A stretch of DNA of 64,000 bases from the NCBI GenBank assembly GCA_963815115.1, contig CAWFFN010000008.1, positions 736,001 to 800,000 of the forward strand, given 5' to 3'. Each line of letters opens with the position of its first letter. Positions within the stretch are counted from its first letter, which is position 1. The notes beneath the pieces are model-generated. The model made no database searches. It was not told the DNA's origin and saw nothing but the letters and a program-made list of their open reading frames with translations. Positions 1 to 64,000 of this stretch are shown here, in pieces. Origin of the DNA: an uncultured delta proteobacterium (GTDB lineage: Bacteria; Desulfobacterota; Binatia; DP-6). A program made the translations under genes and the position numbers.

Positions 1-715
1 ACAGCGTCAGCCCGTTGGGCACGATCGGCATCCCGCGCGGATGCCCATCGGGCAGGATGTGCGCAGCCTGGAGCAGCTCTTCGTGGCCCAGGCGGCAGAT
101 GGCGCAACGCGTGTGATAGGCATGCAGCACCCGGAGGCGAAACGACTTCTGGTGGAGGCGCACCAGCGACTGTCGGGTGACCCAGCGGCGCGTGTCCTCC
201 AGCTCGGCCTCTGCAGCGATCGTCGCGCCCGAGAGCGGGCCGCTCAGCGCGGCTGGCAGGCCGATCTCGACCGTGAACGTCAGAGCCGCCGGATCGTCGT
301 GCACGACGTACGCCGGCCACTCGGACGAATACCACCCCGGCGCCAGGCCGTAGAGGTAGACGAGCGGCGTCCGCGTTCGCATCGCCTCGCGCAGCCCCTC
401 GTTTTCGGGATGTGCGCGATCCGTTCCGCGGTACTTGTAGAGGATCAATCCTTCTGAGTCCTGCTCATCTTCGTACGGCCGCGCCCGCCCCTCGACGATC
501 GGCGCGGTGCGCATCGAGAGTGGTAATCGGCACACGGCGGGCTTGAAGATGCCCTGCTGGCTCACGAGAGGCACGCGTCGACCCTCGAAGTCGAAGCCCG
601 CGAGCAACACGCGCCATGGGATTCCGTTCGGGTGGATCTGGCTCAGCCGAACAAGAAAGGCGAAGGCCCGCGTTCTGACGCGCTGGTCGGCGGCGTCTGC
701 CGAGACTGGCCCCAT
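1..715 (-). CDS. HNH endonuclease (putative restriction endonuclease), runs off window start
   Basis: Manual translation, absent from the ORF track: MGPVSADAADQRVR...QGIFKP...YKYRG...RLHQKSFRLRVLHAYHTRCAICRLGHEELLQAAHILPDGHPRGMPIVPNGLTL, an HNH_2-type CxxC/AAHI/NGL signature. Confidence 0.85.
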   Translation of the reverse strand, partial: MGPVSADAADQRVRTRAFAFLVRLSQIHPNGIPWRVLLAGFDFEGRRVPLVSQQGIFKPAVCRLPLSMRTAPIVEGRARPYEDEQDSEGLILYKYRGTDRAHPENEGLREAMRTRTPLVYLYGLAPGWYSSEWPAYVVHDDPAALTFTVEIGLPAALSGPLSGATIAAEAELEDTRRWVTRQSLVRLHQKSFRLRVLHAYHTRCAICRLGHEELLQAAHILPDGHPRGMPIVPNGLTL

Positions 716-883
716 GGACGGCGATGCACCGCGTATCCTGGGTCGGATCGGAGGTGCAAGTTCCTCTTGGTCGTGAGCGCTCGCTCGGCCCGCATCTCCC
801 GCGCGCCCGTGTGGTGACGTCTGATCCTTCCCCGCCCCCGGGTCGATCCCCTGATGCCATCCAACAGCGCGGTCAGACGATCG

Positions 884-1180
884 TCAGTGCTCGTATCGCG
901 CCGTCAACGCACGAGCGATCAGCGGCCGCCAGCGCCGCCGGGAGCCCGCTGCATCCGCTTGGTGTGCGGCCCTCGCCGCTGCCGGAATCACTGGGGCGAG
1001 CGCCCTCAGAACCTCGTTGACCGATGCGCCATCGGGGAACACGTCGAGGACGTCCGGATCGACAACGATCACGTTCGCTCCCTGAGCGTACCGAGCGGCG
1101 GTGACACCCCGCTCGCCCTTCGCGAAGTCATACTCCGCACGTATCGTGTCGCGATCGGCCTCGCCGAGCCCCGTCTTATT
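884..1180 (-). pseudogene. BrnA-like antitoxin with its 5' end cut next to the IS3 end
   Basis: IRAEYDFAKGERGVTAARYAQGANVIVVDPDVLDVFPDGASVNEVLRAL resembles antitoxins paired with BrnT; no start codon before the IS end at 1190. Confidence 0.65.
900..970 (-). other. degenerate integron attC-like site
   Basis: Minus strand AAGCGGATGCAGCGG...CCGCTGATCGCTCGTGC-GTTGACG: L''/L' pairing with an extra G, and a GTT R' box. Confidence 0.5.
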
Positions 1181-1220
1181 AGAGCAGCGTGGTCTTGCCC
1201 CGTCCGGGCGAACACCTGAG

Positions 1221-2102
1221 TTAAGCCGCTGCGCGGCGATTCCAGTATCGGTCCTCGTAGTCGACGGGGCTCATCATGTCGATGGCTGAGTGCCGACGCT
1301 GGCGGTTGTAGACGGCTTCGATCCAGTGAACGGTCGCCGTCCGTGTGCGAGCCCGGGTCGGCCATGACCGGGGCTCGATGAGCTCGAGCTTGTAGGTCGC
1401 GAAGAAGGACTCGGCGAGGGCGTTGTCCCAGCAGACGCCGGTCTTTCCCATTGACTGTTTCACGCCGTGCGCATCGCACAGTGCCCGGAACTCGGCCGAG
1501 GTGTATTGGCTTCCCCTGTCCGAGTGGAAGATGACACCCTCAACGTTTCCGCTGCGCGTAGCGACGGCCATCATCAACGCATCGCACACGAGCGATGCGC
1601 GCAAGTGACCGGCGAGGGAGAATCCGATCACGCGACGCGAGAAGACGTCGATGACCGTCGCCAGGTACAGCCAGCCCTCCCACGTGCGGATGTAGGTGAT
1701 GTCGCCGACCCACAGCATGTCGGGGGACGGCGCTTCGAACTTCCCATGCACGAGATCGGGGATCGCCGGCGGTGTCGGTTCCGGTGTCGTCGTACGGACC
1801 CAGCGCGGTGGGCGACGACCTCGCAGGCCCGCTGCCTTCATCAACCGCGCTACGCGCTTGCGGCCGACCTCGTGGCCCTGGGCCTGCAACTCAGCCAGCA
1901 CGCGGGGCACGCCGTATTGGCCGTCCGACGCCGCATGGATCGCCTTGATCTTCGCCAGCAGTGCCGCATCGTCTCGTTCACGCTGCGACGGCGGCCCGTC
2001 CTGCCACTCGTAGTAGGCGGTGCGGGAGACCTGGGCGATCCGGCAAAGCTGCGTCACCGAATACCGACGACTCTCCGCCTCGACGAACCGGTACCGGCTC
2101 AT
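1221..2102 (-). CDS. IS3 transposase OrfB (rve DDE)
   Basis: WVGDITY...IDVFSRR...FHSDRGSQY...WDNALAESFF. Confidence 0.93.
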   Translation of the reverse strand: MSRYRFVEAESRRYSVTQLCRIAQVSRTAYYEWQDGPPSQRERDDAALLAKIKAIHAASDGQYGVPRVLAELQAQGHEVGRKRVARLMKAAGLRGRRPPRWVRTTTPEPTPPAIPDLVHGKFEAPSPDMLWVGDITYIRTWEGWLYLATVIDVFSRRVIGFSLAGHLRASLVCDALMMAVATRSGNVEGVIFHSDRGSQYTSAEFRALCDAHGVKQSMGKTGVCWDNALAESFFATYKLELIEPRSWPTRARTRTATVHWIEAVYNRQRRHSAIDMMSPVDYEDRYWNRRAAA

Positions 2103-2416
2103 CGGGTCTCCATCGCGAAGAAAGCCGCCGCCCGCTTCAAGATGTCCCGCTCGTCGCGGAGCACCCGCACCTCGCGCCGCAACCGCCGCAGCTCCTCGCG
2201 CTCCTCGGTCGTCAGCCCCTCCCGTTCGCCCGCGTCGACCGCCACCTGCTCGACCCAGCGGCGCACCGCCGTCTCGCTCAGGTCCATCTCCCGACAAATC
2301 GTCGGGATCGTCCGGTCACCCTGTCGCACCAAGGCGACGACCTCGGCCTTGAACGAACTCGTGAACGATCGCCGTGGGCGGCGACTCGCTCCCTTGCCCT
2401 CCACCTTCTTCCGCAT
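2099..2416 (-). CDS. IS3 transposase OrfA (HTH)
   Basis: FTSSFKAEVV...ERDILKRAAAFFA; ATGA overlap with orfB. Confidence 0.92.
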   Translation of the reverse strand: MRKKVEGKGASRRPRRSFTSSFKAEVVALVRQGDRTIPTICREMDLSETAVRRWVEQVAVDAGEREGLTTEEREELRRLRREVRVLRDERDILKRAAAFFAMETR

Positions 2417-2515
2417 CCGAACACCCTCCTCGTGGGCTCACGCCCACATCTGGGGTGTTCGCCGGTCGGGGGCAAGTCCAACCCCAGCAGGGCTCTCTCA
2501 GCTTCGTCTGTCGGC

Positions 2516-2545
2516 TTGACCACGACGGCGGCACGGCACCATACT
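2516..2545 (+). promoter_or_regulatory. sigma70-like promoter, probably leaderless, for the PIN TA operon
   Basis: TTGACC-18 bp-CATACT ending 5 nt before ATG 2551. Confidence 0.45.
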
Positions 2546-2550
2546 CGAGC

Positions 2551-2757
2551 ATGTCGCGTGGTGCGGCCCCTGTCTCCCCTGAGGAGTTCATTCTGTCGGT
2601 GCTCTCGCCCGAGGATCGGCTGGAAGCGGCATTCGCCGTCGCGCGCGAGGCCTTCAGGGGCTCGACACTCACCCTCGATGACATCGAGGCGGCGGTGCGG
2701 AAGGTGAGGCGGCGGCGAGTGTCCGCCGGACGACGTGTCCGAGCGGGCCGTCGTTGA
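2551..2757 (+). CDS. small putative antitoxin
   Basis: 68 aa ending LTLDDIEAAVRKVRR; overlaps the start of the PIN gene. Confidence 0.6.
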   Translation: MSRGAAPVSPEEFILSVLSPEDRLEAAFAVAREAFRGSTLTLDDIEAAVRKVRRRRVSAGRRVRAGRR

Positions 2758-3199
2758 CACCGGGATCATCGTCTCCGCTCTCGCGTTTGGCGGAACTCCA
2801 CGTGCTGCCTTGCGCGAGTTGATTCGCCGATCCGTCCTGTTCGTGTCCCCGGCGCTCCTCGACGAGTACCGTGCGGTTCCGGGGGAACTGCTCGCGGCCC
2901 GCAAGATCACCCAGGAACAGTGGCGCGTCCTCGTCGCCGGGACGGGGGCCTTCGTCGCGAGCGCTCGGACAGTTACGCCCGCCGTTCGGGTTCGGGCTTG
3001 CCGTGATCCCGGTGACGACATGGTGCTCGAGTGCTGCGTCGCCGCGCGAGCAGACCTCCTCTTGACCGGTGATCGCGACCTCCTCGACCTCGATCGGGAC
3101 CTTCTCGGCGCTGCGGGCCTCGGGAGCTTGCGCGTCCTCACACCGCGCGCCTATCTCGCATCAACCACACGAGTGCCAAGGAAGCCTCGGAGCAGGTAG
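2735..3199 (+). CDS. PIN-domain toxin (PIN_3 type)
   Basis: AVVDTGIIVSAL...CRDPGDDMVLECC...LLTGDRDLL. Confidence 0.88.
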   Translation: MSERAVVDTGIIVSALAFGGTPRAALRELIRRSVLFVSPALLDEYRAVPGELLAARKITQEQWRVLVAGTGAFVASARTVTPAVRVRACRDPGDDMVLECCVAARADLLLTGDRDLLDLDRDLLGAAGLGSLRVLTPRAYLASTTRVPRKPRSR

Positions 3200-3215
3200 C
3201 TCAACGACTGGCCGC

Positions 3216-3632
3216 TCAGCTGCGGCCGGGCAAGATCTCCACGACCCCTGGGGTGCTCGATTCGCTCCGCACGAACGCAGCATGCACTCGATTCATCCGG
3301 CGAAGGTAAGTCTCTGGATCTACATCGAGCATCCGCAACCGGGCCGAGCACCACGCACCCCGGAAGTGAATCCTGAGGCGACCGTCATTCGCAAGCGCGT
3401 TGCGGACCCAGTGGGCGCGCGCGCCATCCTCAACGACGACGATGATTCGGCCGCCGTCGTCGAGATATCCCACCGGGACGCGGCGCCGCTCACCCGATCG
3501 ACGACCGACTGTTTCGACGATCAGCGCGTTTCCCCGCGTGTACGGAGGCCGCGGGATGCCAGCGAGAAGGGCTAGGTTGGTGACCGCGTTCGCGAGACGT
3601 ACGACCGGCTTCGGAAGCTTCGGAAGTTGCAT
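3216..3632 (-). CDS. deazaflavin (F420)-dependent nitroreductase family protein
   Basis: ETVGRRSGERRRVP...AHWVRNALAN. Confidence 0.8.
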   Translation of the reverse strand: MQLPKLPKPVVRLANAVTNLALLAGIPRPPYTRGNALIVETVGRRSGERRRVPVGYLDDGGRIIVVVEDGARAHWVRNALANDGRLRIHFRGAWCSARLRMLDVDPETYLRRMNRVHAAFVRSESSTPGVVEILPGRS

Positions 3633-3641
3633 CTATGGCTC

Positions 3642-3812
3642 TCACACGCTCGGCGCCGCCTTGCGGAGGACGATCGCGGTGGCGAGCCCTTGGAAGCCCC
3701 CGCCGGCGATGGCGACGTCGACCCCGAGATCACCCGCGAGTGCCGGGCTGGGAAGGTGGGGACCGTACTCGGCCAGCCACAAGGACGGTGGAGAGTCCGA
3801 CAGCGGCATGGA
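3642..3812 (-). pseudogene. N-terminal fragment of FAD-dependent oxidoreductase (DAO/PuuB type)
   Basis: SLWL...PALAGDLGVDVAIAGGGFQGLATA, then stop. Confidence 0.7.
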
Positions 3813-3982
3813 GCCCTCCTTCGACGACCGCACGTCGAGCACCGTCTAGCACGCGCAGCGGATGCCGTGGAGTAGCTCGGGCCTTCGCCTTGCCTCGAGT
3901 CCCTTCTCCAGTCAACCTGGGCTTTCCAAGGTCGGAGCGCGTTTCGTCAACCGAGGCTTCCGCTCGGACCTGAGGAGGACGC

Positions 3983-4687
3983 ATGGATCTGTACATGCCG
4001 CTTGCGGAAGCGATGCGAACCCAGCGCTCCATCCGCCGCCTCAAGCCCGATCCGGTCGATGATGCCTTGATCATGAAATTGCTCGAACTCGCGCTCAAGG
4101 CACCCTCGGGCGGCAACCGCCAGAACGCGGAATTCGTCGTCGTACGAGACCCAGCGGTCAAGAGAGGACTTGGGCGGCTGAACCGCGTCGCGTGGGGTAT
4201 GTACGGTCGAATCTGGAAGTTCTTCGCCAGGAACGACGCGAAGACCCTCCGCGCCATGAAGGCGGTAGACTGGGAAGCCGATCACTACGCAGAGATCCCC
4301 GTCCTCATCGTGGCGTGCCTCCGATGGACGGCGTACGGCCCCATCGTGAGCGGATGGCGTCCACCCTTTCCCCCGTTTCTCGCGGGCATCTACTACGGCT
4401 CCATCTTTCCAGCAGTGCAAAATCTGCTGCTTGGAGCCCGAGCGGCGGGCCTCGGTGCTTCGCTGACGGTCATGCCTCTGTGGAGCGTCTCGCTCGCACG
4501 TCGCGTTCTCGACCTGCCGTTGTGGGTGTCTCCGGTGGCGGTCATCCCGATTGGTTGGCCCGTCGGACGCTATGGCCCGACCACCCGGGTTCCCGTGGGC
4601 GACGCGGTGCATTTCGACCAGTACGGCAACAGGCCGTACCGGGGGATGACGGCCGACTCCCTCGCAACCGGCGGTGGCGCGGTGTAG
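3983..4687 (+). CDS. nitroreductase family protein
   Basis: RTQRSIRR...APSGGNRQ...SIFPAVQNLLLGARAAGLG; GAGGAGG RBS. Confidence 0.9.
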   Translation: MDLYMPLAEAMRTQRSIRRLKPDPVDDALIMKLLELALKAPSGGNRQNAEFVVVRDPAVKRGLGRLNRVAWGMYGRIWKFFARNDAKTLRAMKAVDWEADHYAEIPVLIVACLRWTAYGPIVSGWRPPFPPFLAGIYYGSIFPAVQNLLLGARAAGLGASLTVMPLWSVSLARRVLDLPLWVSPVAVIPIGWPVGRYGPTTRVPVGDAVHFDQYGNRPYRGMTADSLATGGGAV

Positions 4688-4882
4688 ACGCGTCTCTTCG
4701 CGTCGGCTTGGCGTGGTAGGACGCGACTTTGTCGGACCGGTCACGTTCTCCCAGGCCACCTCGGCACCGATCTGGTTAAAGCAATACGGCGACTCGATCC
4801 GAACTGTGCTTACCCGACGCTTTCGTTGTTCACACCGAGGGCCAGCACATGCGTGGCCGGCGAACGGCAGGACCCCCGACGG

Positions 4883-6823
4883 ATGAGCAGCTACGTGGTG
4901 ACGGGTGCGACCGGGTTCATCGGTCGCCACACGGTGCGGGCACTCCTCGCGCGCGGTGGTGTTTGCCACTTGGTGGTGCGCGAGGAGTCGTGGCATCGCC
5001 TGGATCGCCTGCTGGACGAGTGCGACGCGGCACGCGAACGAATCCATGCCCTAGTGGGCGACGTCACGCGGCCCGACGTCGGGCTGTCGCGCGACCAGGT
5101 TGCCGCCCTGCGGGGCGGTGTCGATCACTTCCTCCACCTCGCCGCGGCCTGCGACTGGCGCACAGCCGAGGCCACGGCCCTGGCGGTGAACGTCGAGGGC
5201 ACACGGCATGCGATCGAGCTGGCGCGGCAGCTCCAGGTCGAGGGCGGCTTCCATTTCCTCAGCTCCATTGCCGTCGCCGGCCGGTACGCGGGCCGCTTCA
5301 CCGAGCACATGCTCGACGAGGGGCAGGCCTTCGACCACGCCGTCGGCGAATCGAAATGTCGCGCCGAGGCACTGGTGCGCGCGGTTCGCGACCTGCCCTT
5401 CCGCATCTACCGGCCTGGCATCGTCGTGGGCGACTCGCGCACCGGCGCCGTGGACGAGGCCGACGGGCTCTACCGTCTCTTCCCCTTCATCCATGAGCTG
5501 CGTGGTCTGCTGCCGCAGTGGGTACCACTCGTCGGTCTCGAGGGTGGAGTCCTTCCCGTCGTGCCGGTCGACTTCGTGGCCGCGGCGATCGACCACCTGG
5601 CACACGCGCCGGGCCTCGACGGCAAGACCTTCCAACTGGTGGACCCGGGGGCACCCACAGCGGGAAAGGCCTTCAACGTCCTCTGCGCGGCGGCGCACGC
5701 TCCCGGGTTCGTCCTACGGCTCGGCGTGCCCGACCTGACGTCGTTCCTCCCGGGCCCGGTGCGGGAGCGGCTGCCGCACGCAATCCGCCTCCTGCCCGAG
5801 GGGATCCTGACCGAGCTGGGCATCCCCCCCGAAGCGCTCGCGTCGATCTACGGCAGGACGGTCTTCGATGCGGCCGAAGCCCGCGCGGCGCTGGCGGGAT
5901 CCGGAGTCACGTGTCCGCCGTTCGAGAGCTACGCGGCACGCCTCTGGCAGTACTGGGAGGATCACCTCGACCCGCAGGCGCACCGTCCGGCAGCGCGCCG
6001 CGGCCGCCGGCGTCAGCTCGACGGCCAGGTGGTCGTCGTCACAGGCGCCTCGGGTGGTATCGGGCGCGAGGTGGCGCGCCAGGTGGCGGCGCTCGGCGGC
6101 CGGCCGCTCCTGCTGGCACGGCGCCAGAAGGAGCTCGCCGAACTGGCGGCCGAGATCCGCGACGCGGGTGGCCAGTGCGGCGATTACCCCATCGACCTGA
6201 CCGACCTTGACGCCTGCGACCGTGTCGTCGAGCGCATCCTCGCCGAGCATGGCCGGATCGACGTCCTGGTCAACAACGCCGGGCACTCGATTCGCCGCGC
6301 GGTCGAGCTGTCGCTGCACCGTTTCCACGACTTCCAGCGCACGATGCAGCTCAACTACTTCGCGCCGGTGCGTCTCATCCTGGGGGTCCTGCCCGGCATG
6401 CGCGTGCGACGCCAGGGGCACATCGTCAACATCTCGACGGCCGGGGTGCAGTTCGGCGCCCCGCGCTTCGCGGCCTACGTCGCCAGCAAGGCAGCCCTCG
6501 ACGCCTTCTCGCGCACACTCGCCACCGAGGTGATGGGCGACGGCATCCACGTGACGACGGTCTACATGGGCCTCGTCCGCACGCCGATGATCGAACCGAC
6601 CCGCGTCTATCGCCACGTACCGGCGCTGAGCCCCGCGCGAGCCGCCCGCCTGGTGGTCGATGCGCTGCGTACGCGGCCCGCCACGGTGTCGACCCCGTTC
6701 GGGACGTTGGCCGAGGTGCTGCACGTCCTCGCGCCGGATGCCTCCGACCGGATGCTCAACGTCCTGTACCGGATCTTCCCGGCCGGGGATTCGCCGGACC
6801 AGGGCCGGAGCGGAACGACCTGA
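4883..6823 (+). CDS. two-domain SDR, fatty acyl-CoA reductase-like (NAD_binding_4 + adh_short)
   Basis: TGATGFIG N-terminal domain and TGASGGIG...NNAG...YVASK C-terminal domain. Confidence 0.88.
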   Translation: MSSYVVTGATGFIGRHTVRALLARGGVCHLVVREESWHRLDRLLDECDAARERIHALVGDVTRPDVGLSRDQVAALRGGVDHFLHLAAACDWRTAEATALAVNVEGTRHAIELARQLQVEGGFHFLSSIAVAGRYAGRFTEHMLDEGQAFDHAVGESKCRAEALVRAVRDLPFRIYRPGIVVGDSRTGAVDEADGLYRLFPFIHELRGLLPQWVPLVGLEGGVLPVVPVDFVAAAIDHLAHAPGLDGKTFQLVDPGAPTAGKAFNVLCAAAHAPGFVLRLGVPDLTSFLPGPVRERLPHAIRLLPEGILTELGIPPEALASIYGRTVFDAAEARAALAGSGVTCPPFESYAARLWQYWEDHLDPQAHRPAARRGRRRQLDGQVVVVTGASGGIGREVARQVAALGGRPLLLARRQKELAELAAEIRDAGGQCGDYPIDLTDLDACDRVVERILAEHGRIDVLVNNAGHSIRRAVELSLHRFHDFQRTMQLNYFAPVRLILGVLPGMRVRRQGHIVNISTAGVQFGAPRFAAYVASKAALDAFSRTLATEVMGDGIHVTTVYMGLVRTPMIEPTRVYRHVPALSPARAARLVVDALRTRPATVSTPFGTLAEVLHVLAPDASDRMLNVLYRIFPAGDSPDQGRSGTT

Positions 6824-6833
6824 CCGGCGACGG

Positions 6834-7415
6834 TCAGCGGCAAACACCCTGCGCGACGAGCGCCTCGACCTCGGACTCGGCGAGCCCCAGCACGCGCGTC
6901 AACACCTCCACGGTTTGCGCGCCGAGGCCGGGCGCGGGCGCGGCCGGCGCCATGCGCATGCGGCTCATCCGAATCGGATTCGCGGTGTGGCGCGCCGCGC
7001 CGGCCTCGGGGTGCACGACGGTGACGAATGCGCCCCGCGCCGCCAGGTGAGGGTCGGCGCGATGCTCCTCCGGACCCTGCACCGGCATCGCCGAGACACC
7101 GGCGGCCTGGAGGATGGCGGCGGCTTCTTCGGGCCCCCGCGCCCGCGTCCAGGTGGCGACCCGCTCGTCGAGCACGGCGCTGTCGGCAAGGCGACCCTCG
7201 AGGGTCGCGAGCCGCGTCTCCGGCGGCCACCCCACCACCTGCCGGAAGCGCTCCCAGGCGTCATCGCCGACTACGGCGATAGCGCACCACATATCCTCGC
7301 CCTTGCACGGGTAGACCCCGTGCGGACAGGCGTAGTCGACGGCGTTGCCACGCTGGCGGGTCGGCCGGCCGGTCAGCGCCCGCTCGAGATAGAACTCGCC
7401 CATCACGCTGTCCAT
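6834..7415 (-). pseudogene. CaiB/BaiF class III CoA-transferase, C-terminal fragment
   Basis: PHGVYPCKGED.WCAIAV...DPHLAARG...APGLGAQT; N-terminal half missing. Confidence 0.75.
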
Positions 7416-7505
7416 GCCCGAACTCCGCGAGTCACCGCGACCTACCCGAGCCGTCGTCCGCAAATCAACCCGCCGGAGCTCCCGCTCCCCATCGGCAGGG
7501 AACGC

Positions 7506-8477
7506 ATGCTACGGAGGGTCGTGGCTCTCGCGCCGCGCCTCGAGGGCAGCATCTGGCTCCGCCACGGACGCTCGATCGGCTTCGCCGAGTACGGCGTTCC
7601 GCTCGGCACGCCCGTGCTGTGGTTCCACGGCACCCCGGGCGGGCGTCACCAGATTCCGCCCGCGGTGCGGCTCGCCGCCGGGCAGCGTGGCGTGCGGCTG
7701 ATCGCTCTCGAACGACCCGGCGTGGGCACCTCGACACGGCACGTCTACTCTTCGGTCCTCGGATGGGCAGACGACGTGGAGGAGGTGACGAATCATCTCG
7801 GCCTGCCGCGCTTCGCCCTGATCGGCCTCTCTGGGGGCGGCCCCTACGTGCTCGCGTGCGCATATCGACTCCCCGAACGCGTGGTGGCGGGCGCGGTGCT
7901 GGGCGGCGTCGCGCCGGCGCGCGGCGACGACGCGATCCCGGGCGGATTGATGGCCGTGGCGGTCGCCCTCTCCCCCGTCCTCGAGGCCGCGCGGGAGCCG
8001 CTCGGCCACCTCGTGTGGCGTCTCTTCCGAACCCTCGGGCCGATCTCCTCGGAAGCCTTCGACGCCTTCATCCGGTTCCTGCCGGAAGGGGATCAGGTGG
8101 TGTACCGGCGGCCCGAGATGAAGGCGATGTTCCTCGACGACCTGGACCGCGCGTCGCGCCGGCAGCTGCACGCCCCGATCTACGACATCCTCCAGTTCAC
8201 CCGGCCCTGGGGGTTCTCGCTGCGCGACGTGCACGTGCCGATCCGCTTCTGGCATGGTGACGCCGATCCCATCGTGCCCCTCGTACACGCCGAGCACATG
8301 GCGGCGCTGGTCCCGGATGCCGCTTTGCGGGTGCGCGCCGGCGAGGGACACATCGGGAACCTCGACGCGGCGCACGAGGTATTGGACGCGATCCTCGGCC
8401 TGTGGGACAGGGCGCCCGGGTCGGATGTGCGAGAGGCAGGCACGACGACACCCGCGGACGCACGCGAGTCGCGTTGA
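7506..8477 (+). CDS. alpha/beta hydrolase
   Basis: FHGTPG, GLSGGG nucleophile elbow, WHGDAD, EGH; start uncertain. Confidence 0.88.
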   Translation: MLRRVVALAPRLEGSIWLRHGRSIGFAEYGVPLGTPVLWFHGTPGGRHQIPPAVRLAAGQRGVRLIALERPGVGTSTRHVYSSVLGWADDVEEVTNHLGLPRFALIGLSGGGPYVLACAYRLPERVVAGAVLGGVAPARGDDAIPGGLMAVAVALSPVLEAAREPLGHLVWRLFRTLGPISSEAFDAFIRFLPEGDQVVYRRPEMKAMFLDDLDRASRRQLHAPIYDILQFTRPWGFSLRDVHVPIRFWHGDADPIVPLVHAEHMAALVPDAALRVRAGEGHIGNLDAAHEVLDAILGLWDRAPGSDVREAGTTTPADARESR

Positions 8478-9766
8478 GTCTCGACGACCACACGTGCGGC
8501 TGGATCGCGCAGCTTCCGGCGCCGCCACCTCCACGGCCGCTCGCTGGCCGCGAGCGCGCGGACTGCATCGTGATCGGCGCCGGGTTCACCGGGCTCGCGG
8601 CCGCCCGCCAGCTCGCCCTGCACAGGCCGGACTGGCGCATCGTCGTGCTCGAGGCCCGGCGGGTCGGATCGGGAGCGTCCGCGCGGAATTCGGGGTTCAT
8701 CGTCGATCTGGGCCACTTCGTCCCTGCGGTCGGTGTCGACGGCAACCGGCGAATGGCCCGCATCGCTCGTGCCGGGCTCGACCGGCTCCGCGCACTCGTG
8801 CGGGCGCATGACATCGAGTGCACGTGGACCGAGGGCGGCCGCCTGCACGGAGCAGCCAGCGACGTGGGGTTGCGAGCGCTCGAGCGCTTCCTGCGGGGCC
8901 TGGACGCCATGGGCGAGCCGTACGACGCGCTCGATGCGGCCGCGATGGCGACGCGCACGGGGACGGGCCACTACCGCGCCGGCGCGCACACGCGCGGCAC
9001 GGTGACCATGCAGCCGGCCGCCTTGGTGCGCGGGATCGCGAGCACCCTGCCGGAGAATGTGGAGATCTTCGAGGACTCGGCCGTCGCGCGCGTCGGAGGC
9101 GGGCGGCCGTTCCACCTCACCGTCGCCGGCGGCGGGGAGATCGCCGGTGACCGCCTCTTCCTCGCCGCGAATGCGTACACCCCGGCGCTGGGCTTCCTGC
9201 GCCGGCGCATGTTTCCGCTCTTCACCTTCGCCAGCCTGACGCGCGTGCTCACGCGCGACGAGCAGTCGACCCTCGGGGGGGCTGTCGAGTGGGGCCTCGT
9301 CCCCGAGGAGCCCATGGGCACGACCGTCCGCCGCACCCGCGACCAGCGCATCCTCGTGCGCAACACGGTGCACTACGCGCCCAGCTTGCGGGTGAGCGCC
9401 CGGGTGCTGGGCGCGGTTCGCACGGCTCACCGGCGCACGTTCCTCGAGCGCTTCCCGATGCTCCAGAAAGTCGAGCTCGAGTACACCTGGGGCGGCGCCA
9501 TGGGAATCACGCTGAACGGCGCCCACTACTTCGGCCGGCTGGGTCGGAATCTCTACGCCGCCGCAGGCTGCAACGGGGTCGGGGTCGCGCTCGGCACGGC
9601 AAGCGGCGCGCTGCTCGCCGACCTGGCGGTTGCCGCCGACTCGGACCTGCTGCGCGACATCCTGGCCCTGCCGCGACCGTCCTGGATCCCGCCCGAGCCG
9701 TTCCTGGGCGTCGGCCTGCGTCCGGTGTTGGGGTTCCTGCGCCGGCGCGCGCGGAGCGAGCTCTGA
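8474..9766 (+). CDS. FAD-dependent oxidoreductase (DAO/PuuB family)
   Basis: VIGAGFTGLAAA, SGASARNSG, GCNGVG. Confidence 0.9.
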   Translation: MSLDDHTCGWIAQLPAPPPPRPLAGRERADCIVIGAGFTGLAAARQLALHRPDWRIVVLEARRVGSGASARNSGFIVDLGHFVPAVGVDGNRRMARIARAGLDRLRALVRAHDIECTWTEGGRLHGAASDVGLRALERFLRGLDAMGEPYDALDAAAMATRTGTGHYRAGAHTRGTVTMQPAALVRGIASTLPENVEIFEDSAVARVGGGRPFHLTVAGGGEIAGDRLFLAANAYTPALGFLRRRMFPLFTFASLTRVLTRDEQSTLGGAVEWGLVPEEPMGTTVRRTRDQRILVRNTVHYAPSLRVSARVLGAVRTAHRRTFLERFPMLQKVELEYTWGGAMGITLNGAHYFGRLGRNLYAAAGCNGVGVALGTASGALLADLAVAADSDLLRDILALPRPSWIPPEPFLGVGLRPVLGFLRRRARSEL

Positions 9767-9890
9767 CCGGAACTCGCTCGGAGTGCGCGATTCGGTCGGA
9801 AGGAGCGATATCGTCAAGAGTGGTGGATCGCCTGAAGGACGGCTCCAGCCCGAGCTAGCGTCTTCGGCACCATCGGAGGCGAGGACAGCG

Positions 9891-9918
9891 TTGACAGAGC
9901 CGCCCCTGCCCCTACGCT
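9891..9918 (+). promoter_or_regulatory. sigma70 promoter of TA copy 1
   Basis: TTGACA-16 bp-TACGCT, conserved in all three TA copies. Confidence 0.6.
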
Positions 9919-9941
9919 ATGCAAGTAGGACTTTCGTACCC

Positions 9942-10243
9942 ATGGCAAGCGCTGCAACCAAGGTTGGGCCGAAGTTCCAGGTCACTATCCCGAAGAACGT
10001 TCGAGATGCGGTCGGCCTCAAGGTGGGCGACCTGGTCGAGCCTCCGTGGGACGTGACGGTATCGTCCTTCGCCAGAAAGTTCTCATCGACAAGCCAGTCA
10101 GCCTGACGCGGCAACTCGAGGAGTCAGAAGCGGCAGTGAAGGCGGGGAGGGTCCTCGGACCGTTCAGGTCGGCCGGCGCCGCAATGAAGGCCGTGAGGGC
10201 CCATGCGCGCCGTCCTGACCGAAACCGTTCGCCGCTGATCTGA
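9942..10243 (+). pseudogene. AbrB/MazE antitoxin, copy 1, frameshifted
   Basis: MASAATKVGPKFQVTIPK; 1-nt loss near 10040 relative to copies 2 and 3. Confidence 0.85.
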
Positions 10244-10448
10244 TCGCGAGTCCACCGGAGGTCCAGAAGGTCTTCGGCAAGCAGCTCGCCAACCTCCTCC
10301 GCGACCTGCGCCACCCCTTTCCTGCGAGCGAAGAAGTGCGAGGAGCGCACGGGCCGCTGGTAAGCCCGGATCAACGACGACTGGCGCATGTACTTCACCA
10401 TCGAGAGGGACGCCTATGTGCTGCGAGCGATCACCCCGCACCCCAACT
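10203..10448 (+). pseudogene. RelE-like toxin, copy 1, inactivated
   Basis: Homologous to 34417-34662 with an indel near 10222 and CAA>TAA near 10360. Confidence 0.8.
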
Positions 10449-10511
10449 TGCTCGCTCCCTCGCGCGCTCCGCGACGCTCGTCAAAGCGTCGCGGTCGCGC
10501 TCTCCCCCTTG

Positions 10512-10683
10512 GAATCAGTGGGTCACTGCCCTGCGTACGCATCGGTCAGTCTCCCATCCAGTCACCATGCCCATGCCTGCCCGTGCCTGCCGGTGGCTCA
10601 GCGCTGACGCCTAACCGTCGAATCTTCCAAGAAACGAGCACCCGCCGGAACCTCCCGGCAACCTCCTGCGTCCTTTCGTAATT
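10512..10683 (+). repeat. att-like repeat copy 1 (stops at TTCGTAAT core)
   Basis: Aligns with 34704-34873 and diverges immediately after the anticodon-loop core. Confidence 0.9.
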
Positions 10684-10774
10684 CGTTCCGACCCACTGAT
10701 GGAAAATCAGTGAGTCGGCGCGGTCTTCGTAACGCGAGCGAATCCGCTCACCGCAATGTACACAAGTTGCGGCC

Positions 10775-11065
10775 TTGAGTTTCCATCGCGTAGCATCAGC
10801 TGAAGTGAGGAGAGCGCGCGACAGCCATGATGGCACGGATGCATCGGACCATCCAGCGCACGCTGGCCGTTCACCCGCGCGCCTTCTCCGATGCCGAGAG
10901 GTCTGCGCACGCACGGGACTGTCTCGGACAACACTCTGGCGTCTGGAGTGTCGGGGGCAATTTCCTTCCAGCCGCCAACTCACCACGAACACGGTGGGGT
11001 GGCTGGAGGCCGAGGTTGAAGATTGGATCGCGACCCGTGTGTCCCGCCGTGAGCGCCACAAATGA
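10775..11065 (+). CDS. AlpA-family phage regulator / excisionase-like protein
   Basis: RLLRCREVCARTGLSRTTLWRLE.RGQFP...VGWLEAEVEDWI; start uncertain. Confidence 0.85.
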   Translation: MSFHRVASAEVRRARDSHDGTDASDHPAHAGRSPARLLRCREVCARTGLSRTTLWRLECRGQFPSSRQLTTNTVGWLEAEVEDWIATRVSRRERHK

Positions 11066-11169
11066 GGTGACGGTGATTCGTCCGATATCCTTTGCGGCGT
11101 GGCACCTCCCGTCACGGAGCGAAGCCTTCCGGCGGTGGCCGGTACCAGCGCCTTCACCTTCCCCACTCC

Positions 11170-11500
11170 TCACCCGAACAGACGATGCGGCCCGCGAAAC
11201 ACCTCCTTGCGGTGCCACGTCGCAAACTCCGCGCGGACCGGTGGCACGCCCGCTTGCGGCCCCACAAGGGGCGCACCGCTGACCCGAAGGAAGCGGGCCT
11301 CCCATTCCCCGCCGCCCCGGAAGCCGCGGGACACGAGCACTTTCTGACCGTCGAGATCGCGATCGCTCTGAGGTCGAACGCCTTGTGGTGCAACGAACAG
11401 AGGGAGAGACCGTTCGCGACCACGTCTGGGCCGCCGTGCGAGAACCACTTCACGTGCGCGGCCTCGATGCCGACGCTGATCTTCCCAAGCTGGACGTCGC
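11170..11500 (-). pseudogene. HNH restriction endonuclease, C-terminal fragment
   Basis: DVQLGKISVGIEAAHVKWFSHGGPDVVANGLSLCSLHHKAFD...FATWHRKEVFRG, frameshifted; 5' part replaced by a tRNA-Gly fragment. Confidence 0.8.
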
Positions 11501-11522
11501 CGGTTCGACCCTGGCCGCCGCT
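11482..11522 (+). repeat. tRNA-Gly(CCC) 3'-half fragment, att-like (left)
   Basis: TTCCCAA GCTGG ACGTC GCCGG TTCGACC; 29 bp identical to 32190-32218. Confidence 0.8.
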
Positions 11523-11584
11523 CTCTCGCAAGCTTGGATCCGCCCGGGGGGGTCGATCGCCGTGTGGCCCGGCTCCCGGAGCGG

Positions 11585-12169
11585 TCATGAGTCGCGGGCG
11601 ACACTCTTGAGCCCTTTCGCCACCGTCTCGAGTACCCGTCGTGAAAGCGATTCCTCGCCGACCGCGCGTGCGAGGATCAGCGCGCCCACCATTGCCGAGA
11701 AGAGCTGAATCGCCACGTCGTGGCGTCGTGATGCCGCCTTCGCCGGGACCAGGCCGGCGAGGACCTCGAGACCCTCCTCGAGTCTCTTCGTGAAGACTTC
11801 CCGGGCCTTCCTCGACTGCCGAGGGAGATCGGAGCCGAGGGCTGCGACGGCGCACCCCTTGCCGAGCGCATTTCGATGGCGCGGCGACAGGTAGCCGTCG
11901 ATGATGCTCTCGAGGGCGCGACGCTTGTCGGCTCCGCTGGCGCCCTGCACCCACAACGCGTTCGACTCGTCCAGGACCAGGCGCAAGGCCTCCACGACGA
12001 CGGCCTCCTTCGATCCGAACTGGCTGTAGAAGGCACCGTGCGTGAGGCCGGCGGCCTCCGTGATGGCATCGACGCCGGCGCCGTCAATCCCGTGTTCCCG
12101 GAAAAGCCGCGCTGCCGCGGTGAGGATCCGTTGGCGATTTTCGGCCGCCGCCTGCCTGGATACACGCAC
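11585..12169 (-). CDS. TetR-family transcriptional regulator
   Basis: ILTAAARLFREHG...AGLTHGAFYSQFGSKE. Confidence 0.93.
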   Translation of the reverse strand: MRVSRQAAAENRQRILTAAARLFREHGIDGAGVDAITEAAGLTHGAFYSQFGSKEAVVVEALRLVLDESNALWVQGASGADKRRALESIIDGYLSPRHRNALGKGCAVAALGSDLPRQSRKAREVFTKRLEEGLEVLAGLVPAKAASRRHDVAIQLFSAMVGALILARAVGEESLSRRVLETVAKGLKSVARDS

Positions 12170-12309
12170 GAGATGGTCCTCCGTCGCCCTTGACTCGTTT
12201 GATGGCGCTCGTCATGATTCGGTCGCTGATTGGTGACGGGCGTAATGAAACCCATACTTAGCCATCGGCCGCGAGGATCGCAAGCGCCTCGCGAGCGCCG
12301 GGAGGATCC

Positions 12310-14637
12310 ATGGCGGACTGGAAGCAAACGTTCTGCATCCTCTGCTACGTGAACTGCGGCCTCGAGGTCGCGACGGAGGGGGGCAAGATCACCCGGGTGC
12401 GGGGCGATCGCGCGAACGCGCGCTCGCAAGGATACCTCTGCCAGAAGCCGCAGCGCCTGCAGTGGTACGGCGACCACGCCGACCGCCTGACGATGCCGCT
12501 TCGCCGCCGCCCCGACGGCACGCACGAGGCGATCTCGTGGGAGACGGCGTTCACCGAGATCGCCGCCCGCCTGAACGCGATCCGCGCCGAGCACGGCGGT
12601 GAGGCGTTCGCGTTTTACGGCGGCGGTGGGCAAGGCAACCACCTCGGCGGCACGGGCTTCCTGGCGCTTCAGGGCGCGCTCGGCGCGACCAAGTACTTCA
12701 ACGCGCTCTCGCAGGAGAAGACCGGTGATTTCTGGGTGAACGGGCGGCTCTACGGCAATCAGCTCTGCCACACGGCGGAGGACGTCGAGCACACGGACCT
12801 GCTCGTGGTGCTCGGATGCAATCCCTGGATGTCGAACGGCTTCCAGGGGGCGCGGAACGAAGTGAACGAGATCAAGAAGGCGCCCGGCCGTCGCATGATC
12901 GTCATCGACCCCCGCCGTACGGAGGTCGCAGACGTCGCCGACATCCACTTGCCGCTCCGACCCGGCACGGACGCCTTCCTGCTCGCGGCGATCCTGGCGA
13001 TCATTCTCAAACGGGGTGGCGAAAACGCCGCGTTCCTTTCCCGGCACACCGTCGGCTGGGAGGACGTTCGGGCGGTGCTCGCCCGCACGCCGATCGAGGC
13101 GTGGGTGGCGCACGCCGGAGTCCCGCTCGCCGACGTCGAGCGCGTGGTCGACATGATCCTCGCGGCGCGCTCGATGGTCGTCAGGGTGGAGCTCGGGATC
13201 CAGCAGAGCCGGCATTCGACGCTGAACTCCTACCTCGAAAAGCTCCTCTACCTCGTGACCGGGAACTTCGGCCGGCCGGGGACGAACGGCATCCATACCT
13301 GGCTCCTCCCGCTCTTTCGCGACTCGCAGGGCGAGCGCTCGAGCGTGACGGGCCAGGAGGTCATCGGCGGCCTCCTGCCGACGAACCGGTTCGCCGACGA
13401 GGTCCTGACCGACGACCCGCGGCGCGTGCGCGCACTCTGGGTCGAATCCACAAACCCGGCGAACACGACCTCGGATACCACCCGCTTCGAGGCCGCGGTT
13501 CGCGCGCTCGACCTCTCTGTCGTCGTCGACGTCGCCTACACGGAGACGGCCGAGCTCGCACACTACGTGCTGCCGGCGGCGGCGCAGTACGAGAAGTGGG
13601 AGACGACGCTCTTCAACTTCGAGTGGCCGCGGAACTTCTTCCACCTCCGCGCCCCGCTCTTCGAGCCGCTTTCGGGGACGCTCCCGGAGCCCGAGATCTA
13701 CGCCCGACTGCTGCGGGCCATGGGCGACCTGCCCGATGGCGACGCGCTCGCCGAGCTGCGTGCGCTGGCCGCGGAGGACCGCGGCAAGATGATGCAGCGC
13801 GCGTTCCAGATGTTCGTCGAGAACCCGAAGCTGGTGCCGGTCGCGCCGATGCTCCTCTACCGGACGCTCGGCCCGACGCTGCCGGACGGCGCGGCGGCGG
13901 CGGCGCCGCTCTATGCAGGCTGCCAGCAGACGGCAATGGAGCATACCGTCGCGGTCCAGCGCGCCCTCGAGACGACCGTGCCTCCGCCGCTCCTCGGCGA
14001 CGCGCTCTTCGAGAAGATGCTCGCCAGTCGCTCGGGCTTCGTCTTCACGGCGCACGAGTACGACGAGATCTTCCAGCTCGTGAAGCACCTCGACGGCAAG
14101 ATTCATCTTGCCGTGCCCGAGCTCCTCGACTGGCTCGCACGGCTCGACCCGGCGGCCGACCAGATCGATCCCGCGTATCCGTTCACGCTGGTCGCCGGGC
14201 AGCGACGGATGCACAACGCGAACCAGATCTTCCGCACCCCGGCCTGGCGGAAGAGCGATCCGGACGGAGCGCTCCGCATCCATCCCGACGACATCGCCGC
14301 GGTCGGCGGAACCGACGGCGGTTGGATGGCGGTGTCGACGCGGACCGGGCGCCTCGTGTGCCGGGTCGAGAGCGACCCGTCCATGCGGCGCGGCCTGGTC
14401 GCGCTGCCGCACGGCTACGGCCAATCGTATCCCGACGGACAGGGCGGCCGCATCGTCGACGGCCCGCGCCTGAACTTCATCACCGCCCACGACGACTGCG
14501 ACCCGATCGCGGCGACCCCGTATCACAAGAACGTCGCTGTCCACCTGGCGCCGGTCATCGGTGCGGAGGCCGAAGCGGCGGAGGCGGCATCCGCACGCGT
14601 GCGGGCGGTCGCGGCGGCACACGTGAACGCGGCATGA
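12310..14637 (+). CDS. molybdopterin-dependent oxidoreductase (4Fe-4S, Mo-bisPGD)
   Basis: CILCYVNCG...GYLCQK, IDPRRTE, C-terminal molybdopterin-binding domain; GGAGG RBS. Confidence 0.92.
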   Translation: MADWKQTFCILCYVNCGLEVATEGGKITRVRGDRANARSQGYLCQKPQRLQWYGDHADRLTMPLRRRPDGTHEAISWETAFTEIAARLNAIRAEHGGEAFAFYGGGGQGNHLGGTGFLALQGALGATKYFNALSQEKTGDFWVNGRLYGNQLCHTAEDVEHTDLLVVLGCNPWMSNGFQGARNEVNEIKKAPGRRMIVIDPRRTEVADVADIHLPLRPGTDAFLLAAILAIILKRGGENAAFLSRHTVGWEDVRAVLARTPIEAWVAHAGVPLADVERVVDMILAARSMVVRVELGIQQSRHSTLNSYLEKLLYLVTGNFGRPGTNGIHTWLLPLFRDSQGERSSVTGQEVIGGLLPTNRFADEVLTDDPRRVRALWVESTNPANTTSDTTRFEAAVRALDLSVVVDVAYTETAELAHYVLPAAAQYEKWETTLFNFEWPRNFFHLRAPLFEPLSGTLPEPEIYARLLRAMGDLPDGDALAELRALAAEDRGKMMQRAFQMFVENPKLVPVAPMLLYRTLGPTLPDGAAAAAPLYAGCQQTAMEHTVAVQRALETTVPPPLLGDALFEKMLASRSGFVFTAHEYDEIFQLVKHLDGKIHLAVPELLDWLARLDPAADQIDPAYPFTLVAGQRRMHNANQIFRTPAWRKSDPDGALRIHPDDIAAVGGTDGGWMAVSTRTGRLVCRVESDPSMRRGLVALPHGYGQSYPDGQGGRIVDGPRLNFITAHDDCDPIAATPYHKNVAVHLAPVIGAEAEAAEAASARVRAVAAAHVNAA

Positions 14638-14653
14638 GTCGCGGAGAGATCCG

Positions 14654-15442
14654 ATGACGACCGAACAGCGAACGCCCGAAGTGCGAATGACCGTCGACGG
14701 TCACGTCTGCGTGATCTCGCTGGACAACATCGCGAAGAAGAACGCCATCACCCCGGAGCTGATGGACCAGCTGTCGAAGCATCTGACGACCTTCGAGAAC
14801 GACGACAGCCTGTGGGTCGCGATCATGGATCCGGCGGGCGAGCACACGACCGCCGGCCTGGACATGCCCAAGTTCTTCGGCCCCACCGCCACGGCGAAGC
14901 CCATCCCGAAGGATCAGGTCGACCCGTTCGCCCTCCACAGACGCACGGCCAAGCCGGTGATCTCCGTGGTGCACGGCATCACCTACACGATCGGGATCGA
15001 GATGATGCTGGCGGGCGACATCGTCATCGCGGCCGACACGGCGCGGTTCTGTCAGCTCGAGTCGAAGCGCGGGATCGCGCCGCTCGGCGGTGCGCACTTC
15101 CGCTATCTGACCCGTACGGGCTGGGGCAACGCGATGTACCACCTGTTCCTCTGCGACGAGTTCGATGCCCAGGAGGCTTTGCGGATCGGGTTCGTGCAGG
15201 AGGTCCATCCGTACGGCAAGCACCGTGAGCGCGCGATGGAGATCGCGCGACGGATTTGCCAGTGCGCGCCCCTCGGGCTGCGGGCGACGAAGAAGGCGGC
15301 GCTGACGTACCTCGAGCAGGGAGAGCGGGCGGCGATCGAGGCCATTCCGTCCATCGAAAAGGCCGTCTTCGCCACCGAGGACTTCAAGGAAGGCGTTCAA
15401 TCCTTCATCGAACGGCGCGAAGCGCGCTTCCAGGGGCGGTGA
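14654..15442 (+). CDS. crotonase / enoyl-CoA hydratase family protein
   Basis: TAGLD, KPVISVVHG, EDFKEGVQSFIERR. Confidence 0.92.
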   Translation: MTTEQRTPEVRMTVDGHVCVISLDNIAKKNAITPELMDQLSKHLTTFENDDSLWVAIMDPAGEHTTAGLDMPKFFGPTATAKPIPKDQVDPFALHRRTAKPVISVVHGITYTIGIEMMLAGDIVIAADTARFCQLESKRGIAPLGGAHFRYLTRTGWGNAMYHLFLCDEFDAQEALRIGFVQEVHPYGKHRERAMEIARRICQCAPLGLRATKKAALTYLEQGERAAIEAIPSIEKAVFATEDFKEGVQSFIERREARFQGR

Positions 15443-15446
15443 CTCG

Positions 15447-16304
15447 ATGAAGGCCGAGACAGCGCTCGTCACGGGAGCCTCGTCAGGTATCGGCGAAGCA
15501 ACGGCAGCGCGCCTCACGAAGGCCGGCTACAGGGTCTACGGCACCAGCAGGCGTGGAGCCCAGGCGGGCCAGCGACCATTCCCGATGCTGCCGCTCGACG
15601 TGACCAGCGACGACTCCGTCGACGCCGCCGTCAGGGAAGTGATACGGCTGGACGGACGCATCGACCTGCTCGTGAACAACGCCGGCTTCGGTGTCGCTCC
15701 CGCCGGAGCGGAGGAGAGCTCGATCGAACAGGCCCGGGCGATCTTCGATACGAACTTCTTCGGGATCGTCCGGATGACACGAGCTGTGGTGCCCCACATG
15801 CGACGCCAGGGGGGCGGTCGTATCATCAACATCGGCTCCGTGTTGGGCTTCCTACCGGCGCCGTACATGGCGCTCTACTCCGCGAGCAAGCACGCGATCG
15901 AAGGATATTCGGAATCCCTCGACCACGAGCTCCGCACGAGAGGCATCCGGGTCTCAGTCGTCGAGCCTGCGTACACGAGGACACAGTTCGAGGCGAGCTT
16001 GCTGGAACCCGACTCGAAGCTCGACGAGTACGAGGCGGTTCGTGTGGCCTTGAGTAAGAGAATGAAGGACCTGCTCGCGGAGGCCGATGAGCCCGGCGTC
16101 GTCGCCGCCGTGGTGCTGAAGGTCGCTTGCGCGGCGCGCCCGAAGCTCCGATACACAGCGGGTAGCCTCGCGGGTCGCGTGGGGTTGCTGCGCAGATTTG
16201 CACCCGCTCGCCTGGTGGACGCCGGAATTCGAAGAGACCTGCTGCTCGACACGTTGGCGGCATCGCCGCGCCGCATTCCGGTCGTGGCCACGTCGACCCG
16301 GTAG
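15447..16304 (+). CDS. short-chain dehydrogenase
   Basis: TGASSGIG, NNAG, YSASK. Confidence 0.92.
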   Translation: MKAETALVTGASSGIGEATAARLTKAGYRVYGTSRRGAQAGQRPFPMLPLDVTSDDSVDAAVREVIRLDGRIDLLVNNAGFGVAPAGAEESSIEQARAIFDTNFFGIVRMTRAVVPHMRRQGGGRIINIGSVLGFLPAPYMALYSASKHAIEGYSESLDHELRTRGIRVSVVEPAYTRTQFEASLLEPDSKLDEYEAVRVALSKRMKDLLAEADEPGVVAAVVLKVACAARPKLRYTAGSLAGRVGLLRRFAPARLVDAGIRRDLLLDTLAASPRRIPVVATSTR

Positions 16305-16346
16305 CCAAGTGCGCGGAGGTGCCATGAGCTCGAGGGGAGATCGAAC

Positions 16347-17111
16347 GTGAAACCCGTTTGCCTGGTGATCGGTGCCGGTGCGGGCATCGGCGGAACTGTC
16401 GCCCGACGCTTCGCCCAGGAGGGCTATCACGCATGTCTGTGCCGTCGCAGTGACGCGGACGGATTGAATGGACTGGTGGACGCGATCAAGAGCGACGGAG
16501 GTTCGGCAACGGGCTTTCTCCTCAACGCCGTCGAGCCGAACTCCATCGAAGAGCGAGTTGCCGCCATCGAGGCCGGCATCGGTCCAATCGAAGTGGCGGT
16601 CTACAACCTGGGTGCCCAGATTGGCGACAGGGCGTTGAAGGACACGTCGCCCAAGGCTTTCGAAACAGGCTGGCGGCTGGGGACGTTTGCTCTCTTTCGC
16701 CTTGCGTCGGCCGTGTGCCCTCTGATGGAAGGGCGAGGCAAGGGGACGATCCTCGTGACCTCATCGACAGCGGCGATGCGTGGCAACGGGGGTCAACATT
16801 CGCATGCGGCTGCCATGGGGGGACGGCGAATGCTCTGCCAGTCACTCAATGCGGAGTTTGCGTCGAAGGGAATCCACGTCGTCCATATCGTGATCGACGG
16901 CGCCGTGGATGCGCCCGACACCCTGGGGAAGATGCTGGGACCAGAGAGGTTCCAAGCGCTGCGAGAGACCCGAGGCAAGGAACATGACGGCCTCATGCTT
17001 CCCACGCACATCGCGGAAACCTATGTCCACCTCGCGAAGCAACACCGATCCACGTGGACGCACGAGATCGACCTGCGGGCGTTCTCCGACCGCCCATGGT
17101 GGAATCACTGA
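16347..17111 (+). CDS. SDR family oxidoreductase
   Basis: VIGAGAGIG...HIVIDG...WTHEIDLR. Confidence 0.9.
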   Translation: MKPVCLVIGAGAGIGGTVARRFAQEGYHACLCRRSDADGLNGLVDAIKSDGGSATGFLLNAVEPNSIEERVAAIEAGIGPIEVAVYNLGAQIGDRALKDTSPKAFETGWRLGTFALFRLASAVCPLMEGRGKGTILVTSSTAAMRGNGGQHSHAAAMGGRRMLCQSLNAEFASKGIHVVHIVIDGAVDAPDTLGKMLGPERFQALRETRGKEHDGLMLPTHIAETYVHLAKQHRSTWTHEIDLRAFSDRPWWNH

Positions 17112-17155
17112 GGGAAGCCAGCAACGCATGGAACGCAACCGGAGGTAGACGGAGC

Positions 17156-17935
17156 ATGACTCGATCCGACAAGCGCGACACGCAGCCTTCACGAGACGTT
17201 GCCATCATCGTCGGGGGTGGCCCCGGCATCAGCGCGAGCTGCGCCAGGCTATTCACGGACAGCGGCATGCGAGTCGGCATCGCAGCCAGGGACCCTGACA
17301 AACCGGTCCTGCAGAATCTCGAGAAGACGCACGGCGTGCGCCGCTACGCGTGCGATGCAAGCGAGCCTGCGGCCGTGGAGCTGCTCTTCCAGAGTGTCGT
17401 TCGAGACCTCGGGGCTCCCACCCTCGTCGTCCACAACATCGACGGTCGGATGCTCGGTATCTTTCGGAAGGGGATCACCGAAGCCGACCCGAGCATGGCG
17501 CTCGAGACTCTGAGAAACTCGGCGTTCAGCGCGTTCCTGGTAGGTCAGCAGGCGGCTCGGCTGATGCGCGAGAACGAACCCGATGCCAACGGCGCAAAAG
17601 GAACGATCATCTTCACCAACGCCAGCGCGGCGCTGAAAGGCTTCCCGTTGAGCGGTGCCTTCGCGATGGCGTGTCAGGCCAAGGCAGGACTTGCACAGAG
17701 CATGGCAAGGGAACTGATGCCGGAGGGCATCCACGTCGCGAATGTGCCGATCGATGCCGCGATCGGATGGACGCAGGAAGACGGCACGCGCGCGCACCGA
17801 CTGGCAGGGACGAGCGTCGACGACAACATGGCCGACCCGGACTACATCGCGGAGGCCTACCTGCAGCTGCATCGGCAGCACCGGTCGACGTGGGCGTTCG
17901 AGGTTGTGCTGCGACCGTGGGTCGAGAAATGGTGA
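17156..17935 (+). CDS. SDR family oxidoreductase
   Basis: VGGGPGIS...AQSMARELMPEGIHV...WAFEVVLRPW. Confidence 0.9.
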   Translation: MTRSDKRDTQPSRDVAIIVGGGPGISASCARLFTDSGMRVGIAARDPDKPVLQNLEKTHGVRRYACDASEPAAVELLFQSVVRDLGAPTLVVHNIDGRMLGIFRKGITEADPSMALETLRNSAFSAFLVGQQAARLMRENEPDANGAKGTIIFTNASAALKGFPLSGAFAMACQAKAGLAQSMARELMPEGIHVANVPIDAAIGWTQEDGTRAHRLAGTSVDDNMADPDYIAEAYLQLHRQHRSTWAFEVVLRPWVEKW

Positions 17936-17939
17936 TGGA

Positions 17940-18434
17940 TCAACCGTCGATCTTGTCCGAGGCGTTCTTGTGCCCCGACCATTTCGGCAGGCCGTCATCG
18001 ACGTCGACGACGCGCTGTCCGTAGAAGATGTGGCAGGTCGGCCGAAAAGCTTTGGGAACCTCGCCCTTCGCGCCGAAATCGAAGAGCGTCGGGAACGCGA
18101 GCCACATGCGCCGCCCTTCGTCGGCGATCGGCGTGCCGCAAAGCGCGCAGCTCACTTTGCAAGGAGGCACGCGCCCGGGCCGGTCGAGCCCGCCGGAATA
18201 GAAGCGGAGATGCTCGATCCCGCGAACCATTCGGACATGGCGCTTCGTGAAGATCGCGGCCCACTGCATGGGGGCACCGTGCAATGTCTGGCAGTTCCGG
18301 CAGTGGCAGATCTTGGCATCCACCGGATCGGCGCCGACCTCGTAGCAGACCGCGCCGCAATGGCAGCGTGCGCGGTAGCGCGCGACGAACGTCTCGTCGT
18401 CGACCGTGGCGTAGTCGGGACCGAGATCGCTCAT
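17940..18434 (-). CDS. GFA (Mss4-like Zn) family protein
   Basis: CHCG...CHCRNCQ...CALCG...PTCHIFY. Confidence 0.9.
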   Translation of the reverse strand: MSDLGPDYATVDDETFVARYRARCHCGAVCYEVGADPVDAKICHCRNCQTLHGAPMQWAAIFTKRHVRMVRGIEHLRFYSGGLDRPGRVPPCKVSCALCGTPIADEGRRMWLAFPTLFDFGAKGEVPKAFRPTCHIFYGQRVVDVDDGLPKWSGHKNASDKIDG

Positions 18435-18492
18435 CGCCGTCTTGATTCGTTGGATAGCGGTCGTCCTGCTTACCGCCGAGGAGAATGCGTTC

Positions 18493-18951
18493 ATGCCTGA
18501 GATCACCCTCGACGTCTACAAGGCAATGGTTGGTCAAGAGGTGGGCGTCTCTCGCTGGATCCAGGTGGCGCAGGACCGCATCGACACCTTTGCGGATGTG
18601 ACCGAGGACCACCAGTTCATCCACGTGGATCCGGAGCGTGCCAAGGCGACGCCGTTCGGTGGCACGGTCGCGCACGGCTTCCTGACCATATCTCTGCTTG
18701 CGCCGATGGCCTTCGACGCCCAGCCGACCCTTGCCGGAACGGTGATGGTCGTGAACTACGGCTTCGACCGTCTGCGCCTCATCGCTCCGGTCCGCGCGGG
18801 GAGTCGCATCCGCGGACGCTTCGTGCTCAAGGAAGTGGTGGACCGCGGGCCAAAGGAGATCATGGCCAAGACACAGGTGACCGTAGAGATCGAGGGCGGC
18901 GACAAGCCGGCCCTGGTGGCGGATCTGCTCGGCCTCACCCGTTTCGCCTGA
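18493..18951 (+). CDS. MaoC-family dehydratase
   Basis: FADVTEDHQFIHVD...AHGFLT...NYG. Confidence 0.92.
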   Translation: MPEITLDVYKAMVGQEVGVSRWIQVAQDRIDTFADVTEDHQFIHVDPERAKATPFGGTVAHGFLTISLLAPMAFDAQPTLAGTVMVVNYGFDRLRLIAPVRAGSRIRGRFVLKEVVDRGPKEIMAKTQVTVEIEGGDKPALVADLLGLTRFA

Positions 18952-19019
18952 TCGCTGTCCGTCATGCTTGCTGACAATCGATGACGAGCGTCGTCAAAAG
19001 CGAGATTGGCCGCTGCTGC

Positions 19020-19290
19020 TACAACCCCGCCCCCTCTTCGACGCCTTCTGGAGCGAGGGGCTCGACGTGAATGACCGAGCGGTGTTGGCGAGGCGACTCG
19101 ACGCGGCGGGGCTCGACGCAAGGCGCTGCTCGAAACGGCCGATGCCGCGGAGCACGCCGAGCGGCTCGAGAAGAACATGAGGCTCGCCGGCGATCGCGGC
19201 GTTTTCGGGTCCCCGACCTTCATCGTCGGTGAAGACGTGTTCTTCGGCAACGACCGGCTCGAGTTTCTCGAAGAGCGACTCCGGAGCTGA
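19020..19290 (+). pseudogene. DsbA / HCCA-isomerase C-terminal fragment
   Basis: LFDAFWSEG...(frameshift)...RGVFGSPTFIVGEDVFFGNDRLEFL. Confidence 0.75.
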
Positions 19291-19319
19291 CGCTGGCGGC
19301 GCACGGAAAGGAGCAACCG

Positions 19320-20030
19320 GTGAAAGAGAACCGTCCCGTCGCGTTGATCACCGGCGCAGGCCCAGGCACCGGAGCCGCGATGGCCCGCCGATTCGCCCGC
19401 GGCGGCTACTCGGTTGCGATGCTCGCCCGGAGCCGAGAGAGGCTGGACGCGCTCGAGCGCGAGATCGAGCACTCGCGCGGCTATGCCTGCGACGTGACCG
19501 ACGAAGCGCAGCTCGACGCCACGATCGAGCGAGTGCGCGCGGAGCTTGGCCCGCCGAGGGTCCTGATCCACAACGCCGTGGGCGGCGCCTTCGGCACGTT
19601 CCTCGAGATCGAGCCCGAGGTGCTGAATCGGAATTTCCAGGTCAACACGATGGCGCTTCTCCATCTGGCCCGGCGACTGGCGCCCGCGATGATCGACGCG
19701 GAGGAAGGAGCCATCATCGTCACCGGGAACACGTCGGCGCTGCGAGGGAAGGCGAAGTTCGCCGGCTTTGCGCCGACCAAGGCGGCGCAACGGATCCTCG
19801 CCGAGGCGATCGCTCGCGAGGTCGGGCCGAAAGGCGTGCACGTCGCGTATGTCGTGATCGACGCCGTCATCGACCTCGAATGGACGCGAGCGATGGTTTC
19901 GAAGCTGGCAGGAGACCCTTTCTTCATCCAGCCCTCCGCGATCGCCGAAGAGGTGTGGCACGTGGCCCAGCAGGAGCGGTCCGCGTGGTCGTTCAACGTC
20001 GAGATCCGGCCGTTCGCGGAGCCGTGGTGA
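19320..20030 (+). CDS. SDR family oxidoreductase
   Basis: TGAGPGTG...FAPTKAAQR...VIDAVID. Confidence 0.9.
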   Translation: MKENRPVALITGAGPGTGAAMARRFARGGYSVAMLARSRERLDALEREIEHSRGYACDVTDEAQLDATIERVRAELGPPRVLIHNAVGGAFGTFLEIEPEVLNRNFQVNTMALLHLARRLAPAMIDAEEGAIIVTGNTSALRGKAKFAGFAPTKAAQRILAEAIAREVGPKGVHVAYVVIDAVIDLEWTRAMVSKLAGDPFFIQPSAIAEEVWHVAQQERSAWSFNVEIRPFAEPW

Positions 20031-20037
20031 GGACGTC

Positions 20038-20838
20038 ATGAGCCAGCTTCGGATATTCTCGTACCTGCCGAACCCACGGATCTGGAAGGCGACGATCGCC
20101 GCTCGCCTATGCGGCGTGGAGATCGAAGTCCGCGGAGCGCCGCCCACCGAGCTCCAGTCCTGGCTCTGGGACTTCGACGCGCGGCCGCTCTTGCCGGCCG
20201 ACGACTCCGAGCCCGCGGGCGAGCAGATCGGTCGAACCGGCTTCAAGGGAGTGAAGCTGCGGAAGACCCGCGCCTTTCTCGAAGCGCATCCGTTCGGCAC
20301 CGTCCCGGCCGCGTTCAGCCCGGACGGCACCATCGGCATCTTCGAGTCGAACAGCATCATGCGAGCGGTCGCCCGGCTCGGCGAGGGACGCTTCCCGCTC
20401 TACGGGCAGGATCCCTACGAGGCGTCGCGTGTAGACAGCTTCCTCGACGCGAGTCTCGTCTTCGCTCGCGATGCGCAGACGTACTTGCTGTCGCTGCTCG
20501 ATGGATCCGTCTCTGCCGAGATTCAATCGCGAGCCCAGGATGCTCTCGCCACCTATCTCGGCGGGATCAGCCTGGCGCTCCTTCCGGAGCGCCACTTCTT
20601 GGTCGGCGAGAAGATCACTCTCGCCGACATCTGCTTCGTCGCCGAGCTCGCGCTCTTCTCGAACGAGCGAGCACGGAGAGACGTGCTCGAACGACGAGGC
20701 CTCTCGCCAGTCCTCGACGGGATGAGGAGCGACGCGGGGTACACCCGGGCCTTCGCGCATTTCGATCGCTTGCGGAAGCATCCCGCGTTCGCCCCCGACG
20801 TCGAGCCGTATCTCGAAAAGATCGACCGTACGGCTTAG
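20038..20838 (+). CDS. glutathione S-transferase family protein
   Basis: HPFGTVP, IFESNSI, FLVGEKITLADI. Confidence 0.85.
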   Translation: MSQLRIFSYLPNPRIWKATIAARLCGVEIEVRGAPPTELQSWLWDFDARPLLPADDSEPAGEQIGRTGFKGVKLRKTRAFLEAHPFGTVPAAFSPDGTIGIFESNSIMRAVARLGEGRFPLYGQDPYEASRVDSFLDASLVFARDAQTYLLSLLDGSVSAEIQSRAQDALATYLGGISLALLPERHFLVGEKITLADICFVAELALFSNERARRDVLERRGLSPVLDGMRSDAGYTRAFAHFDRLRKHPAFAPDVEPYLEKIDRTA

Positions 20839-20901
20839 CGAGACGCGCATGCCTCGTGACGACCGACGCGTGGTCAAGTTCCTCTTCACTACGGCGACAC
20901 C

Positions 20902-21144
20902 ATGAGCCACGACGTACCGCCGGCCGGCTTTGAGCCTCACGACCGCAAGAGCCCACTGACGGCGCCGTGGGAGCCGATCTACTGCAACGCGAATGGCGAC
21001 TGGGTCGTTCTGGGCGTCGAAATCCGCGCGGCGCACACGAACACTCGGGGCCTGGTGCACGGTGGATTCGTTGCCGCGCTGCTCGACAACGTCATGGGGT
21101 CGCACCACCTCGGTTACGAGGTCACGCTCCGCCCCGCCGCCTGA
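20902..21144 (+). pseudogene. PaaI thioesterase, truncated
   Basis: HTNTRGLVHGGFVAALLD; only 80 aa. Confidence 0.7.
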
Positions 21145-21422
21145 CGCCGCGTACCGAGCGAGTTACTTGGTAGAACCCCGGTGGGCCAAGCATCTAGCGA
21201 ATTCACCGAACGTCCGGTCGCTCGCTCTCCTCGGTCCCATAGAAGACAAAGGGTTCCTTCACCCTTGACGGCCCCGGGTCGTCGCTCGTTACGGCGCCTG
21301 CAAGAGGCCGTGGCAGGATGGGCCGCCACGGCCGGGGCTCGCTCGAAGTGCCGAGAAGACGTCGAGCTGGGGGCGCCGAACTGTCTTCGATGCCGATGTC
21401 AGGCCATCGCCGCGTCTCGCGC

Positions 21423-22310
21423 CTACGCGAGCGCCCGCGCCCACGTCTCCTCGCCGATGACGAGGAGGCCGACGCCGTTCGCTTCACGGGCGTGCTTCTC
21501 GGCGCCCCGGCCGCCCATGACGAGCCGCGTCCCGCGCGGCAGCTGCCGCGCCACCTCGCGCAGGACGCTCCGGAAGACGCGAGCTCCAGGATCCTGCACG
21601 CACGAGAGCGCGACGATGTCGGGCCGAAGCTCCCGCACGACGCGCGCCAGGTCCAGCTGCGGCGTGCGTGCGCCGACGTACGTCACCCGGAACCCGGCCT
21701 GGCGGAAGCGGAGCGCCGCACCCAGGAGCCCAATCTCGTGCGGCTCCTCCGGGAAGCACGCGCAGACGACATGTCGCCGCCCGCCGGCCGGCGCCGCGTG
21801 AAGGAGCTGGACGAGCCGCGAGCGGACGGCGTGGCTCACGAGATGCTCTTCCGCGACGCCGAGGCTTCCCGCGTGCCAGCGCTCTCCGATCTGGCGTTCG
21901 ACGCTCACCATCAGCCGCTCGTACACGACGAGCGGAGGCAGAGCGGCGAGCGCGTGGTCGAGCACCGCCTCTACCGTCCGCTGGTCGAGGCGTCTGGCCG
22001 CCGCGATGATGTCACGCTCGTACAGGCGGACCTGGTCGCCGTCCGCGCTGGCGAGCGCCGCCGACGTGCCCCGTCCGGCCGTCTCCTCGCCACCATCCGC
22101 GGCGAGCTGCACCGCCTCGCTGATCGGAACGCCGTCTTCCGTGAGCTCGCGGAGCCGGAGCAGGAGCCGGATGTCGTCCTCGGTGTACGCGCGGTAGCCG
22201 CCCGCGGTCCGCGGCGGCACTGGCACCCCGTAGCGGCGCTCCCAGGCGCGGATCACGTGCTCCGACAGCCCGGTGCGCGAGGCGGCCTCGCCGATGCGAT
22301 ACCGCCTCAT
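21423..22310 (-). CDS. carH: CarH/LitR-type MerR cobalamin photoreceptor regulator
   Basis: RAWERRYG, W-x9-EH (WHAGSLGVAEEH), E-x-H-x2-G (EPHEIG); last gene of the crt operon. Confidence 0.85.
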   Translation of the reverse strand: MRRYRIGEAASRTGLSEHVIRAWERRYGVPVPPRTAGGYRAYTEDDIRLLLRLRELTEDGVPISEAVQLAADGGEETAGRGTSAALASADGDQVRLYERDIIAAARRLDQRTVEAVLDHALAALPPLVVYERLMVSVERQIGERWHAGSLGVAEEHLVSHAVRSRLVQLLHAAPAGGRRHVVCACFPEEPHEIGLLGAALRFRQAGFRVTYVGARTPQLDLARVVRELRPDIVALSCVQDPGARVFRSVLREVARQLPRGTRLVMGGRGAEKHAREANGVGLLVIGEETWARALA

Positions 22311-22335
22311 GCCCCGGCCTGTGCCCGGGAGCGCA

Positions 22336-23609
<1,274 letters not shown>

Positions 23610-23613
<4 letters not shown>

Positions 23614-24503
23614 GCGGCGCGCTTCCACCGCCACACCGTGGCGGCCGCGAGGGCGAGCTTCCGGCGCCCGGGGACGACGGCGCGTCGGCGAAAGACGTCG
23701 TAGTCCCGCTCCGTGATGACGCGGAGGATGTCCCGGTAGAAGACGGCCATCAGCCCGACGGCGAGCCGCGCGCGGGCGCCGGCGAGGTGGGGGATGCCAG
23801 GGAGGGCGCGCGCGTAGCCGGCGCGGGCACGGGCGATCTGGGCCCGCATGAAGGCGCGGAAGCGGTCGTCGACGCGTCCCGCATGCAGGTCGCCCTCCTC
23901 GAGCCCGGCGGCGCGGAGCTCGTCGAGCGGCAGGTAGAGGCGGCCGCGCGCAAGATCCTCGCCGATGTCGCGCAGGATGTTGGTGAGCTGCATGGCCCGG
24001 CCGAGCTCGTCCGCGTAGCGGAGGGCGGCGGGATCGCCGTAGCCGAGCACGGGTGCGAGCATCAGCCCCACCGTGCCCGCGACCCGGTGGCAGTAGAGGT
24101 CGAGCTCGGCGAAGGACGCGTACCGGGTCTTGACGAGGTCCATCTCGACGCCGTCGACCAGCGTCAGGAGCGGCTCGACCGGGATGCGGTGGCGGGCGAT
24201 CGTGTCCCTGAGCGCCGCGAGCTCGTGCGGGTGCCAGGGCGCGGATGCGACCGGCGACGTCCGCCCTCCGCCGAGCGCGCGCACCACGCGGCGCATCCTG
24301 TCGAGCCGCAGCCCGACGGTCGAACGGTCGCTCCCCTCCGGCTCGTCCACGAGGTCGTCGAGACGGCGGCAGAAGGCGTAGAGCGCCATCGCCGATCGCC
24401 GGCGCTCCGCATCGAGGCAGAAGGCCGCGGCGAAGAAGCTCCGCGCGTGCGCGCGCGTGACGCCCCGGCAGCGGCGATGGCCATCACGCAGCGCCGCCGT
24501 CAT
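23610..24503 (-). CDS. crtB: phytoene synthase
   Basis: YAFCRRLDDLVD, YCHRVAGTVG, QLTNILRD. Confidence 0.93.
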
Positions 24504-26011
24504 GCCGCCTCGCCGCTCGTCACGGCATCCAGGTGGCGTACGATCCGTTCGGTCACGAGCCGCGCCGAGAGCATGACCATCGGGAGGCCCGTCCCCGGCT
24601 GCGTCGAGGCGCCGACGAAGAACAGGTTCGGGACGTTCGCGTCCTGGTTGCGCGGCCGGAACGGGCCGACCTGGAAGAAGTCGTGCGAGAGACCGAAGGC
24701 GGCGCCGCGCTCGAGGTTCAGCTCCGACTCCCAGTCGTCGGGGGTGAACTGCCGCTCGACCACGACGTGCTCGGCGACGTCCGGGCAGCCGATGTCCGCG
24801 AGCCGCGCGAGCACTTGTGCGCGCAGTCGCGGACCCTCGACCGCCCAGTCGAGCCCGGGGCGGCGATGGGGGACCGGGACGAGAACGTAGATGTTGTCAC
24901 CGCCGGGCGGCGCGCAGCCGGGATCGGTGCGCGCCGAGACGTTCACGTAGAAGCTCGGGTCCGCCGGCACCCGGAAGCGCTCGAAGATGTCATCGAACGC
25001 CCCGCGGTAGTCGCTCCCGAAGAGCACGTTGTGGTGGAGCAGCGCCGGGTAGCTCTTGCTCGTGCCGAGGTACAGCATGAACGCGCTCGACGTGTAGCGC
25101 AGCCGATCGGCGTGCCGGAGGGTCGTCTCCCGCGGGTCGATGAGATTCCGGTACGCCCACGGGAGGTCGGCGTTGCACAGGACCACCTCCGCCGGCACGA
25201 AGGTGCCGTCGGCGAGCTGGAGCCCGCGCGCCCGCCGATTCTCGATCGCGATCCTCGCGACCGGCGCGCCGTAGTGGACCCGGACGCCGAGCTCGACGGC
25301 GAGCCGGGCGAGCGCCAGCGGAAGGGCATGCAGCCCGCCGCGCGGATACCAGATGCCTCCGGCGAGCTCGGTGTAGGGCAAGAGTCCGTAGACGGCGGGA
25401 CTCCGGAACGGGGAGATGCCGAGGTACATCGTCTGGAAGGTCAGCGCGGCACGCAGGCGATCGTCGCGAAAGTAGCGCGCCACCTCGGGATACATCCGGC
25501 GATGCGCCCGGACCGCGAGGATGCCACGCAGGTTCGCGGGGGTGAGGAACTGCCCCAGATGGTCGAAGTTGCGGCCGACGAAGCGGTCGAGCGACGTCCG
25601 GTACTGCACGTGCCCGCGGGCGAGGAGCGCGAGGTAGCGCGGGAAGCTCCCCGGCTCGACGCGCTCGAGCTCGCGTGCCATGCGCTCCAGGTCGGACGTG
25701 AACGTGAGCGCCGAGCCGTCCCGGAAGTGGATGCGATAGTTGGGGTCGCACCGCTCGAGCGTCAGGTAGTCATCGAGACGGCGGCCGCCGGCGGCGAACG
25801 TCTCCTCGAGCACTTCCGGCATGAGGAGGAGCGTCGGTCCCGTGTCGAAGGTGAAGCCGCCGAGCTCGAGACGCCCACACCGTCCGCCGGGAGCGTCGCC
25901 GCGCTCGAACATCTCCACCGCGAAGCCCGCGTGCGCGAGCCGGACCGCGGCGGCCAGGCCACCCACCCCCGCTCCGATGACCGCGACCCGGCCTCTCGTC
26001 GTGCGCGTCAT
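24500..26011 (-). CDS. crtI: phytoene desaturase
   Basis: GAGVGG, FDTGPT, GASTQPGTGLP. Confidence 0.92.
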   Translation of the reverse strand: MTRTTRGRVAVIGAGVGGLAAAVRLAHAGFAVEMFERGDAPGGRCGRLELGGFTFDTGPTLLLMPEVLEETFAAGGRRLDDYLTLERCDPNYRIHFRDGSALTFTSDLERMARELERVEPGSFPRYLALLARGHVQYRTSLDRFVGRNFDHLGQFLTPANLRGILAVRAHRRMYPEVARYFRDDRLRAALTFQTMYLGISPFRSPAVYGLLPYTELAGGIWYPRGGLHALPLALARLAVELGVRVHYGAPVARIAIENRRARGLQLADGTFVPAEVVLCNADLPWAYRNLIDPRETTLRHADRLRYTSSAFMLYLGTSKSYPALLHHNVLFGSDYRGAFDDIFERFRVPADPSFYVNVSARTDPGCAPPGGDNIYVLVPVPHRRPGLDWAVEGPRLRAQVLARLADIGCPDVAEHVVVERQFTPDDWESELNLERGAAFGLSHDFFQVGPFRPRNQDANVPNLFFVGASTQPGTGLPMVMLSARLVTERIVRHLDAVTSGEAA

Positions 26012-26024
26012 GCCACATCTCCCT

Positions 26025-27080
26025 TCATCGGACGACGGTCTCCAGGATTTCCTCGAGCGCCGCCCGCATCCCGCCAGTGTCGGGCAGCATCCGCGTCCAG
26101 TGACGCGCCGTGCGCGTCGCCCCCGCGATCGCCTGCTCGGCGACGCGCCGGCCGCCGTGGTTCTCGACCAGGCCCCGCATCTCGGCGGTGGCCGCGGGCT
26201 CGGCGGCGGCCGCCTCCCACAGCGCCTCCAGCCGGTGCCGGACCGACGCGGGCGCCTGCGCGTATGCGGCGAGCACCGGCAGCGTCAGCTTGCGCGCCTC
26301 GAGGTCGCGGACCGGCTTCGCCGCGGCGGCGGAGTTCCCGAACAGGCCGGTCAGGTCGTCGCGCAGCTGGTAGGCGAGCCCCGCCGCGTGGCCGACGCGC
26401 TCGAGGGCGTCGACGAGGCGGGTCGCGCCGCCCCCGAGCCGGGCCCCGGCGACGAGCGGTGCGACGAAGCTGTAGCGCGACGTCTTGAGGGCGGCAATCC
26501 GGATGGCCTGCAACGGCCGGGCAGCAGCGAGTTCGGCGCCGGAGAGCTCGAGATCGAGATATTGACCCGCCGCCGTCTCGCGACAGACGCCCAGATAGTA
26601 CCGCACGACCGCGGGCGTCGCCGGGAGATTGCACCCCAGCATGAGATCGACGGCGAGCGCGAACAGGTGGTCGCCGACCACGATCGCGAGGTCCTCGCCC
26701 CTTCTCCCCCCGCCGAGGCAGCGGTGCAGCGCGGGCCCGCCGCGGCGCGTGTCGGCGCCGTCCGCGACGTCGTCGTGGACGAGCAGGAAGGTGTGCAGGA
26801 GCTCCACGCCGATCGCGAAGGACCAGAGCCCTTCCGGCACGGATCCCTTGCGGCGCGCGAGCCCGTGGCCGATCGCCAGCAAGGCGGGCCGCAGTCGCTT
26901 CGCGGGCCGGAGCGCGTAGTACCGCGTCTCCTTCAGCGCACGCCCCCAGCGTGCCTCGAGTGCGCGCTCCGCCGGCAGCTCGAGGACCCGCCCGAGTCTG
27001 CGCTCGAGGTCGGCCTGGAAGTCCGCGAGCCACGACGTGTGATCGAACCAATCCGACCTTGCCTGCTGGGCTGCGTTCAT
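26025..27080 (-). CDS. crtE: polyprenyl (GGPP) synthase
   Basis: KRLRP, HDDVAD..RRG, QLRDD. Confidence 0.88.
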   Translation of the reverse strand: MNAAQQARSDWFDHTSWLADFQADLERRLGRVLELPAERALEARWGRALKETRYYALRPAKRLRPALLAIGHGLARRKGSVPEGLWSFAIGVELLHTFLLVHDDVADGADTRRGGPALHRCLGGGRRGEDLAIVVGDHLFALAVDLMLGCNLPATPAVVRYYLGVCRETAAGQYLDLELSGAELAAARPLQAIRIAALKTSRYSFVAPLVAGARLGGGATRLVDALERVGHAAGLAYQLRDDLTGLFGNSAAAAKPVRDLEARKLTLPVLAAYAQAPASVRHRLEALWEAAAAEPAATAEMRGLVENHGGRRVAEQAIAGATRTARHWTRMLPDTGGMRAALEEILETVVR

Positions 27081-27088
27081 GAAGGCGT

Positions 27089-27128
27089 TGTCTAGTCTTG
27101 TGTCCAAGGCTTGTCAAGAGTATGTAGA
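27089..27128. promoter_or_regulatory. CarH-type operator over divergent promoter
   Basis: TGTnnA at 27089, 27101, 27112 and 27123 (TnnACA on the minus strand; 12/11/11 spacing), one copy being TTGACA. Confidence 0.75.
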
Positions 27129-27135
27129 GGCCATC

Positions 27136-27882
27136 ATGCCCCGACACGGCACCCTCGCGCTTCCAATCGCGATGACACTCGCCGTCGTCGCCGGGCGCGT
27201 CGAGGCCGTGTTGCCGCTCGCTGCCGGGACCTACCGGCTGGAGATGCGCTTCGGGAGCCACGCCGACCTGCCCTTCGTCGGCGCGGTGCGGTCGACCACC
27301 GTCTCGACGTCCCTCGTCGACATCCGCGCGCGAGACGGCGCGCTCGAGCAGACGCACCGGGTGTGCGACGCGCACCTCGAGGGCGCCGCGCCCGGCGTGC
27401 GGGTCGAGATGCCGTCGCGTTTCATCGCGGCGCTCGGCACGCACTCCTACCCGATCGCGGTGTCGTGGGACGGCGCCGGATGGCGCTACCATGCCGATCT
27501 CGGGATGGAGTACGTCGGCTGGCACCCCGACGACGACGCCCCGCTCCCCGGGAGCCCGGACGATCCCGGTGTCTACGACTGGGACGGCGACGGCCGGCCG
27601 GCCGCGACGCTCCGCCTGATCTTGCCGATCCTCCCCGCGGGTGAGCTCTACGTCGTGCAGCGCGCCCACTCCGTGCTCGACGGCCGCATGGTCGCGCTAG
27701 ACCGCGTCGAGGGACGGATCGACCTCCCGCTCTTCGAGCAGGCCGTCATCGGAGCACGCCCCGGATTCCTGCGCCGCTCGCCCCGGGCGACGCAGGACCC
27801 CGAACGCAGCCGGTTCGTACTCGAACGCGTTGCGACGGGAACAGCGTGTCCCGACCTCGTGGAAGCACGGAGCGGCCGGTGA
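27136..27882 (+). CDS. secreted hypothetical protein in carotenoid cluster
   Basis: Signal-like N-terminus, DWDGDGRP motif; GTGA overlap with the next gene. Confidence 0.7.
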   Translation: MPRHGTLALPIAMTLAVVAGRVEAVLPLAAGTYRLEMRFGSHADLPFVGAVRSTTVSTSLVDIRARDGALEQTHRVCDAHLEGAAPGVRVEMPSRFIAALGTHSYPIAVSWDGAGWRYHADLGMEYVGWHPDDDAPLPGSPDDPGVYDWDGDGRPAATLRLILPILPAGELYVVQRAHSVLDGRMVALDRVEGRIDLPLFEQAVIGARPGFLRRSPRATQDPERSRFVLERVATGTACPDLVEARSGR

Positions 27883-29042
27883 CGATCATTGCCGGCATCG
27901 TCCTCTTGCTGCAGGCCGTCCTCGCCGTGCGTGTCCTCGCCCGCCTCGTGCGGACGGCGGGCGGCGACCGCATCCACGCGGACGATCGGCTGCGCGACGC
28001 GCGGGTCGCGATCGTTGTCCCCGTGCTCGACGAGCGCGAGCGGATCGGCGCCTGTCTCGCGGCGCTCGCGGCGCAATCCGACGAGGTGCGGGAGATCCTC
28101 GTGGTGGACGGCGGGTCGCAGGACGGCACCCAGGCGGTCACCGCGGCACACGCCGCCGCCGATCCTCGCATCCGGCTCGTCGACGCCAGTCCGGTGCCGC
28201 CGGACGCGACCGGCAAGGCGTGGGGCCTGAGCGTCGGCCTCCGCCGGACGTCGCCCGGGACGGAGTGGATCCTCTGCGTCGACGCCGACGTGCGTGCCGC
28301 CCCGGGGCTCACCCGCGCGCTCATCGCGCACGCGGAGCGTACCGGCGTTCCCGCCTTCTCGGTGGCGACGCGGCAGCGGCTGTCCGGCGCGGGCGAGGCG
28401 CTGATCCACCCGAGCCTCCTCGCGACACTCGTCTATCGCTTCGGCAGCCCCGGCCACGCCACCGCCGATCCGTCCGCGGTGCAGGCGAACGGCCAGTGCT
28501 TCCTCGCGCGCCGCGACCTGCTGCTCGCGACCGGCGCCGTCGAGGCGGCACGCACGTCGCTCTGTGAGGACGTGACCATCGCGCGTGCGCTCGCGGCGGG
28601 CGGCCATCGCGTGGGCTTCTACGAGGCGGACGGCCTCGCCACCGTCGGCATGTACCGGAGCGGGCGAGAGGCGTGGCGGAACTGGCCGCGTTCCCTTCCC
28701 ATGCGCGACGGGTTCTTCGGATGGCGCGAGGCGCTCGGGCTCCTCGAGGTCGTGTTCGTGCAGGCGCTGCCGGGGCCCCTGCTCGTCCTCACGGCGGCCC
28801 TCGGCGGGTCACGTGCGGCGATCGGGCTCGAGGTCATGCTCGTCGCCTGCCGCCTCGGCGTGCTCGCCGGCATGGCGCGGGCCTACGTCGACCGCCCGCT
28901 CGCCTATTGGCTGTCGCCGCTGACCGACGTGCCGGTGGCGGTTCGCCTGATGACGAGCGCGCTGCGGCGCCGGCACCGGTGGCGAGGATGGTCATATGTG
29001 CGGCGCCCCCGCGGCTGGGTGCGTGTCGAGGAGGGATCGTGA
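27879..29042 (+). CDS. GT2 carotenoid glycosyltransferase (CruC/CruG-like)
   Basis: VVDGGSQDGT, TGKAW, DAD, NGQC, EDV; gene context. Confidence 0.85.
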   Translation: MTIIAGIVLLLQAVLAVRVLARLVRTAGGDRIHADDRLRDARVAIVVPVLDERERIGACLAALAAQSDEVREILVVDGGSQDGTQAVTAAHAAADPRIRLVDASPVPPDATGKAWGLSVGLRRTSPGTEWILCVDADVRAAPGLTRALIAHAERTGVPAFSVATRQRLSGAGEALIHPSLLATLVYRFGSPGHATADPSAVQANGQCFLARRDLLLATGAVEAARTSLCEDVTIARALAAGGHRVGFYEADGLATVGMYRSGREAWRNWPRSLPMRDGFFGWREALGLLEVVFVQALPGPLLVLTAALGGSRAAIGLEVMLVACRLGVLAGMARAYVDRPLAYWLSPLTDVPVAVRLMTSALRRRHRWRGWSYVRRPRGWVRVEEGS

Positions 29043-29878
29043 TGCTCGTCGGATACGTGCTCCTCGCGGCGCACGTCGTGTCGATCGTGTTCTCCGTCTC
29101 CGGGATCGTGATCGCGCTCCGGTACCCCGAGCTGTGGGCCGATTCAGCGACCGCCACCTGGGTGTTCTCCATCGGCATGCGCTGGGGCGCTCCCGGACAG
29201 ATCGCCCTCGGCGCGGGCGCCGTGCTGGTCCTTGGCGCCGCCACGCTCGGGTGGCGGCGCGTGGCGACCTTCTTCGCGCTCGCGGTGGCGGTGTCACTCG
29301 CCGCGGAGCTCGTCGGTACGACGACCGGCTGGCCGTTCGGCGCCTACGCCTACGGCGACGCGCTCGGGCCGAAGATTCTCGATCGCGTGCCGTACGCGAT
29401 CCCGCTGTCGTGGTTCTACATCGGGTTCGCGTCCTACCTCCTCGCGTCGCACCTGACGGCGCGTGCCGGTTTCGGGCGTCGGGCGGCGGCGACGGTGCTG
29501 ATCGGCGCCTGGCTGGTCACCGTGTGGGACCTCGTGCTCGACCCCGCGATGGCGCACCCGGCCATGCCGATCAAGTTCTGGATGTGGCACCAGGACGGTG
29601 CGTACTTCGGGATGCCACTCTGGAACTTCGTCGGCTGGGGCATGACCGCTGCCACCTTCATGGGCCTGGCGCGCTGGGCGTTGGGGGAGCTGCCCGTCAC
29701 GCAGCGGACCCTCCAATGGGCCGCCGCCGTCTACGGGGCGAACCTCGTCTTCGCCGCGCTGCTCGATGCTGGCGCGGGTTTCTGGGGCCCGATCGTGTTC
29801 GCGATCGTCGGGGTGTCGGTGCCGGCGCTCGCCTTCCGCGCCCGGCAGTCCGTCCGGCGCATCGCCTGGAACGTCTGA
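29042..29878 (+). CDS. cruF: carotenoid 1,2-hydratase (CruF family)
   Basis: ELVGTTTGWPFGAY.Y...VPYAIPLSW...WDLVLDP...GMPLWNFVGW. Confidence 0.85.
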   Translation: MLVGYVLLAAHVVSIVFSVSGIVIALRYPELWADSATATWVFSIGMRWGAPGQIALGAGAVLVLGAATLGWRRVATFFALAVAVSLAAELVGTTTGWPFGAYAYGDALGPKILDRVPYAIPLSWFYIGFASYLLASHLTARAGFGRRAAATVLIGAWLVTVWDLVLDPAMAHPAMPIKFWMWHQDGAYFGMPLWNFVGWGMTAATFMGLARWALGELPVTQRTLQWAAAVYGANLVFAALLDAGAGFWGPIVFAIVGVSVPALAFRARQSVRRIAWNV

Positions 29879-29885
29879 GCCGCCC

Positions 29886-30635
29886 ATGCGGGTCGTGGAA
29901 GGGATGGCGGGACGGACGATCGCCGCGGCGGCGGCCCGCATCGCCGCGCGCCGTCTCGACGTGGTCGTGGACGGGCTCGAGCACGTGCCGGCGAGCGGCC
30001 CGCTTCTGATCGTCGCGCGCCACTACCATCATCTCTACGACGGCGTGATGCTTCTCGCCGCCGTGCCGAGACGGCTGCACATCGTGGTGGCGCTCGACTG
30101 GGCGCGGACGCGCCGGGAGCGGGCGGTGATGGAATGGGCCGTCGGCGCCGCGCGCTGGCCCGCGCTGCTGCGCGACGACGCGCTCGCGGCCGGTCGGCAG
30201 CGGAGTGCGTTCCGTCGCGACGAGGTGGCGCGCTATCGTCTGGCGGCCGTCCGTCTGGCCGTCAGGCTCCTCGCCGCCGGCGCCGCGGTGCTGGTTTTCC
30301 CGGAGGCGTATCCGGACGTCGACCCGCGGTTCACGCCCAAGACGCGGCCCGGCGAGATGCTGCCGTTTCGTCCCGGTTTCGCCGTGATCCGCGAGCTCAC
30401 GCGCCGGCGGACGGGCATGAAGGTGCCGATCGTTCCCGCGGGGCTCGCCTACGAGCCCGGGACGCGCTGGGGGGCGGCGCTGCGCTTCGGGCCGGCCCTG
30501 CCCGCGGACGCGGCGACGGCCACGCTCGTGCGGATCGCCGAGCGTCGCGTCGCGGCCTTGAGCGCACCGATTCGGAGTGGGCGTGTCTCGACTGCCCTCG
30601 ACCAACGGGAGCTCGTGCTCCGGAGCCATGTCTAG
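29886..30635 (+). CDS. PlsC-like acyltransferase (probable carotenoid glycoside acylation)
   Basis: GLEHVP, H-x4-D (HHLYD), VFPE, VPIVP. Confidence 0.8.
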   Translation: MRVVEGMAGRTIAAAAARIAARRLDVVVDGLEHVPASGPLLIVARHYHHLYDGVMLLAAVPRRLHIVVALDWARTRRERAVMEWAVGAARWPALLRDDALAAGRQRSAFRRDEVARYRLAAVRLAVRLLAAGAAVLVFPEAYPDVDPRFTPKTRPGEMLPFRPGFAVIRELTRRRTGMKVPIVPAGLAYEPGTRWGAALRFGPALPADAATATLVRIAERRVAALSAPIRSGRVSTALDQRELVLRSHV

Positions 30636-32136
30636 TACTTCCGCCGCGACGTCTCCGCGCACCGGCGTCGTCCTCGTGGCCGGCGCGACCGGCTACGTTG
30701 GCGGGCGGCTGGTCCCCGCGCTCGAGCGCCTCGGCCACCGCCTCCGCTGCCTCGCGCGCAGACCCGAGCACCTGCGCCACCGCGTCGGGCCGCGGACCGA
30801 GGTGGTGCGCGGCGACGTCCTCGACCCCGCCTCGCTCGCCGATGCGATGCGCGGGGTGGAAGTCGCCTACTATCTCGTCCATTCGATGGGCGCCCGCGGG
30901 CCGTTCGAGGAAACTGATCGGATGGCGGCCGTGAACTTCGGCCGCGCCGCGTCCGCGGCCGGGGTCCGGCGGATCGTCTACCTCGGCGGGCTCGGCGACG
31001 AGGGGGCTCCACTCTCACCGCATCTCCGCAGCCGGCACGAGGTCGGACGCGTCCTGCGCGCGAGTCGCGTCCAGGTGATCGAGTTCCGCGCCTCGATCGT
31101 CATCGGCTCCGGGAGCCTCTCCTTCGAGATGGTGCGCGCCCTGGTCGAGCGGATCCCGATCATGGTGACACCGCGCTGGGTCGACGTTCCGGCCCAGCCG
31201 ATTGCCATCGACGACCTGCTCGGCTACCTCGTTGCAGCTCTCGACGTCGCCGTCGCCGGGAGCCCGATCTTCGAGATCGGCTGCGCCGACCAGGTGTCGT
31301 ACGCCGACATCATGCGCGAGTATGCACGCCAGCGCGGTCTCCGCCGCATCATGGTCCGGGTTCCCGTGCTGACCCCGCGGCTGTCAAGCCTCTGGCTCGG
31401 GCTCGTCACGCCGCTCTACGCGCGCGTCGGCCGGAAGCTGATCGACAGCATCCGTCATCCGACCGTTGTGCGCGACACGGCGGCCGCGCACGTCTTCGCC
31501 GTCCGTCCCCGGGGGCTGCGCGAGGCGATCGCGAGCGCGCTCCGGCGCGAGGACGCCGCGTACGCGGCCACCCGCTGGTCCGACGCGCTGTCGGCGTCGG
31601 GCACGGGCACGGACAGGAGCGACATGCGGTTCGGACGGCGCCTCGTGGACTCCCGCACGGTGCGCCTGCCGGTCCCGCCGCCGGCGGCCTTTGCACCGAT
31701 CCGCCGCATCGGCGGCGCCTGCGGCTGGTACTTCTCCGACTGGCTCTGGACCCTGCGCGGACTCCTCGATCTGCTCGCGGGCGGCGTCGGCATGCGGCGC
31801 GGACGGCCGGATCCCGATCGCCTGCACGTCGGCGACACCGTGGACTGCTGGCGCGTTGAGGCGCTGGAGCCGGACCGGCGGCTCCGCCTCGCGGCCGAGA
31901 TGCGCCTCCCCGGCCGGGCGTGGCTCGAGTTCGAGGTCACCGAGGACGGTGACGGATCGCTCGTCCGGCAGACGGCAATCTTCGATCCGGTCGGACTGGC
32001 GGGACTCGCCTACTGGTACCTCGTCCTCCCGCTCCACCGGCTCGTGTTCGCGGGGATGCTCCGGGCGCTCGGGCGGGCGGCTCTCGACGGCGCCCCGATC
32101 GCGACGCCGCGGCCTACAGTTGGGAGCTCGCCATGA
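30628..32136 (+). CDS. NAD(P)-binding SDR with DUF2867-like domain (YbjT-like)
   Basis: GATGYVG, YYLVHSM, IGG..GWY, AEMRLPGRAWL. Confidence 0.9.
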   Translation: MSSTSAATSPRTGVVLVAGATGYVGGRLVPALERLGHRLRCLARRPEHLRHRVGPRTEVVRGDVLDPASLADAMRGVEVAYYLVHSMGARGPFEETDRMAAVNFGRAASAAGVRRIVYLGGLGDEGAPLSPHLRSRHEVGRVLRASRVQVIEFRASIVIGSGSLSFEMVRALVERIPIMVTPRWVDVPAQPIAIDDLLGYLVAALDVAVAGSPIFEIGCADQVSYADIMREYARQRGLRRIMVRVPVLTPRLSSLWLGLVTPLYARVGRKLIDSIRHPTVVRDTAAAHVFAVRPRGLREAIASALRREDAAYAATRWSDALSASGTGTDRSDMRFGRRLVDSRTVRLPVPPPAAFAPIRRIGGACGWYFSDWLWTLRGLLDLLAGGVGMRRGRPDPDRLHVGDTVDCWRVEALEPDRRLRLAAEMRLPGRAWLEFEVTEDGDGSLVRQTAIFDPVGLAGLAYWYLVLPLHRLVFAGMLRALGRAALDGAPIATPRPTVGSSP

Positions 32137-32189
32137 CAGGGCGCAGGTTGCCGCGTGCCAGCGGGGGATCAATCCTCCGCTCGATCGGA

Positions 32190-32231
32190 TTCCCAAGCTG
32201 GACGTCGCCGGTTCGACCGCGGTCGCCCGCT
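32190..32231 (+). repeat. tRNA-Gly(CCC) 3'-half fragment, att-like (right)
   Basis: TTCCCAA GCTGG ACGTC GCCGGTTCGACC GCGGT CGCCCGC T. Confidence 0.82.
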
Positions 32232-32391
32232 CTTCGTAAGCGCCGTGATTCGTCACGGCGTTCTCTTCGGCCTTCGCGAACGCCTCGGTAGCAGCCGTGA
32301 TTTTTCTCACCTTCCTGACACCGGGAAGACCCGCGCCGGACGACGAATTCGTCATCACCCCGACCCGAACCTGCTCAGTCGGGCTGAAAAC

Positions 32392-33051
32392 CTACCCTCT
32401 TCCCATCCTCCTCAACACCTCGCCCACATCCCCCTTGTTCAGCAAGCCCACGAACGGATCCCGCGTCGAGTCCTGCTGCCACTCGTACTCCGTCGACTCG
32501 GCGATCTGCTGCGCGATCTCCTTGCCGTAGAGTTTGGCGATCACGGCGAGCGCCATGTCCGTGCCGGCCGAGACGCCCGAAGAAGTCGCGACCGGCCCAT
32601 CCTCCACCCAGCGCGCTTGCTCGACCCACTTCACGGCCGCGCCCTGCGCTCGTGCGAGATCGAAGAACTGCTTGTTCGAAGTCGCCCGGCGTCCGTCGAG
32701 TAGACCTGCCTTCGCCAGAATCGCCGATCCGGAGCATACCGACATCGTCACCTCGGCCGTCGCCGCTCGTCGCCGTAAGAAATCGAGCATCGCGGGATTC
32801 TCGAGCTGCGGGATCGTGCCGAAGCCACCCGGCAGAAGGATGAGATCCAGCATCGGCGCGCTCGCGAAGTCGAACTCGGCGACCGTCTTCGGCCGTTGAA
32901 ACGACGCGACGGGTCCGGTTTTCTCGGCGACGGTCACAATCCGCAGCTCGGCGCCGATGCTGCCGAACATCTCGAGCGGCCCGTACAGGTCGAGCAGCTC
33001 GAAGTCCTCGTAGAGGACCGCTCCAAGCGTGCGGGTCTTGGGCTTGCTCAT
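32392..33051 (-). CDS. DJ-1/PfpI family protein
   Basis: FELLDLYGPLE, LPGG, SVCSG, SSGVSAG. Confidence 0.9.
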   Translation of the reverse strand: MSKPKTRTLGAVLYEDFELLDLYGPLEMFGSIGAELRIVTVAEKTGPVASFQRPKTVAEFDFASAPMLDLILLPGGFGTIPQLENPAMLDFLRRRAATAEVTMSVCSGSAILAKAGLLDGRRATSNKQFFDLARAQGAAVKWVEQARWVEDGPVATSSGVSAGTDMALAVIAKLYGKEIAQQIAESTEYEWQQDSTRDPFVGLLNKGDVGEVLRRMGRG

Positions 33052-33262
33052 GGTCGATTCCTCCTCGCCGACATGGACGCTATCACGACTCGCGGGCTCA
33101 CGAGCTAGCAAAAGCCTGCCAAATCCCCCGCACCAACGGACATCGCTCCCAGGGCGGGCCACCTCGGAGGGATGGTCGGCCCGACGTTTTGCCGTCTTCA
33201 AACGGGATCGAAGAAGGTCAGAGGCCGTCGTCCTCGGTGAAGCGGCCGCTTCATTGCATCGG

Positions 33263-33652
33263 CTACGCCGCTTTGCCTTGCCCCGCGTCCGACGACACCA
33301 GCAACCCGCCAAGCACGATCGCCACGAGGAATAGCGCGGGCACGTCCCCGAGCAGGTGCCCGTGATGCGCGGCCGGCATCGACTGCACCGCCATGATGCC
33401 GCCGTGCACGATGCTCGACCACACGGTGAACCAGATCAAGCTGCGATGGGCTTGTGGATCTCTCGACGCGATGAGCAGGAAGACGCCGAGCGTCGCGTAG
33501 ACTCCGACGATCATCATGAAGTACTGCGAGTCGTGGGGGGCGCCCGCGTGCCACGCCCAGCCGGACGGCCACACGATCGCCAGCGGGTAGACGAGGAGGA
33601 AGACGGCGCCGAAGAGGGCCAGGGCGATTTGCAGCAGTCGTTGAGGAGACAT
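33263..33652 (-). CDS. small membrane protein (DUF6632-like)
   Basis: WPSGWAWH...YATLGVFL...HLLGDVPAL, four hydrophobic segments. Confidence 0.75.
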   Translation of the reverse strand: MSPQRLLQIALALFGAVFLLVYPLAIVWPSGWAWHAGAPHDSQYFMMIVGVYATLGVFLLIASRDPQAHRSLIWFTVWSSIVHGGIMAVQSMPAAHHGHLLGDVPALFLVAIVLGGLLVSSDAGQGKAA

Positions 33653-34101
33653 CGTCAGGATTCCCTCCCTTTCGTGATGGCTCACGAAACCCGTGACCGC
33701 CTGCTGACAGCCAAACGCTCGCACCGACGGTCCGATTCGGTGACGCGAGATCCACCCCGGCCGAAGAAACGCGCGGCTACCTGCTTGCTCCCATGAGGCG
33801 CCGGTCTTCCGGGGACTGCGGAGGCCTTGGTCAACTACCTGGCGGCGCGTCCCATGGCATGCGCTCATGGCGAACATGCTGCTACCCCTCCTGATCTCAC
33901 CAACCCCTTGCCGCTCATAGACGAAACGCGCGTCGGAGTCACTCTCCGACGTGATCATCCGGGGAGTGCGGGGAGCGCGTCGTAGGGCTCGGAAAGTGCT
34001 CGACTTCATGAGCCGGCATCCTGCAAAAGCTGCTACTGAAGTTGCGACTGCGCCCAGCCTTCGTCTCGCTCGGCATCAGCATCGGAGGCGAGGGGAGAAC
34101 A

Positions 34102-34152
34102 TTGACAGAGCGCCCGCCGTCGCCCTACACTAGGCAAGTAGGACTTTCGTAC
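34102..34152 (+). promoter_or_regulatory. sigma70 promoter and operator of TA copy 2
   Basis: TTGACA-18 bp-TACACT followed by GTAGGACTTTCGTAC. Confidence 0.6.
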
Positions 34153-34154
34153 CC

Positions 34155-34451
34155 GTGGCGAGCGCTGCAACCAAGGTCGGCCCGAAGTTCCAGGTCACCA
34201 TCCCGAAGAACGTCCGGGACGCGGTCGGCCTCAAGGTGGGCGATTTGGTCGAGGCCTCCGTCGGGCGCGAGGGCATCGTCCTCCGCCAGAAGGTTCTCAT
34301 CGACAAGCCAGTGAGTCTGGCAAGGCAACTCGAGGAATCGGACGCGGCGGTGAAGGCCGGACGGGTCCTCGGACCATTCAAATCGGCCGGCGCCGCAATG
34401 AAGGCCGTGAAAGCCCATGCGCGCCGTGCTGACCGAACCGTTCGCCGCTAA
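34155..34451 (+). CDS. AbrB/MazE-family antitoxin, copy 2
   Basis: KVGPKFQVTIPKNVRDAVGLKVGD. Confidence 0.9.
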   Translation: MASAATKVGPKFQVTIPKNVRDAVGLKVGDLVEASVGREGIVLRQKVLIDKPVSLARQLEESDAAVKAGRVLGPFKSAGAAMKAVKAHARRADRTVRR

Positions 34452-34662
34452 CCTGATCGCGAGCCCGCCCGAGGTCCAGAAGGCCTTCGGCAAGCAGCTC
34501 ACGAATCTCCTCCGCGACCTGCGCCACCCTTCCCTGCGAGCGAAGAAGTACGAGGAACGCACGGGCCTCTGGCAAGCCCGGATCAACGACGACTGGCGAA
34601 TGTACTTCACCATCGAGGGCGACGTCTACGTGCTGCGAGCGATCACGCCTCACCCGAAGTAG
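34417..34662 (+). CDS. RelE-superfamily toxin, copy 2
   Basis: HPSLRAKK...WQARINDDWRMYF. Confidence 0.85.
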   Translation: MRAVLTEPFAANLIASPPEVQKAFGKQLTNLLRDLRHPSLRAKKYEERTGLWQARINDDWRMYFTIEGDVYVLRAITPHPK

Positions 34663-34703
34663 CTCGCTCGTGCAGGATGCGTCGGCCACACTCTTGAGCG
34701 GCG

Positions 34704-34907
34704 GAATCAGTAGGTCAATGTCCTCGACTGAGCATCGGTCAGTCTCCATCCAGTCACCATGCCCATGCCTCCCGGTGCCTGCCGATGGATGAGCGCGACG
34801 CGTAACCTCCGAATCTTCCGAGATACGGCCACCCGCCGGAACCTCCCGGCAACCTCCTGCGTCCTTTCGTAATCAGTAGGTCGCCGGTTCGACTCCGGCG
34901 GGTGGCT
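34704..34907 (+). repeat. att-like repeat copy 2 ending in tRNA-Thr(CGT) 3' half (34866-34907)
   Basis: TTCGTAA TCAGT AGGTC GCCGG TTCGACT CCGGC GGGTGGC T; arm-like CAGTCTCCAT-C-CAGTCACCAT. Confidence 0.92.
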
Positions 34908-35235
34908 GTTGGGATTCTGCAGACTTACTGCCTGATGCTGCTAAGAAGGTGGCGGGCTGTGGCACCAAGCGCTGGCCGTGCGAGAATCGGTCAGGCGCAA
35001 TTTCCGTTGACATCGCGCCCCGCGGTGACTGACCGACAAGCGCTCGACCTCCTGGGCGGAGAGGTCCTTCCAGCCGTTCCGTGCCTCGACGGCCTCGCGG
35101 AGGATGTCGAGGTACTCGTCGCGGCTGCGCCCGTACGACCCTGATGTCTGATCGGCGTCTCGTCCTCCTGGCGGGGCCGACCGTGATCCTCCAGCAGCGC
35201 GGTCAGGGTCATCGCCATTGCCCAGACCGCGACTA

Positions 35236-35430
35236 CGCCCGACGACCAGGCGATCAGCGGCGGCCCAGCGTGGCCGGCCGTCCGCTGCACCGGCTTGTGC
35301 TGGCGCCGGCCTCGCTGCTGCCGGATCACCGGGGCGAGCGCCCGGAGAGCCTCGTTGACCGATGCGCCATCGGGGAAACATCAAGGACGTCAGGATCGAC
35401 GACGACGACGTTCGTTCCCTGGACGATCCG
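35236..35430 (-). pseudogene. second BrnA-like antitoxin remnant with degenerate attC-like site (35236-35306)
   Basis: QGTNVVVVDPDVLDV.PDGASVNEALRALAPVI homologous to 884-1090, followed by GTGCAGCGG...CCGCTGAT. Confidence 0.6.
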
Positions 35431-35888
35431 TCACCGCTGGCGCCAGGTAGTTCTCTACCCGCCACTCCGTCGTCGTCCCCCAACGGGGGAGCGACTTGGT
35501 CGCCAGTCGTCACGACAAGGGCCACCGCTCACGTCGATCGGCTGAACCCTGCCCCTTGCGCCCTACCGCCTGCTGCGCGAGGAGAGACGAGGGAGCAGGG
35601 CGAAGCCCGATACACAGACGGTACCCGGTGCACCTGAGCCCGAGACCGACGCCCTCCCAGGCGCGCCATCACCAGGCCGGATCGAGCACGGGTTCGTCTC
35701 GACGTTCCTCGCCCGCTGGGGGGAGGCGGTCGTGCCCCGATCATCGAGCGCGCGGGCGTGTCGCCGGATCTGATCACGCCCCGCAGCCGCATCGCGGCAG
35801 CCTTGACGTGTCGGTGACCCCGCCGAAGCGCCCGCCTTGCCCTCGGCTGGTGTGACGAGTCTCTCCACGCACACTCATCGGCGTACCA

Positions 35889-35933
35889 CAATCGGCGGGC
35901 TCACATCGGCGGGCTCACAATCGGCGGGCTCAC
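35889..35933 (+). repeat. three tandem copies of ATCGGCGGGCTCAC
   Basis: Copies at 35891, 35905 and 35920. Confidence 0.9.
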
Positions 35934-36019
35934 CGCTTGCGCGCCGCCGGCGTCATGGGCTACCCGCTACTGCTCTGGCAGCGCACTGACGACTCACCGG
36001 GGCGAGGGAGAGCGGACGC

Positions 36020-38452
36020 ATGGAGGCGGCGGATGGAATCGGCGGCGGGCAAGTGGGCAGCGCGACGGGAGCCAGGAGGCGCCGAAAGCGCGCGGCCGCG
36101 GCGAAGCTGACGCGAACCCACCCGCCGGCCGACGCGACACTCGAACAGTGGCAGGTAGCCCTCCGGCGGCAGTTCGGCCGGGCGCAGCCCTTTGGCCTGG
36201 AGAACGTCGGGCCGCACCCCGTCGTCTCCGAGTTTCGGGTCACGAACCCCGCGAGTCGCCAAACCTACCGCGTGGCGATCCGTGGCGTGCAACCGGGCGA
36301 CAACTTCTGCTCCTGCCCGGACTTTGCGACCAACCAGCTCGGCACCTGCAAGCACGTCGAGTTCACGCTCGCACGGCTCGAGCGCCAGCCCGGTGGTAGG
36401 CGGGCGCTTCGCGAGCGGGTTCGGCCGCCCTACAGCGAGGTGTTCCTCTCCTACGGAGTCCGCCGCACGGTCCGGTTCCGTCCGGGAGCCGACGCGCCCA
36501 CCGCCCTGGTTCGGCTCGCGGCACGCCACTTCGACCAGGACGGCGTGCTGCGGCCGGGCGCTTTCGCAACGCTCGGGGAGTTCGTCGCGAAAGCATCCCG
36601 CCTCGATCGCGGCCTCCGGTGCTACGAAGATGCACTCGCGTTCGTGGCCGAGGTCCGCGACGCCCGGCAGCGGCGCGATCGACTCGCTCGCGCGTTCCCG
36701 AGCGGGGCGGACAGCCCGGCCTTCGACGACCTCGTGGGCGTCCCCCTCTATCCGTACCAGCGCGAGGGGGCTCTCTTCGCGGCCCGCGCCGGGCGTTGCC
36801 TCATCGGGGACGAGATGGGGCTCGGCAAGACCGTGCAGGCGATCGCCGCTGTCGAGATCCTGGCGCGCCTCTTCGGCGTCGAGCGCGTGCTCGTCGTCTG
36901 CCCCACGTCGCTCAAGCACCAGTGGGAGCGGGAGATCGCGCGGTTCACCCAGCGGGTGGCCTTGGTCGTGGGAGGTGCCCTCGGCGAGCGGCATGCACAG
37001 TTCCTCGCCGACGGCTTCTACAAGATCACCAACTACGACGCCGTCCATCGCGACCTCGAGGCGATCCGGCGCTGGGCGCCCGACGTGGCGATCCTCGACG
37101 AGGCCCAGCGCATCAAGAACTGGACGACGCGCGCCGCCAGGAGCGTCAAGCAGATCATGTCGCCGTATGCGATCATCCTCACGGGTACCCCGCTGGAGAA
37201 CCGACTCCAGGAGCTGGTCTCGATCGTCGAGTTCATCGACCGGCACCGACTCGGGCCGACGTACCGCTTCCTCCACGACCACCAGCTCGTCGACGAGAGT
37301 GGCCGGGTGGTCGGCTACCGCGATCTCGACCGGATCGGCCGCACGCTGGCGCCGATCCTCATCCGGCGGCGCAAGGCGGATGTCCTGTCGCAGCTCCCAG
37401 GGCGCCTCGAGAAGCGGCTCGTCCTGCCGATGACGACCCAGCAGCTCGCGCACCACGAGGAGAACCGCGAGATCGTGGCCCGCATCGTTCACAAGTGGCG
37501 GCGCTACCGATTCCTGTCCGAGGTGGACCAGCGGCGACTGATGGTCGCGCTGCAGCGCATGCGGATGGCGTGCGACAGCACGTACCTGCTCGACGGGACC
37601 ACCGACTTCGGCCCGAAGCCCGACGAGGCCGCGACGCTGCTCGAGGAGATCTTCGAGGAGCCCGAGACCAAGGTCGTCGTCTTCAGCCAGTGGCTCCGCA
37701 TGCACGAGCTGCTGGTGCGCCGGTTCGAGCGGCGGCAGTGGGACCACGTTCTGTTCCACGGCGGCGTCGACGGCCCGCGGCGCGCAGCGCTGGTCGACCG
37801 ATTCCGCGACGACCCGCGCTGCCGGGCCTTCCTCTCCACCGACGCGGGCGGCGTGGGGCTCAACCTGCAGCACGCGTCGGTAGTCCTCAACATGGACCTG
37901 CCATGGAATCCCGCGGTCCTCGAACAGCGGATCGGGCGGGTACATCGGCTCGGGCAGACACGGCCGGTGCGCGTCGTACACTTCATCGCGCAGGGGACGA
38001 TCGAGGAGGGAATGCTCGCGCGGCTCGGCTTCAAGCGGTCGCTGTTCGCCGGCGTCCTCGATGGCGGCGAGCGCGAGGTCTTCCTCGGCGGCAGCCGGCT
38101 GACCCGCTTCATGGAGAGCGTCGAGCAAGCGACAGCGCAGCCTGGCGCCGAGGAGGCCGGGGCGGTTGACGCAGCTGACGGGCGCCGTGCCGGCGATCCG
38201 CTCCCGGCGGCGTCGCTCGTCGATGCCCTCGGGGGACTGCTTCGGAGCAGTCTCGCGCTCCTCGAGCAGATGAATACGGCGCCCCGAAGCGGGCGCGATG
38301 GCGGGTCGCCAGGTGCTACGCGGCCAGGCATCGAGGTGAGGCGGGACGCGGAGACGGGTGAGGCCGAGGTGACGATCCGGCTCGGGGACGCGGAGAAGGT
38401 CCATCGCCTGTTGCGGTCCGCCGGCGAGCTGCTCGAGGGTCTCCGGAGATAG
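36020..38452 (+). CDS. SWIM zinc finger + SNF2 helicase
   Basis: CSCPDF...CKH, GDEMGLGKT, DEAQ, LTGTP, VFSQW, QRIGRVHR. Confidence 0.92.
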   Translation: MEAADGIGGGQVGSATGARRRRKRAAAAKLTRTHPPADATLEQWQVALRRQFGRAQPFGLENVGPHPVVSEFRVTNPASRQTYRVAIRGVQPGDNFCSCPDFATNQLGTCKHVEFTLARLERQPGGRRALRERVRPPYSEVFLSYGVRRTVRFRPGADAPTALVRLAARHFDQDGVLRPGAFATLGEFVAKASRLDRGLRCYEDALAFVAEVRDARQRRDRLARAFPSGADSPAFDDLVGVPLYPYQREGALFAARAGRCLIGDEMGLGKTVQAIAAVEILARLFGVERVLVVCPTSLKHQWEREIARFTQRVALVVGGALGERHAQFLADGFYKITNYDAVHRDLEAIRRWAPDVAILDEAQRIKNWTTRAARSVKQIMSPYAIILTGTPLENRLQELVSIVEFIDRHRLGPTYRFLHDHQLVDESGRVVGYRDLDRIGRTLAPILIRRRKADVLSQLPGRLEKRLVLPMTTQQLAHHEENREIVARIVHKWRRYRFLSEVDQRRLMVALQRMRMACDSTYLLDGTTDFGPKPDEAATLLEEIFEEPETKVVVFSQWLRMHELLVRRFERRQWDHVLFHGGVDGPRRAALVDRFRDDPRCRAFLSTDAGGVGLNLQHASVVLNMDLPWNPAVLEQRIGRVHRLGQTRPVRVVHFIAQGTIEEGMLARLGFKRSLFAGVLDGGEREVFLGGSRLTRFMESVEQATAQPGAEEAGAVDAADGRRAGDPLPAASLVDALGGLLRSSLALLEQMNTAPRSGRDGGSPGATRPGIEVRRDAETGEAEVTIRLGDAEKVHRLLRSAGELLEGLRR

Positions 38453-38511
38453 CCCGTGGCTACGATGTCGCCGGCAGGTTCGCTCTCGTGCAGTACACCG
38501 AGCCGCCAGGC

Positions 38512-40920
38512 TCAGCTTCGGCCTTCATCCCTCGGTACCCCGTACCCGAGCACCCGGTAGCCGCGTAGTCGCTTCTCGAACATGCGGGCGAGCATCGGTA
38601 CCCGATGATCGACATAGTCGTAGATCCTCACCTCGGTCTTCTGCGGGTGGAGCCGGCTGAGCCGGCCTGCGTACTGGACGACCGTCCCCCTCCACGCGAT
38701 GGGCAAAGCCAGGAAGAGAGTGTCCAGGCGCGCGTCGTCCAGGCCTTCGCCGACGTAACGACCGGTCGCGAGCACGAGCCGCTCCTCGTGGTCTGGGATC
38801 AGCGCAAGACGGTCGAGAGCTGCACGACGCTCCCCCGCTCGGATTCCACCCTGCAGCACGACGACGTGACGTGCGAAGCCTCGAACGTGGTTCGCCAGAT
38901 ATTCCAGATGGTCCCTGCGCTCCGTCAACACGATGGGGGAACGGCCCTCGTCGACCGCGGCGATGATATCGTTGAGGATCAGCTCGTTCCGCGCTTTGTC
39001 ACCTGCGAGCGCAGCATACAGACCCTGGATGCCCGCGTCGGCGTCGATGGCCTCTGCCTCGAAGTCTGTCTGCCGGCAGATCAGGTGGTGCGCGAACGGC
39101 CGGCGGACTGCGTCGCTGCGTGGATCGACCATGTATCGTACCGGGCCACACTGCATGTGGACGATCGGCTGCTGGCCGTCCCGTCGGTAGGGCGTCGCGG
39201 TCAGCCCGACCACGAAGCGTGCCCTCACCTCGGCGAGCACCCGCTCGAACGACACGGCCGGGAGATGGTGGCATTCGTCGACGATCACGTGGCCGTAGCC
39301 GGCGGTCACTTCATCGACATCGCCGTCGCGGACCAGGCTTTGGATCATGGCCACGTCGACCCATCCCGTCACGCAGCGTTTCCCGCCCCCGATCTGGCCG
39401 ATCGCCTTCGCGTCCACGCCGAAGAACAGCGCGAGCTGCGTCCGCCACTGATCGAGCAAGGGCTTGCGGTGGACCAGCACCAGCGTGCTGCGCCCGCGAG
39501 CCGCGGTGAGATAGGTACCCACGACCGTCTTGCCTGTCCCCGGCGGCGCGACGAGCACGCCGGTATCGTGTGTCAGGAGTTGCTTGACGGCGTCCTGCTG
39601 GACCAGCGTTAGCTCACCGTGAAAGCTGGTCTCGATCGCTCGACCCTCGACCCGCCGGTCGTCCACGCGAAGCGTCGCACCATGGCTCCCGAGGAGCTCG
39701 GCCAGGTCTTCGCCACAGCCACGCGGCAGGGCGAGATGCTGTGGCAGATCCTCAGCGCAAGCGATCACCCGCGGCGTGAGCGCCGTCGACAGGCGTGCCT
39801 TCTGCCGCCGGTAAAACTCCGGGTTCTGGAAGGCCGCGAGGCGCTTGATCTGATTCAGGAGGGCCGACGGCAGGCGAGCCTTCTCGACGAAGAGACGCTG
39901 CGCGAGGACGACTCGAACCTCGGCCGGGACCGGCTCTGTGAGGTGTACACCCCTCGATCGTCGCGGGGACGGGATCACCCAGGGCTGCTCGGCGTCCCCG
40001 TCATCGGTCTGACTGATCTGGAGCCCGATGATCTCGCCACGCCGCGTACCCTGCTCTGCAACCGCCTCGACTGCGCCAGGGTTGATCGGGCGGACACTCG
40101 CAAGGAACGCCCATTGGTCGGGGAACGGCACGAGCGCGTCGTCGACGAACACCGTGTTCCCGCGCTGCCTCGCCCCGTGCTGAAGAGGCAGCGCGATCAG
40201 ATTCCCGAACCCTCCGCGTGGAAGCGTGTCCTGGTTCGGGAAGAGCCGATCGTACGACTCGAGAGACAGCTCATGGCGACGAGCCATCGTTTCCGTAATC
40301 AGGTAGCAGCCCATCTTGCGGGCGGTGCTCGCGAGAACCGGCGCCGCGAAGAAGAACCAGACGTGTGCCCCCTCGCCAGAGCGCGAACGCTCGACGGCAA
40401 CCGGCAAGCTCATGGCACGGCACGTGTCGACGAACGCGGCGACGTCGTCTGCCCAGGACTGCTTGTCGAAATCGGCAACGAGCAGCCAACAACGGCCGTC
40501 TTCGAGCATCGGATAGACGCCGACCACGTGGCGTCCCTGGAGATGATCCAACACCGCCTGGTCACTCACCGGGATGAAGGCCTGGTTCGGACAGTCCCCG
40601 CACTTGACGCGAGGCTTCTCGCACACGCCGCGCACCCATTCATTCGCGCAGGCGGGGGCGTAGCCATGACGGCCGGTGCGGAGGTTATCCCAGTACCGCG
40701 GGTAGACGTCATCGCGGCCGCGGAACAACCTTCGGAACAGGGCAACCTTCTCGGCGGACGTGGCGGGCGACGCCGCCGCGGCGATCGACGCAGTGCCGTT
40801 GCCCAGGGAAGCTTCGAGCGCCCGAAGGCGTTCACGCGTCTGAGCGCGCTCCTGCTCGAGCCGGTCGAGCACCGCCTGCTGTCGCGCAATCTCGCCGAGA
40901 ATGGTCTCGCGATCGCCCAC
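38512..40920 (-). CDS. AEP-primase-like (TOTE-type) domain fused to SF2 DEAD/ResIII helicase
   Basis: LFRGRDDVY, ADFD, ERSRSGEGAHVW, DRLFPNQD, GFGNLIALPLQ; APPGTGKT, DECH, TAT, QYAGR; GAGGAGG RBS. Confidence 0.85.
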   Translation of the reverse strand: MGDRETILGEIARQQAVLDRLEQERAQTRERLRALEASLGNGTASIAAAASPATSAEKVALFRRLFRGRDDVYPRYWDNLRTGRHGYAPACANEWVRGVCEKPRVKCGDCPNQAFIPVSDQAVLDHLQGRHVVGVYPMLEDGRCWLLVADFDKQSWADDVAAFVDTCRAMSLPVAVERSRSGEGAHVWFFFAAPVLASTARKMGCYLITETMARRHELSLESYDRLFPNQDTLPRGGFGNLIALPLQHGARQRGNTVFVDDALVPFPDQWAFLASVRPINPGAVEAVAEQGTRRGEIIGLQISQTDDGDAEQPWVIPSPRRSRGVHLTEPVPAEVRVVLAQRLFVEKARLPSALLNQIKRLAAFQNPEFYRRQKARLSTALTPRVIACAEDLPQHLALPRGCGEDLAELLGSHGATLRVDDRRVEGRAIETSFHGELTLVQQDAVKQLLTHDTGVLVAPPGTGKTVVGTYLTAARGRSTLVLVHRKPLLDQWRTQLALFFGVDAKAIGQIGGGKRCVTGWVDVAMIQSLVRDGDVDEVTAGYGHVIVDECHHLPAVSFERVLAEVRARFVVGLTATPYRRDGQQPIVHMQCGPVRYMVDPRSDAVRRPFAHHLICRQTDFEAEAIDADAGIQGLYAALAGDKARNELILNDIIAAVDEGRSPIVLTERRDHLEYLANHVRGFARHVVVLQGGIRAGERRAALDRLALIPDHEERLVLATGRYVGEGLDDARLDTLFLALPIAWRGTVVQYAGRLSRLHPQKTEVRIYDYVDHRVPMLARMFEKRLRGYRVLGYGVPRDEGRS

Positions 40921-41049
40921 TGCCTCCTCGCACAGCCCGCTACACCCGGCCCCTGGTGGCGGAGTGCACACTAGCGCCCTACGCGTTCGGAGAGAAGGTC
41001 ACCCTCCGCTCCTCCACCTCTCGGGAGGCGCCCCGCAACTCGAGGAAGA

Positions 41050-41129
41050 GGTAGGTTTCCCACCTCGCCCAAGAGTCGCGGCGCCTTCCCGGGTCGGGTG
41101 TCGCCCTGTCGGCAGATGACGCACGTCAT
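41050..41129 (-). pseudogene. YgiT-type zinc finger / MqsA-like antitoxin remnant
   Basis: MTCVICRQGDTRPGKA, then frame lost. Confidence 0.5.
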
Positions 41130-41671
41130 TGGCTTCGTCCTTGTCGACGGCCCCCCAGGATCCCGACGAGGAAGCCGGGGCTGAAGGGGATGACGTCATC
41201 GCTCCTCCTTCGTAACGGCCCCCTCGAGCAGGGTCCGGCACCCAGAGCAAGGGCCACGGCTAGACGGGATGAGGGAGCCGAGCTTCGCAGGCTGTGAACC
41301 CGGCTCAAGCTCCCAAGACACTCGACGACGCGGGCACGCTTCGAATGCTGCTCCGCCGGCGCTCCACCGTCCACCATGCCGGGGTGGGACCAAAACGCTG
41401 GATGACTGCCAAGCACCTCATGCTCCGGAACCGCAGCCCAGCCGAGTAGTCCACGAGGGCGGGACCTAGCCTGGTGAAGGCGGGGGGTCAGATGGTGTTC
41501 CGATTCCCGAGAAAGGGCTGCTGCCTCCGGGCCGTTTTCCGGGGTGTCAATGGACGAACGGAGCCGGCTCGCGATTTGCACCGGCTAGCCGCCAAAGGGT
41601 GCGACGCGTCCGATGTCCGCCATTGCTGCGATGAATGCCGTCGGAAACGGATTTCAGGGGGGCACGCTGGT

Positions 41672-42520
41672 ATGAGCGCCCTCGTCGAGGACGGCTCGCG
41701 CATCAGCCCGACCGCGCACTACACCGCGGACGTCTGGGTGCGCTCGGGTCTCTCGGATCCTGCTCTCTCCACCCGGCTCGGCGCGGTGCTCCATGCCGCG
41801 CTGGCACCGCTGAACCAGACCTACGGCCGCCTCTCGGGGCGGCCGAACCTCGACGCGATGCTCGTGGCGCGTCATCGCGCGCTCGACCGTCTCCTCGAGC
41901 GCGAGATCGCGGCGGGACGCGTCGGGCAGGTGATCGAGATCGCGGCCGGGCTCGCGGGTCGTGGCTACCGTTTCGCGAGACGCTTCCCCGCCTTGCGCTA
42001 CATCGAGACCGACCTGGCCGGCATGGCGGCGTACAAGCGCCGCGCGCTCGACGAGGCCGGGTTGCGCGGACCGAATCACGAGGTGCGGCCGCTCGACGCG
42101 CTCGCGGGCGACGGGCCGGCGAGCCTCGGAGCCGTCGCGGCCGAGCTCGTGGCGTCGCGCGGGCTCGCGATCATCACCGAAGGTCTTCTCAGCTACCTCG
42201 CCCGCGACGCCGTCCTGACGCTCTGGCGACGCGTCGCCGCGACGATCCGCGGCTTCGCGCACGGCTTCTACCTCTCCGACCTCCATCTTGCCTCCGACGT
42301 CGACGGGATGTGGATCCCCGAGCTGTTTCGCGTGGGGCTCGAGCTCTTCGCCCGCGGGCCGGTACGCTATCACTTCGCCTCGGCCGACGAGACGATGGCG
42401 GAGCTCCGCGCCGCGGGTTTCCGCGACGCACGTCTCTACTATCCGTCCGAGGTCGTGCCTCCCGATCGACCCGGCCGCGAGCCGGCGCACGTTATTCGCG
42501 TGCTGGCAGCGACGACTTAA
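41672..42520 (+). CDS. SAM-dependent methyltransferase (LCM/Ppm1-like)
   Basis: ISPTAHYTA, EIAAGL..RG, ETDL, TEGLLSY. Confidence 0.88.
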   Translation: MSALVEDGSRISPTAHYTADVWVRSGLSDPALSTRLGAVLHAALAPLNQTYGRLSGRPNLDAMLVARHRALDRLLEREIAAGRVGQVIEIAAGLAGRGYRFARRFPALRYIETDLAGMAAYKRRALDEAGLRGPNHEVRPLDALAGDGPASLGAVAAELVASRGLAIITEGLLSYLARDAVLTLWRRVAATIRGFAHGFYLSDLHLASDVDGMWIPELFRVGLELFARGPVRYHFASADETMAELRAAGFRDARLYYPSEVVPPDRPGREPAHVIRVLAATT

Positions 42521-42559
42521 AGGAGGACGAGACATCCCGCCCGCCTTGCCCCGTACTCT

Positions 42560-42800
42560 CCAGATAACGCGTGACCCCAACTTCGAGAACGGATCGTGCA
42601 CCAACGCGATCGCGTCGTGCGCCGACATCGCAACCTGCCTCGCTGCGTCGGCGAGTCCGCGGTGGACCAGGCGATCACGCTCTCCTACGCGATGGTCGAA
42701 CCAGGATCAGTTCGGCATGAAATCGACTCTGAACAAGTGCCAGGGCGCGATCGGCAAGGAGACGACGAAGTTTCTGCAGCGAGCGATCTCGACCATGAGG
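42560..42800 (+). pseudogene. fragment of Cys-rich secreted-type protein
   Basis: PNFENGSCTNAIASCADIATCL / LNKCQGAIGKETTKF, broken by frameshifts. Confidence 0.45.
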
Positions 42801-42993
42801 CCGCGGCGTTGCCGACCCTCGGCCTCCGCGCGTCGGTGCTGTAGCACCACGGTCACGCGAACTGCGGCAAGAAGAGACGCGAACGTGGAGCGCGTGGGTG
42901 GACCTGCCCCGCGAGGGTTGACGAACGCCTCGGAGGCGGACGTTCGCTGGGATCCCTACCTCCGGATCGAGTTCCTCTCCGAGCTGTGCGGCG

Positions 42994-43167
42994 TCACGCG
43001 GCGATGTTGAGGGAGGCCGTGGCCAAGGCCTTCTCGCGGAGTTGGATCGCCGGGCTCATGACGGTGTAGCCGAGCTCACTGCGGCATCCACCGCACGTCG
43101 GCGGCTCGTACGGGTTGGCCGTGAGGCGCGCGCCGCACATGGGGCATGGCCGCATCGTCGTCGTCAT
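42994..43167 (-). CDS. 57-aa zinc-ribbon microprotein
   Basis: MTTTMRPCPMCGARLTANPYEPPTCGGCRSELG...; two CxxC motifs, below the ORF-track cutoff. Confidence 0.5.
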   Translation of the reverse strand: MTTTMRPCPMCGARLTANPYEPPTCGGCRSELGYTVMSPAIQLREKALATASLNIAA

Positions 43168-44118
43168 GGCACGTCTCCGAAATCGGTCTCGGCGCCGTCG
43201 AAGTCGTCGCCGGGCCGTCCTTCCGCTGTCCTCAGTGACTCCCCTCGCTGCTCGACACCCTCGATTACACAGACGATACGAAGGTTGGTGTCGTGGCGCG
43301 GTCTGATTGCGGCGTTCTTATCCATGCGATTTTGCAACTCGTTCCGCCTACCCAAGGCGCGACGATCTACGCTCCAGCGGCCTGCGGCCGTTCGCCGCAT
43401 CGACGGTGCGTGCTGAGGAAGAGCGAACGGCGTGCCAACGAGCTATCGCAACTGAATGCCCACCGTTAGGTGATCAGGGCCTGGCTTGCCTGCGGGCCAA
43501 ACGTAGCTGGGAGCGACGAGATCGTGAGCGTAGGGCGCACGTGGATTCGACGCCCGCCGAGGAGATGAGCGGCTCGGGTGCCGGCGTGGTCCCTCCTGCC
43601 TGCCCCAAAATCAGCTAACGGATCGGGTACCCTAGGGACGCCCAGGCCCGTACGGTGTGAATCGTGGCGGCCGGCGTACAGGTTGCGCGGAGCCAATTGA
43701 AGAAACTTCAGCCGACCGGGCGCCCGTTCCCGGCCGGGAAACACGCTCTGCCGCAATACCGTCACCCTGGGGCGAAGGCTACGCGAACGCGCGCGGGACG
43801 GAGGCGGTCCGCAGTCGAGCCTGATGCGACGGTTCTACCTTGGGGTGGCCGTGACTCGCCATGACTGGAGAAACCTATCGCGCCGGGTTGGTTGAGCAGG
43901 CGGGTCACAGCGAAAGACGGCCCACGGCGCTGCGGCTCCGAATTCGCGTCTCGGCTCGCCAGCCCCCCCGCCCGCTTCGCGGCAACGCTATGACGATTCT
44001 GCTGTTCGCAGCGTCGTGCGTTGTCATCGACTAGGAGGAGTCGCGAGGTGTCCCGCGGCGCCCGCACCGGCGACACCGGACGGAGCCGTAACAGCTCAAC
44101 GCGCCACGGGATTTCAAA

Positions 44119-44323
44119 AGCCACCCGCCGGAGTCGAACCGGCGACCTACTAATTACGAAAGGACGCAGGAGGTTGCCGGCAGGTTCCGGCGGGTGCTCG
44201 TCTCTCGGAAGATTCAGGGGTTACGCGTTGGCGCTGACCCACCAGGAGGCACCGGCAGGCATGGGCATGGTGACTGGATGGAGACTGACCGATGCCTTGG
44301 TGAGGACAGTGACCTATTGATTC
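44119..44323 (-). repeat. att-like repeat copy 4 (inverted) with tRNA-Thr(CGT) 3' half
   Basis: Reverse complement aligns along its full length with 34704-34907. Confidence 0.9.
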
Positions 44324-44444
44324 TCCACCCGCGGTGAGCGCGCGAGGCGAAGAGGATGGCGCGCTGCTTGGGTTGCCGGGGTGACCACTCACAGCCCCCT
44401 TTGGCGTCGCCCCAATAGTGAAGAACATGCGGCCAGGATCGGCC

Positions 44445-44729
44445 TCAGGCCGCGCGCCGGACCCGGATGTAGGCTTCCAGCCCTGCGGCTTCTACGAGCC
44501 GCAGCACGCGATCGATCGTGACCTTCTGCAGGCTCCCTGAGAGAATGCCCGTGACGGCGCTTCGGGAAAGGCCGGAGTGCGCGGCCAGCTCAGCATGCGT
44601 GAGGCCTCGTCGATCGACCTCTCGCAGGACAGCCGCGATGAGCTGTGCCTTGAGCACTGCCTCGAGACCGCGGCTCTTCGGGATGCCGAGGAGCTTTGCC
44701 AGGCGGTCGGCGGACGTCTTCTTGCTCAT
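44445..44729 (-). CDS. XRE HTH antitoxin (HigA-like)
   Basis: GLTHAELAAHSGLSRSAVTGI...TIDR. Confidence 0.85.
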   Translation of the reverse strand: MSKKTSADRLAKLLGIPKSRGLEAVLKAQLIAAVLREVDRRGLTHAELAAHSGLSRSAVTGILSGSLQKVTIDRVLRLVEAAGLEAYIRVRRAA

Positions 44730-45043
44730 TGCGTCAGCTCCTTCAGACGCTTTCGCGCCAGATCGATGTGGCGTCCAGGGGTTGTCTGCGTGGTCTTCTT
44801 GAAGGTGTGTAGGACATGTACCGCTCCACGACGAATGAGCGCGTAGATCACCCGGTAGTGACCGGAACGATCGCGAAGCCGTAGCTCATGGACGGCCCGG
44901 CCAATGCTGGGCATGGCACGTGACAGCGGCATGGCGAGCATGAGGCCAGCGTCGAGGCGGGCGAGCGCATCTGCGAGATCGCTACGCACATCCATCGGGA
45001 ATGCATCAAGCTCTCGGCGACAAGCCGGGACGATGATGATCAC
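44726..45043 (-). CDS. RelE/HigB (Gp49-like) toxin
   Basis: HELRLRDRSGHYRVIY...LHTFKKTTQTTP. Confidence 0.88.
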   Translation of the reverse strand: MIIIVPACRRELDAFPMDVRSDLADALARLDAGLMLAMPLSRAMPSIGRAVHELRLRDRSGHYRVIYALIRRGAVHVLHTFKKTTQTTPGRHIDLARKRLKELTQ

Positions 45044-45165
45044 ATGCTAGGGTCTCATAAATGAGACGTGAGGTCCAGTCTGCGGGTGGTCGCGCGCGAG
45101 TGGGAGGCCGGACCTTCCCAGGGGACCGGCGCGTGTCAATGAGATGAGAGAGGGGCATGGTGAAA

Positions 45166-46308
45166 TTACTGTCCCGCCGCGACGTCGAGCTCCGCGAGCA
45201 GGAGGTCGTCCGCAGCCACGAGCATCGAGACTGGGGGGGTACCTGGACCTTGGACCGGCTCCGTTGCGGGCGTCTGCGGGGCTCTGAGCGCGACGTTTCT
45301 TCGCGATCGCGGGCTCGGAACGCCATTGCGGTCGAGGGCCGGCGGATTGATCCACACTTCCGTCGGGGGCTGTTGCACCCGCGGTGTCTTCCCCTTGAAG
45401 CGTTCGGGATGAGCCGCGAATGCCGCCGCGAGCGTTTCCCCCCGTCGTGCCACGATCGCCAGGGCCGTCCCGCTGTGCACGCTCACCGGCGTCAGGAACC
45501 CGATCCCGCTGTGCCGATGCTCTTCGTTGTACCAGGGGAAGAATCGCCGCAGGAATCCCAGGGCGTCCTGCTGCGACCCGAATCGCTCGGGAAACTCCGG
45601 ACGCGACTTCAACGTGCGAAACTGCGACTCCGAAAACGGATTGTCGTTGCTGGTGTACGGTCGCGTCAGGCTCCGCGTGATCGACAGGTCGGCCAACAGC
45701 TGGCCCACCGTCTTCGACGTCATCGCCGGCCCGCGGTCGGAGTGCAGCGTCAGGACCGCCTCCGCGATCCCCTCCTTCTCGCAGCTCTCCTTGATCAAGC
45801 GGCGCGCCAACGTCGCCGACTCTCGATCCGCCAAGAGCCACCCCACCACGTAGCGGCTGAAGATGTCGAGCAGCACGTAGAGGTAGAAGTACGTCCACTT
45901 CGCCGGCCCCTTGAGCTTCGTGATGTCCCACGACCACACCTGGTTCGGTCCCGTCGCCAGGAGCTCGGGCCGCGTCGCCACCGGGTGGCGCAGCTGGTTG
46001 CGCCGCTCGCGGACTTCCCCGTGCCGATCGAGAATCCGGTACATCGTCCGCAGCGAGCAGTGGTAGGTTCCCTCCTCGAGCAACGTCGCGTACACCTCCG
46101 CCGGAGCCTGGTCGATGAACCGTTCCGAATGCAGCACGTCGAGAACGGCAGCCTCCTCGACCTCGGACAATGCCAGCGGCGGCCGCGATCGAACCGCCGT
46201 CTCCGAACATGGTCGCCGCCACCGGTAAAAACTTGCCGGGGCCACGCCCAACGCCCCACAGGCGGCCTGGACCCCCACGGCGTCGGCCAACGTCTGCGCC
46301 GTCGCCAT
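45166..46308 (-). CDS. IS3 transposase OrfB
   Basis: WSWDITKL...DIFSRY...HSDRG...NDNPFSESQF. Confidence 0.92.
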   Translation of the reverse strand: MATAQTLADAVGVQAACGALGVAPASFYRWRRPCSETAVRSRPPLALSEVEEAAVLDVLHSERFIDQAPAEVYATLLEEGTYHCSLRTMYRILDRHGEVRERRNQLRHPVATRPELLATGPNQVWSWDITKLKGPAKWTYFYLYVLLDIFSRYVVGWLLADRESATLARRLIKESCEKEGIAEAVLTLHSDRGPAMTSKTVGQLLADLSITRSLTRPYTSNDNPFSESQFRTLKSRPEFPERFGSQQDALGFLRRFFPWYNEEHRHSGIGFLTPVSVHSGTALAIVARRGETLAAAFAAHPERFKGKTPRVQQPPTEVWINPPALDRNGVPSPRSRRNVALRAPQTPATEPVQGPGTPPVSMLVAADDLLLAELDVAAGQ

Positions 46309-46787
46309 CAGCTCCCGACCTCCTCGTCGCTCGGCGGCAGCCCCAGCAACTGTGAGACTTTTTTTTGAACGTCGATGATCACGTGCGCCTTGCGCAGCTC
46401 CTCCCGCAGCCGCGCGTTCTCCCGCTCCATCCCGGCGAGTCGCTTCGCCAACGGATGCGCCACCGCCTTGCGCCCGCGCGCGTGCCCCGCCAGCCCGACC
46501 AACGCCCCCGCCTCGCGCTGCTGACGCCACACGCTCAGATGCGACGTGTAGAGCCCCTCGCGTCGCAGCAGCGCCCCGATCTCCCCCGGCTCGCGACACC
46601 CGTCGGCCTCGGCCAGGAGCTGTCGCTTGTACTCGGCCGTGAACCGGCGCCGCTGCGCCTTCGCCGGAACCTCCGGATTCTTGCGGCCCGTCGGCGCCGG
46701 CGCGCCCGCAACTTCAGTCGCCCTACGGGCTCCTTCCGTTCCGGGCGCGCTTCCTGATCCCCCGCCATCCCTCACCTTCACTCCCAC
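46308..46787 (-). CDS. IS3 transposase OrfA
   Basis: RRRFTAEYK...LLRREGLY...DVQKKVS. Confidence 0.88.
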   Translation of the reverse strand: MGVKVRDGGGSGSAPGTEGARRATEVAGAPAPTGRKNPEVPAKAQRRRFTAEYKRQLLAEADGCREPGEIGALLRREGLYTSHLSVWRQQREAGALVGLAGHARGRKAVAHPLAKRLAGMERENARLREELRKAHVIIDVQKKVSQLLGLPPSDEEVGS

Positions 46788-46857
46788 CTCGCTCGCCTTC
46801 CTCCGTCCCCTCGTACACTAAATTCGGATCGCCTCCTCTCTCACGTTCATTGGCACA

Positions 46858-47973
46858 GGGGGGCTGTCGTATCAGGTTCCCGAGTCGCCACAGGCCTTTC
46901 GCGCCGTCGTTCATGAAGCTCGCGCCTGCATTCGCGACGATGAAGTGCATGCATCCCGCCCGCGCGATCGGCGCCACCTGTTCGCAGATCTCCCGCGGAC
47001 TGCCGGCATAGATGACCGTCTCGATGATGGCCGCCGTCATCGTCGCGGCTGCCTGGTCCACGTGCTCCCGGCCCACCCACGTCGGTACCAGATCCGGGAA
47101 CCCACCGTGCGATGCCCCCAGCGGATGGCTCCGCCCATGCGCTCGCCACACGCTCGCCGGCGCCCCCAGCGCCATCGCCGCGCACACGAGGCTCCGGAGC
47201 GCCCGTTCGAGCACCTGCTCCCGGCTCTCCCCGAGCGCGACCAGCATCGTGTGCGTCGCCGTGAAGCGCTCGAGGCTCCGTCCCGCCTCCTCGGCGGCGC
47301 GGCGGATCACTCCGAGCCGCTTTGCGTACTCCTCACCCGATACGCGCTGCCCCGGCAGCCAGCCATCGCCGAAGCGGCCCGCGAGACGCAGCATGCGCGG
47401 ATAGTGCGCGGCGACGAAGAGCCGCGGCGGCTTCCGGCCATACAACGGCAGGCCGAACACGGCGTCGCGCAGCGTCCAGAACCGCCCCGAGTAACTGACT
47501 GGCCGCCCGCCGCTCGCCCACAGCAGCCGAATGATCGTCAGCGCCTCCTCGAGCCGCTCGACGTTCTGCCCGTACGGCAGCCCGTACGGCTCGGTGTTCT
47601 CCCGGATGCCGTTGCCGATGCCGAGGATCGCGCGCCCCCGGGAGATGTGGTCGAGCGTCACGAACGACTGTGCAAGCGACATCGGGTGCCGGCGGATGCT
47701 CTCCGTGACCGACGTGCCGACGTCGACGCGCCGAATCCGCTTCGCGGTGAGCGCCAGCACCTGGAGCGGATCGAAGAGAGCGTCGATCGACGGCACGATC
47801 CGCGCCGCGGCCGTGATGCCCGGCCGCCAGACCTCCGGGGGCGTGAAGCTCATGAAGTGGTCGGGTACCCAGATCGCGGACGCGCCCATCAGCCGTGCCA
47901 GGCGCATATTGATCCGCGAGACCCAGAGTGGGTACACGCAGGCGTCTTGGTAGCCGACCGTCACGCGCGCCAT
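46858..47973 (-). CDS. LLM-class (likely F420) oxidoreductase, 3' end interrupted by IS
   Basis: WVPDH, TLDHISRGRAILGIG, AGRFGDGW; ORF reads into the IS terminus. Confidence 0.85.
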
Positions 47974-48035
47974 CGTTCGTCCATCGCCGGCCCGCATAGC
48001 ATGCCGGCGGCGCCGACCCGCTGCAGGCCCCCGCT

Positions 48036-48470
48036 GTGACCTGGCGGGTGATCCAGTGGGCGACCGGCAACGTCGGCCGCGCGGCCGTTCAGGGCATCGT
48101 TTCCCATCCGGAGCTGGAGCTCGTCGGCGCCTGGGTGCAGCGCGGACAAGGCGGGACGCGACGTCGGCGAGCTGTGTGGCGTCGGTCCGCTCGGCGTCCG
48201 GGCCACGGCCGACGTCGACGAGATTTTGACGCTGCGGGCGGACTGCGTCGTCTACGCGCCCCTTCTGCCGCAGTTCGACGAGGTGGTCCGCCTGCTCGAG
48301 TCGGGAAAGAACGTTGTGACGCCCGTAGGCTGGTTCTATCCAGGGCGCTCGGCGGGCGTTGCGGAGCTGGAGGCCGCCTGCCGGACGGGCGGCGTGTCAC
48401 TGCACGGCACCGGCATTCATCCCGGTGGGATCACGGAGCTCTTGCCGCTGACGCTCTCGGCGCTGTCTTG
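48036..48470 (+). pseudogene. dihydrodipicolinate-reductase-like dehydrogenase, N-terminal fragment
   Basis: RVIQWATGNVG...(frameshift)...LLESGKNVVT...HGTGIHPG. Confidence 0.75.
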
Positions 48471-48477
48471 CCATCCG

Positions 48478-48605
48478 CCCCGAGAGGGTCAGCATATTCA
48501 ACGTCTCGGGCCAGTCGCCGCCCCACGACTCCGTGGTGACCAGCCGCTCGGGCGGCGTGACCTCTCGATACACGCCGCGCATCGCCATCTCGGTGCCGTC
48601 GGAAC
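48478..48605 (-). pseudogene. SRPBCC/AHSA1 internal fragment
   Basis: GVYREVTPPERLVTTESWGGDWPE. Confidence 0.65.
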
Positions 48606-48744
48606 TGCGCCAGAACAGGGGGTACCGGGCGAATGGCGGCTATGCCGCCTCGTCGGCTGAGCCCGGGGCCGCGCGGCACGCGGGTATTGCGGCGGCCGCC
48701 GGAACAGCTTCGATGGCGGCTGCCTGCCCGTCGGACCCGCCACC

Positions 48745-48960
48745 ACCACCATCACCCCCGCCCGCTTCGACGCCGTCATCTTCGACCTCGACGGCGTCGT
48801 GACGCACACCGCACAGACAGACGCCGCTGCCTGGAAGCGCACCTTCGACGAGTTCCTCGCCGGCCACGCCGGGGAGCGCCCCGTCGTTCCCTTCAGCGAC
48901 GAAGACTACCGGTCGTTCGTCGACGGCCGCCCCGGGTCTCGACGGGGGGGCGTTTCTCGC
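48745..48960 (+). pseudogene. HAD beta-phosphoglucomutase N-terminal fragment
   Basis: FDAVIFDLDGVVTHTA...AWKRTFDEFL...VDGRP. Confidence 0.75.
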
Positions 48961-49083
48961 GTCGCGCGGCATCGCGCTTCCCGAAGGAACGCCCGACGAC
49001 GCCCCAGGGAGCGCCACCGTGTGGGCGCGTCCGTGGCGACCGGCGGTCGTGGCGGAACCCAGTTTGCTGCTAGGTTCGTCGGC

Positions 49084-49515
49084 ATGAACCCACTCCTCGA
49101 AAGCGTCATGGGTCCGCTGCTCACCGTGCACCAGTGGCTCTACGAGAACACCGATGGACGGATCGGCGCGAGCCTCGGGGGCCGGCCGATGCTGCTTCTG
49201 CGCACCGTCGGGCGTCGTAGCCGTGAGCCCCGCACCGCCGCGCTGCTCTACGTGCGCGATGGGAACGCGTACGCGGTGATCGCGTCGAAGGGTGGCGCGC
49301 CGCACCACCCGGGGTGGTTCCACAACCTCACCGCTCAGCCCGACGTGGAGATCCAGGTGGGCCGCGCGCGGATCCCGGTGCGCGCCCGGGTCGCCGAGGG
49401 CGAGGAGCGCTCCCGACTCTGGGCGCGCGCGGACGAGATCAACCAGGGCCAGTACGCCACGTACCAGTGCCGCACGAGCCGCGTGATCCCGGTCGTGGTG
49501 CTCGAGCCGCGCTGA
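49084..49515 (+). CDS. deazaflavin-dependent nitroreductase (Ddn-like)
   Basis: LLRTVGRRS, ASKGGAPHHPGWFHNL, R.IPVVVL. Confidence 0.9.
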   Translation: MNPLLESVMGPLLTVHQWLYENTDGRIGASLGGRPMLLLRTVGRRSREPRTAALLYVRDGNAYAVIASKGGAPHHPGWFHNLTAQPDVEIQVGRARIPVRARVAEGEERSRLWARADEINQGQYATYQCRTSRVIPVVVLEPR

Positions 49516-50029
49516 GCGCTCGGGATCCCCAATGGTGAGTGCACTCGGCGCCTACCGTCGAAGGAGGACCGCAGGATGCGACGACTCATCGTGCTGCCGA
49601 TCCTGGTCCCGCTGTTCGCCCCGGCCTCGACGAGCGACGCCGCCCAGTGCACCACCCGCAACGAGGCCCGGAGCGTCTGCAAGGTCCTTCGCCGCCGCAT
49701 CGCCTGCAACCAGTGTGCGTTCCGCTCCGCCCCTTCGGGCTCGTGCCTGAGGCCCCCCGCCCCGTCCGCGTGCGCCGGGACCATCGTCGACGACGCGGTG
49801 GCGCTCACCTTCGGCGATAACCTGCTCCCCGCGCACACGTCGACCGCCGCGCGCTCCGGAGCCAGCGGTGCTGCCAGAAGCAGATCGGCAAGGCGGTCGG
49901 CAAGTTCCTCCGCCAGCTCCGCCACGACGGGCCGTAAGCGCGAGCGACGAGCGCACGGGATACAGCTTCGGCGACTCGCCTCCCCCGGTGTCTACCGCCG
50001 GTTGAGGGTGCGAGCGTCGCAGCACGGGC

Positions 50030-50306
50030 TCGCGATCACGGAGGTGCGCGCCATCCGCAAACGCGACTCCTATCTTGCGGCTCAGTACCGCCGGCTCGTC
50101 AAGCGGCGCGGCGACAAGAAGGCCGTCATCGCGGTCGCCCACAGCATCCTGATCATCGCCTACACGTCCTGCGGAACGGGCAGTCCCATCGCGAACTTGG
50201 CGGCGCCTACTTCGACCACCTGAATGCCCAGCGCCTCACCCGGTATCACACGACACGCCTCGCCGCGCTCGGCTACACGGTGACCCTCAGGAAGCACGCG
50301 GCCTGA
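50030..50306 (+). pseudogene. IS110 transposase C-terminal fragment
   Basis: YLAAQYRRLVKRRGDKKAVIAVAHSIL...RLAALGYTVTL. Confidence 0.8.
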
Positions 50307-50343
50307 CACCGCCCTCCTTTTTCGTAGTATCGACCAAGCCCCG

Positions 50344-52749
50344 CTAATGCTTCTCGGTCAGGTGGATCACGCTCAGATTGGGATCGCTCTGGATTGCGCC
50401 CTCCGTGAAAGGCATATCCACCCAGCCCGACGCGGAGAAGAGCCGCGTCATATCGGCGAAGTGCGGGTTCTCAGGGTCGGTCGATTGCGAGTACGTCACC
50501 ACGGCGCGTGCGTCGGGACCGCTGCGGGTGAAGGTGACCGCCTGGATGTAGCTCGATCCGCTGACGATCGGCGTGAAGCCTACGCCGGGGATCAACGCAG
50601 CCGGGCTGATGGCGTTGTAGACGCCCGAGGTGCCCGAGCCGCCGTGGATCGGAATGGTCTCTCCGCCGCGCGTGTCGAACTGGATTTCCCCCCACGCGAC
50701 GTTGAGCGGAATGTTGGCATCCGCAAAGCGCTTCACGGCCGCCGCGAGGTCGCTCATGATCCTGGCGCGCACGCTCACGCTCGCGAGGTTGACGCCGCGC
50801 GGCGTATTCACCGGGTCAGCGGGATCGAAGGGCACCGCAAAGAGGTTCGGGGCGTTGCTCGCCCGGTTCCAGAACTCGGTCCAGAGGTGCGGCCCGACGC
50901 TGGTGAGCTTGTTCGCACGATCCCAGGCCGCGAGGACGTCGCACGCCTCGGTCACATCCACGATCTGGCCGCCGACATTCACGAGGTGGCTCTCCTCCGC
51001 GCAGAGAGTGAGGACACCGTCGAGCATGATCTCGGCGCTGTAGTGGCGGTCGGCGAAGAGCACGTCCTGGAGCCACTGCCGGCCGAAGCCGGTCCCGGGC
51101 AGGCCGTCGGTGCCCGCCTGGCGGTCACGGATCTGGGTGATGCCCAGGCGGGTGCGGAAGCTCTGCGGGCGCCCCTCGTCGGTCCCGATGATCTGCGGGA
51201 AGCCCTCCAGCCTCGCGTCGGGATTCGCGAGCCAGTAGCTGTCGTTCGAGTTCTGGACGAAGTCACGGCGCTCCAGGCTGGGCAGGTTGCCGGGGCCGAA
51301 GATGCCGGTTTGCGGCGCGTCGGCGTCGGAGCCGAGGTCGCACTGCGAGGTCGAGCCGTCGAGCGTGTACACGCGCGCCGAGGAGAGCGCCAGGGCGACG
51401 GGCGTGTCCGCGCACGCGGCGAGCTTGGCCTTCGTGACGTGCGGCACCGTGCTGATGTCGCCGTAGAAAGCGTCCCCCTGGCGGTCGGCTGCGATCGTAT
51501 TGACCCAGGGGAGCGCGAGATTTGTCCGCAGGGCCTGAGCAAACTCGTCGAGATTCCGTGCGGTCCCCATCTCGCGGAACTGCTTGAGCCCACGCACGTT
51601 CCCGAGGTTCACATCCGTGAGGGCGTACGCTCGCTGCGTGGACCACACGGCCAGCGGCGGCAGCACCATCACGGGGCCGAATTGCGTCATGTAGAAGGTG
51701 TGGTCGACGCTCGCGACCGACCCGTCCGCCTGGAGCACGTCGACGCTCACCACCTCCGGTTTCATCGGCACCACCTGGCCATCGAAAACGTAGGACGTCG
51801 GAGCGCCCGCCGCCAGAGTGAGCTCTCGCACCACGAAGTGCCGCGCCGTCGAGACCGTGTGGCTCCAGGCGATGTCGCGGTTGAAGCCGATGCTCACGAG
51901 AGGGAAGCCATAGATCGCGGAGCCCATCACGTCGTAGCGGCCGGGAATGGTCAGGTGGACGGCGTGGAAGCGCTCGATCCCGAACCAGGGGAAGTGTGGG
52001 TTGCCGAGCAGCGCACCAGCGCCACCCGTGAGGTCGCCGCCGAGCGCGACGGCGTTGCTACCGAAGTGCTCGGTGTTGGTGTCGGGCAGCTCGACCGCGG
52101 CGAGCAGGCGCTTCGCCCGCTGGCCGTTCGTCACCCGCGCTAGGGATGCCGACATCGCGGCCCCGCCGGTCGCCTTGGCGACCGGCACCGCGGGCGGCAC
52201 GGCGCCAACGAGGGAGGAGATGAAGTTGGCGGTCCCCGCGCGTAGCGTGAGCTTCTTCAGCACCTTGAGCATGTCGAACTCATCGATCGGCCGCACCCAG
52301 GCGGCGCCGCGGCAGTCGGCGGCGAGCGCGTCCACACCCGTGTCGCGGAGATAGCGGTTGTAGCCGTCCGCGTAACCGCGCAGGAGGTCCTGCGTGTCGG
52401 TGTCGAGGCTCTCCCAGTCTGCGCGCGTCAGCGCGTCGGTGTTGACCAGCCCGTACACGAAATCCGAGGCGAGATTGCCGCCCTGCGGGCCGAAGAAGCG
52501 CGACTTGGTTCCGGTCGCGACGAGGACGTCACCGGCCAGTACACAGATGTTGTCCTGCGCGAACGCGTACCCGTAGCCGTAGCCGAGGCTCCCCCAGTCC
52601 GAGGCGCGCACGTGCGGGATGCCGAAGGACGTGCGCCGCACCTTTGCCTGGTAGTGGACCTTGGCATTTTTCGCATGAACGATCTCTCCGTTGGAGACGA
52701 GCACGAGCGCCGAGACGGTGAGCGTGACGAGCACGGAAGAGCAACGCAT
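50344..52749 (-). CDS. Ntn-hydrolase acylase (penicillin / AHL acylase, PvdQ-like), secreted
   Basis: Signal peptide, GIPH, GSNAVA, NPHFPW, HTVS, NSNDS, YSQS. Confidence 0.92.
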   Translation of the reverse strand: MRCSSVLVTLTVSALVLVSNGEIVHAKNAKVHYQAKVRRTSFGIPHVRASDWGSLGYGYGYAFAQDNICVLAGDVLVATGTKSRFFGPQGGNLASDFVYGLVNTDALTRADWESLDTDTQDLLRGYADGYNRYLRDTGVDALAADCRGAAWVRPIDEFDMLKVLKKLTLRAGTANFISSLVGAVPPAVPVAKATGGAAMSASLARVTNGQRAKRLLAAVELPDTNTEHFGSNAVALGGDLTGGAGALLGNPHFPWFGIERFHAVHLTIPGRYDVMGSAIYGFPLVSIGFNRDIAWSHTVSTARHFVVRELTLAAGAPTSYVFDGQVVPMKPEVVSVDVLQADGSVASVDHTFYMTQFGPVMVLPPLAVWSTQRAYALTDVNLGNVRGLKQFREMGTARNLDEFAQALRTNLALPWVNTIAADRQGDAFYGDISTVPHVTKAKLAACADTPVALALSSARVYTLDGSTSQCDLGSDADAPQTGIFGPGNLPSLERRDFVQNSNDSYWLANPDARLEGFPQIIGTDEGRPQSFRTRLGITQIRDRQAGTDGLPGTGFGRQWLQDVLFADRHYSAEIMLDGVLTLCAEESHLVNVGGQIVDVTEACDVLAAWDRANKLTSVGPHLWTEFWNRASNAPNLFAVPFDPADPVNTPRGVNLASVSVRARIMSDLAAAVKRFADANIPLNVAWGEIQFDTRGGETIPIHGGSGTSGVYNAISPAALIPGVGFTPIVSGSSYIQAVTFTRSGPDARAVVTYSQSTDPENPHFADMTRLFSASGWVDMPFTEGAIQSDPNLSVIHLTEKH

Positions 52750-53299
52750 GGCGGGCTCCTTTCGGGGTCACTTGGCCCCCATCTCGGGGACGGATTGATC
52801 GACCGGACCGGGCGGGCCGCCCTCCGAGCTGCTCACACACCTCGCCTATCACCCGTAACGACCAAACCGTCAAGCCACCCATGCCCCGCCGCCGATCGAC
52901 GTCTGCGCCTGGCCCAGGGCGTCCCGCTCGACGCAATGATCGGGTGCTACCAGCTCGCCCGTGTGATCTGGGCAGGGGAGCCGCTGTCGGGGGAGAGATG
53001 CAGGACGACGCGCGACGATTCACGGGCACGAAGGCGGCCGTGCGGCCCCTTCGACCGCACCGAGCACCGATTGATCGTCCATGAGATTGGCGGACACGAC
53101 ATCGGCCTCCGCCGCCACCGCCGCGACAGAGGCTGCGACGGTCGCGCCAGCATCCGCGACGGGCGCATCTTCGCGGCCGTCCGGGCGACAGCCCCGTTGC
53201 ACCGGACGCAGGCCGATTTTAGGAGGTGCGAGCGCGCGCGCCTGGCGATGAGCTGCGACGGACTGACAGGCTGGCTCAAGCATCTCGTGGGACGACAGC

Positions 53300-53470
53300 C
53301 CTTCTTCCCGCATCAGATGTCGTTCATCCTGGAGCTTCCGGCGCGGCGGCTCTTGATCACACCGTCACAGCTGGCGGACCGACTGCATCTGGCGCCGAGC
53401 TCGAAGGTGCTCGAGGTCGGCTGCGGTTCGGGCGTGTTCAGCGTCGAGGTGGCGCGACACCTGCCCGCCC
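53300..53470 (+). pseudogene. SAM methyltransferase fragment
   Basis: FPHQMSFIL...KVLEVGCGSG. Confidence 0.55.
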
Positions 53471-53807
53471 TGGAGCTACACCGCAAACTTCCGGCGACCG
53501 TGATCCCGATGACCTACGGGCGCGATGTCGACTGGGCCCGTAATCTCGTCAAGGCGCGCGCCGGCGAGGTCGTCCAGCTGGGCCGGCGCTTCACCCTCGC
53601 CTTACCCTCTCCCATCTCGTGGTGCAGGTTCCGTGCCGGTGCCGCGACGCCACTCTGCGTGCCGTTCCGGATCGAGGCACGAGCAGACGATTCCCAGGGA
53701 TGAAAGTCGTCGGCAGTCCGGCGGTTCCGCCGGTGAGCAACGGCATCAGGTTCCCCGGCGGCCCCGCGTCGCCAGTTGGTGATTGCAGGGACGGCACGCC
53801 GGGAGGT

Positions 53808-54158
53808 ATGGCCTCGCGGATGGTTGATGCGACGATCCCATCCGCCGAGGCCCTCGAGATCGGTTCCCTGCTCGCGTACGCGGAGCAGGGAATCGCCAGC
53901 CGCGTGCTCGCCAAGACCGGCGGTGGAAACGTGACGCTGTTCGCGTTCGATACCGGGCAGGGGCTCAGTGAGCACACGGCGCCGTTCGACGCGCTCGTGT
54001 TCGTGCTGGACGGAGGGCTGACGCTCACCGTCGGCGGGCGCCCCGTCGCCGCCCTGCCCGGCACGGTCGTCCGCATGCCCGCCCACGTGCCGCACGCCCT
54101 CGAAGCGACGTCGCGCACGAAGGTGCTGCTCGTCATGCTGCGCGTGCAGGGCGAGTGA
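53808..54158 (+). CDS. cupin domain protein
   Basis: FAFDTGQGLSEHTAPFDA...MPAHVPHAL. Confidence 0.9.
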   Translation: MASRMVDATIPSAEALEIGSLLAYAEQGIASRVLAKTGGGNVTLFAFDTGQGLSEHTAPFDALVFVLDGGLTLTVGGRPVAALPGTVVRMPAHVPHALEATSRTKVLLVMLRVQGE

Positions 54159-54325
54159 GCACCGCCGCTCGCAACGTTGATGCGCCAGAAAGACTCACCG
54201 CAGCGGCGCGGAGACGCGGAGATAGTGTGCTTGAGATTTGTGTCCGCGGTTGAATCTTCTCGAGGCCGCTTCTTCTCATCGGGTCGCGTTGAAGCGCGTC
54301 GTGGCGCTCTAACCCGAGGGATGAA

Positions 54326-54555
54326 ATGACACCGCGGCCACCAATGATCGACGGACGGATCGTTCTGCCGGACGATCGTCGGCTCGGCTTCGCGGAGTTC
54401 GGCGCGCCGACCGGGAAGCCGGTGTCCTGGTTCCACCGCACGCCGGGCGCGCGGCGCCAGATCCCGCCTGAGGCGCGTCTGGGGGCGCAACGGCTCGGGG
54501 TCCGCTTGATCGCCCTCGATCGACCGGGAGTGGGCGATTCGACGCCGCATCGCGC
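54326..54555 (+). pseudogene. alpha/beta hydrolase N-terminal fragment (paralogue of 7506-8477)
   Basis: RRLGFAEFG...WFHRTPGARRQIPP...DRPGVGDST. Confidence 0.75.
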
Positions 54556-54559
54556 CGCG

Positions 54560-55067
54560 CGTCGCGGGCGGCGGACTCTAGGGTGGCACCCCTTGCCGAA
54601 GGGCGTGGCCTTCCTGCCGCGCTACGCCACTGTGTCGGCCGCGGCCAACCATCGCTACCTCGATGCCCTGGCCGTCGTCGACGACCCCGCCCCCGCTCAT
54701 CGTGCCCTCGACCGCCTCGTGCAGCCAGTGCGGGATCGCCACGGCCGGTCGTCGAGTGCCTTCAAGCCCACGACCACCCCCGTCGTCACCCTGTTCGCCG
54801 CTGTGCTCCGTGGGGAGCACACGCTCCAGGGCTTCCGCAACCGCGAGCTGCGGCACGCGGCTGTTCGGTCCCACTGCTGCTGCCGATCGCCGGCGCAGCG
54901 GACAGGTCTCACGCCTTGTCAAACGGCTTCACCTGCGCGGCCTGGTCGCGAAGATTCCTCGCTCGTGCCGCTGGCGGATCACCCAACTCGGACATGCCCT
55001 CCTGAGCGCGGCCATCCAGCTCCGCGAGGAGGCGTTCCCCACCGCCTTCCTCAAGACCGCCGCGTGA
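54560..55067 (+). pseudogene. transposase-like C-terminal fragment (winged-helix end)
   Basis: AANHRYLDALA...GFRNREL / SRLVKRLHLRGLVAKIP..WRIT, frameshifted. Confidence 0.6.
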
Positions 55068-55122
55068 CGCGGCAAGATGTCCGCACGTTGCAGAGAACTC
55101 GGACAGGAAGAGTCCATCTGCC

Positions 55123-55671
55123 TCAGAAGTCGCGTTCGATCCGCAACGCGACGATAGTGGTTGCGAGGCTATCGTATTGCGCCACGAGCAAGCAGAATTC
55201 GATCATCCGGCGGTCGTCGAGATGTGCCGCCAGCGCAGCCCAGGTGGTGTCGTCGAGGTCCTTGGTCTCGATGAGGGAACCGACAGCCGTCAATAACGCG
55301 CGGTGTCGCGGGCTCCATCCTTCGGCACCGGGTCCCGTCAGGATGCGCTCCAGGATCTCGGCGGTGACCCCGGCGCGGCGTCCCAGGCGAACGTGATGGT
55401 CCATCTCGTACTGGCAACCGCGCAGGTGTGCGACGCGGAGTATCACCAGCTCCGTCTCATGACGCGACAGCTTGCCGCCGGGCATGAGCTTGCCGGAGAA
55501 GTGGAGCCAACCTCGGAACAGCCCCTTGGTGCGACCGAGCGTACTGAACAGATGGACATCGCGTACTCCGGCGCCGAGGGACAAAATCCTCCACAGCCCC
55601 CAGTTAATGAGGCCGAGCTCCTTGAAGCGTCCGGGAGGGATGCGGGATGCCGACGCGTTGCCGGTACTCAC
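55123..55671 (-). CDS. carboxymuconolactone decarboxylase / AhpD-like protein
   Basis: ETELVILRVAHLRGCQYEMDHH. Confidence 0.85.
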   Translation of the reverse strand: MSTGNASASRIPPGRFKELGLINWGLWRILSLGAGVRDVHLFSTLGRTKGLFRGWLHFSGKLMPGGKLSRHETELVILRVAHLRGCQYEMDHHVRLGRRAGVTAEILERILTGPGAEGWSPRHRALLTAVGSLIETKDLDDTTWAALAAHLDDRRMIEFCLLVAQYDSLATTIVALRIERDF

Positions 55672-55775
55672 CTTGTCCTTTCGGGCAGCGCGGTGGATTC
55701 CGGAAAGCACGGTGATCAACCGAGGAACTTCGGTGGATCCGAACTTCGCGATCGTGACGCCGTGAGCGCGCCGCC

Positions 55776-58205
55776 TCATCTCGGCCGGCCGAGATCGTCC
55801 TGGCTCCAGTCGCAGACGCCTTCCGGGAAGATCTGGTTCAGGCGGTCGCGCTCGGCGGGGCTCGGCACCCAGCTGCCGTAGGTGCCGGATGCGATCGCCG
55901 CGTCCACGCTCTGGAGCCCGCACTTGAAGATGCCGCCCTCGAACGGGCCGCCCGCCACGCGGCGCGAGCTGCTGTGGGTCGGGAACATCTGCGTGCACGG
56001 GCCGGGCGGCAGGTCGTCGAGCACGCCGTCCCACACGTGCGGGCCGTGGGCGATCTCGACGCCCGCCGTGGTGAAGCAGCGGTCCACCGCGAGCGCCGGC
56101 TTGTTGCCCGCCACGCCGCGCTGCGGCCGCTGCCGGATGTTCTTCATCCACTCGTCCATCACCGCGAAGGCCTCCGGCGTCTGGTCGAAGGCGACGGCGG
56201 GTCGCGCGTCGGTGAACCAGATCACCTGGTTGTCCGCATTGCCGTTCGCGATCTGGATGCGCCGGCGCGTCGCGAACGACTGGTGGCTGTGGTGCATGTC
56301 GAGCTCTTCCTCGAGGTAGTGCCGCCAGTCGATCACCGGGACGTCGATCGAGCCGTCGAAGCGCATGCCGCTCTGGTAGGCGGCATTCATCGCCTCGAGG
56401 CTGCCGTGCCGGCGCGGCGCCGGCGTGACGCCGCCGTCGGGCGAGAGGTTCATGTTGCGCTCGCTCCACGGATCGAAGGTCGCCGGGCTCGGCGCGCCGA
56501 TGAAGGGGAAGCCCTCCTGGACCATGTCGCCGGGCTCCTTCCAGCTGCCGATCTTCGCGTTCAGGTCCAGGAACTCCGCCGGCGTGATCACGCCGTCCAC
56601 CAGCGCCTGCAGTCCGTACTGCACGCCGACGTTGTCCCAGGGCGTGCGCCCGAAGCCCTGCGCGTCGGTGCCATAGATGTTCACGAGGTCGCCGGCGTGG
56701 GTCCAGTCAACGTCCGCGGCGCCCTGCGCCAGCTTGTCGAGATCCTGCACGTCGGTGAAGTTCGGGTTCAGCACCAGCGGCGTCAGCCCGAACCAGGCGC
56801 GCCGACACTCGGTGATGGCGGGCACCGGCGAACCCGGCTCGGGCACTGGCGCGTTCAGGCCGAGCAGCGCGTAGAGGCCGTAGAGCTGGAACCACTGCGT
56901 CGCCTCGGAAGCGTCCATGAAGGGCATGCGGCTCGCGTTGAGGCCCTCGACGGCGCGCCGGTTCAGCACGTCGTCCCACTTGTTGTTGGTGAGATCGGTC
57001 TTGTCGAAGTAGTGCTCGAGCAGCTCGCAGTCTCCGACGTGGATCGTCTGTGTGATCATGTCCGAGTAGGAGTACTGCGGGATCAGCGCGTCGAGCAGGC
57101 CCGGGTGGTTCTGGGCGTAGACGTACTGCTGGATCGCGCCGCCCGAGCCGCCGACGCCGACGGTGTAGAGCGGCACGCCGTGGGCCTCGACAAAGCGCTC
57201 CTTCAGCATCAGCGCCGTCTCGCCGCCGAGCTGGAGGTTGTAGTGGGTGTTGGTGCGCAGTCCGCTCGAGCTCACCACCGCGTAGCCGAGCTTCAGCACG
57301 TCGTCGCGCAGCATGGCGCCGCCGCCGATCGTCCCCTGGGTGCGCCCGATGGCGACGCCGCCCTCCATGCTGAAGACCAGACGGCCGTTCCACAGCGAGT
57401 CGTCGGGATCGGACGGATCCGTCTCGCCGGCCGGCGCCAGCATGGCGATCGCGTAGATGAAGCGATTGATGGTGCCGCGCTCGCGGCGCACGATGTAGGG
57501 CACCGTGTCGCCGTCGAGTGTCGTCGTCATCGCGATGTCGCCCGGCAGCGGCCCGGCCGGGTTCGGCAGCGCCGCGAAGGCGCCGGCCGTGTTGCGGTAG
57601 ACGTAGTCGAAGCGGCGGTTCGCCGCGCAGTTCTTGCTCCAGCCGACGATCACGGCGCCGGCGGTGGGATAGCCGCGCCCGTCGCGCGGGTAGTTGCCGC
57701 TCGCGTCCTCCTGCGCGACGGGAATGCCGAAGTGGTCCTGGTTGTCGACGATCGGCTGGCCGATGCCGGCGCGCGCCGTCGTGCACACGAAGGGCTGCTG
57801 CTGCGGACCCGAGAAGATCGGGCCGCTGGCGGGGTAGTTGGTGACGACGAGCTGGGCGTGGGGCTGCGAGTTCGGCCCCGACTTCAGCACCAGCAGGTTG
57901 TCGCCGAGCTCGAAGCCGGTGACGACGCCGATCAGGTCTCCCTTGCTCTGCTGGAGCTGATCGGTGACGTCCACGCCGTTCAGCAGCAGCAGCGCGTTCT
58001 TCTTGACCTTCTTGCCCGGGAAGCCGACGCGCACCAGCGCGTCGCCGCCGGTCACCTGGTACGGCGCGCTCGACAGGATCTCGATCTTCCAGGTGTCCTT
58101 TTCCTCACTGGCAAAGGCCCCGACCGCGACGACGAGCGAGGCGGCGCCAAGCAGAGCGAGGGCGAGGCAGCGGCGAGAGACACGAGCGCAACGGCGGTTC
58201 GCCAT
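55776..58205 (-). CDS. large secreted alpha/beta-hydrolase-like protein (DUF6351-like)
   Basis: Signal peptide, VTGGDALV, GPIFSGP, GGSGGAIQQ, DNVGVQYGL, FPEGVCDW. Confidence 0.8.
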   Translation of the reverse strand: MANRRCARVSRRCLALALLGAASLVVAVGAFASEEKDTWKIEILSSAPYQVTGGDALVRVGFPGKKVKKNALLLLNGVDVTDQLQQSKGDLIGVVTGFELGDNLLVLKSGPNSQPHAQLVVTNYPASGPIFSGPQQQPFVCTTARAGIGQPIVDNQDHFGIPVAQEDASGNYPRDGRGYPTAGAVIVGWSKNCAANRRFDYVYRNTAGAFAALPNPAGPLPGDIAMTTTLDGDTVPYIVRRERGTINRFIYAIAMLAPAGETDPSDPDDSLWNGRLVFSMEGGVAIGRTQGTIGGGAMLRDDVLKLGYAVVSSSGLRTNTHYNLQLGGETALMLKERFVEAHGVPLYTVGVGGSGGAIQQYVYAQNHPGLLDALIPQYSYSDMITQTIHVGDCELLEHYFDKTDLTNNKWDDVLNRRAVEGLNASRMPFMDASEATQWFQLYGLYALLGLNAPVPEPGSPVPAITECRRAWFGLTPLVLNPNFTDVQDLDKLAQGAADVDWTHAGDLVNIYGTDAQGFGRTPWDNVGVQYGLQALVDGVITPAEFLDLNAKIGSWKEPGDMVQEGFPFIGAPSPATFDPWSERNMNLSPDGGVTPAPRRHGSLEAMNAAYQSGMRFDGSIDVPVIDWRHYLEEELDMHHSHQSFATRRRIQIANGNADNQVIWFTDARPAVAFDQTPEAFAVMDEWMKNIRQRPQRGVAGNKPALAVDRCFTTAGVEIAHGPHVWDGVLDDLPPGPCTQMFPTHSSSRRVAGGPFEGGIFKCGLQSVDAAIASGTYGSWVPSPAERDRLNQIFPEGVCDWSQDDLGRPR

Positions 58206-58589
58206 GAGCAGTTCCTCCAACCGGCGGCGCGGGCTATCCACAGAGAGCTCCGCGGAATTCACCCTACGCGTCGGGCGAATCGGGTGTCAACCGCGCACGC
58301 CTCGCGCAGCGAGGCGCAGCCGATCGAAGTCAGCGGAACGACCCTGCAGGCTGCAGAAAACGCTCAGCGCTTGAGCTCGGAGAACTGGATCGAGCAGACG
58401 CAGATGTACCCTCTCGACCCGTCACGCGGCCTGGTCGTGCCCAATGCGGGCGCCACGACGGCGCCGCACGTGCTGCACCCAAGCATGCTCGGGACTCTCA
58501 ACGGGCTCCCCGTCGACCCGGCGATCCAGTGCACCCTCTCGACGAGCCAGCGCCCAAATGCATTCCTCCGCAGCCCGATCAGGGAGCTC

Positions 58590-59030
58590 GCCACGGGAGA
58601 CCTGCGCCATCCGACACAACCGCGTCACCGGATACCGACCTTTCTCCGCCTCGACGAACCGGTAGCGGCTCATCGGGTTTCCATCGCGAAGAAAGCCGCC
58701 CGCTTCAGGATGTCTCGCTCCTCGTGCAGCACCTGCACCTCCCGCCGCAACCGCCGCAGCTCCTCGCGCTCTTCGATCGTCAACCCGTCGCGCTCGCCCG
58801 CGTCCACGGCCGCCTGCCCGACCCAGCGCCGCACCGCCGTCTCACTCAGGTCCAGCTCACGACAGATCGCTGGCAGCGATCGCTCGCCCCGGCGCACCAC
58901 GGCGATGACCTCGGCCTTGAACTCCGGCGTGAACGACCGCCGCTGCCGCCGGCGTGCCCCGTTCCCTTCCGCCTTCTTCCCCATTCGGACTCCCTCCACG
59001 TGGGCTCACGCCCACATCCGGGATGTCCAC
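58590..59030 (-). mobile_element. truncated relative of the 1190-2480 IS3 (orfA and start of orfB)
   Basis: OrfA ending AFFAMETR; MSRYRFVEAE; shared leader GTGGGCTCACGCCCACATC. Confidence 0.88.
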
Positions 59031-59144
59031 GCGTTCGTATCGATGAAGGCGCACGGGCTGTCCTCCGCGCCACTGCGGTACGGTCCGCAGCACACCACGG
59101 GGTCATCCGCGAGGAGCCCCAATCGACGACGGGAGGACAGCTCG

Positions 59145-59440
59145 ATGGAACGCTACTACGTGGGTCTCGACGTGCATAGCCGCGAGAGTGTGTTCGTCAT
59201 CAAGAGGCATGACGGGGAGCTCGTCGACCGCGGCGCGCTCCCCACGACCGCGCTGGGTCTCGCGCGCCTCCGCGACGAGCACGGCTTGCCCCCAGGGACG
59301 CCCATCGCCCTCGAGACCGGCACGTCCGCCTTCTTCGTGGCGAGCTCGCCCGCCTCGACCTCACGCCGGTCGTGATCGATGCACACGAGGTCCGCCGCAA
59401 GGCCCACCGCCCGCTCCAGAAGAGTGACCGCCGCGACGCA
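59145..59440 (+). pseudogene. IS110 transposase N-terminal (DEDD) fragment
   Basis: MERYYVGLDVH...ALETG...KSDRRDA, frameshifted; GGAGG RBS. Confidence 0.8.
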
Positions 59441-59682
59441 CTCGAGGAGTCGCTGGCGCTCATTCACGAGATTCGTCCCCGAGGAGTTCGATGCGGACGA
59501 ACCGATCATCAAGCCATGACTTCGGGGGGGCCACCCAGCTTCAGCTGCTTGGCAACGGGTCCTTCATCGCGTCGGTCGCGCTCGATGCACAGGCAGCGCG
59601 TCGCGACGTACACTGGCTACATCCGGTCCCTCGGCATCGGAGTACCGACTGATTCAACGGTAGCGCCGCGGACGACGGTTTC

Positions 59683-59829
59683 TGCTACCGCGCTGCTACC
59701 ACTCCCACCCAACCCAGGACGCACGAGGCGAAAGTGTGGTCACTCGTGATCGTCGGTTTTCCGTGGGGATAGGTCTCCCTGGTGCTGCGAAGTTTCGCCT
59801 CTATCCGAGTTCGTAATCAGTCGGTCGCC
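59683..59829 (+). other. second type of tRNA-Thr att-like junction
   Basis: TGCTACC direct repeats, then TTCGTAATCAGTCGGTCGCC about 110 bp downstream. Confidence 0.55.
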
Positions 59830-60011
59830 CTCCGAGGCGAACCTCGTTCGTCGTCCCATGATTCCATCCAACTCGACGTCTGCAGCCTCGCGAAACTCGG
59901 GGCGGTTCAATCCTCGATGAGAAGGCGTTGGAGGAAGGGATGAAGAGAAATGGAAGCGGACCGCGTTCTGCGAACCCGCGGGCGCCTTGGGCACACCGGA
60001 GGAGAGGAGCG

Positions 60012-60061
60012 TTGACAGAACGACCCAGCCTTCCTACACTACGAAAGTAGGACTTTCCTAC
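60012..60061 (+). promoter_or_regulatory. sigma70 promoter and palindromic operator of TA copy 3
   Basis: TTGACA-17 bp-TACACT; GTAGGA-CTT-TCCTAC. Confidence 0.7.
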
Positions 60062-60063
60062 CC

Positions 60064-60360
60064 ATGGCAACCGCTGCAACCAAGGTCGGACCGAAGTTCC
60101 AGGTCACCATCCCGAAGAACGTCCGGGATGCCGTCGGGCTGAAGGTGGGCGACCTGGTCGAGGCCTCCGTGGGGCGCGAGGGCATCGTCCTCCGCCAGAA
60201 GGTTCTCATCGACAAGCCAGTGAGCCTGGCAAGGCAGCTCGAGGAATCGGAAGCGGCGGTGAAGGCGGGGCGGGTCCTCGGACCGTTCAAGTCGGCCGGT
60301 ACCGCAATGAGGGCCGTGAAAGCCCATGCGCGCCGTGCTGACCGAACCGTTCGCCGCTAA
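60064..60360 (+). CDS. AbrB/MazE-family antitoxin, copy 3
   Basis: Near-identical to 34155-34451. Confidence 0.9.
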   Translation: MATAATKVGPKFQVTIPKNVRDAVGLKVGDLVEASVGREGIVLRQKVLIDKPVSLARQLEESEAAVKAGRVLGPFKSAGTAMRAVKAHARRADRTVRR

Positions 60361-60571
60361 CCTGATCGCGAGCCCGCCGGAGGTCCAGAAGGCTTTCGGC
60401 AAGCAGCTCACGAATCTCCTCCGCGACCTGCGCCACCCTTCCCTGCGAGCGAAGAAGTACGAGGAACGCACGGGCCTCTGGCAAGCCCGGATCAACGACG
60501 ACTGGCGGATGTACTTCACCATCGAGGGCGACGTCTACGTGCTGCGAGCGATCACGCCTCACCCGAAGTAG
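60326..60571 (+). CDS. RelE-superfamily toxin, copy 3
   Basis: Protein identical to 34417-34662. Confidence 0.85.
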   Translation: MRAVLTEPFAANLIASPPEVQKAFGKQLTNLLRDLRHPSLRAKKYEERTGLWQARINDDWRMYFTIEGDVYVLRAITPHPK

Positions 60572-60612
60572 CTCGCTCGTGCAGGGTGCGACGGCCACAC
60601 TCTCGAGCGGCG

Positions 60613-60817
60613 GAATCAGTAGGTCAGTGTCCTCGACTGAGCATCGGTCAGTCTCCATCCAGTCACCATGCCCATGCCTCCCGGTGCCTGCCGATGGATG
60701 AGCGCGACGCGTAACCTCCGAATCTTCCGAGACACGGCCACCCGCCGGAACCTCCCGGCAACCTCCTGCGTCCTTTCGTAATTAGTAGCTCGCCGGTTCG
60801 ACTCCGGCGGGTGGCTC
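60613..60817 (+). repeat. att-like repeat copy 3 with tRNA-Thr(CGT) 3' half
   Basis: Near-identical to 34704-34907. Confidence 0.92.
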
Positions 60818-61200
60818 TAGAATTCTCCGTCTTTTGTGGGGCTTGCACGACCCGCACCGGGATAGTGGAGGTTTCATCGCACCGGTGTGTGCCTATGGTG
60901 TGCCTCTCTCCACAGCGCGCGCTTCAGAGTTGTCGTCGCAGCCTGGTTCGAGGGCCAACCGATGGCAGAACAGTCGACCCAGCCGCAGCCCAATGACCTT
61001 CGTGAGACATTCCATGAGGCGTTGACCGACTTCTCTCGGTTCGCTCAGAAGCGCCAGACGGCGAAGGCGCAAGCAGCGTTGCACCGGCTGTTCACAACGC
61101 TCATCGACGTCGACCGAGATGGCGACGTGGTCGGCTCGCGGATCACTGGTGGAAGCAAGAATGCATCCTCCCGCATGAACCAGAAGGGCTTCAGGGATGC

Positions 61201-61374
61201 GGGCACGGCTGCGCGCTCGGCCAGGTGCAGGGCGGCACGTCGCTGAACGCGATTCAGCAGCTCCTCGGGCATAGCTCGCTCGCCACGACGAGCGTCTACC
61301 TCCGCAACATCGCCCCCGCGGCGGCCGTTGCCGAGGCGACGGCCAAGACGGCGCACCTGACGGTTGAGCCGTAG
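61201..61374 (+). pseudogene. tyrosine recombinase C-terminal remnant
   Basis: GHGCALGQVQGGTSLNAIQQLLGHSSLATTSVYL: box II LLGH...TT..Y. Confidence 0.75.
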
Positions 61375-61540
61375 CCGGCGGCACAGGGAAGACGTTTCCC
61401 GGGCTCAGCACATCGTCGCGGGCCGCGATGCAGGTCGCGAGAGGAACTCTCGCACCGCGACACCGCGCCCGGCATGCACGTTCGCGACGCGTCCTGACCT
61501 TCCCCACCACCTCCGGTTGATGGCATGCTGGGGCCGCGCG

Positions 61541-62072
61541 ATGGCACGGGACCCGCGAGACGTGCTGCGCCGGGCAGCGTTCGGCACGATCCTCTTCGTT
61601 CTGCTCGCGCCAGGTACCGTGGTCGTCCTCGGGCCGTGGCTCCTCACCGGCTGGCGCTTCGCGCCGCCGTTGCTCGGGTGGAGCATGACGCGCTGGCTCG
61701 GGGCCGTGCTCCTTGTGCTCGCATTGCCGCTCTTTGCCGCATTCAACCTGCGCTTCGTGATCGAGGGGCCACGGGACGCCTGCGCCGATCGCCCCGACCG
61801 AACTTCTCGTCGTGGGAGGACCATTCCGCTGGGTGCGCAACCCGGGCTACGTCTCGGTAATCGCCCTCCTGGTAGGACAGGCATTGCTCTTCGCGAGCCC
61901 CGGCCTCTTCGGGTATGCGGCCGTCGTCGCACTCGCCTTTCACCTCTTCGTCGTGCTCTACGAGGAGCCGACATTGCGACGGCAGTTCGGCGCGGAGTAC
62001 GAGACGTACTGCCGCGCCGTACCGCGGTGGATTCCGCGGCTCCGGCCCGCAGCGAAGCCACCACCCTGCTGA
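61541..62072 (+). pseudogene. isoprenylcysteine / PEMT methyltransferase, frameshifted
   Basis: GTPAP...GGPFRWVRNPGY...YEEPTLRRQFGAEY; shift near 61770. Confidence 0.75.
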
Positions 62073-62099
62073 CGCGCTGGGCGCGCGGGGATCGCCGGG

Positions 62100-62614
62100 A
62101 ACGAGACCACGCGAAACGCGATGACGGGCGGCGTGCTCGCCTTCCTTGAGCATCCCGGCGAATGGCGGCGCCTCCGCGCGGACCCCGCGCTCCTCGACAC
62201 CGCCGTCGAGGAGATCGTAGGCTGGACGACGCCGGTCATCCAGTTTGATCGCACGGCGACCCGTGACTACACGCTGCGTGAGACGACCATCCGGAAAGGC
62301 CAGGCGGTGTGCCCCTTCTACCCCTCGGCGAACCGCGACGAGGACGTGTTCGCCGATCCCTTCGCCTTTCGCATCGATCGCGTGCCGAACGAGCACATCG
62401 GCTTCGGCATCGGCGACATGTCTGCCTGGGCGCGCATCTCGCCCGGCTCGAACTGCGCCACGCCTTCATGCAGCTTCGCGACCGACTCGAGCACTGCGAA
62501 CTCGCGGGTCCCGTCGAACGTGTGCGATCGAGCTTCGTCGGGGGAATCAAGCATGCGCCGATGCACTGGAGGATCGCGGGAGGGCGCGGGGCGGGGACGA
62601 GCCCGGGCGGGTAA
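62100..62614 (+). pseudogene. cytochrome P450 C-terminal fragment
   Basis: AVEEIVGWTTPV...SANRDE...HIGFG / HVCLGAHLARLE. Confidence 0.8.
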
Positions 62615-63148
62615 GCCGGCGTCGTGCGGCCGATGAGGCCCTTGGAAGGCGAGACGTTCCAGGGCCTCGTTTCTTCTGCGCCCGCGGCCGCTCGGGGGGG
62701 CTGGCTGGTAGGAGGTCGCTTGCTATGGCGAGACACCGCGGCCCTGCGAACACGGCAGGGCAGCACTGGGTCCCGCTAACGATCCCCAGGCGGTTCCGGC
62801 GTGGAGCGCGAAGGCTCGCGGAACGTTGTCGTTGGCGGATTCGAGAGGAATCGGATGCGCTTCTACCCCACCACCCTCACCGGTCGCCAGCAGACGCGCC
62901 AGGAGGGCGGAGTGACACGGCCACGGAAAGCCGGCCGTCTCCGCCGGGACCTTGACGTCGCGGCGCGCTCGGGGGTAGGGCCCACGGCATGCGTGGAGAC
63001 GCCGTGAGGAGGGTGCACGATCTACTCGTCGCCGGGGCTGCCGGGCGTACTCCCCGCGCGCTCGCCGCCCGATCGTGATCGCCGACGCCGACTTCGACCT
63101 GGCGGTCGCCGCGGCTGACACGCTCGTCGTTGGCCTTCATCAGAAGAC

Positions 63149-63850
63149 ATGACTTCGCCGCATCGCAGCGCCGCACGGGCCACAAGTCCTCATTGGACCA
63201 TCGCCCAAGCGTTCATGGAGTGGGATCCGCTTGTCCGAATCTATGAGAGTCGCCTGTGGAGACGGAGCCCGCTCCTCACGCTCCTGACCGGGATATCCTT
63301 CGATCGCGAATACTCGCTGATTGCGGCGGCTCTTCAGATCGATACCGCGCATCGCATCCTCGACCTCGCCTGCGGTCCTGGCATCTACACTCGCAGATTC
63401 GCTCAGCACCGTCCCGAAGCTGCAGTTGTCGGCATGGACCTGTCCGCACCGATGCTCGGCTACGCTGTGCGCCGGGCGCGGGAGGCGCGGCTGGCCAACG
63501 TGGCACTTGTCCGTGGCGACGCGTTGGCGTTCCCTTTCAGGGCGAATCTTTTCGATGGCGTCAACTGTTGCGGCGCGTTGCACCTATTTCCTGACGTCGA
63601 TGGGGTCTTGAGCGAGATCCGCCGTGTACTCCGCGAGGGAGGCCGCCTGACCATCGCGGCATTCCGCCGGGGCGACAGCACGTTCGCCAGGGCCCGAGCA
63701 GACCTCCGTCGGCGGCTCTACGGCGTCGACGCCTTCAGCCCGACCGGGCTCAGAGAGCGCCTCGAAGGCGCCGGTTTCTCACATGTCCGCTGCCTCCACG
63801 CGGCAGGAGTCTGGCTGGTCATCTCCGCCGAGACGACGAAGGCTGCGTAA
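63149..63850 (+). CDS. class I SAM-dependent methyltransferase
   Basis: ILDLACGPG, DLSAPML, GDALAFPF, EIRRVLREGG. Confidence 0.9.
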   Translation: MTSPHRSAARATSPHWTIAQAFMEWDPLVRIYESRLWRRSPLLTLLTGISFDREYSLIAAALQIDTAHRILDLACGPGIYTRRFAQHRPEAAVVGMDLSAPMLGYAVRRAREARLANVALVRGDALAFPFRANLFDGVNCCGALHLFPDVDGVLSEIRRVLREGGRLTIAAFRRGDSTFARARADLRRRLYGVDAFSPTGLRERLEGAGFSHVRCLHAAGVWLVISAETTKAA

Positions 63851-64000
63851 CAAGAGTAGCTCCTTTCCTCCGCAGGAAGGGCCCTTTCTGTAGCATCTCG
63901 CGGCCCCATGACCGACGAAGCGAACACCGGATGGCTCGAGCCGCCACTTCTCCAAGTGGGAAGTCCGGGACAGCAGCCTATGGTTGGTGCAGCACCTTGC

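Follow-up and report, generated by a model that had tools for sequence, protein, structure and literature searches.

The stretch of DNA analysed here, called the window, is 64,000 nucleotides long and carries four copies of a repeated non-coding unit: copies 1, 2, and 4 on the plus strand, at 10512-10683, 34704-34907, and 60613-60817, and copy 3 on the minus strand, at 44116-44323. An earlier reading of the sequence, the original prediction, had placed four copies at these positions, and all four are borne out by a sequence check and by BLASTN. With copy 2 (207 nt) as the query, a BLASTN search of the whole 6.89-Mb genome returned six near-full matches, all on contig C8, whose identities to copy 2 are 100, 98.0, 91.7, 91.3, 88.9, and 87.2% and whose E-values, from 1e-104 to 3e-52, are far beyond chance. 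Two of these copies lie outside the window, upstream of it, at C8:707952 and C8:733763. The predicted count of four is thus right for the window, but the genome as a whole holds six junctions of this kind (type-1) and two of another (type-2). The possibility that the copies are assembly duplicates, raised with the prediction itself, is argued against by the divergence between them.

A type-1 unit is made up of an arm of ~165 bp followed by nucleotides 32 to 74 of tRNA-Thr(CGT), here called O. Five of the six arms carry O, and all but one share the same orientation. Copy 2 (u770) consists of an arm at 34704..34865 (+), which is non-coding DNA resembling a P arm, and a core O at 34866..34907 (+) that is identical to the live gene. 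The O of copy 3 (u780; 44116..44323, -), whose orientation is opposite to that of the rest of the array, has one mismatch, while that of copy 4 (u796; 60613..60817, +) has two. The exception is copy 1 (u746; 10512..10683, +), which ends at TTCGTAAT with no tRNA 3' half after it and is followed on its right by a hairpin-bearing flank and then an AlpA-like gene; metagenome contig L035 shows this alternative right junction too. It had been predicted that three window copies would end in the tRNA 3' half, and this is what is found. Within the arm of copy 2 there are a distal box, GAATCAGTAGGTCA, the elements CATCGGTCAGTC...CCAGTC, two tandem GTGCCTSCCG repeats, and an inverted repeat, CACCCGCCGG. 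About 24 nt left of the crossover, the arm also repeats the T-arm/acceptor sequence in inverted form, symmetric about the crossover to the real one, ~23 nt to the right, and it has a distal near-copy of the core half-site. To our knowledge, neither of these features has been described before. The 52 variable columns of the arm are split 15/17/20 over the three codon phases, giving no coding signal.

Each window copy lies downstream of a co-oriented toxin-antitoxin (TA) operon, at a distance of 41 nt for copies 2 and 4, ~67 nt for copy 1, and 121 nt for copy 3, in agreement with the predicted 40 to 120 bp. The module of copy 2 begins with a sigma-70-like promoter at 34102..34131 (+; TTGACA, 18 nt, TACACT; 1 site vs 0.1 expected), which forms the left edge of the conserved module and the point at which module homology starts. 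This is followed by a 98-aa AbrB/MazE-type antitoxin gene at 34155..34451 (+; PF04014, E 3.1e-11; TIGR01439, E 2.4e-11) and, overlapping it by 35 nt, the gene for a putative 81-aa toxin at 34417..34662 (+), whose resemblance to the RelE/ParE superfamily is weak, with sub-threshold matches only (ParE_like, E 0.013; YoeB/HigB in the PDB, E 0.2-0.5). The corresponding operon of copy 4 (60064..60571, +) encodes a toxin 100% identical to that of copy 2, and the two copies share 94% identity over 828 nt, promoter included. At copy 1 the operon (9942..10444, +) is decayed: the AbrB-like gene is frameshifted and the RelE-like gene is split, with an in-frame stop. Its pieces are recovered by tblastn at C8:745942-746171 and 746222-746444, and the ORF list agrees. 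Of the three AbrB-RelE pairs that had been predicted, then, the AbrB-type antitoxin is confirmed by PF04014, but one pair is a pseudogene and the RelE assignment has sub-threshold matches only. Copy 3 is preceded by an operon of a different kind (44445..45043, -), with genes for a HigB-like toxin (Gp49, 105 aa; PF05973, E 3.3e-19) and a HigA-like HTH antitoxin (94 aa; PF13744, E 1.1e-12). As is characteristic of HigBA, the toxin gene comes before the antitoxin gene, and the two overlap through an ATGA start/stop. An insertion sequence with a 477-aa rve transposase (PF00665), present in four genome copies that are 99.7-100% identical, lies outside the module at 45127..46863 (-). This difference in TA type beside a conserved site had been interpreted as a swap. 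However, nine metagenome contigs carry the HigBA and AbrB/RelE-like pairs in tandem ahead of the arm, so the difference reflects differential loss rather than exchange, and the copies in the window are deletion variants of a two-TA end module (HigBA plus AbrB/RelE-like).

ARAGORN detects no tRNA gene in the unit or in the window, as had been predicted. The intact tRNA-Thr(CGT), whose location had been proposed as a check, lies at C8:696366-696439, 40 kb upstream of the window, where it heads the array. Seven displaced copies of its nucleotides 32 to 74 are spread downstream over 113 kb, six co-oriented and one inverted, and in every one the tRNA identity begins at nucleotide 32 (TTCGTAA, in the anticodon loop). 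The three O copies nearest the tRNA are identical to the live gene, although the first is truncated and lacks the last bases (C8:708154). Further out, the copies show, in order, one mismatch, bad decay (a type-2 O at 795.8k), two mismatches, and one mismatch plus one deletion. Decay therefore tends to rise with distance from the tRNA, but not strictly, as the worst copy is not the last. The type-2 arm (~200 bp) is unrelated to the first, carries the same tRNA piece, and occurs twice in the genome. One copy, overlooked in the original prediction, occupies 59616..59845 (+), just ahead of copy 4; it contains CTGCTACC twice and a decayed O (59810-59845) with a 7-nt deletion and mismatches, and the gap from this O to copy 4 is 1.0 kb. 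Homologues of this arm are found at C8:809230-809460 and in G061, G001, L045, and L047. Taken together, the type-1 and type-2 junctions delimit island remnants arrayed in tandem over 113 kb. The array is mosaic in composition (GC 64 to 75%), and its cargo includes insertion sequences. Carotenoid synthesis, redox enzymes, a TOTE conflict system, and penicillin amidase are also represented among the cargo.

Islands at tRNA genes are expected to have an integrase at the tRNA-proximal end, and this is absent from the array in this genome. The tyrosine recombinase domain PF00589 was found in none of the 115 ORFs scanned across C8:690001-816000, and it has no match on C8 past position 392857, hence none in the array or, as had been predicted, in the window. 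A decayed P4-like integrase fragment is present at C8:815313-815803, ~6 kb beyond the last junction of the array.

Related arrangements are found in other genomes and in soil metagenomes. Among 24 other genomes of the family, eight contain displaced tRNA fragments starting at nucleotide 31 or 32. One family member, G006, contains an element of 10 kb made up of the tRNA, a convergent 456-aa integrase, an HTH_17 protein, cargo, and a diverged type-1 arm with O. It is the only element in which an integrase in cis is combined with a type-1-like arm, but this arm is much diverged and there is no recognisable TA. In metagenome contig L044, a type-1 arm and O are directly followed by genes for an integrase (422 aa), an HTH_17 protein, and an AAA_25 protein. 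Close relatives of these two integrases are absent from the present genome, where the best matches are 32% (G006) and 43% (L044) identical, the latter adjoining a tRNA-Arg. The module of TA, arm, and tRNA segment is found in another Actinomycetota MAG (G061) at 87.5% identity, and the arm is present at 15 of the 40 soil metagenome loci retrieved with the toxin. BLAST found the type-1 arm in none of 60 relatives, and it was found in none of four same-genus genomes; in one genome, G002, what follows the tRNA-Thr is different and shorter. A profile search of 151 genomes of the class returned G000, G006, and one weak match.

Comparison of these records shows what lies on either side of O. The right flank of a type-1 junction in L027 matches that of a type-2 junction in G061 (94.7% over 131 nt). 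A PRiA4 block is shared at 90% identity by G000 and G061, yet its neighbour on the right differs between the two. Only three pairs of right flanks match across the 27 junctions compared, which indicates no conserved P' arm after O. Short O-bounded blocks occur elsewhere as well, with lengths of 2.4 kb (L045/L047), 1.8 kb (L062), 3.9 kb (G061), and 0.23 kb (L032), and partial TA genes are seen in L031, L032, and L045. The shared right flank and the differing neighbours of the PRiA4 block show O acting as a breakpoint.

It is likely that the units are attR or internal attP-like junctions left by serial tyrosine-integrase insertion into the anticodon loop of tRNA-Thr(CGU). The case is built on the repeats, their order and orientation, their common start at nucleotide 32, the absence of integrases, the occurrence of the module in other genomes, and the common right flank. 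Elements would have inserted one after another at a single tRNA gene, each junction being made up of the ~165-bp P-side arm of the element, presumably with binding sites for the integrase and accessory proteins, and a 42-44-nt tRNA 3' segment that each incoming element would bring to rebuild the gene. Each new insertion would displace older elements from the tRNA, giving the order tRNA, block, arm plus O, block, arm plus O over 113 kb. The TA operons would be the terminal gene module of the element family, ancestrally HigBA plus AbrB/RelE-like plus arm, and are most likely addiction modules that penalise block loss. Every block in this genome would have lost its integrase end by deletion, leaving integrase-less remnants that could move only if a matching integrase arrived from outside. 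The original prediction of island ends formed by anticodon-loop crossover is supported by the intact tRNA and its seven displaced fragments, by the family genomes, and by the G006 element, while the accompanying argument, which took the TA types to have been swapped, fails. Some observations sit less easily with serial integration. As no integrase lies beside any junction, at least six separate losses of an integrase end are needed. The inverted copy 3 is not produced by simple serial integration, and the alternative right junction of copy 1 has no explanation in it. The short blocks (1.0 kb here, 0.23 kb in L032) fit minimal cassettes as well as they fit deletion remnants. Also on this side of the balance are the lack of a conserved P' arm, the much diverged arm and missing TA of the G006 element, and the imperfect ordering of O decay by distance.

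Alternatively, the blocks may never have had integrases, being instead non-autonomous, TA-capped, CIME-like cassettes whose capture, excision, and shuffling at the tRNA still go on through an integrase acting in trans, a reading that we regard as unlikely. All seven blocks are without an integrase, short O-bounded blocks are found both here (1.0 kb) and in other records (0.23-3.9 kb), the sequences left and right of O combine differently from record to record, and the internal junctions show the layout of P, O, and next element that excision of a single block from a tandem array needs. Yet the genome has no cognate integrase (best relatives 32% and 43% identical), metagenome contigs gave no usable joints, and many modules are decaying, as seen in the pseudogenes of copy 1, the O copies at C8:708154 and 59810-59845, and the TA genes of L031, L032, and L045. 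The decayed integrase and the AlpA-like gene that survive in or beside the array also show that integrase-bearing elements were once present. Under mobilisation in trans, the locus would be a platform that collects genes much as an integron does, which is equally doubtful. We would give a similarly low chance to the view that in these soil Actinomycetota the tRNA-Thr(CGU) locus is a working gene-capture platform, at which the integrases of transient elements insert, excise, and reshuffle integrase-less blocks capped by a TA pair and a ~165-bp arm. If true, it would be a functional analogue of the integron made from tRNA-targeting tyrosine recombinases, and the arm would mimic the tRNA symmetry, so that a foreign integrase could assemble even without the tRNA 5' half.

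Two further explanations dispense with site-specific integration altogether or look for the function of the unit in RNA. Segmental duplication and homologous recombination of one segment of TA and unit could account for the inverted copy and for the likeness of copies 2 and 4 (94% over 828 nt), as homologous recombination works well on 830-bp repeats. This is improbable because homology stops exactly where the tRNA-derived segment ends in five copies and begins at the promoter wherever the AbrB/RelE-like operon is retained, while the remaining copies are just 84-92% alike. In addition, a second, unrelated arm has the same tRNA segment, the array is headed by an intact tRNA, and the junction type recurs in other genomes with other cargo. 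Least credible of all, with very little probability, is a structured non-coding RNA, either a tRNA-like 3' UTR belonging to the TA operon or a tRNA that is split or permuted. The unit is indeed co-oriented with the operon, 41-121 nt downstream with no terminator in between, its end corresponds to the T-arm and acceptor 3' strand, and an 11-bp stretch, CACCCGCCGGA, is able to pair with TCCGGCGGGTG. However, none of the 11 pairs of this helix ever covaries, some sequences disrupt the pairing, and RNAalifold on the arm yields no supported fold (covariation term +0.9). No Rfam family matches the unit, and the ARAGORN result is likewise negative. Copy 1 and L035 are entirely without the tRNA 3' half, and no TA accompanies the arm at C8:707952 or in G006.

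Serial integration at the tRNA would explain the 113-kb variable region, in which seven or more foreign blocks would be stacked, and exact block boundaries are now given for use in strain comparisons. As the end module of TA and arm recurs among uncultured soil Actinomycetota, it can be used to recognise islands of this family. Site recognition by tRNA-targeting integrases could also be studied on the arm, a well-defined candidate substrate.

Crossover in the anticodon loop is reportedly one of the sublocations in the scheme of Williams (2002) for tRNA-targeting tyrosine integrases, and actinomycete elements such as pSE101 integrate at tRNA-Thr. The array resembles islands of this class in that identity runs from the anticodon loop to the tRNA 3' end, with the tRNA regenerated at attL and a fragment at attR, but differs in having no integrase in cis and in the inverted T-arm/acceptor copy and distal core near-copy of its arm. 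Chromosomal integron cassette arrays are also made up of exchangeable blocks ending in recombination sites and stabilised by TA cassettes, and here, too, each block ends in a recombination site and TA pairs are interspersed. However, the blocks here are 1-26 kb with their own promoters, unlike integron cassettes. An integron cassette array was rejected as a candidate, there being no IntI, attI, or attC-type hairpins, no tyrosine recombinase in the array, and no supported fold in the arm.

Tandem accretion and CIMEs at the ICESt1/ICESt3 attachment sites of Streptococcus thermophilus are said to have been described by Pavlovic et al. in 2004, as cited in PMC3146451. CIMEs at these ICE/IME sites are integrase-less, att-bounded segments in tandem at one site. 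Like them, the present array has integrase-less blocks stacked between att sites, attP-type internal junctions, and remnants thought to be movable only through the integrase of a neighbour or an incoming element. Unlike them, it sits in a tRNA anticodon loop in an actinomycete, comprises seven blocks with arms of two or three families, and has no autonomous partner in the genome, the only related autonomous element seen being the diverged-arm one of G006. The citing paper places many tandem islands within 100 kb downstream of the small-RNA gene ssrA in Dehalococcoides, 15 of them without an integration module and proposed as CIMEs (PMC3146451). Their ends, like those here, are a direct repeat of the 3' end of the gene with extra conserved bases upstream, but their target is tmRNA, with a 20-bp repeat and a serine recombinase (PMC3146451), as opposed to the 42-44-nt tRNA repeat, ~165-bp arm, tyrosine recombinase relatives, and TA cap at the island end seen here. 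In Prochlorococcus tycheposon islands, nothing but partial copies of the island tRNA lies between elements, arrivals push older elements inward, and fragmented integrases and extra partial tRNAs are scattered throughout (bioRxiv 10.1101/2020.12.28.424599). Elements parted by partial tRNA copies, with the older ones pushed further in, are common to both, as are integrase fragments and additional partial tRNAs, but the tycheposons belong to another phylum and element family, there is no intact element here, and TA ends are not stated as a hallmark there. In architecture, the tRNA-Thr array is of the same known kind as tandem accretion, CIMEs, ssrA islands, and tycheposon islands.

The region behind the tRNA-Thr(CGU) gene is very probably a tandem array of remnants of integrative elements that target it. 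The only intact tRNA-Thr(CGT) that ARAGORN finds in the genome lies at positions 696366-696439 (+) of contig CAWFFN010000008.1 (C8), 40 kb upstream of the window (C8:736001-800000), and the window itself returned no tRNA by ARAGORN, as had been stated originally. The repeated unit is made up of an arm of about 165 bp followed by a displaced copy of tRNA nucleotides 32-74 (O), which takes in the whole anticodon loop (TTCGTAA) and all that follows it through to the discriminator base. The original prediction placed four such units in the window, and all four are present there, at 10512-10683(+), 34704-34907(+), 44116-44323(-), and 60613-60817(+), aligning over about 205 nt. The count of four holds for the window but not for the genome, where a BLASTN search (6.89 Mb, 12 contigs) using copy 2 as the query found six near-full copies, all on C8, with E values from 3e-52 to 2e-104. 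Two lie upstream of the window, u708 (C8:707952, +, 91.7% identical to copy 2) and u733 (C8:733763, +, 91.3%). These are followed by copy 1 (u746, C8:746512, +, 87.2%), which has an arm without the tRNA part, copy 2 (u770, C8:770704, +, 100%), the inverted copy 3 (u780, C8:780323, -, 88.9%), and copy 4 (u796, C8:796613, +, 98.0%). At 2-13% difference, the copies cannot be put down to chance or to duplication during assembly.

The arm starts with GAATCAGTAGGTCA, which nearly reproduces the core half-site AATCAGTAGGTCG, and contains an invariant CATCGGTCAGTC...CCAGTC, two adjacent GTGCCTSCCG repeats, and GAATCTTCC. It also carries CACCCGCCGGA, the inverted complement of TCCGGCGGGTG from the T-arm/acceptor part of O. 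These two halves flank TTCGTAA at distances of about 24 and 23 nt, so that the arm side imitates the acceptor-stem symmetry of a real tRNA gene. Candidate integrase sites are both GTGCCTSCCG repeats, CATCGGTCAGTC...CCAGTC, the distal GAATCAGTAGGTCA box, and the inverted repeat CACCCGCCGG. In copy 1 the arm ends at TTCGTAAT and gives way to a flank with a hairpin, followed by an AlpA-like gene (window 10874-11047). This alternative junction is common to a metagenome contig, L035, over 226 nt, and it is therefore inherited rather than a private deletion. The flank (window 10684-11047) contains a second TTCGTAA along with the AlpA-like gene, and its hairpin, CACTGA-TGGAAAA-TCAGTG, has the stem of the tRNA-Thr anticodon arm with a different loop.

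Other identities for the arm were considered and rejected. An RNA gene is not supported, as the Rfam gathering scan and ARAGORN both returned nothing for the window and RNAalifold found no covariation across 13 units (covariation term +0.9), the long helix never covarying. Coding on either strand is likewise rejected, since the 52 variable columns are shared about equally among the codon phases (15/17/20) and the copy groups are set apart by indels of 1 nt. Among the long ORFs that do run through an arm are an HNH-containing ORF at C8:733766-734335 and the tail of an integrase on metagenome contig L044. Between the toxin-antitoxin (TA) operon and the arm, no terminator-like site turned up. The plasmid collection held no match to the unit, matches in the phage collection were limited to phage tRNA-Thr genes against the tRNA part, and IMG/VR had no exact match to a 27-mer from the arm. 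Parts of window 33000-37000 occur in 20 public metagenome runs, the best containing 0.41 of the sampled words. Contigs from 4 of the 20 were short, the tRNA-derived part was piled up with tRNA genes of other organisms, and these contigs gave no usable joint at O.

A second kind of arm shares the same tRNA fragment. Before the O at C8:809418-809458 stands a different arm of about 200 bp (type 2; arm and O together C8:809230-809460) in which CTGCTACC occurs twice, and a second type-2 arm with a decayed O is found at window 59616-59845, about 165 bp before the TA promoter of copy 4. Type-2 arms with O are also present in G061 (a MAG labelled Actinomycetota), in the same-genus genome G001, and on contigs L045 and L047, and type-2 arms with a tRNA-Thr 3' piece lie at L015:7410-7660 and L022:8432-8648(-). 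That unrelated type-1 and type-2 arms are joined to the same 3' piece indicates one crossover site for two element families. The idea that the type-2 arm and the alternative flank of copy 1 are two ends of one element is unsupported, as the type-2 island of G061 begins after a full O.

Units of both types, together with the tRNA, give eight junctions within 113 kb (C8:696366-809460), and the junction-bounded blocks measure about 11.7, 25.8, 12.7, 24.2, 9.2, 15.5, 1.0, and 12.6 kb. Decay of O tends to grow with distance from the tRNA, in an order that is not strict. The three nearest copies have the sequence of the live gene (the first minus its last bases) and the next outward has 1 mismatch, while the type-2 O at 795.8 kb is badly decayed, the one after it has 2 mismatches, and the last has 1 mismatch and 1 deletion. 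This trend broadly fits the entry of new elements at the tRNA, with older ones displaced outward. Copies 2 and 3 form facing inverted repeats around a 9.2-kb segment (window 34866-44160) with a TOTE conflict system, including an AEP-TOTE helicase protein (window 38515-40971, -) and its 814-aa neighbour (window 35963-38404, -); judging from this arrangement, the segment could be invertible.

The cargo of the array is ordinary accessory metabolism and insertion sequences, with a GC content of 64 to 75%. It includes a carotenoid cluster, short-chain dehydrogenases, a molybdopterin oxidoreductase, a penicillin amidase, F420-linked enzymes, and the TOTE conflict system. The carotenoid cluster (amine-oxidase-type desaturase, polyprenyl synthase, and Caroten_synth; window 21426-29875) adjoins a MerR regulator with B12-binding domains and has a GC content of 72-75%, against 65-68% around it. 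A 477-aa rve gene beside HigBA was considered as the recombinase of the module and rejected, as it belongs to an ordinary insertion sequence (window 45127-46863) with four near-identical genome copies at 99.7-100%. An IS3-like element (window 1187-2480) has other genome copies at 100%, and both elements look recently active. Elsewhere, the whole-genome ARAGORN search calls several over-long tRNAs of 90-99 nt (Asp, Ile, Ala, Arg, Ser, Gly, and others) and a tRNA-Pyl. Possible explanations are introns, false calls, and island-related pseudo-tRNAs.

The TA operons upstream of the units differ in type and condition. In copies 2 and 4 the AbrB/MazE-type antitoxin gene is intact (PF04014, E 3.1e-11) and overlaps an 81-aa ORF, whose matches are all sub-threshold (ParE_like, E 0.013; YoeB/HigB structures in the PDB, E 0.2-0.5), so that the RelE label is a guess, albeit a reasonable one from sequence. 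The operon of copy 1 is a pseudogene, copy 3 has HigB (Gp49) and HigA, u733 has an AbrB-type remnant beside a DUF3368 gene in opposite orientation, and u708 has no recognisable TA upstream. The AbrB/RelE-like pair is found nowhere else in the genome. In 9 of 17 upstream regions compared (L026, L027, L028, L032, L033, L038, L049, L053, and L055), the 3' end of HigA lies directly before the AbrB promoter, which points to a common end module of HigB-HigA-AbrB-RelE-like-arm-O. This makes the AbrB/RelE and HigBA versions in the window deletion variants of the module, and not the swap of TA type originally proposed. In this reading the TA pairs are the element family's end module, and they probably penalise block loss, by analogy with the addiction role known for such pairs in integrons and ICEs.

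Outside this genome the type-1 arm is scarce. An exact search of the species-level genome collection with the arm 27-mer returned one record, G061, in which promoter, TA, arm, and O are 87.5% identical and a type-2 junction follows 3.9 kb further; its 12.7-kb contig contains no integrase. BLAST found the type-1 arm in 0 of 60 relatives, and a profile search of 151 genomes of the class found it in this genome and G006, with one further weak hit (E 6e-4). When metagenome contigs were searched with the 81-aa protein, 40 loci came up, and in 15 of them the arm follows the gene; this set was found via the toxin, and is therefore no gauge of TA enrichment, and several loci are cut by contig ends. 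Where the TA DNA of a locus falls under about 80% identity the arm is missing, as at L029, with 765 bp of downstream sequence. A PRiA4-containing block is 90% identical between this genome and G061 with different right-hand neighbours, and the right flank of the G061 type-2 junction is that of the type-1 junction of L027 (94.7% over 131 nt), so that O behaves like a breakpoint. Right flanks after O are otherwise unrelated, with only 3 matching pairs among 27 junctions, and a long conserved P' arm is therefore absent.

The original statement that the window lacks an intact integrase is borne out over a wider interval, C8:690001-816000, where none of the 115 called ORFs (3 more crossing the locus borders were left out) has a PF00589 domain. 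The genome has this domain in 18 places, the last on C8 at 392432-392857. A 94-aa ORF with Arm-DNA-bind_3 belongs to a broken P4-like integrase (C8:815313-815803), residues 25-102 and 200-283 of which align to the enzyme of G010, and a RelE-like gene fragment lies beside it (C8:814619-814795). This stretch outside the window (C8:814619-815883) also includes a 177-aa ORF, and TGTTACCT is repeated before the integrase start. Same-genus G002 has an intact P4-like integrase a few kb past tRNA-Thr (61% to the enzyme of G010 over 397 aligned aa), and no displaced O was detected there.

Displaced fragments starting at nucleotide 31/32 occur in 8 of 24 other genomes of the family, so the same tRNA-Thr site is used across it. 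After the tRNA of G006 come a convergent 456-aa tyrosine recombinase, an HTH_17 protein, and large unknown proteins, with a diverged type-1 arm and O 10 kb on; BLAST matches both ends of this arm, and it scores E 2e-28 with the profile, whose training set included it. On L044 a type-1 arm and O are directly followed by a 422-aa integrase and by HTH_17 and AAA_25 proteins, and in G010 and G018 a P4-like integrase adjoins a third arm type. The best relatives in this genome are 32% identical to the G006 enzyme and 43% to that of L044, the latter relative being located at a tRNA-Arg. The L044 integrase ORF (L044:1169-2434(-)) extends across O and enters the neighbouring arm by about 150 nt, and the 43% relative (C7:925047-926198) ends inside tRNA-Arg(TCG). 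In this lineage the 3' end of the gene overlaps its own tRNA target, which brings to mind the intP/attP overlap of phage Mx8.

The units are best read as attR or internal attP-like junctions. The original interpretation is partly supported: its reading as tRNA-Thr island ends is borne out by the junction array behind the intact tRNA, and its TA swap falls away. The blocks may still be mobile with a borrowed integrase, as integrases are uniformly missing from them, several O-bounded blocks are very short, and reassortment occurs at O, but decay is widespread and the genome contains no matching integrase. Continued mobility is unlikely when set against dead remnants of elements that once entered at tRNA-Thr(CGU).

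As an example of a known architecture, the finding is of modest interest. The array belongs to an already known kind, and the observation is confirmed and extended here. CIMEs and accretion in Streptococcus are one parallel. In Dehalococcoides, islands are stacked in tandem in the 100 kb that follow ssrA, and 15 of these islands, without an integration module, were proposed to be CIMEs (PMC3146451). The tycheposon islands of Prochlorococcus similarly have partial tRNAs between stacked elements, together with fragmented integrases (bioRxiv 10.1101/2020.12.28.424599).
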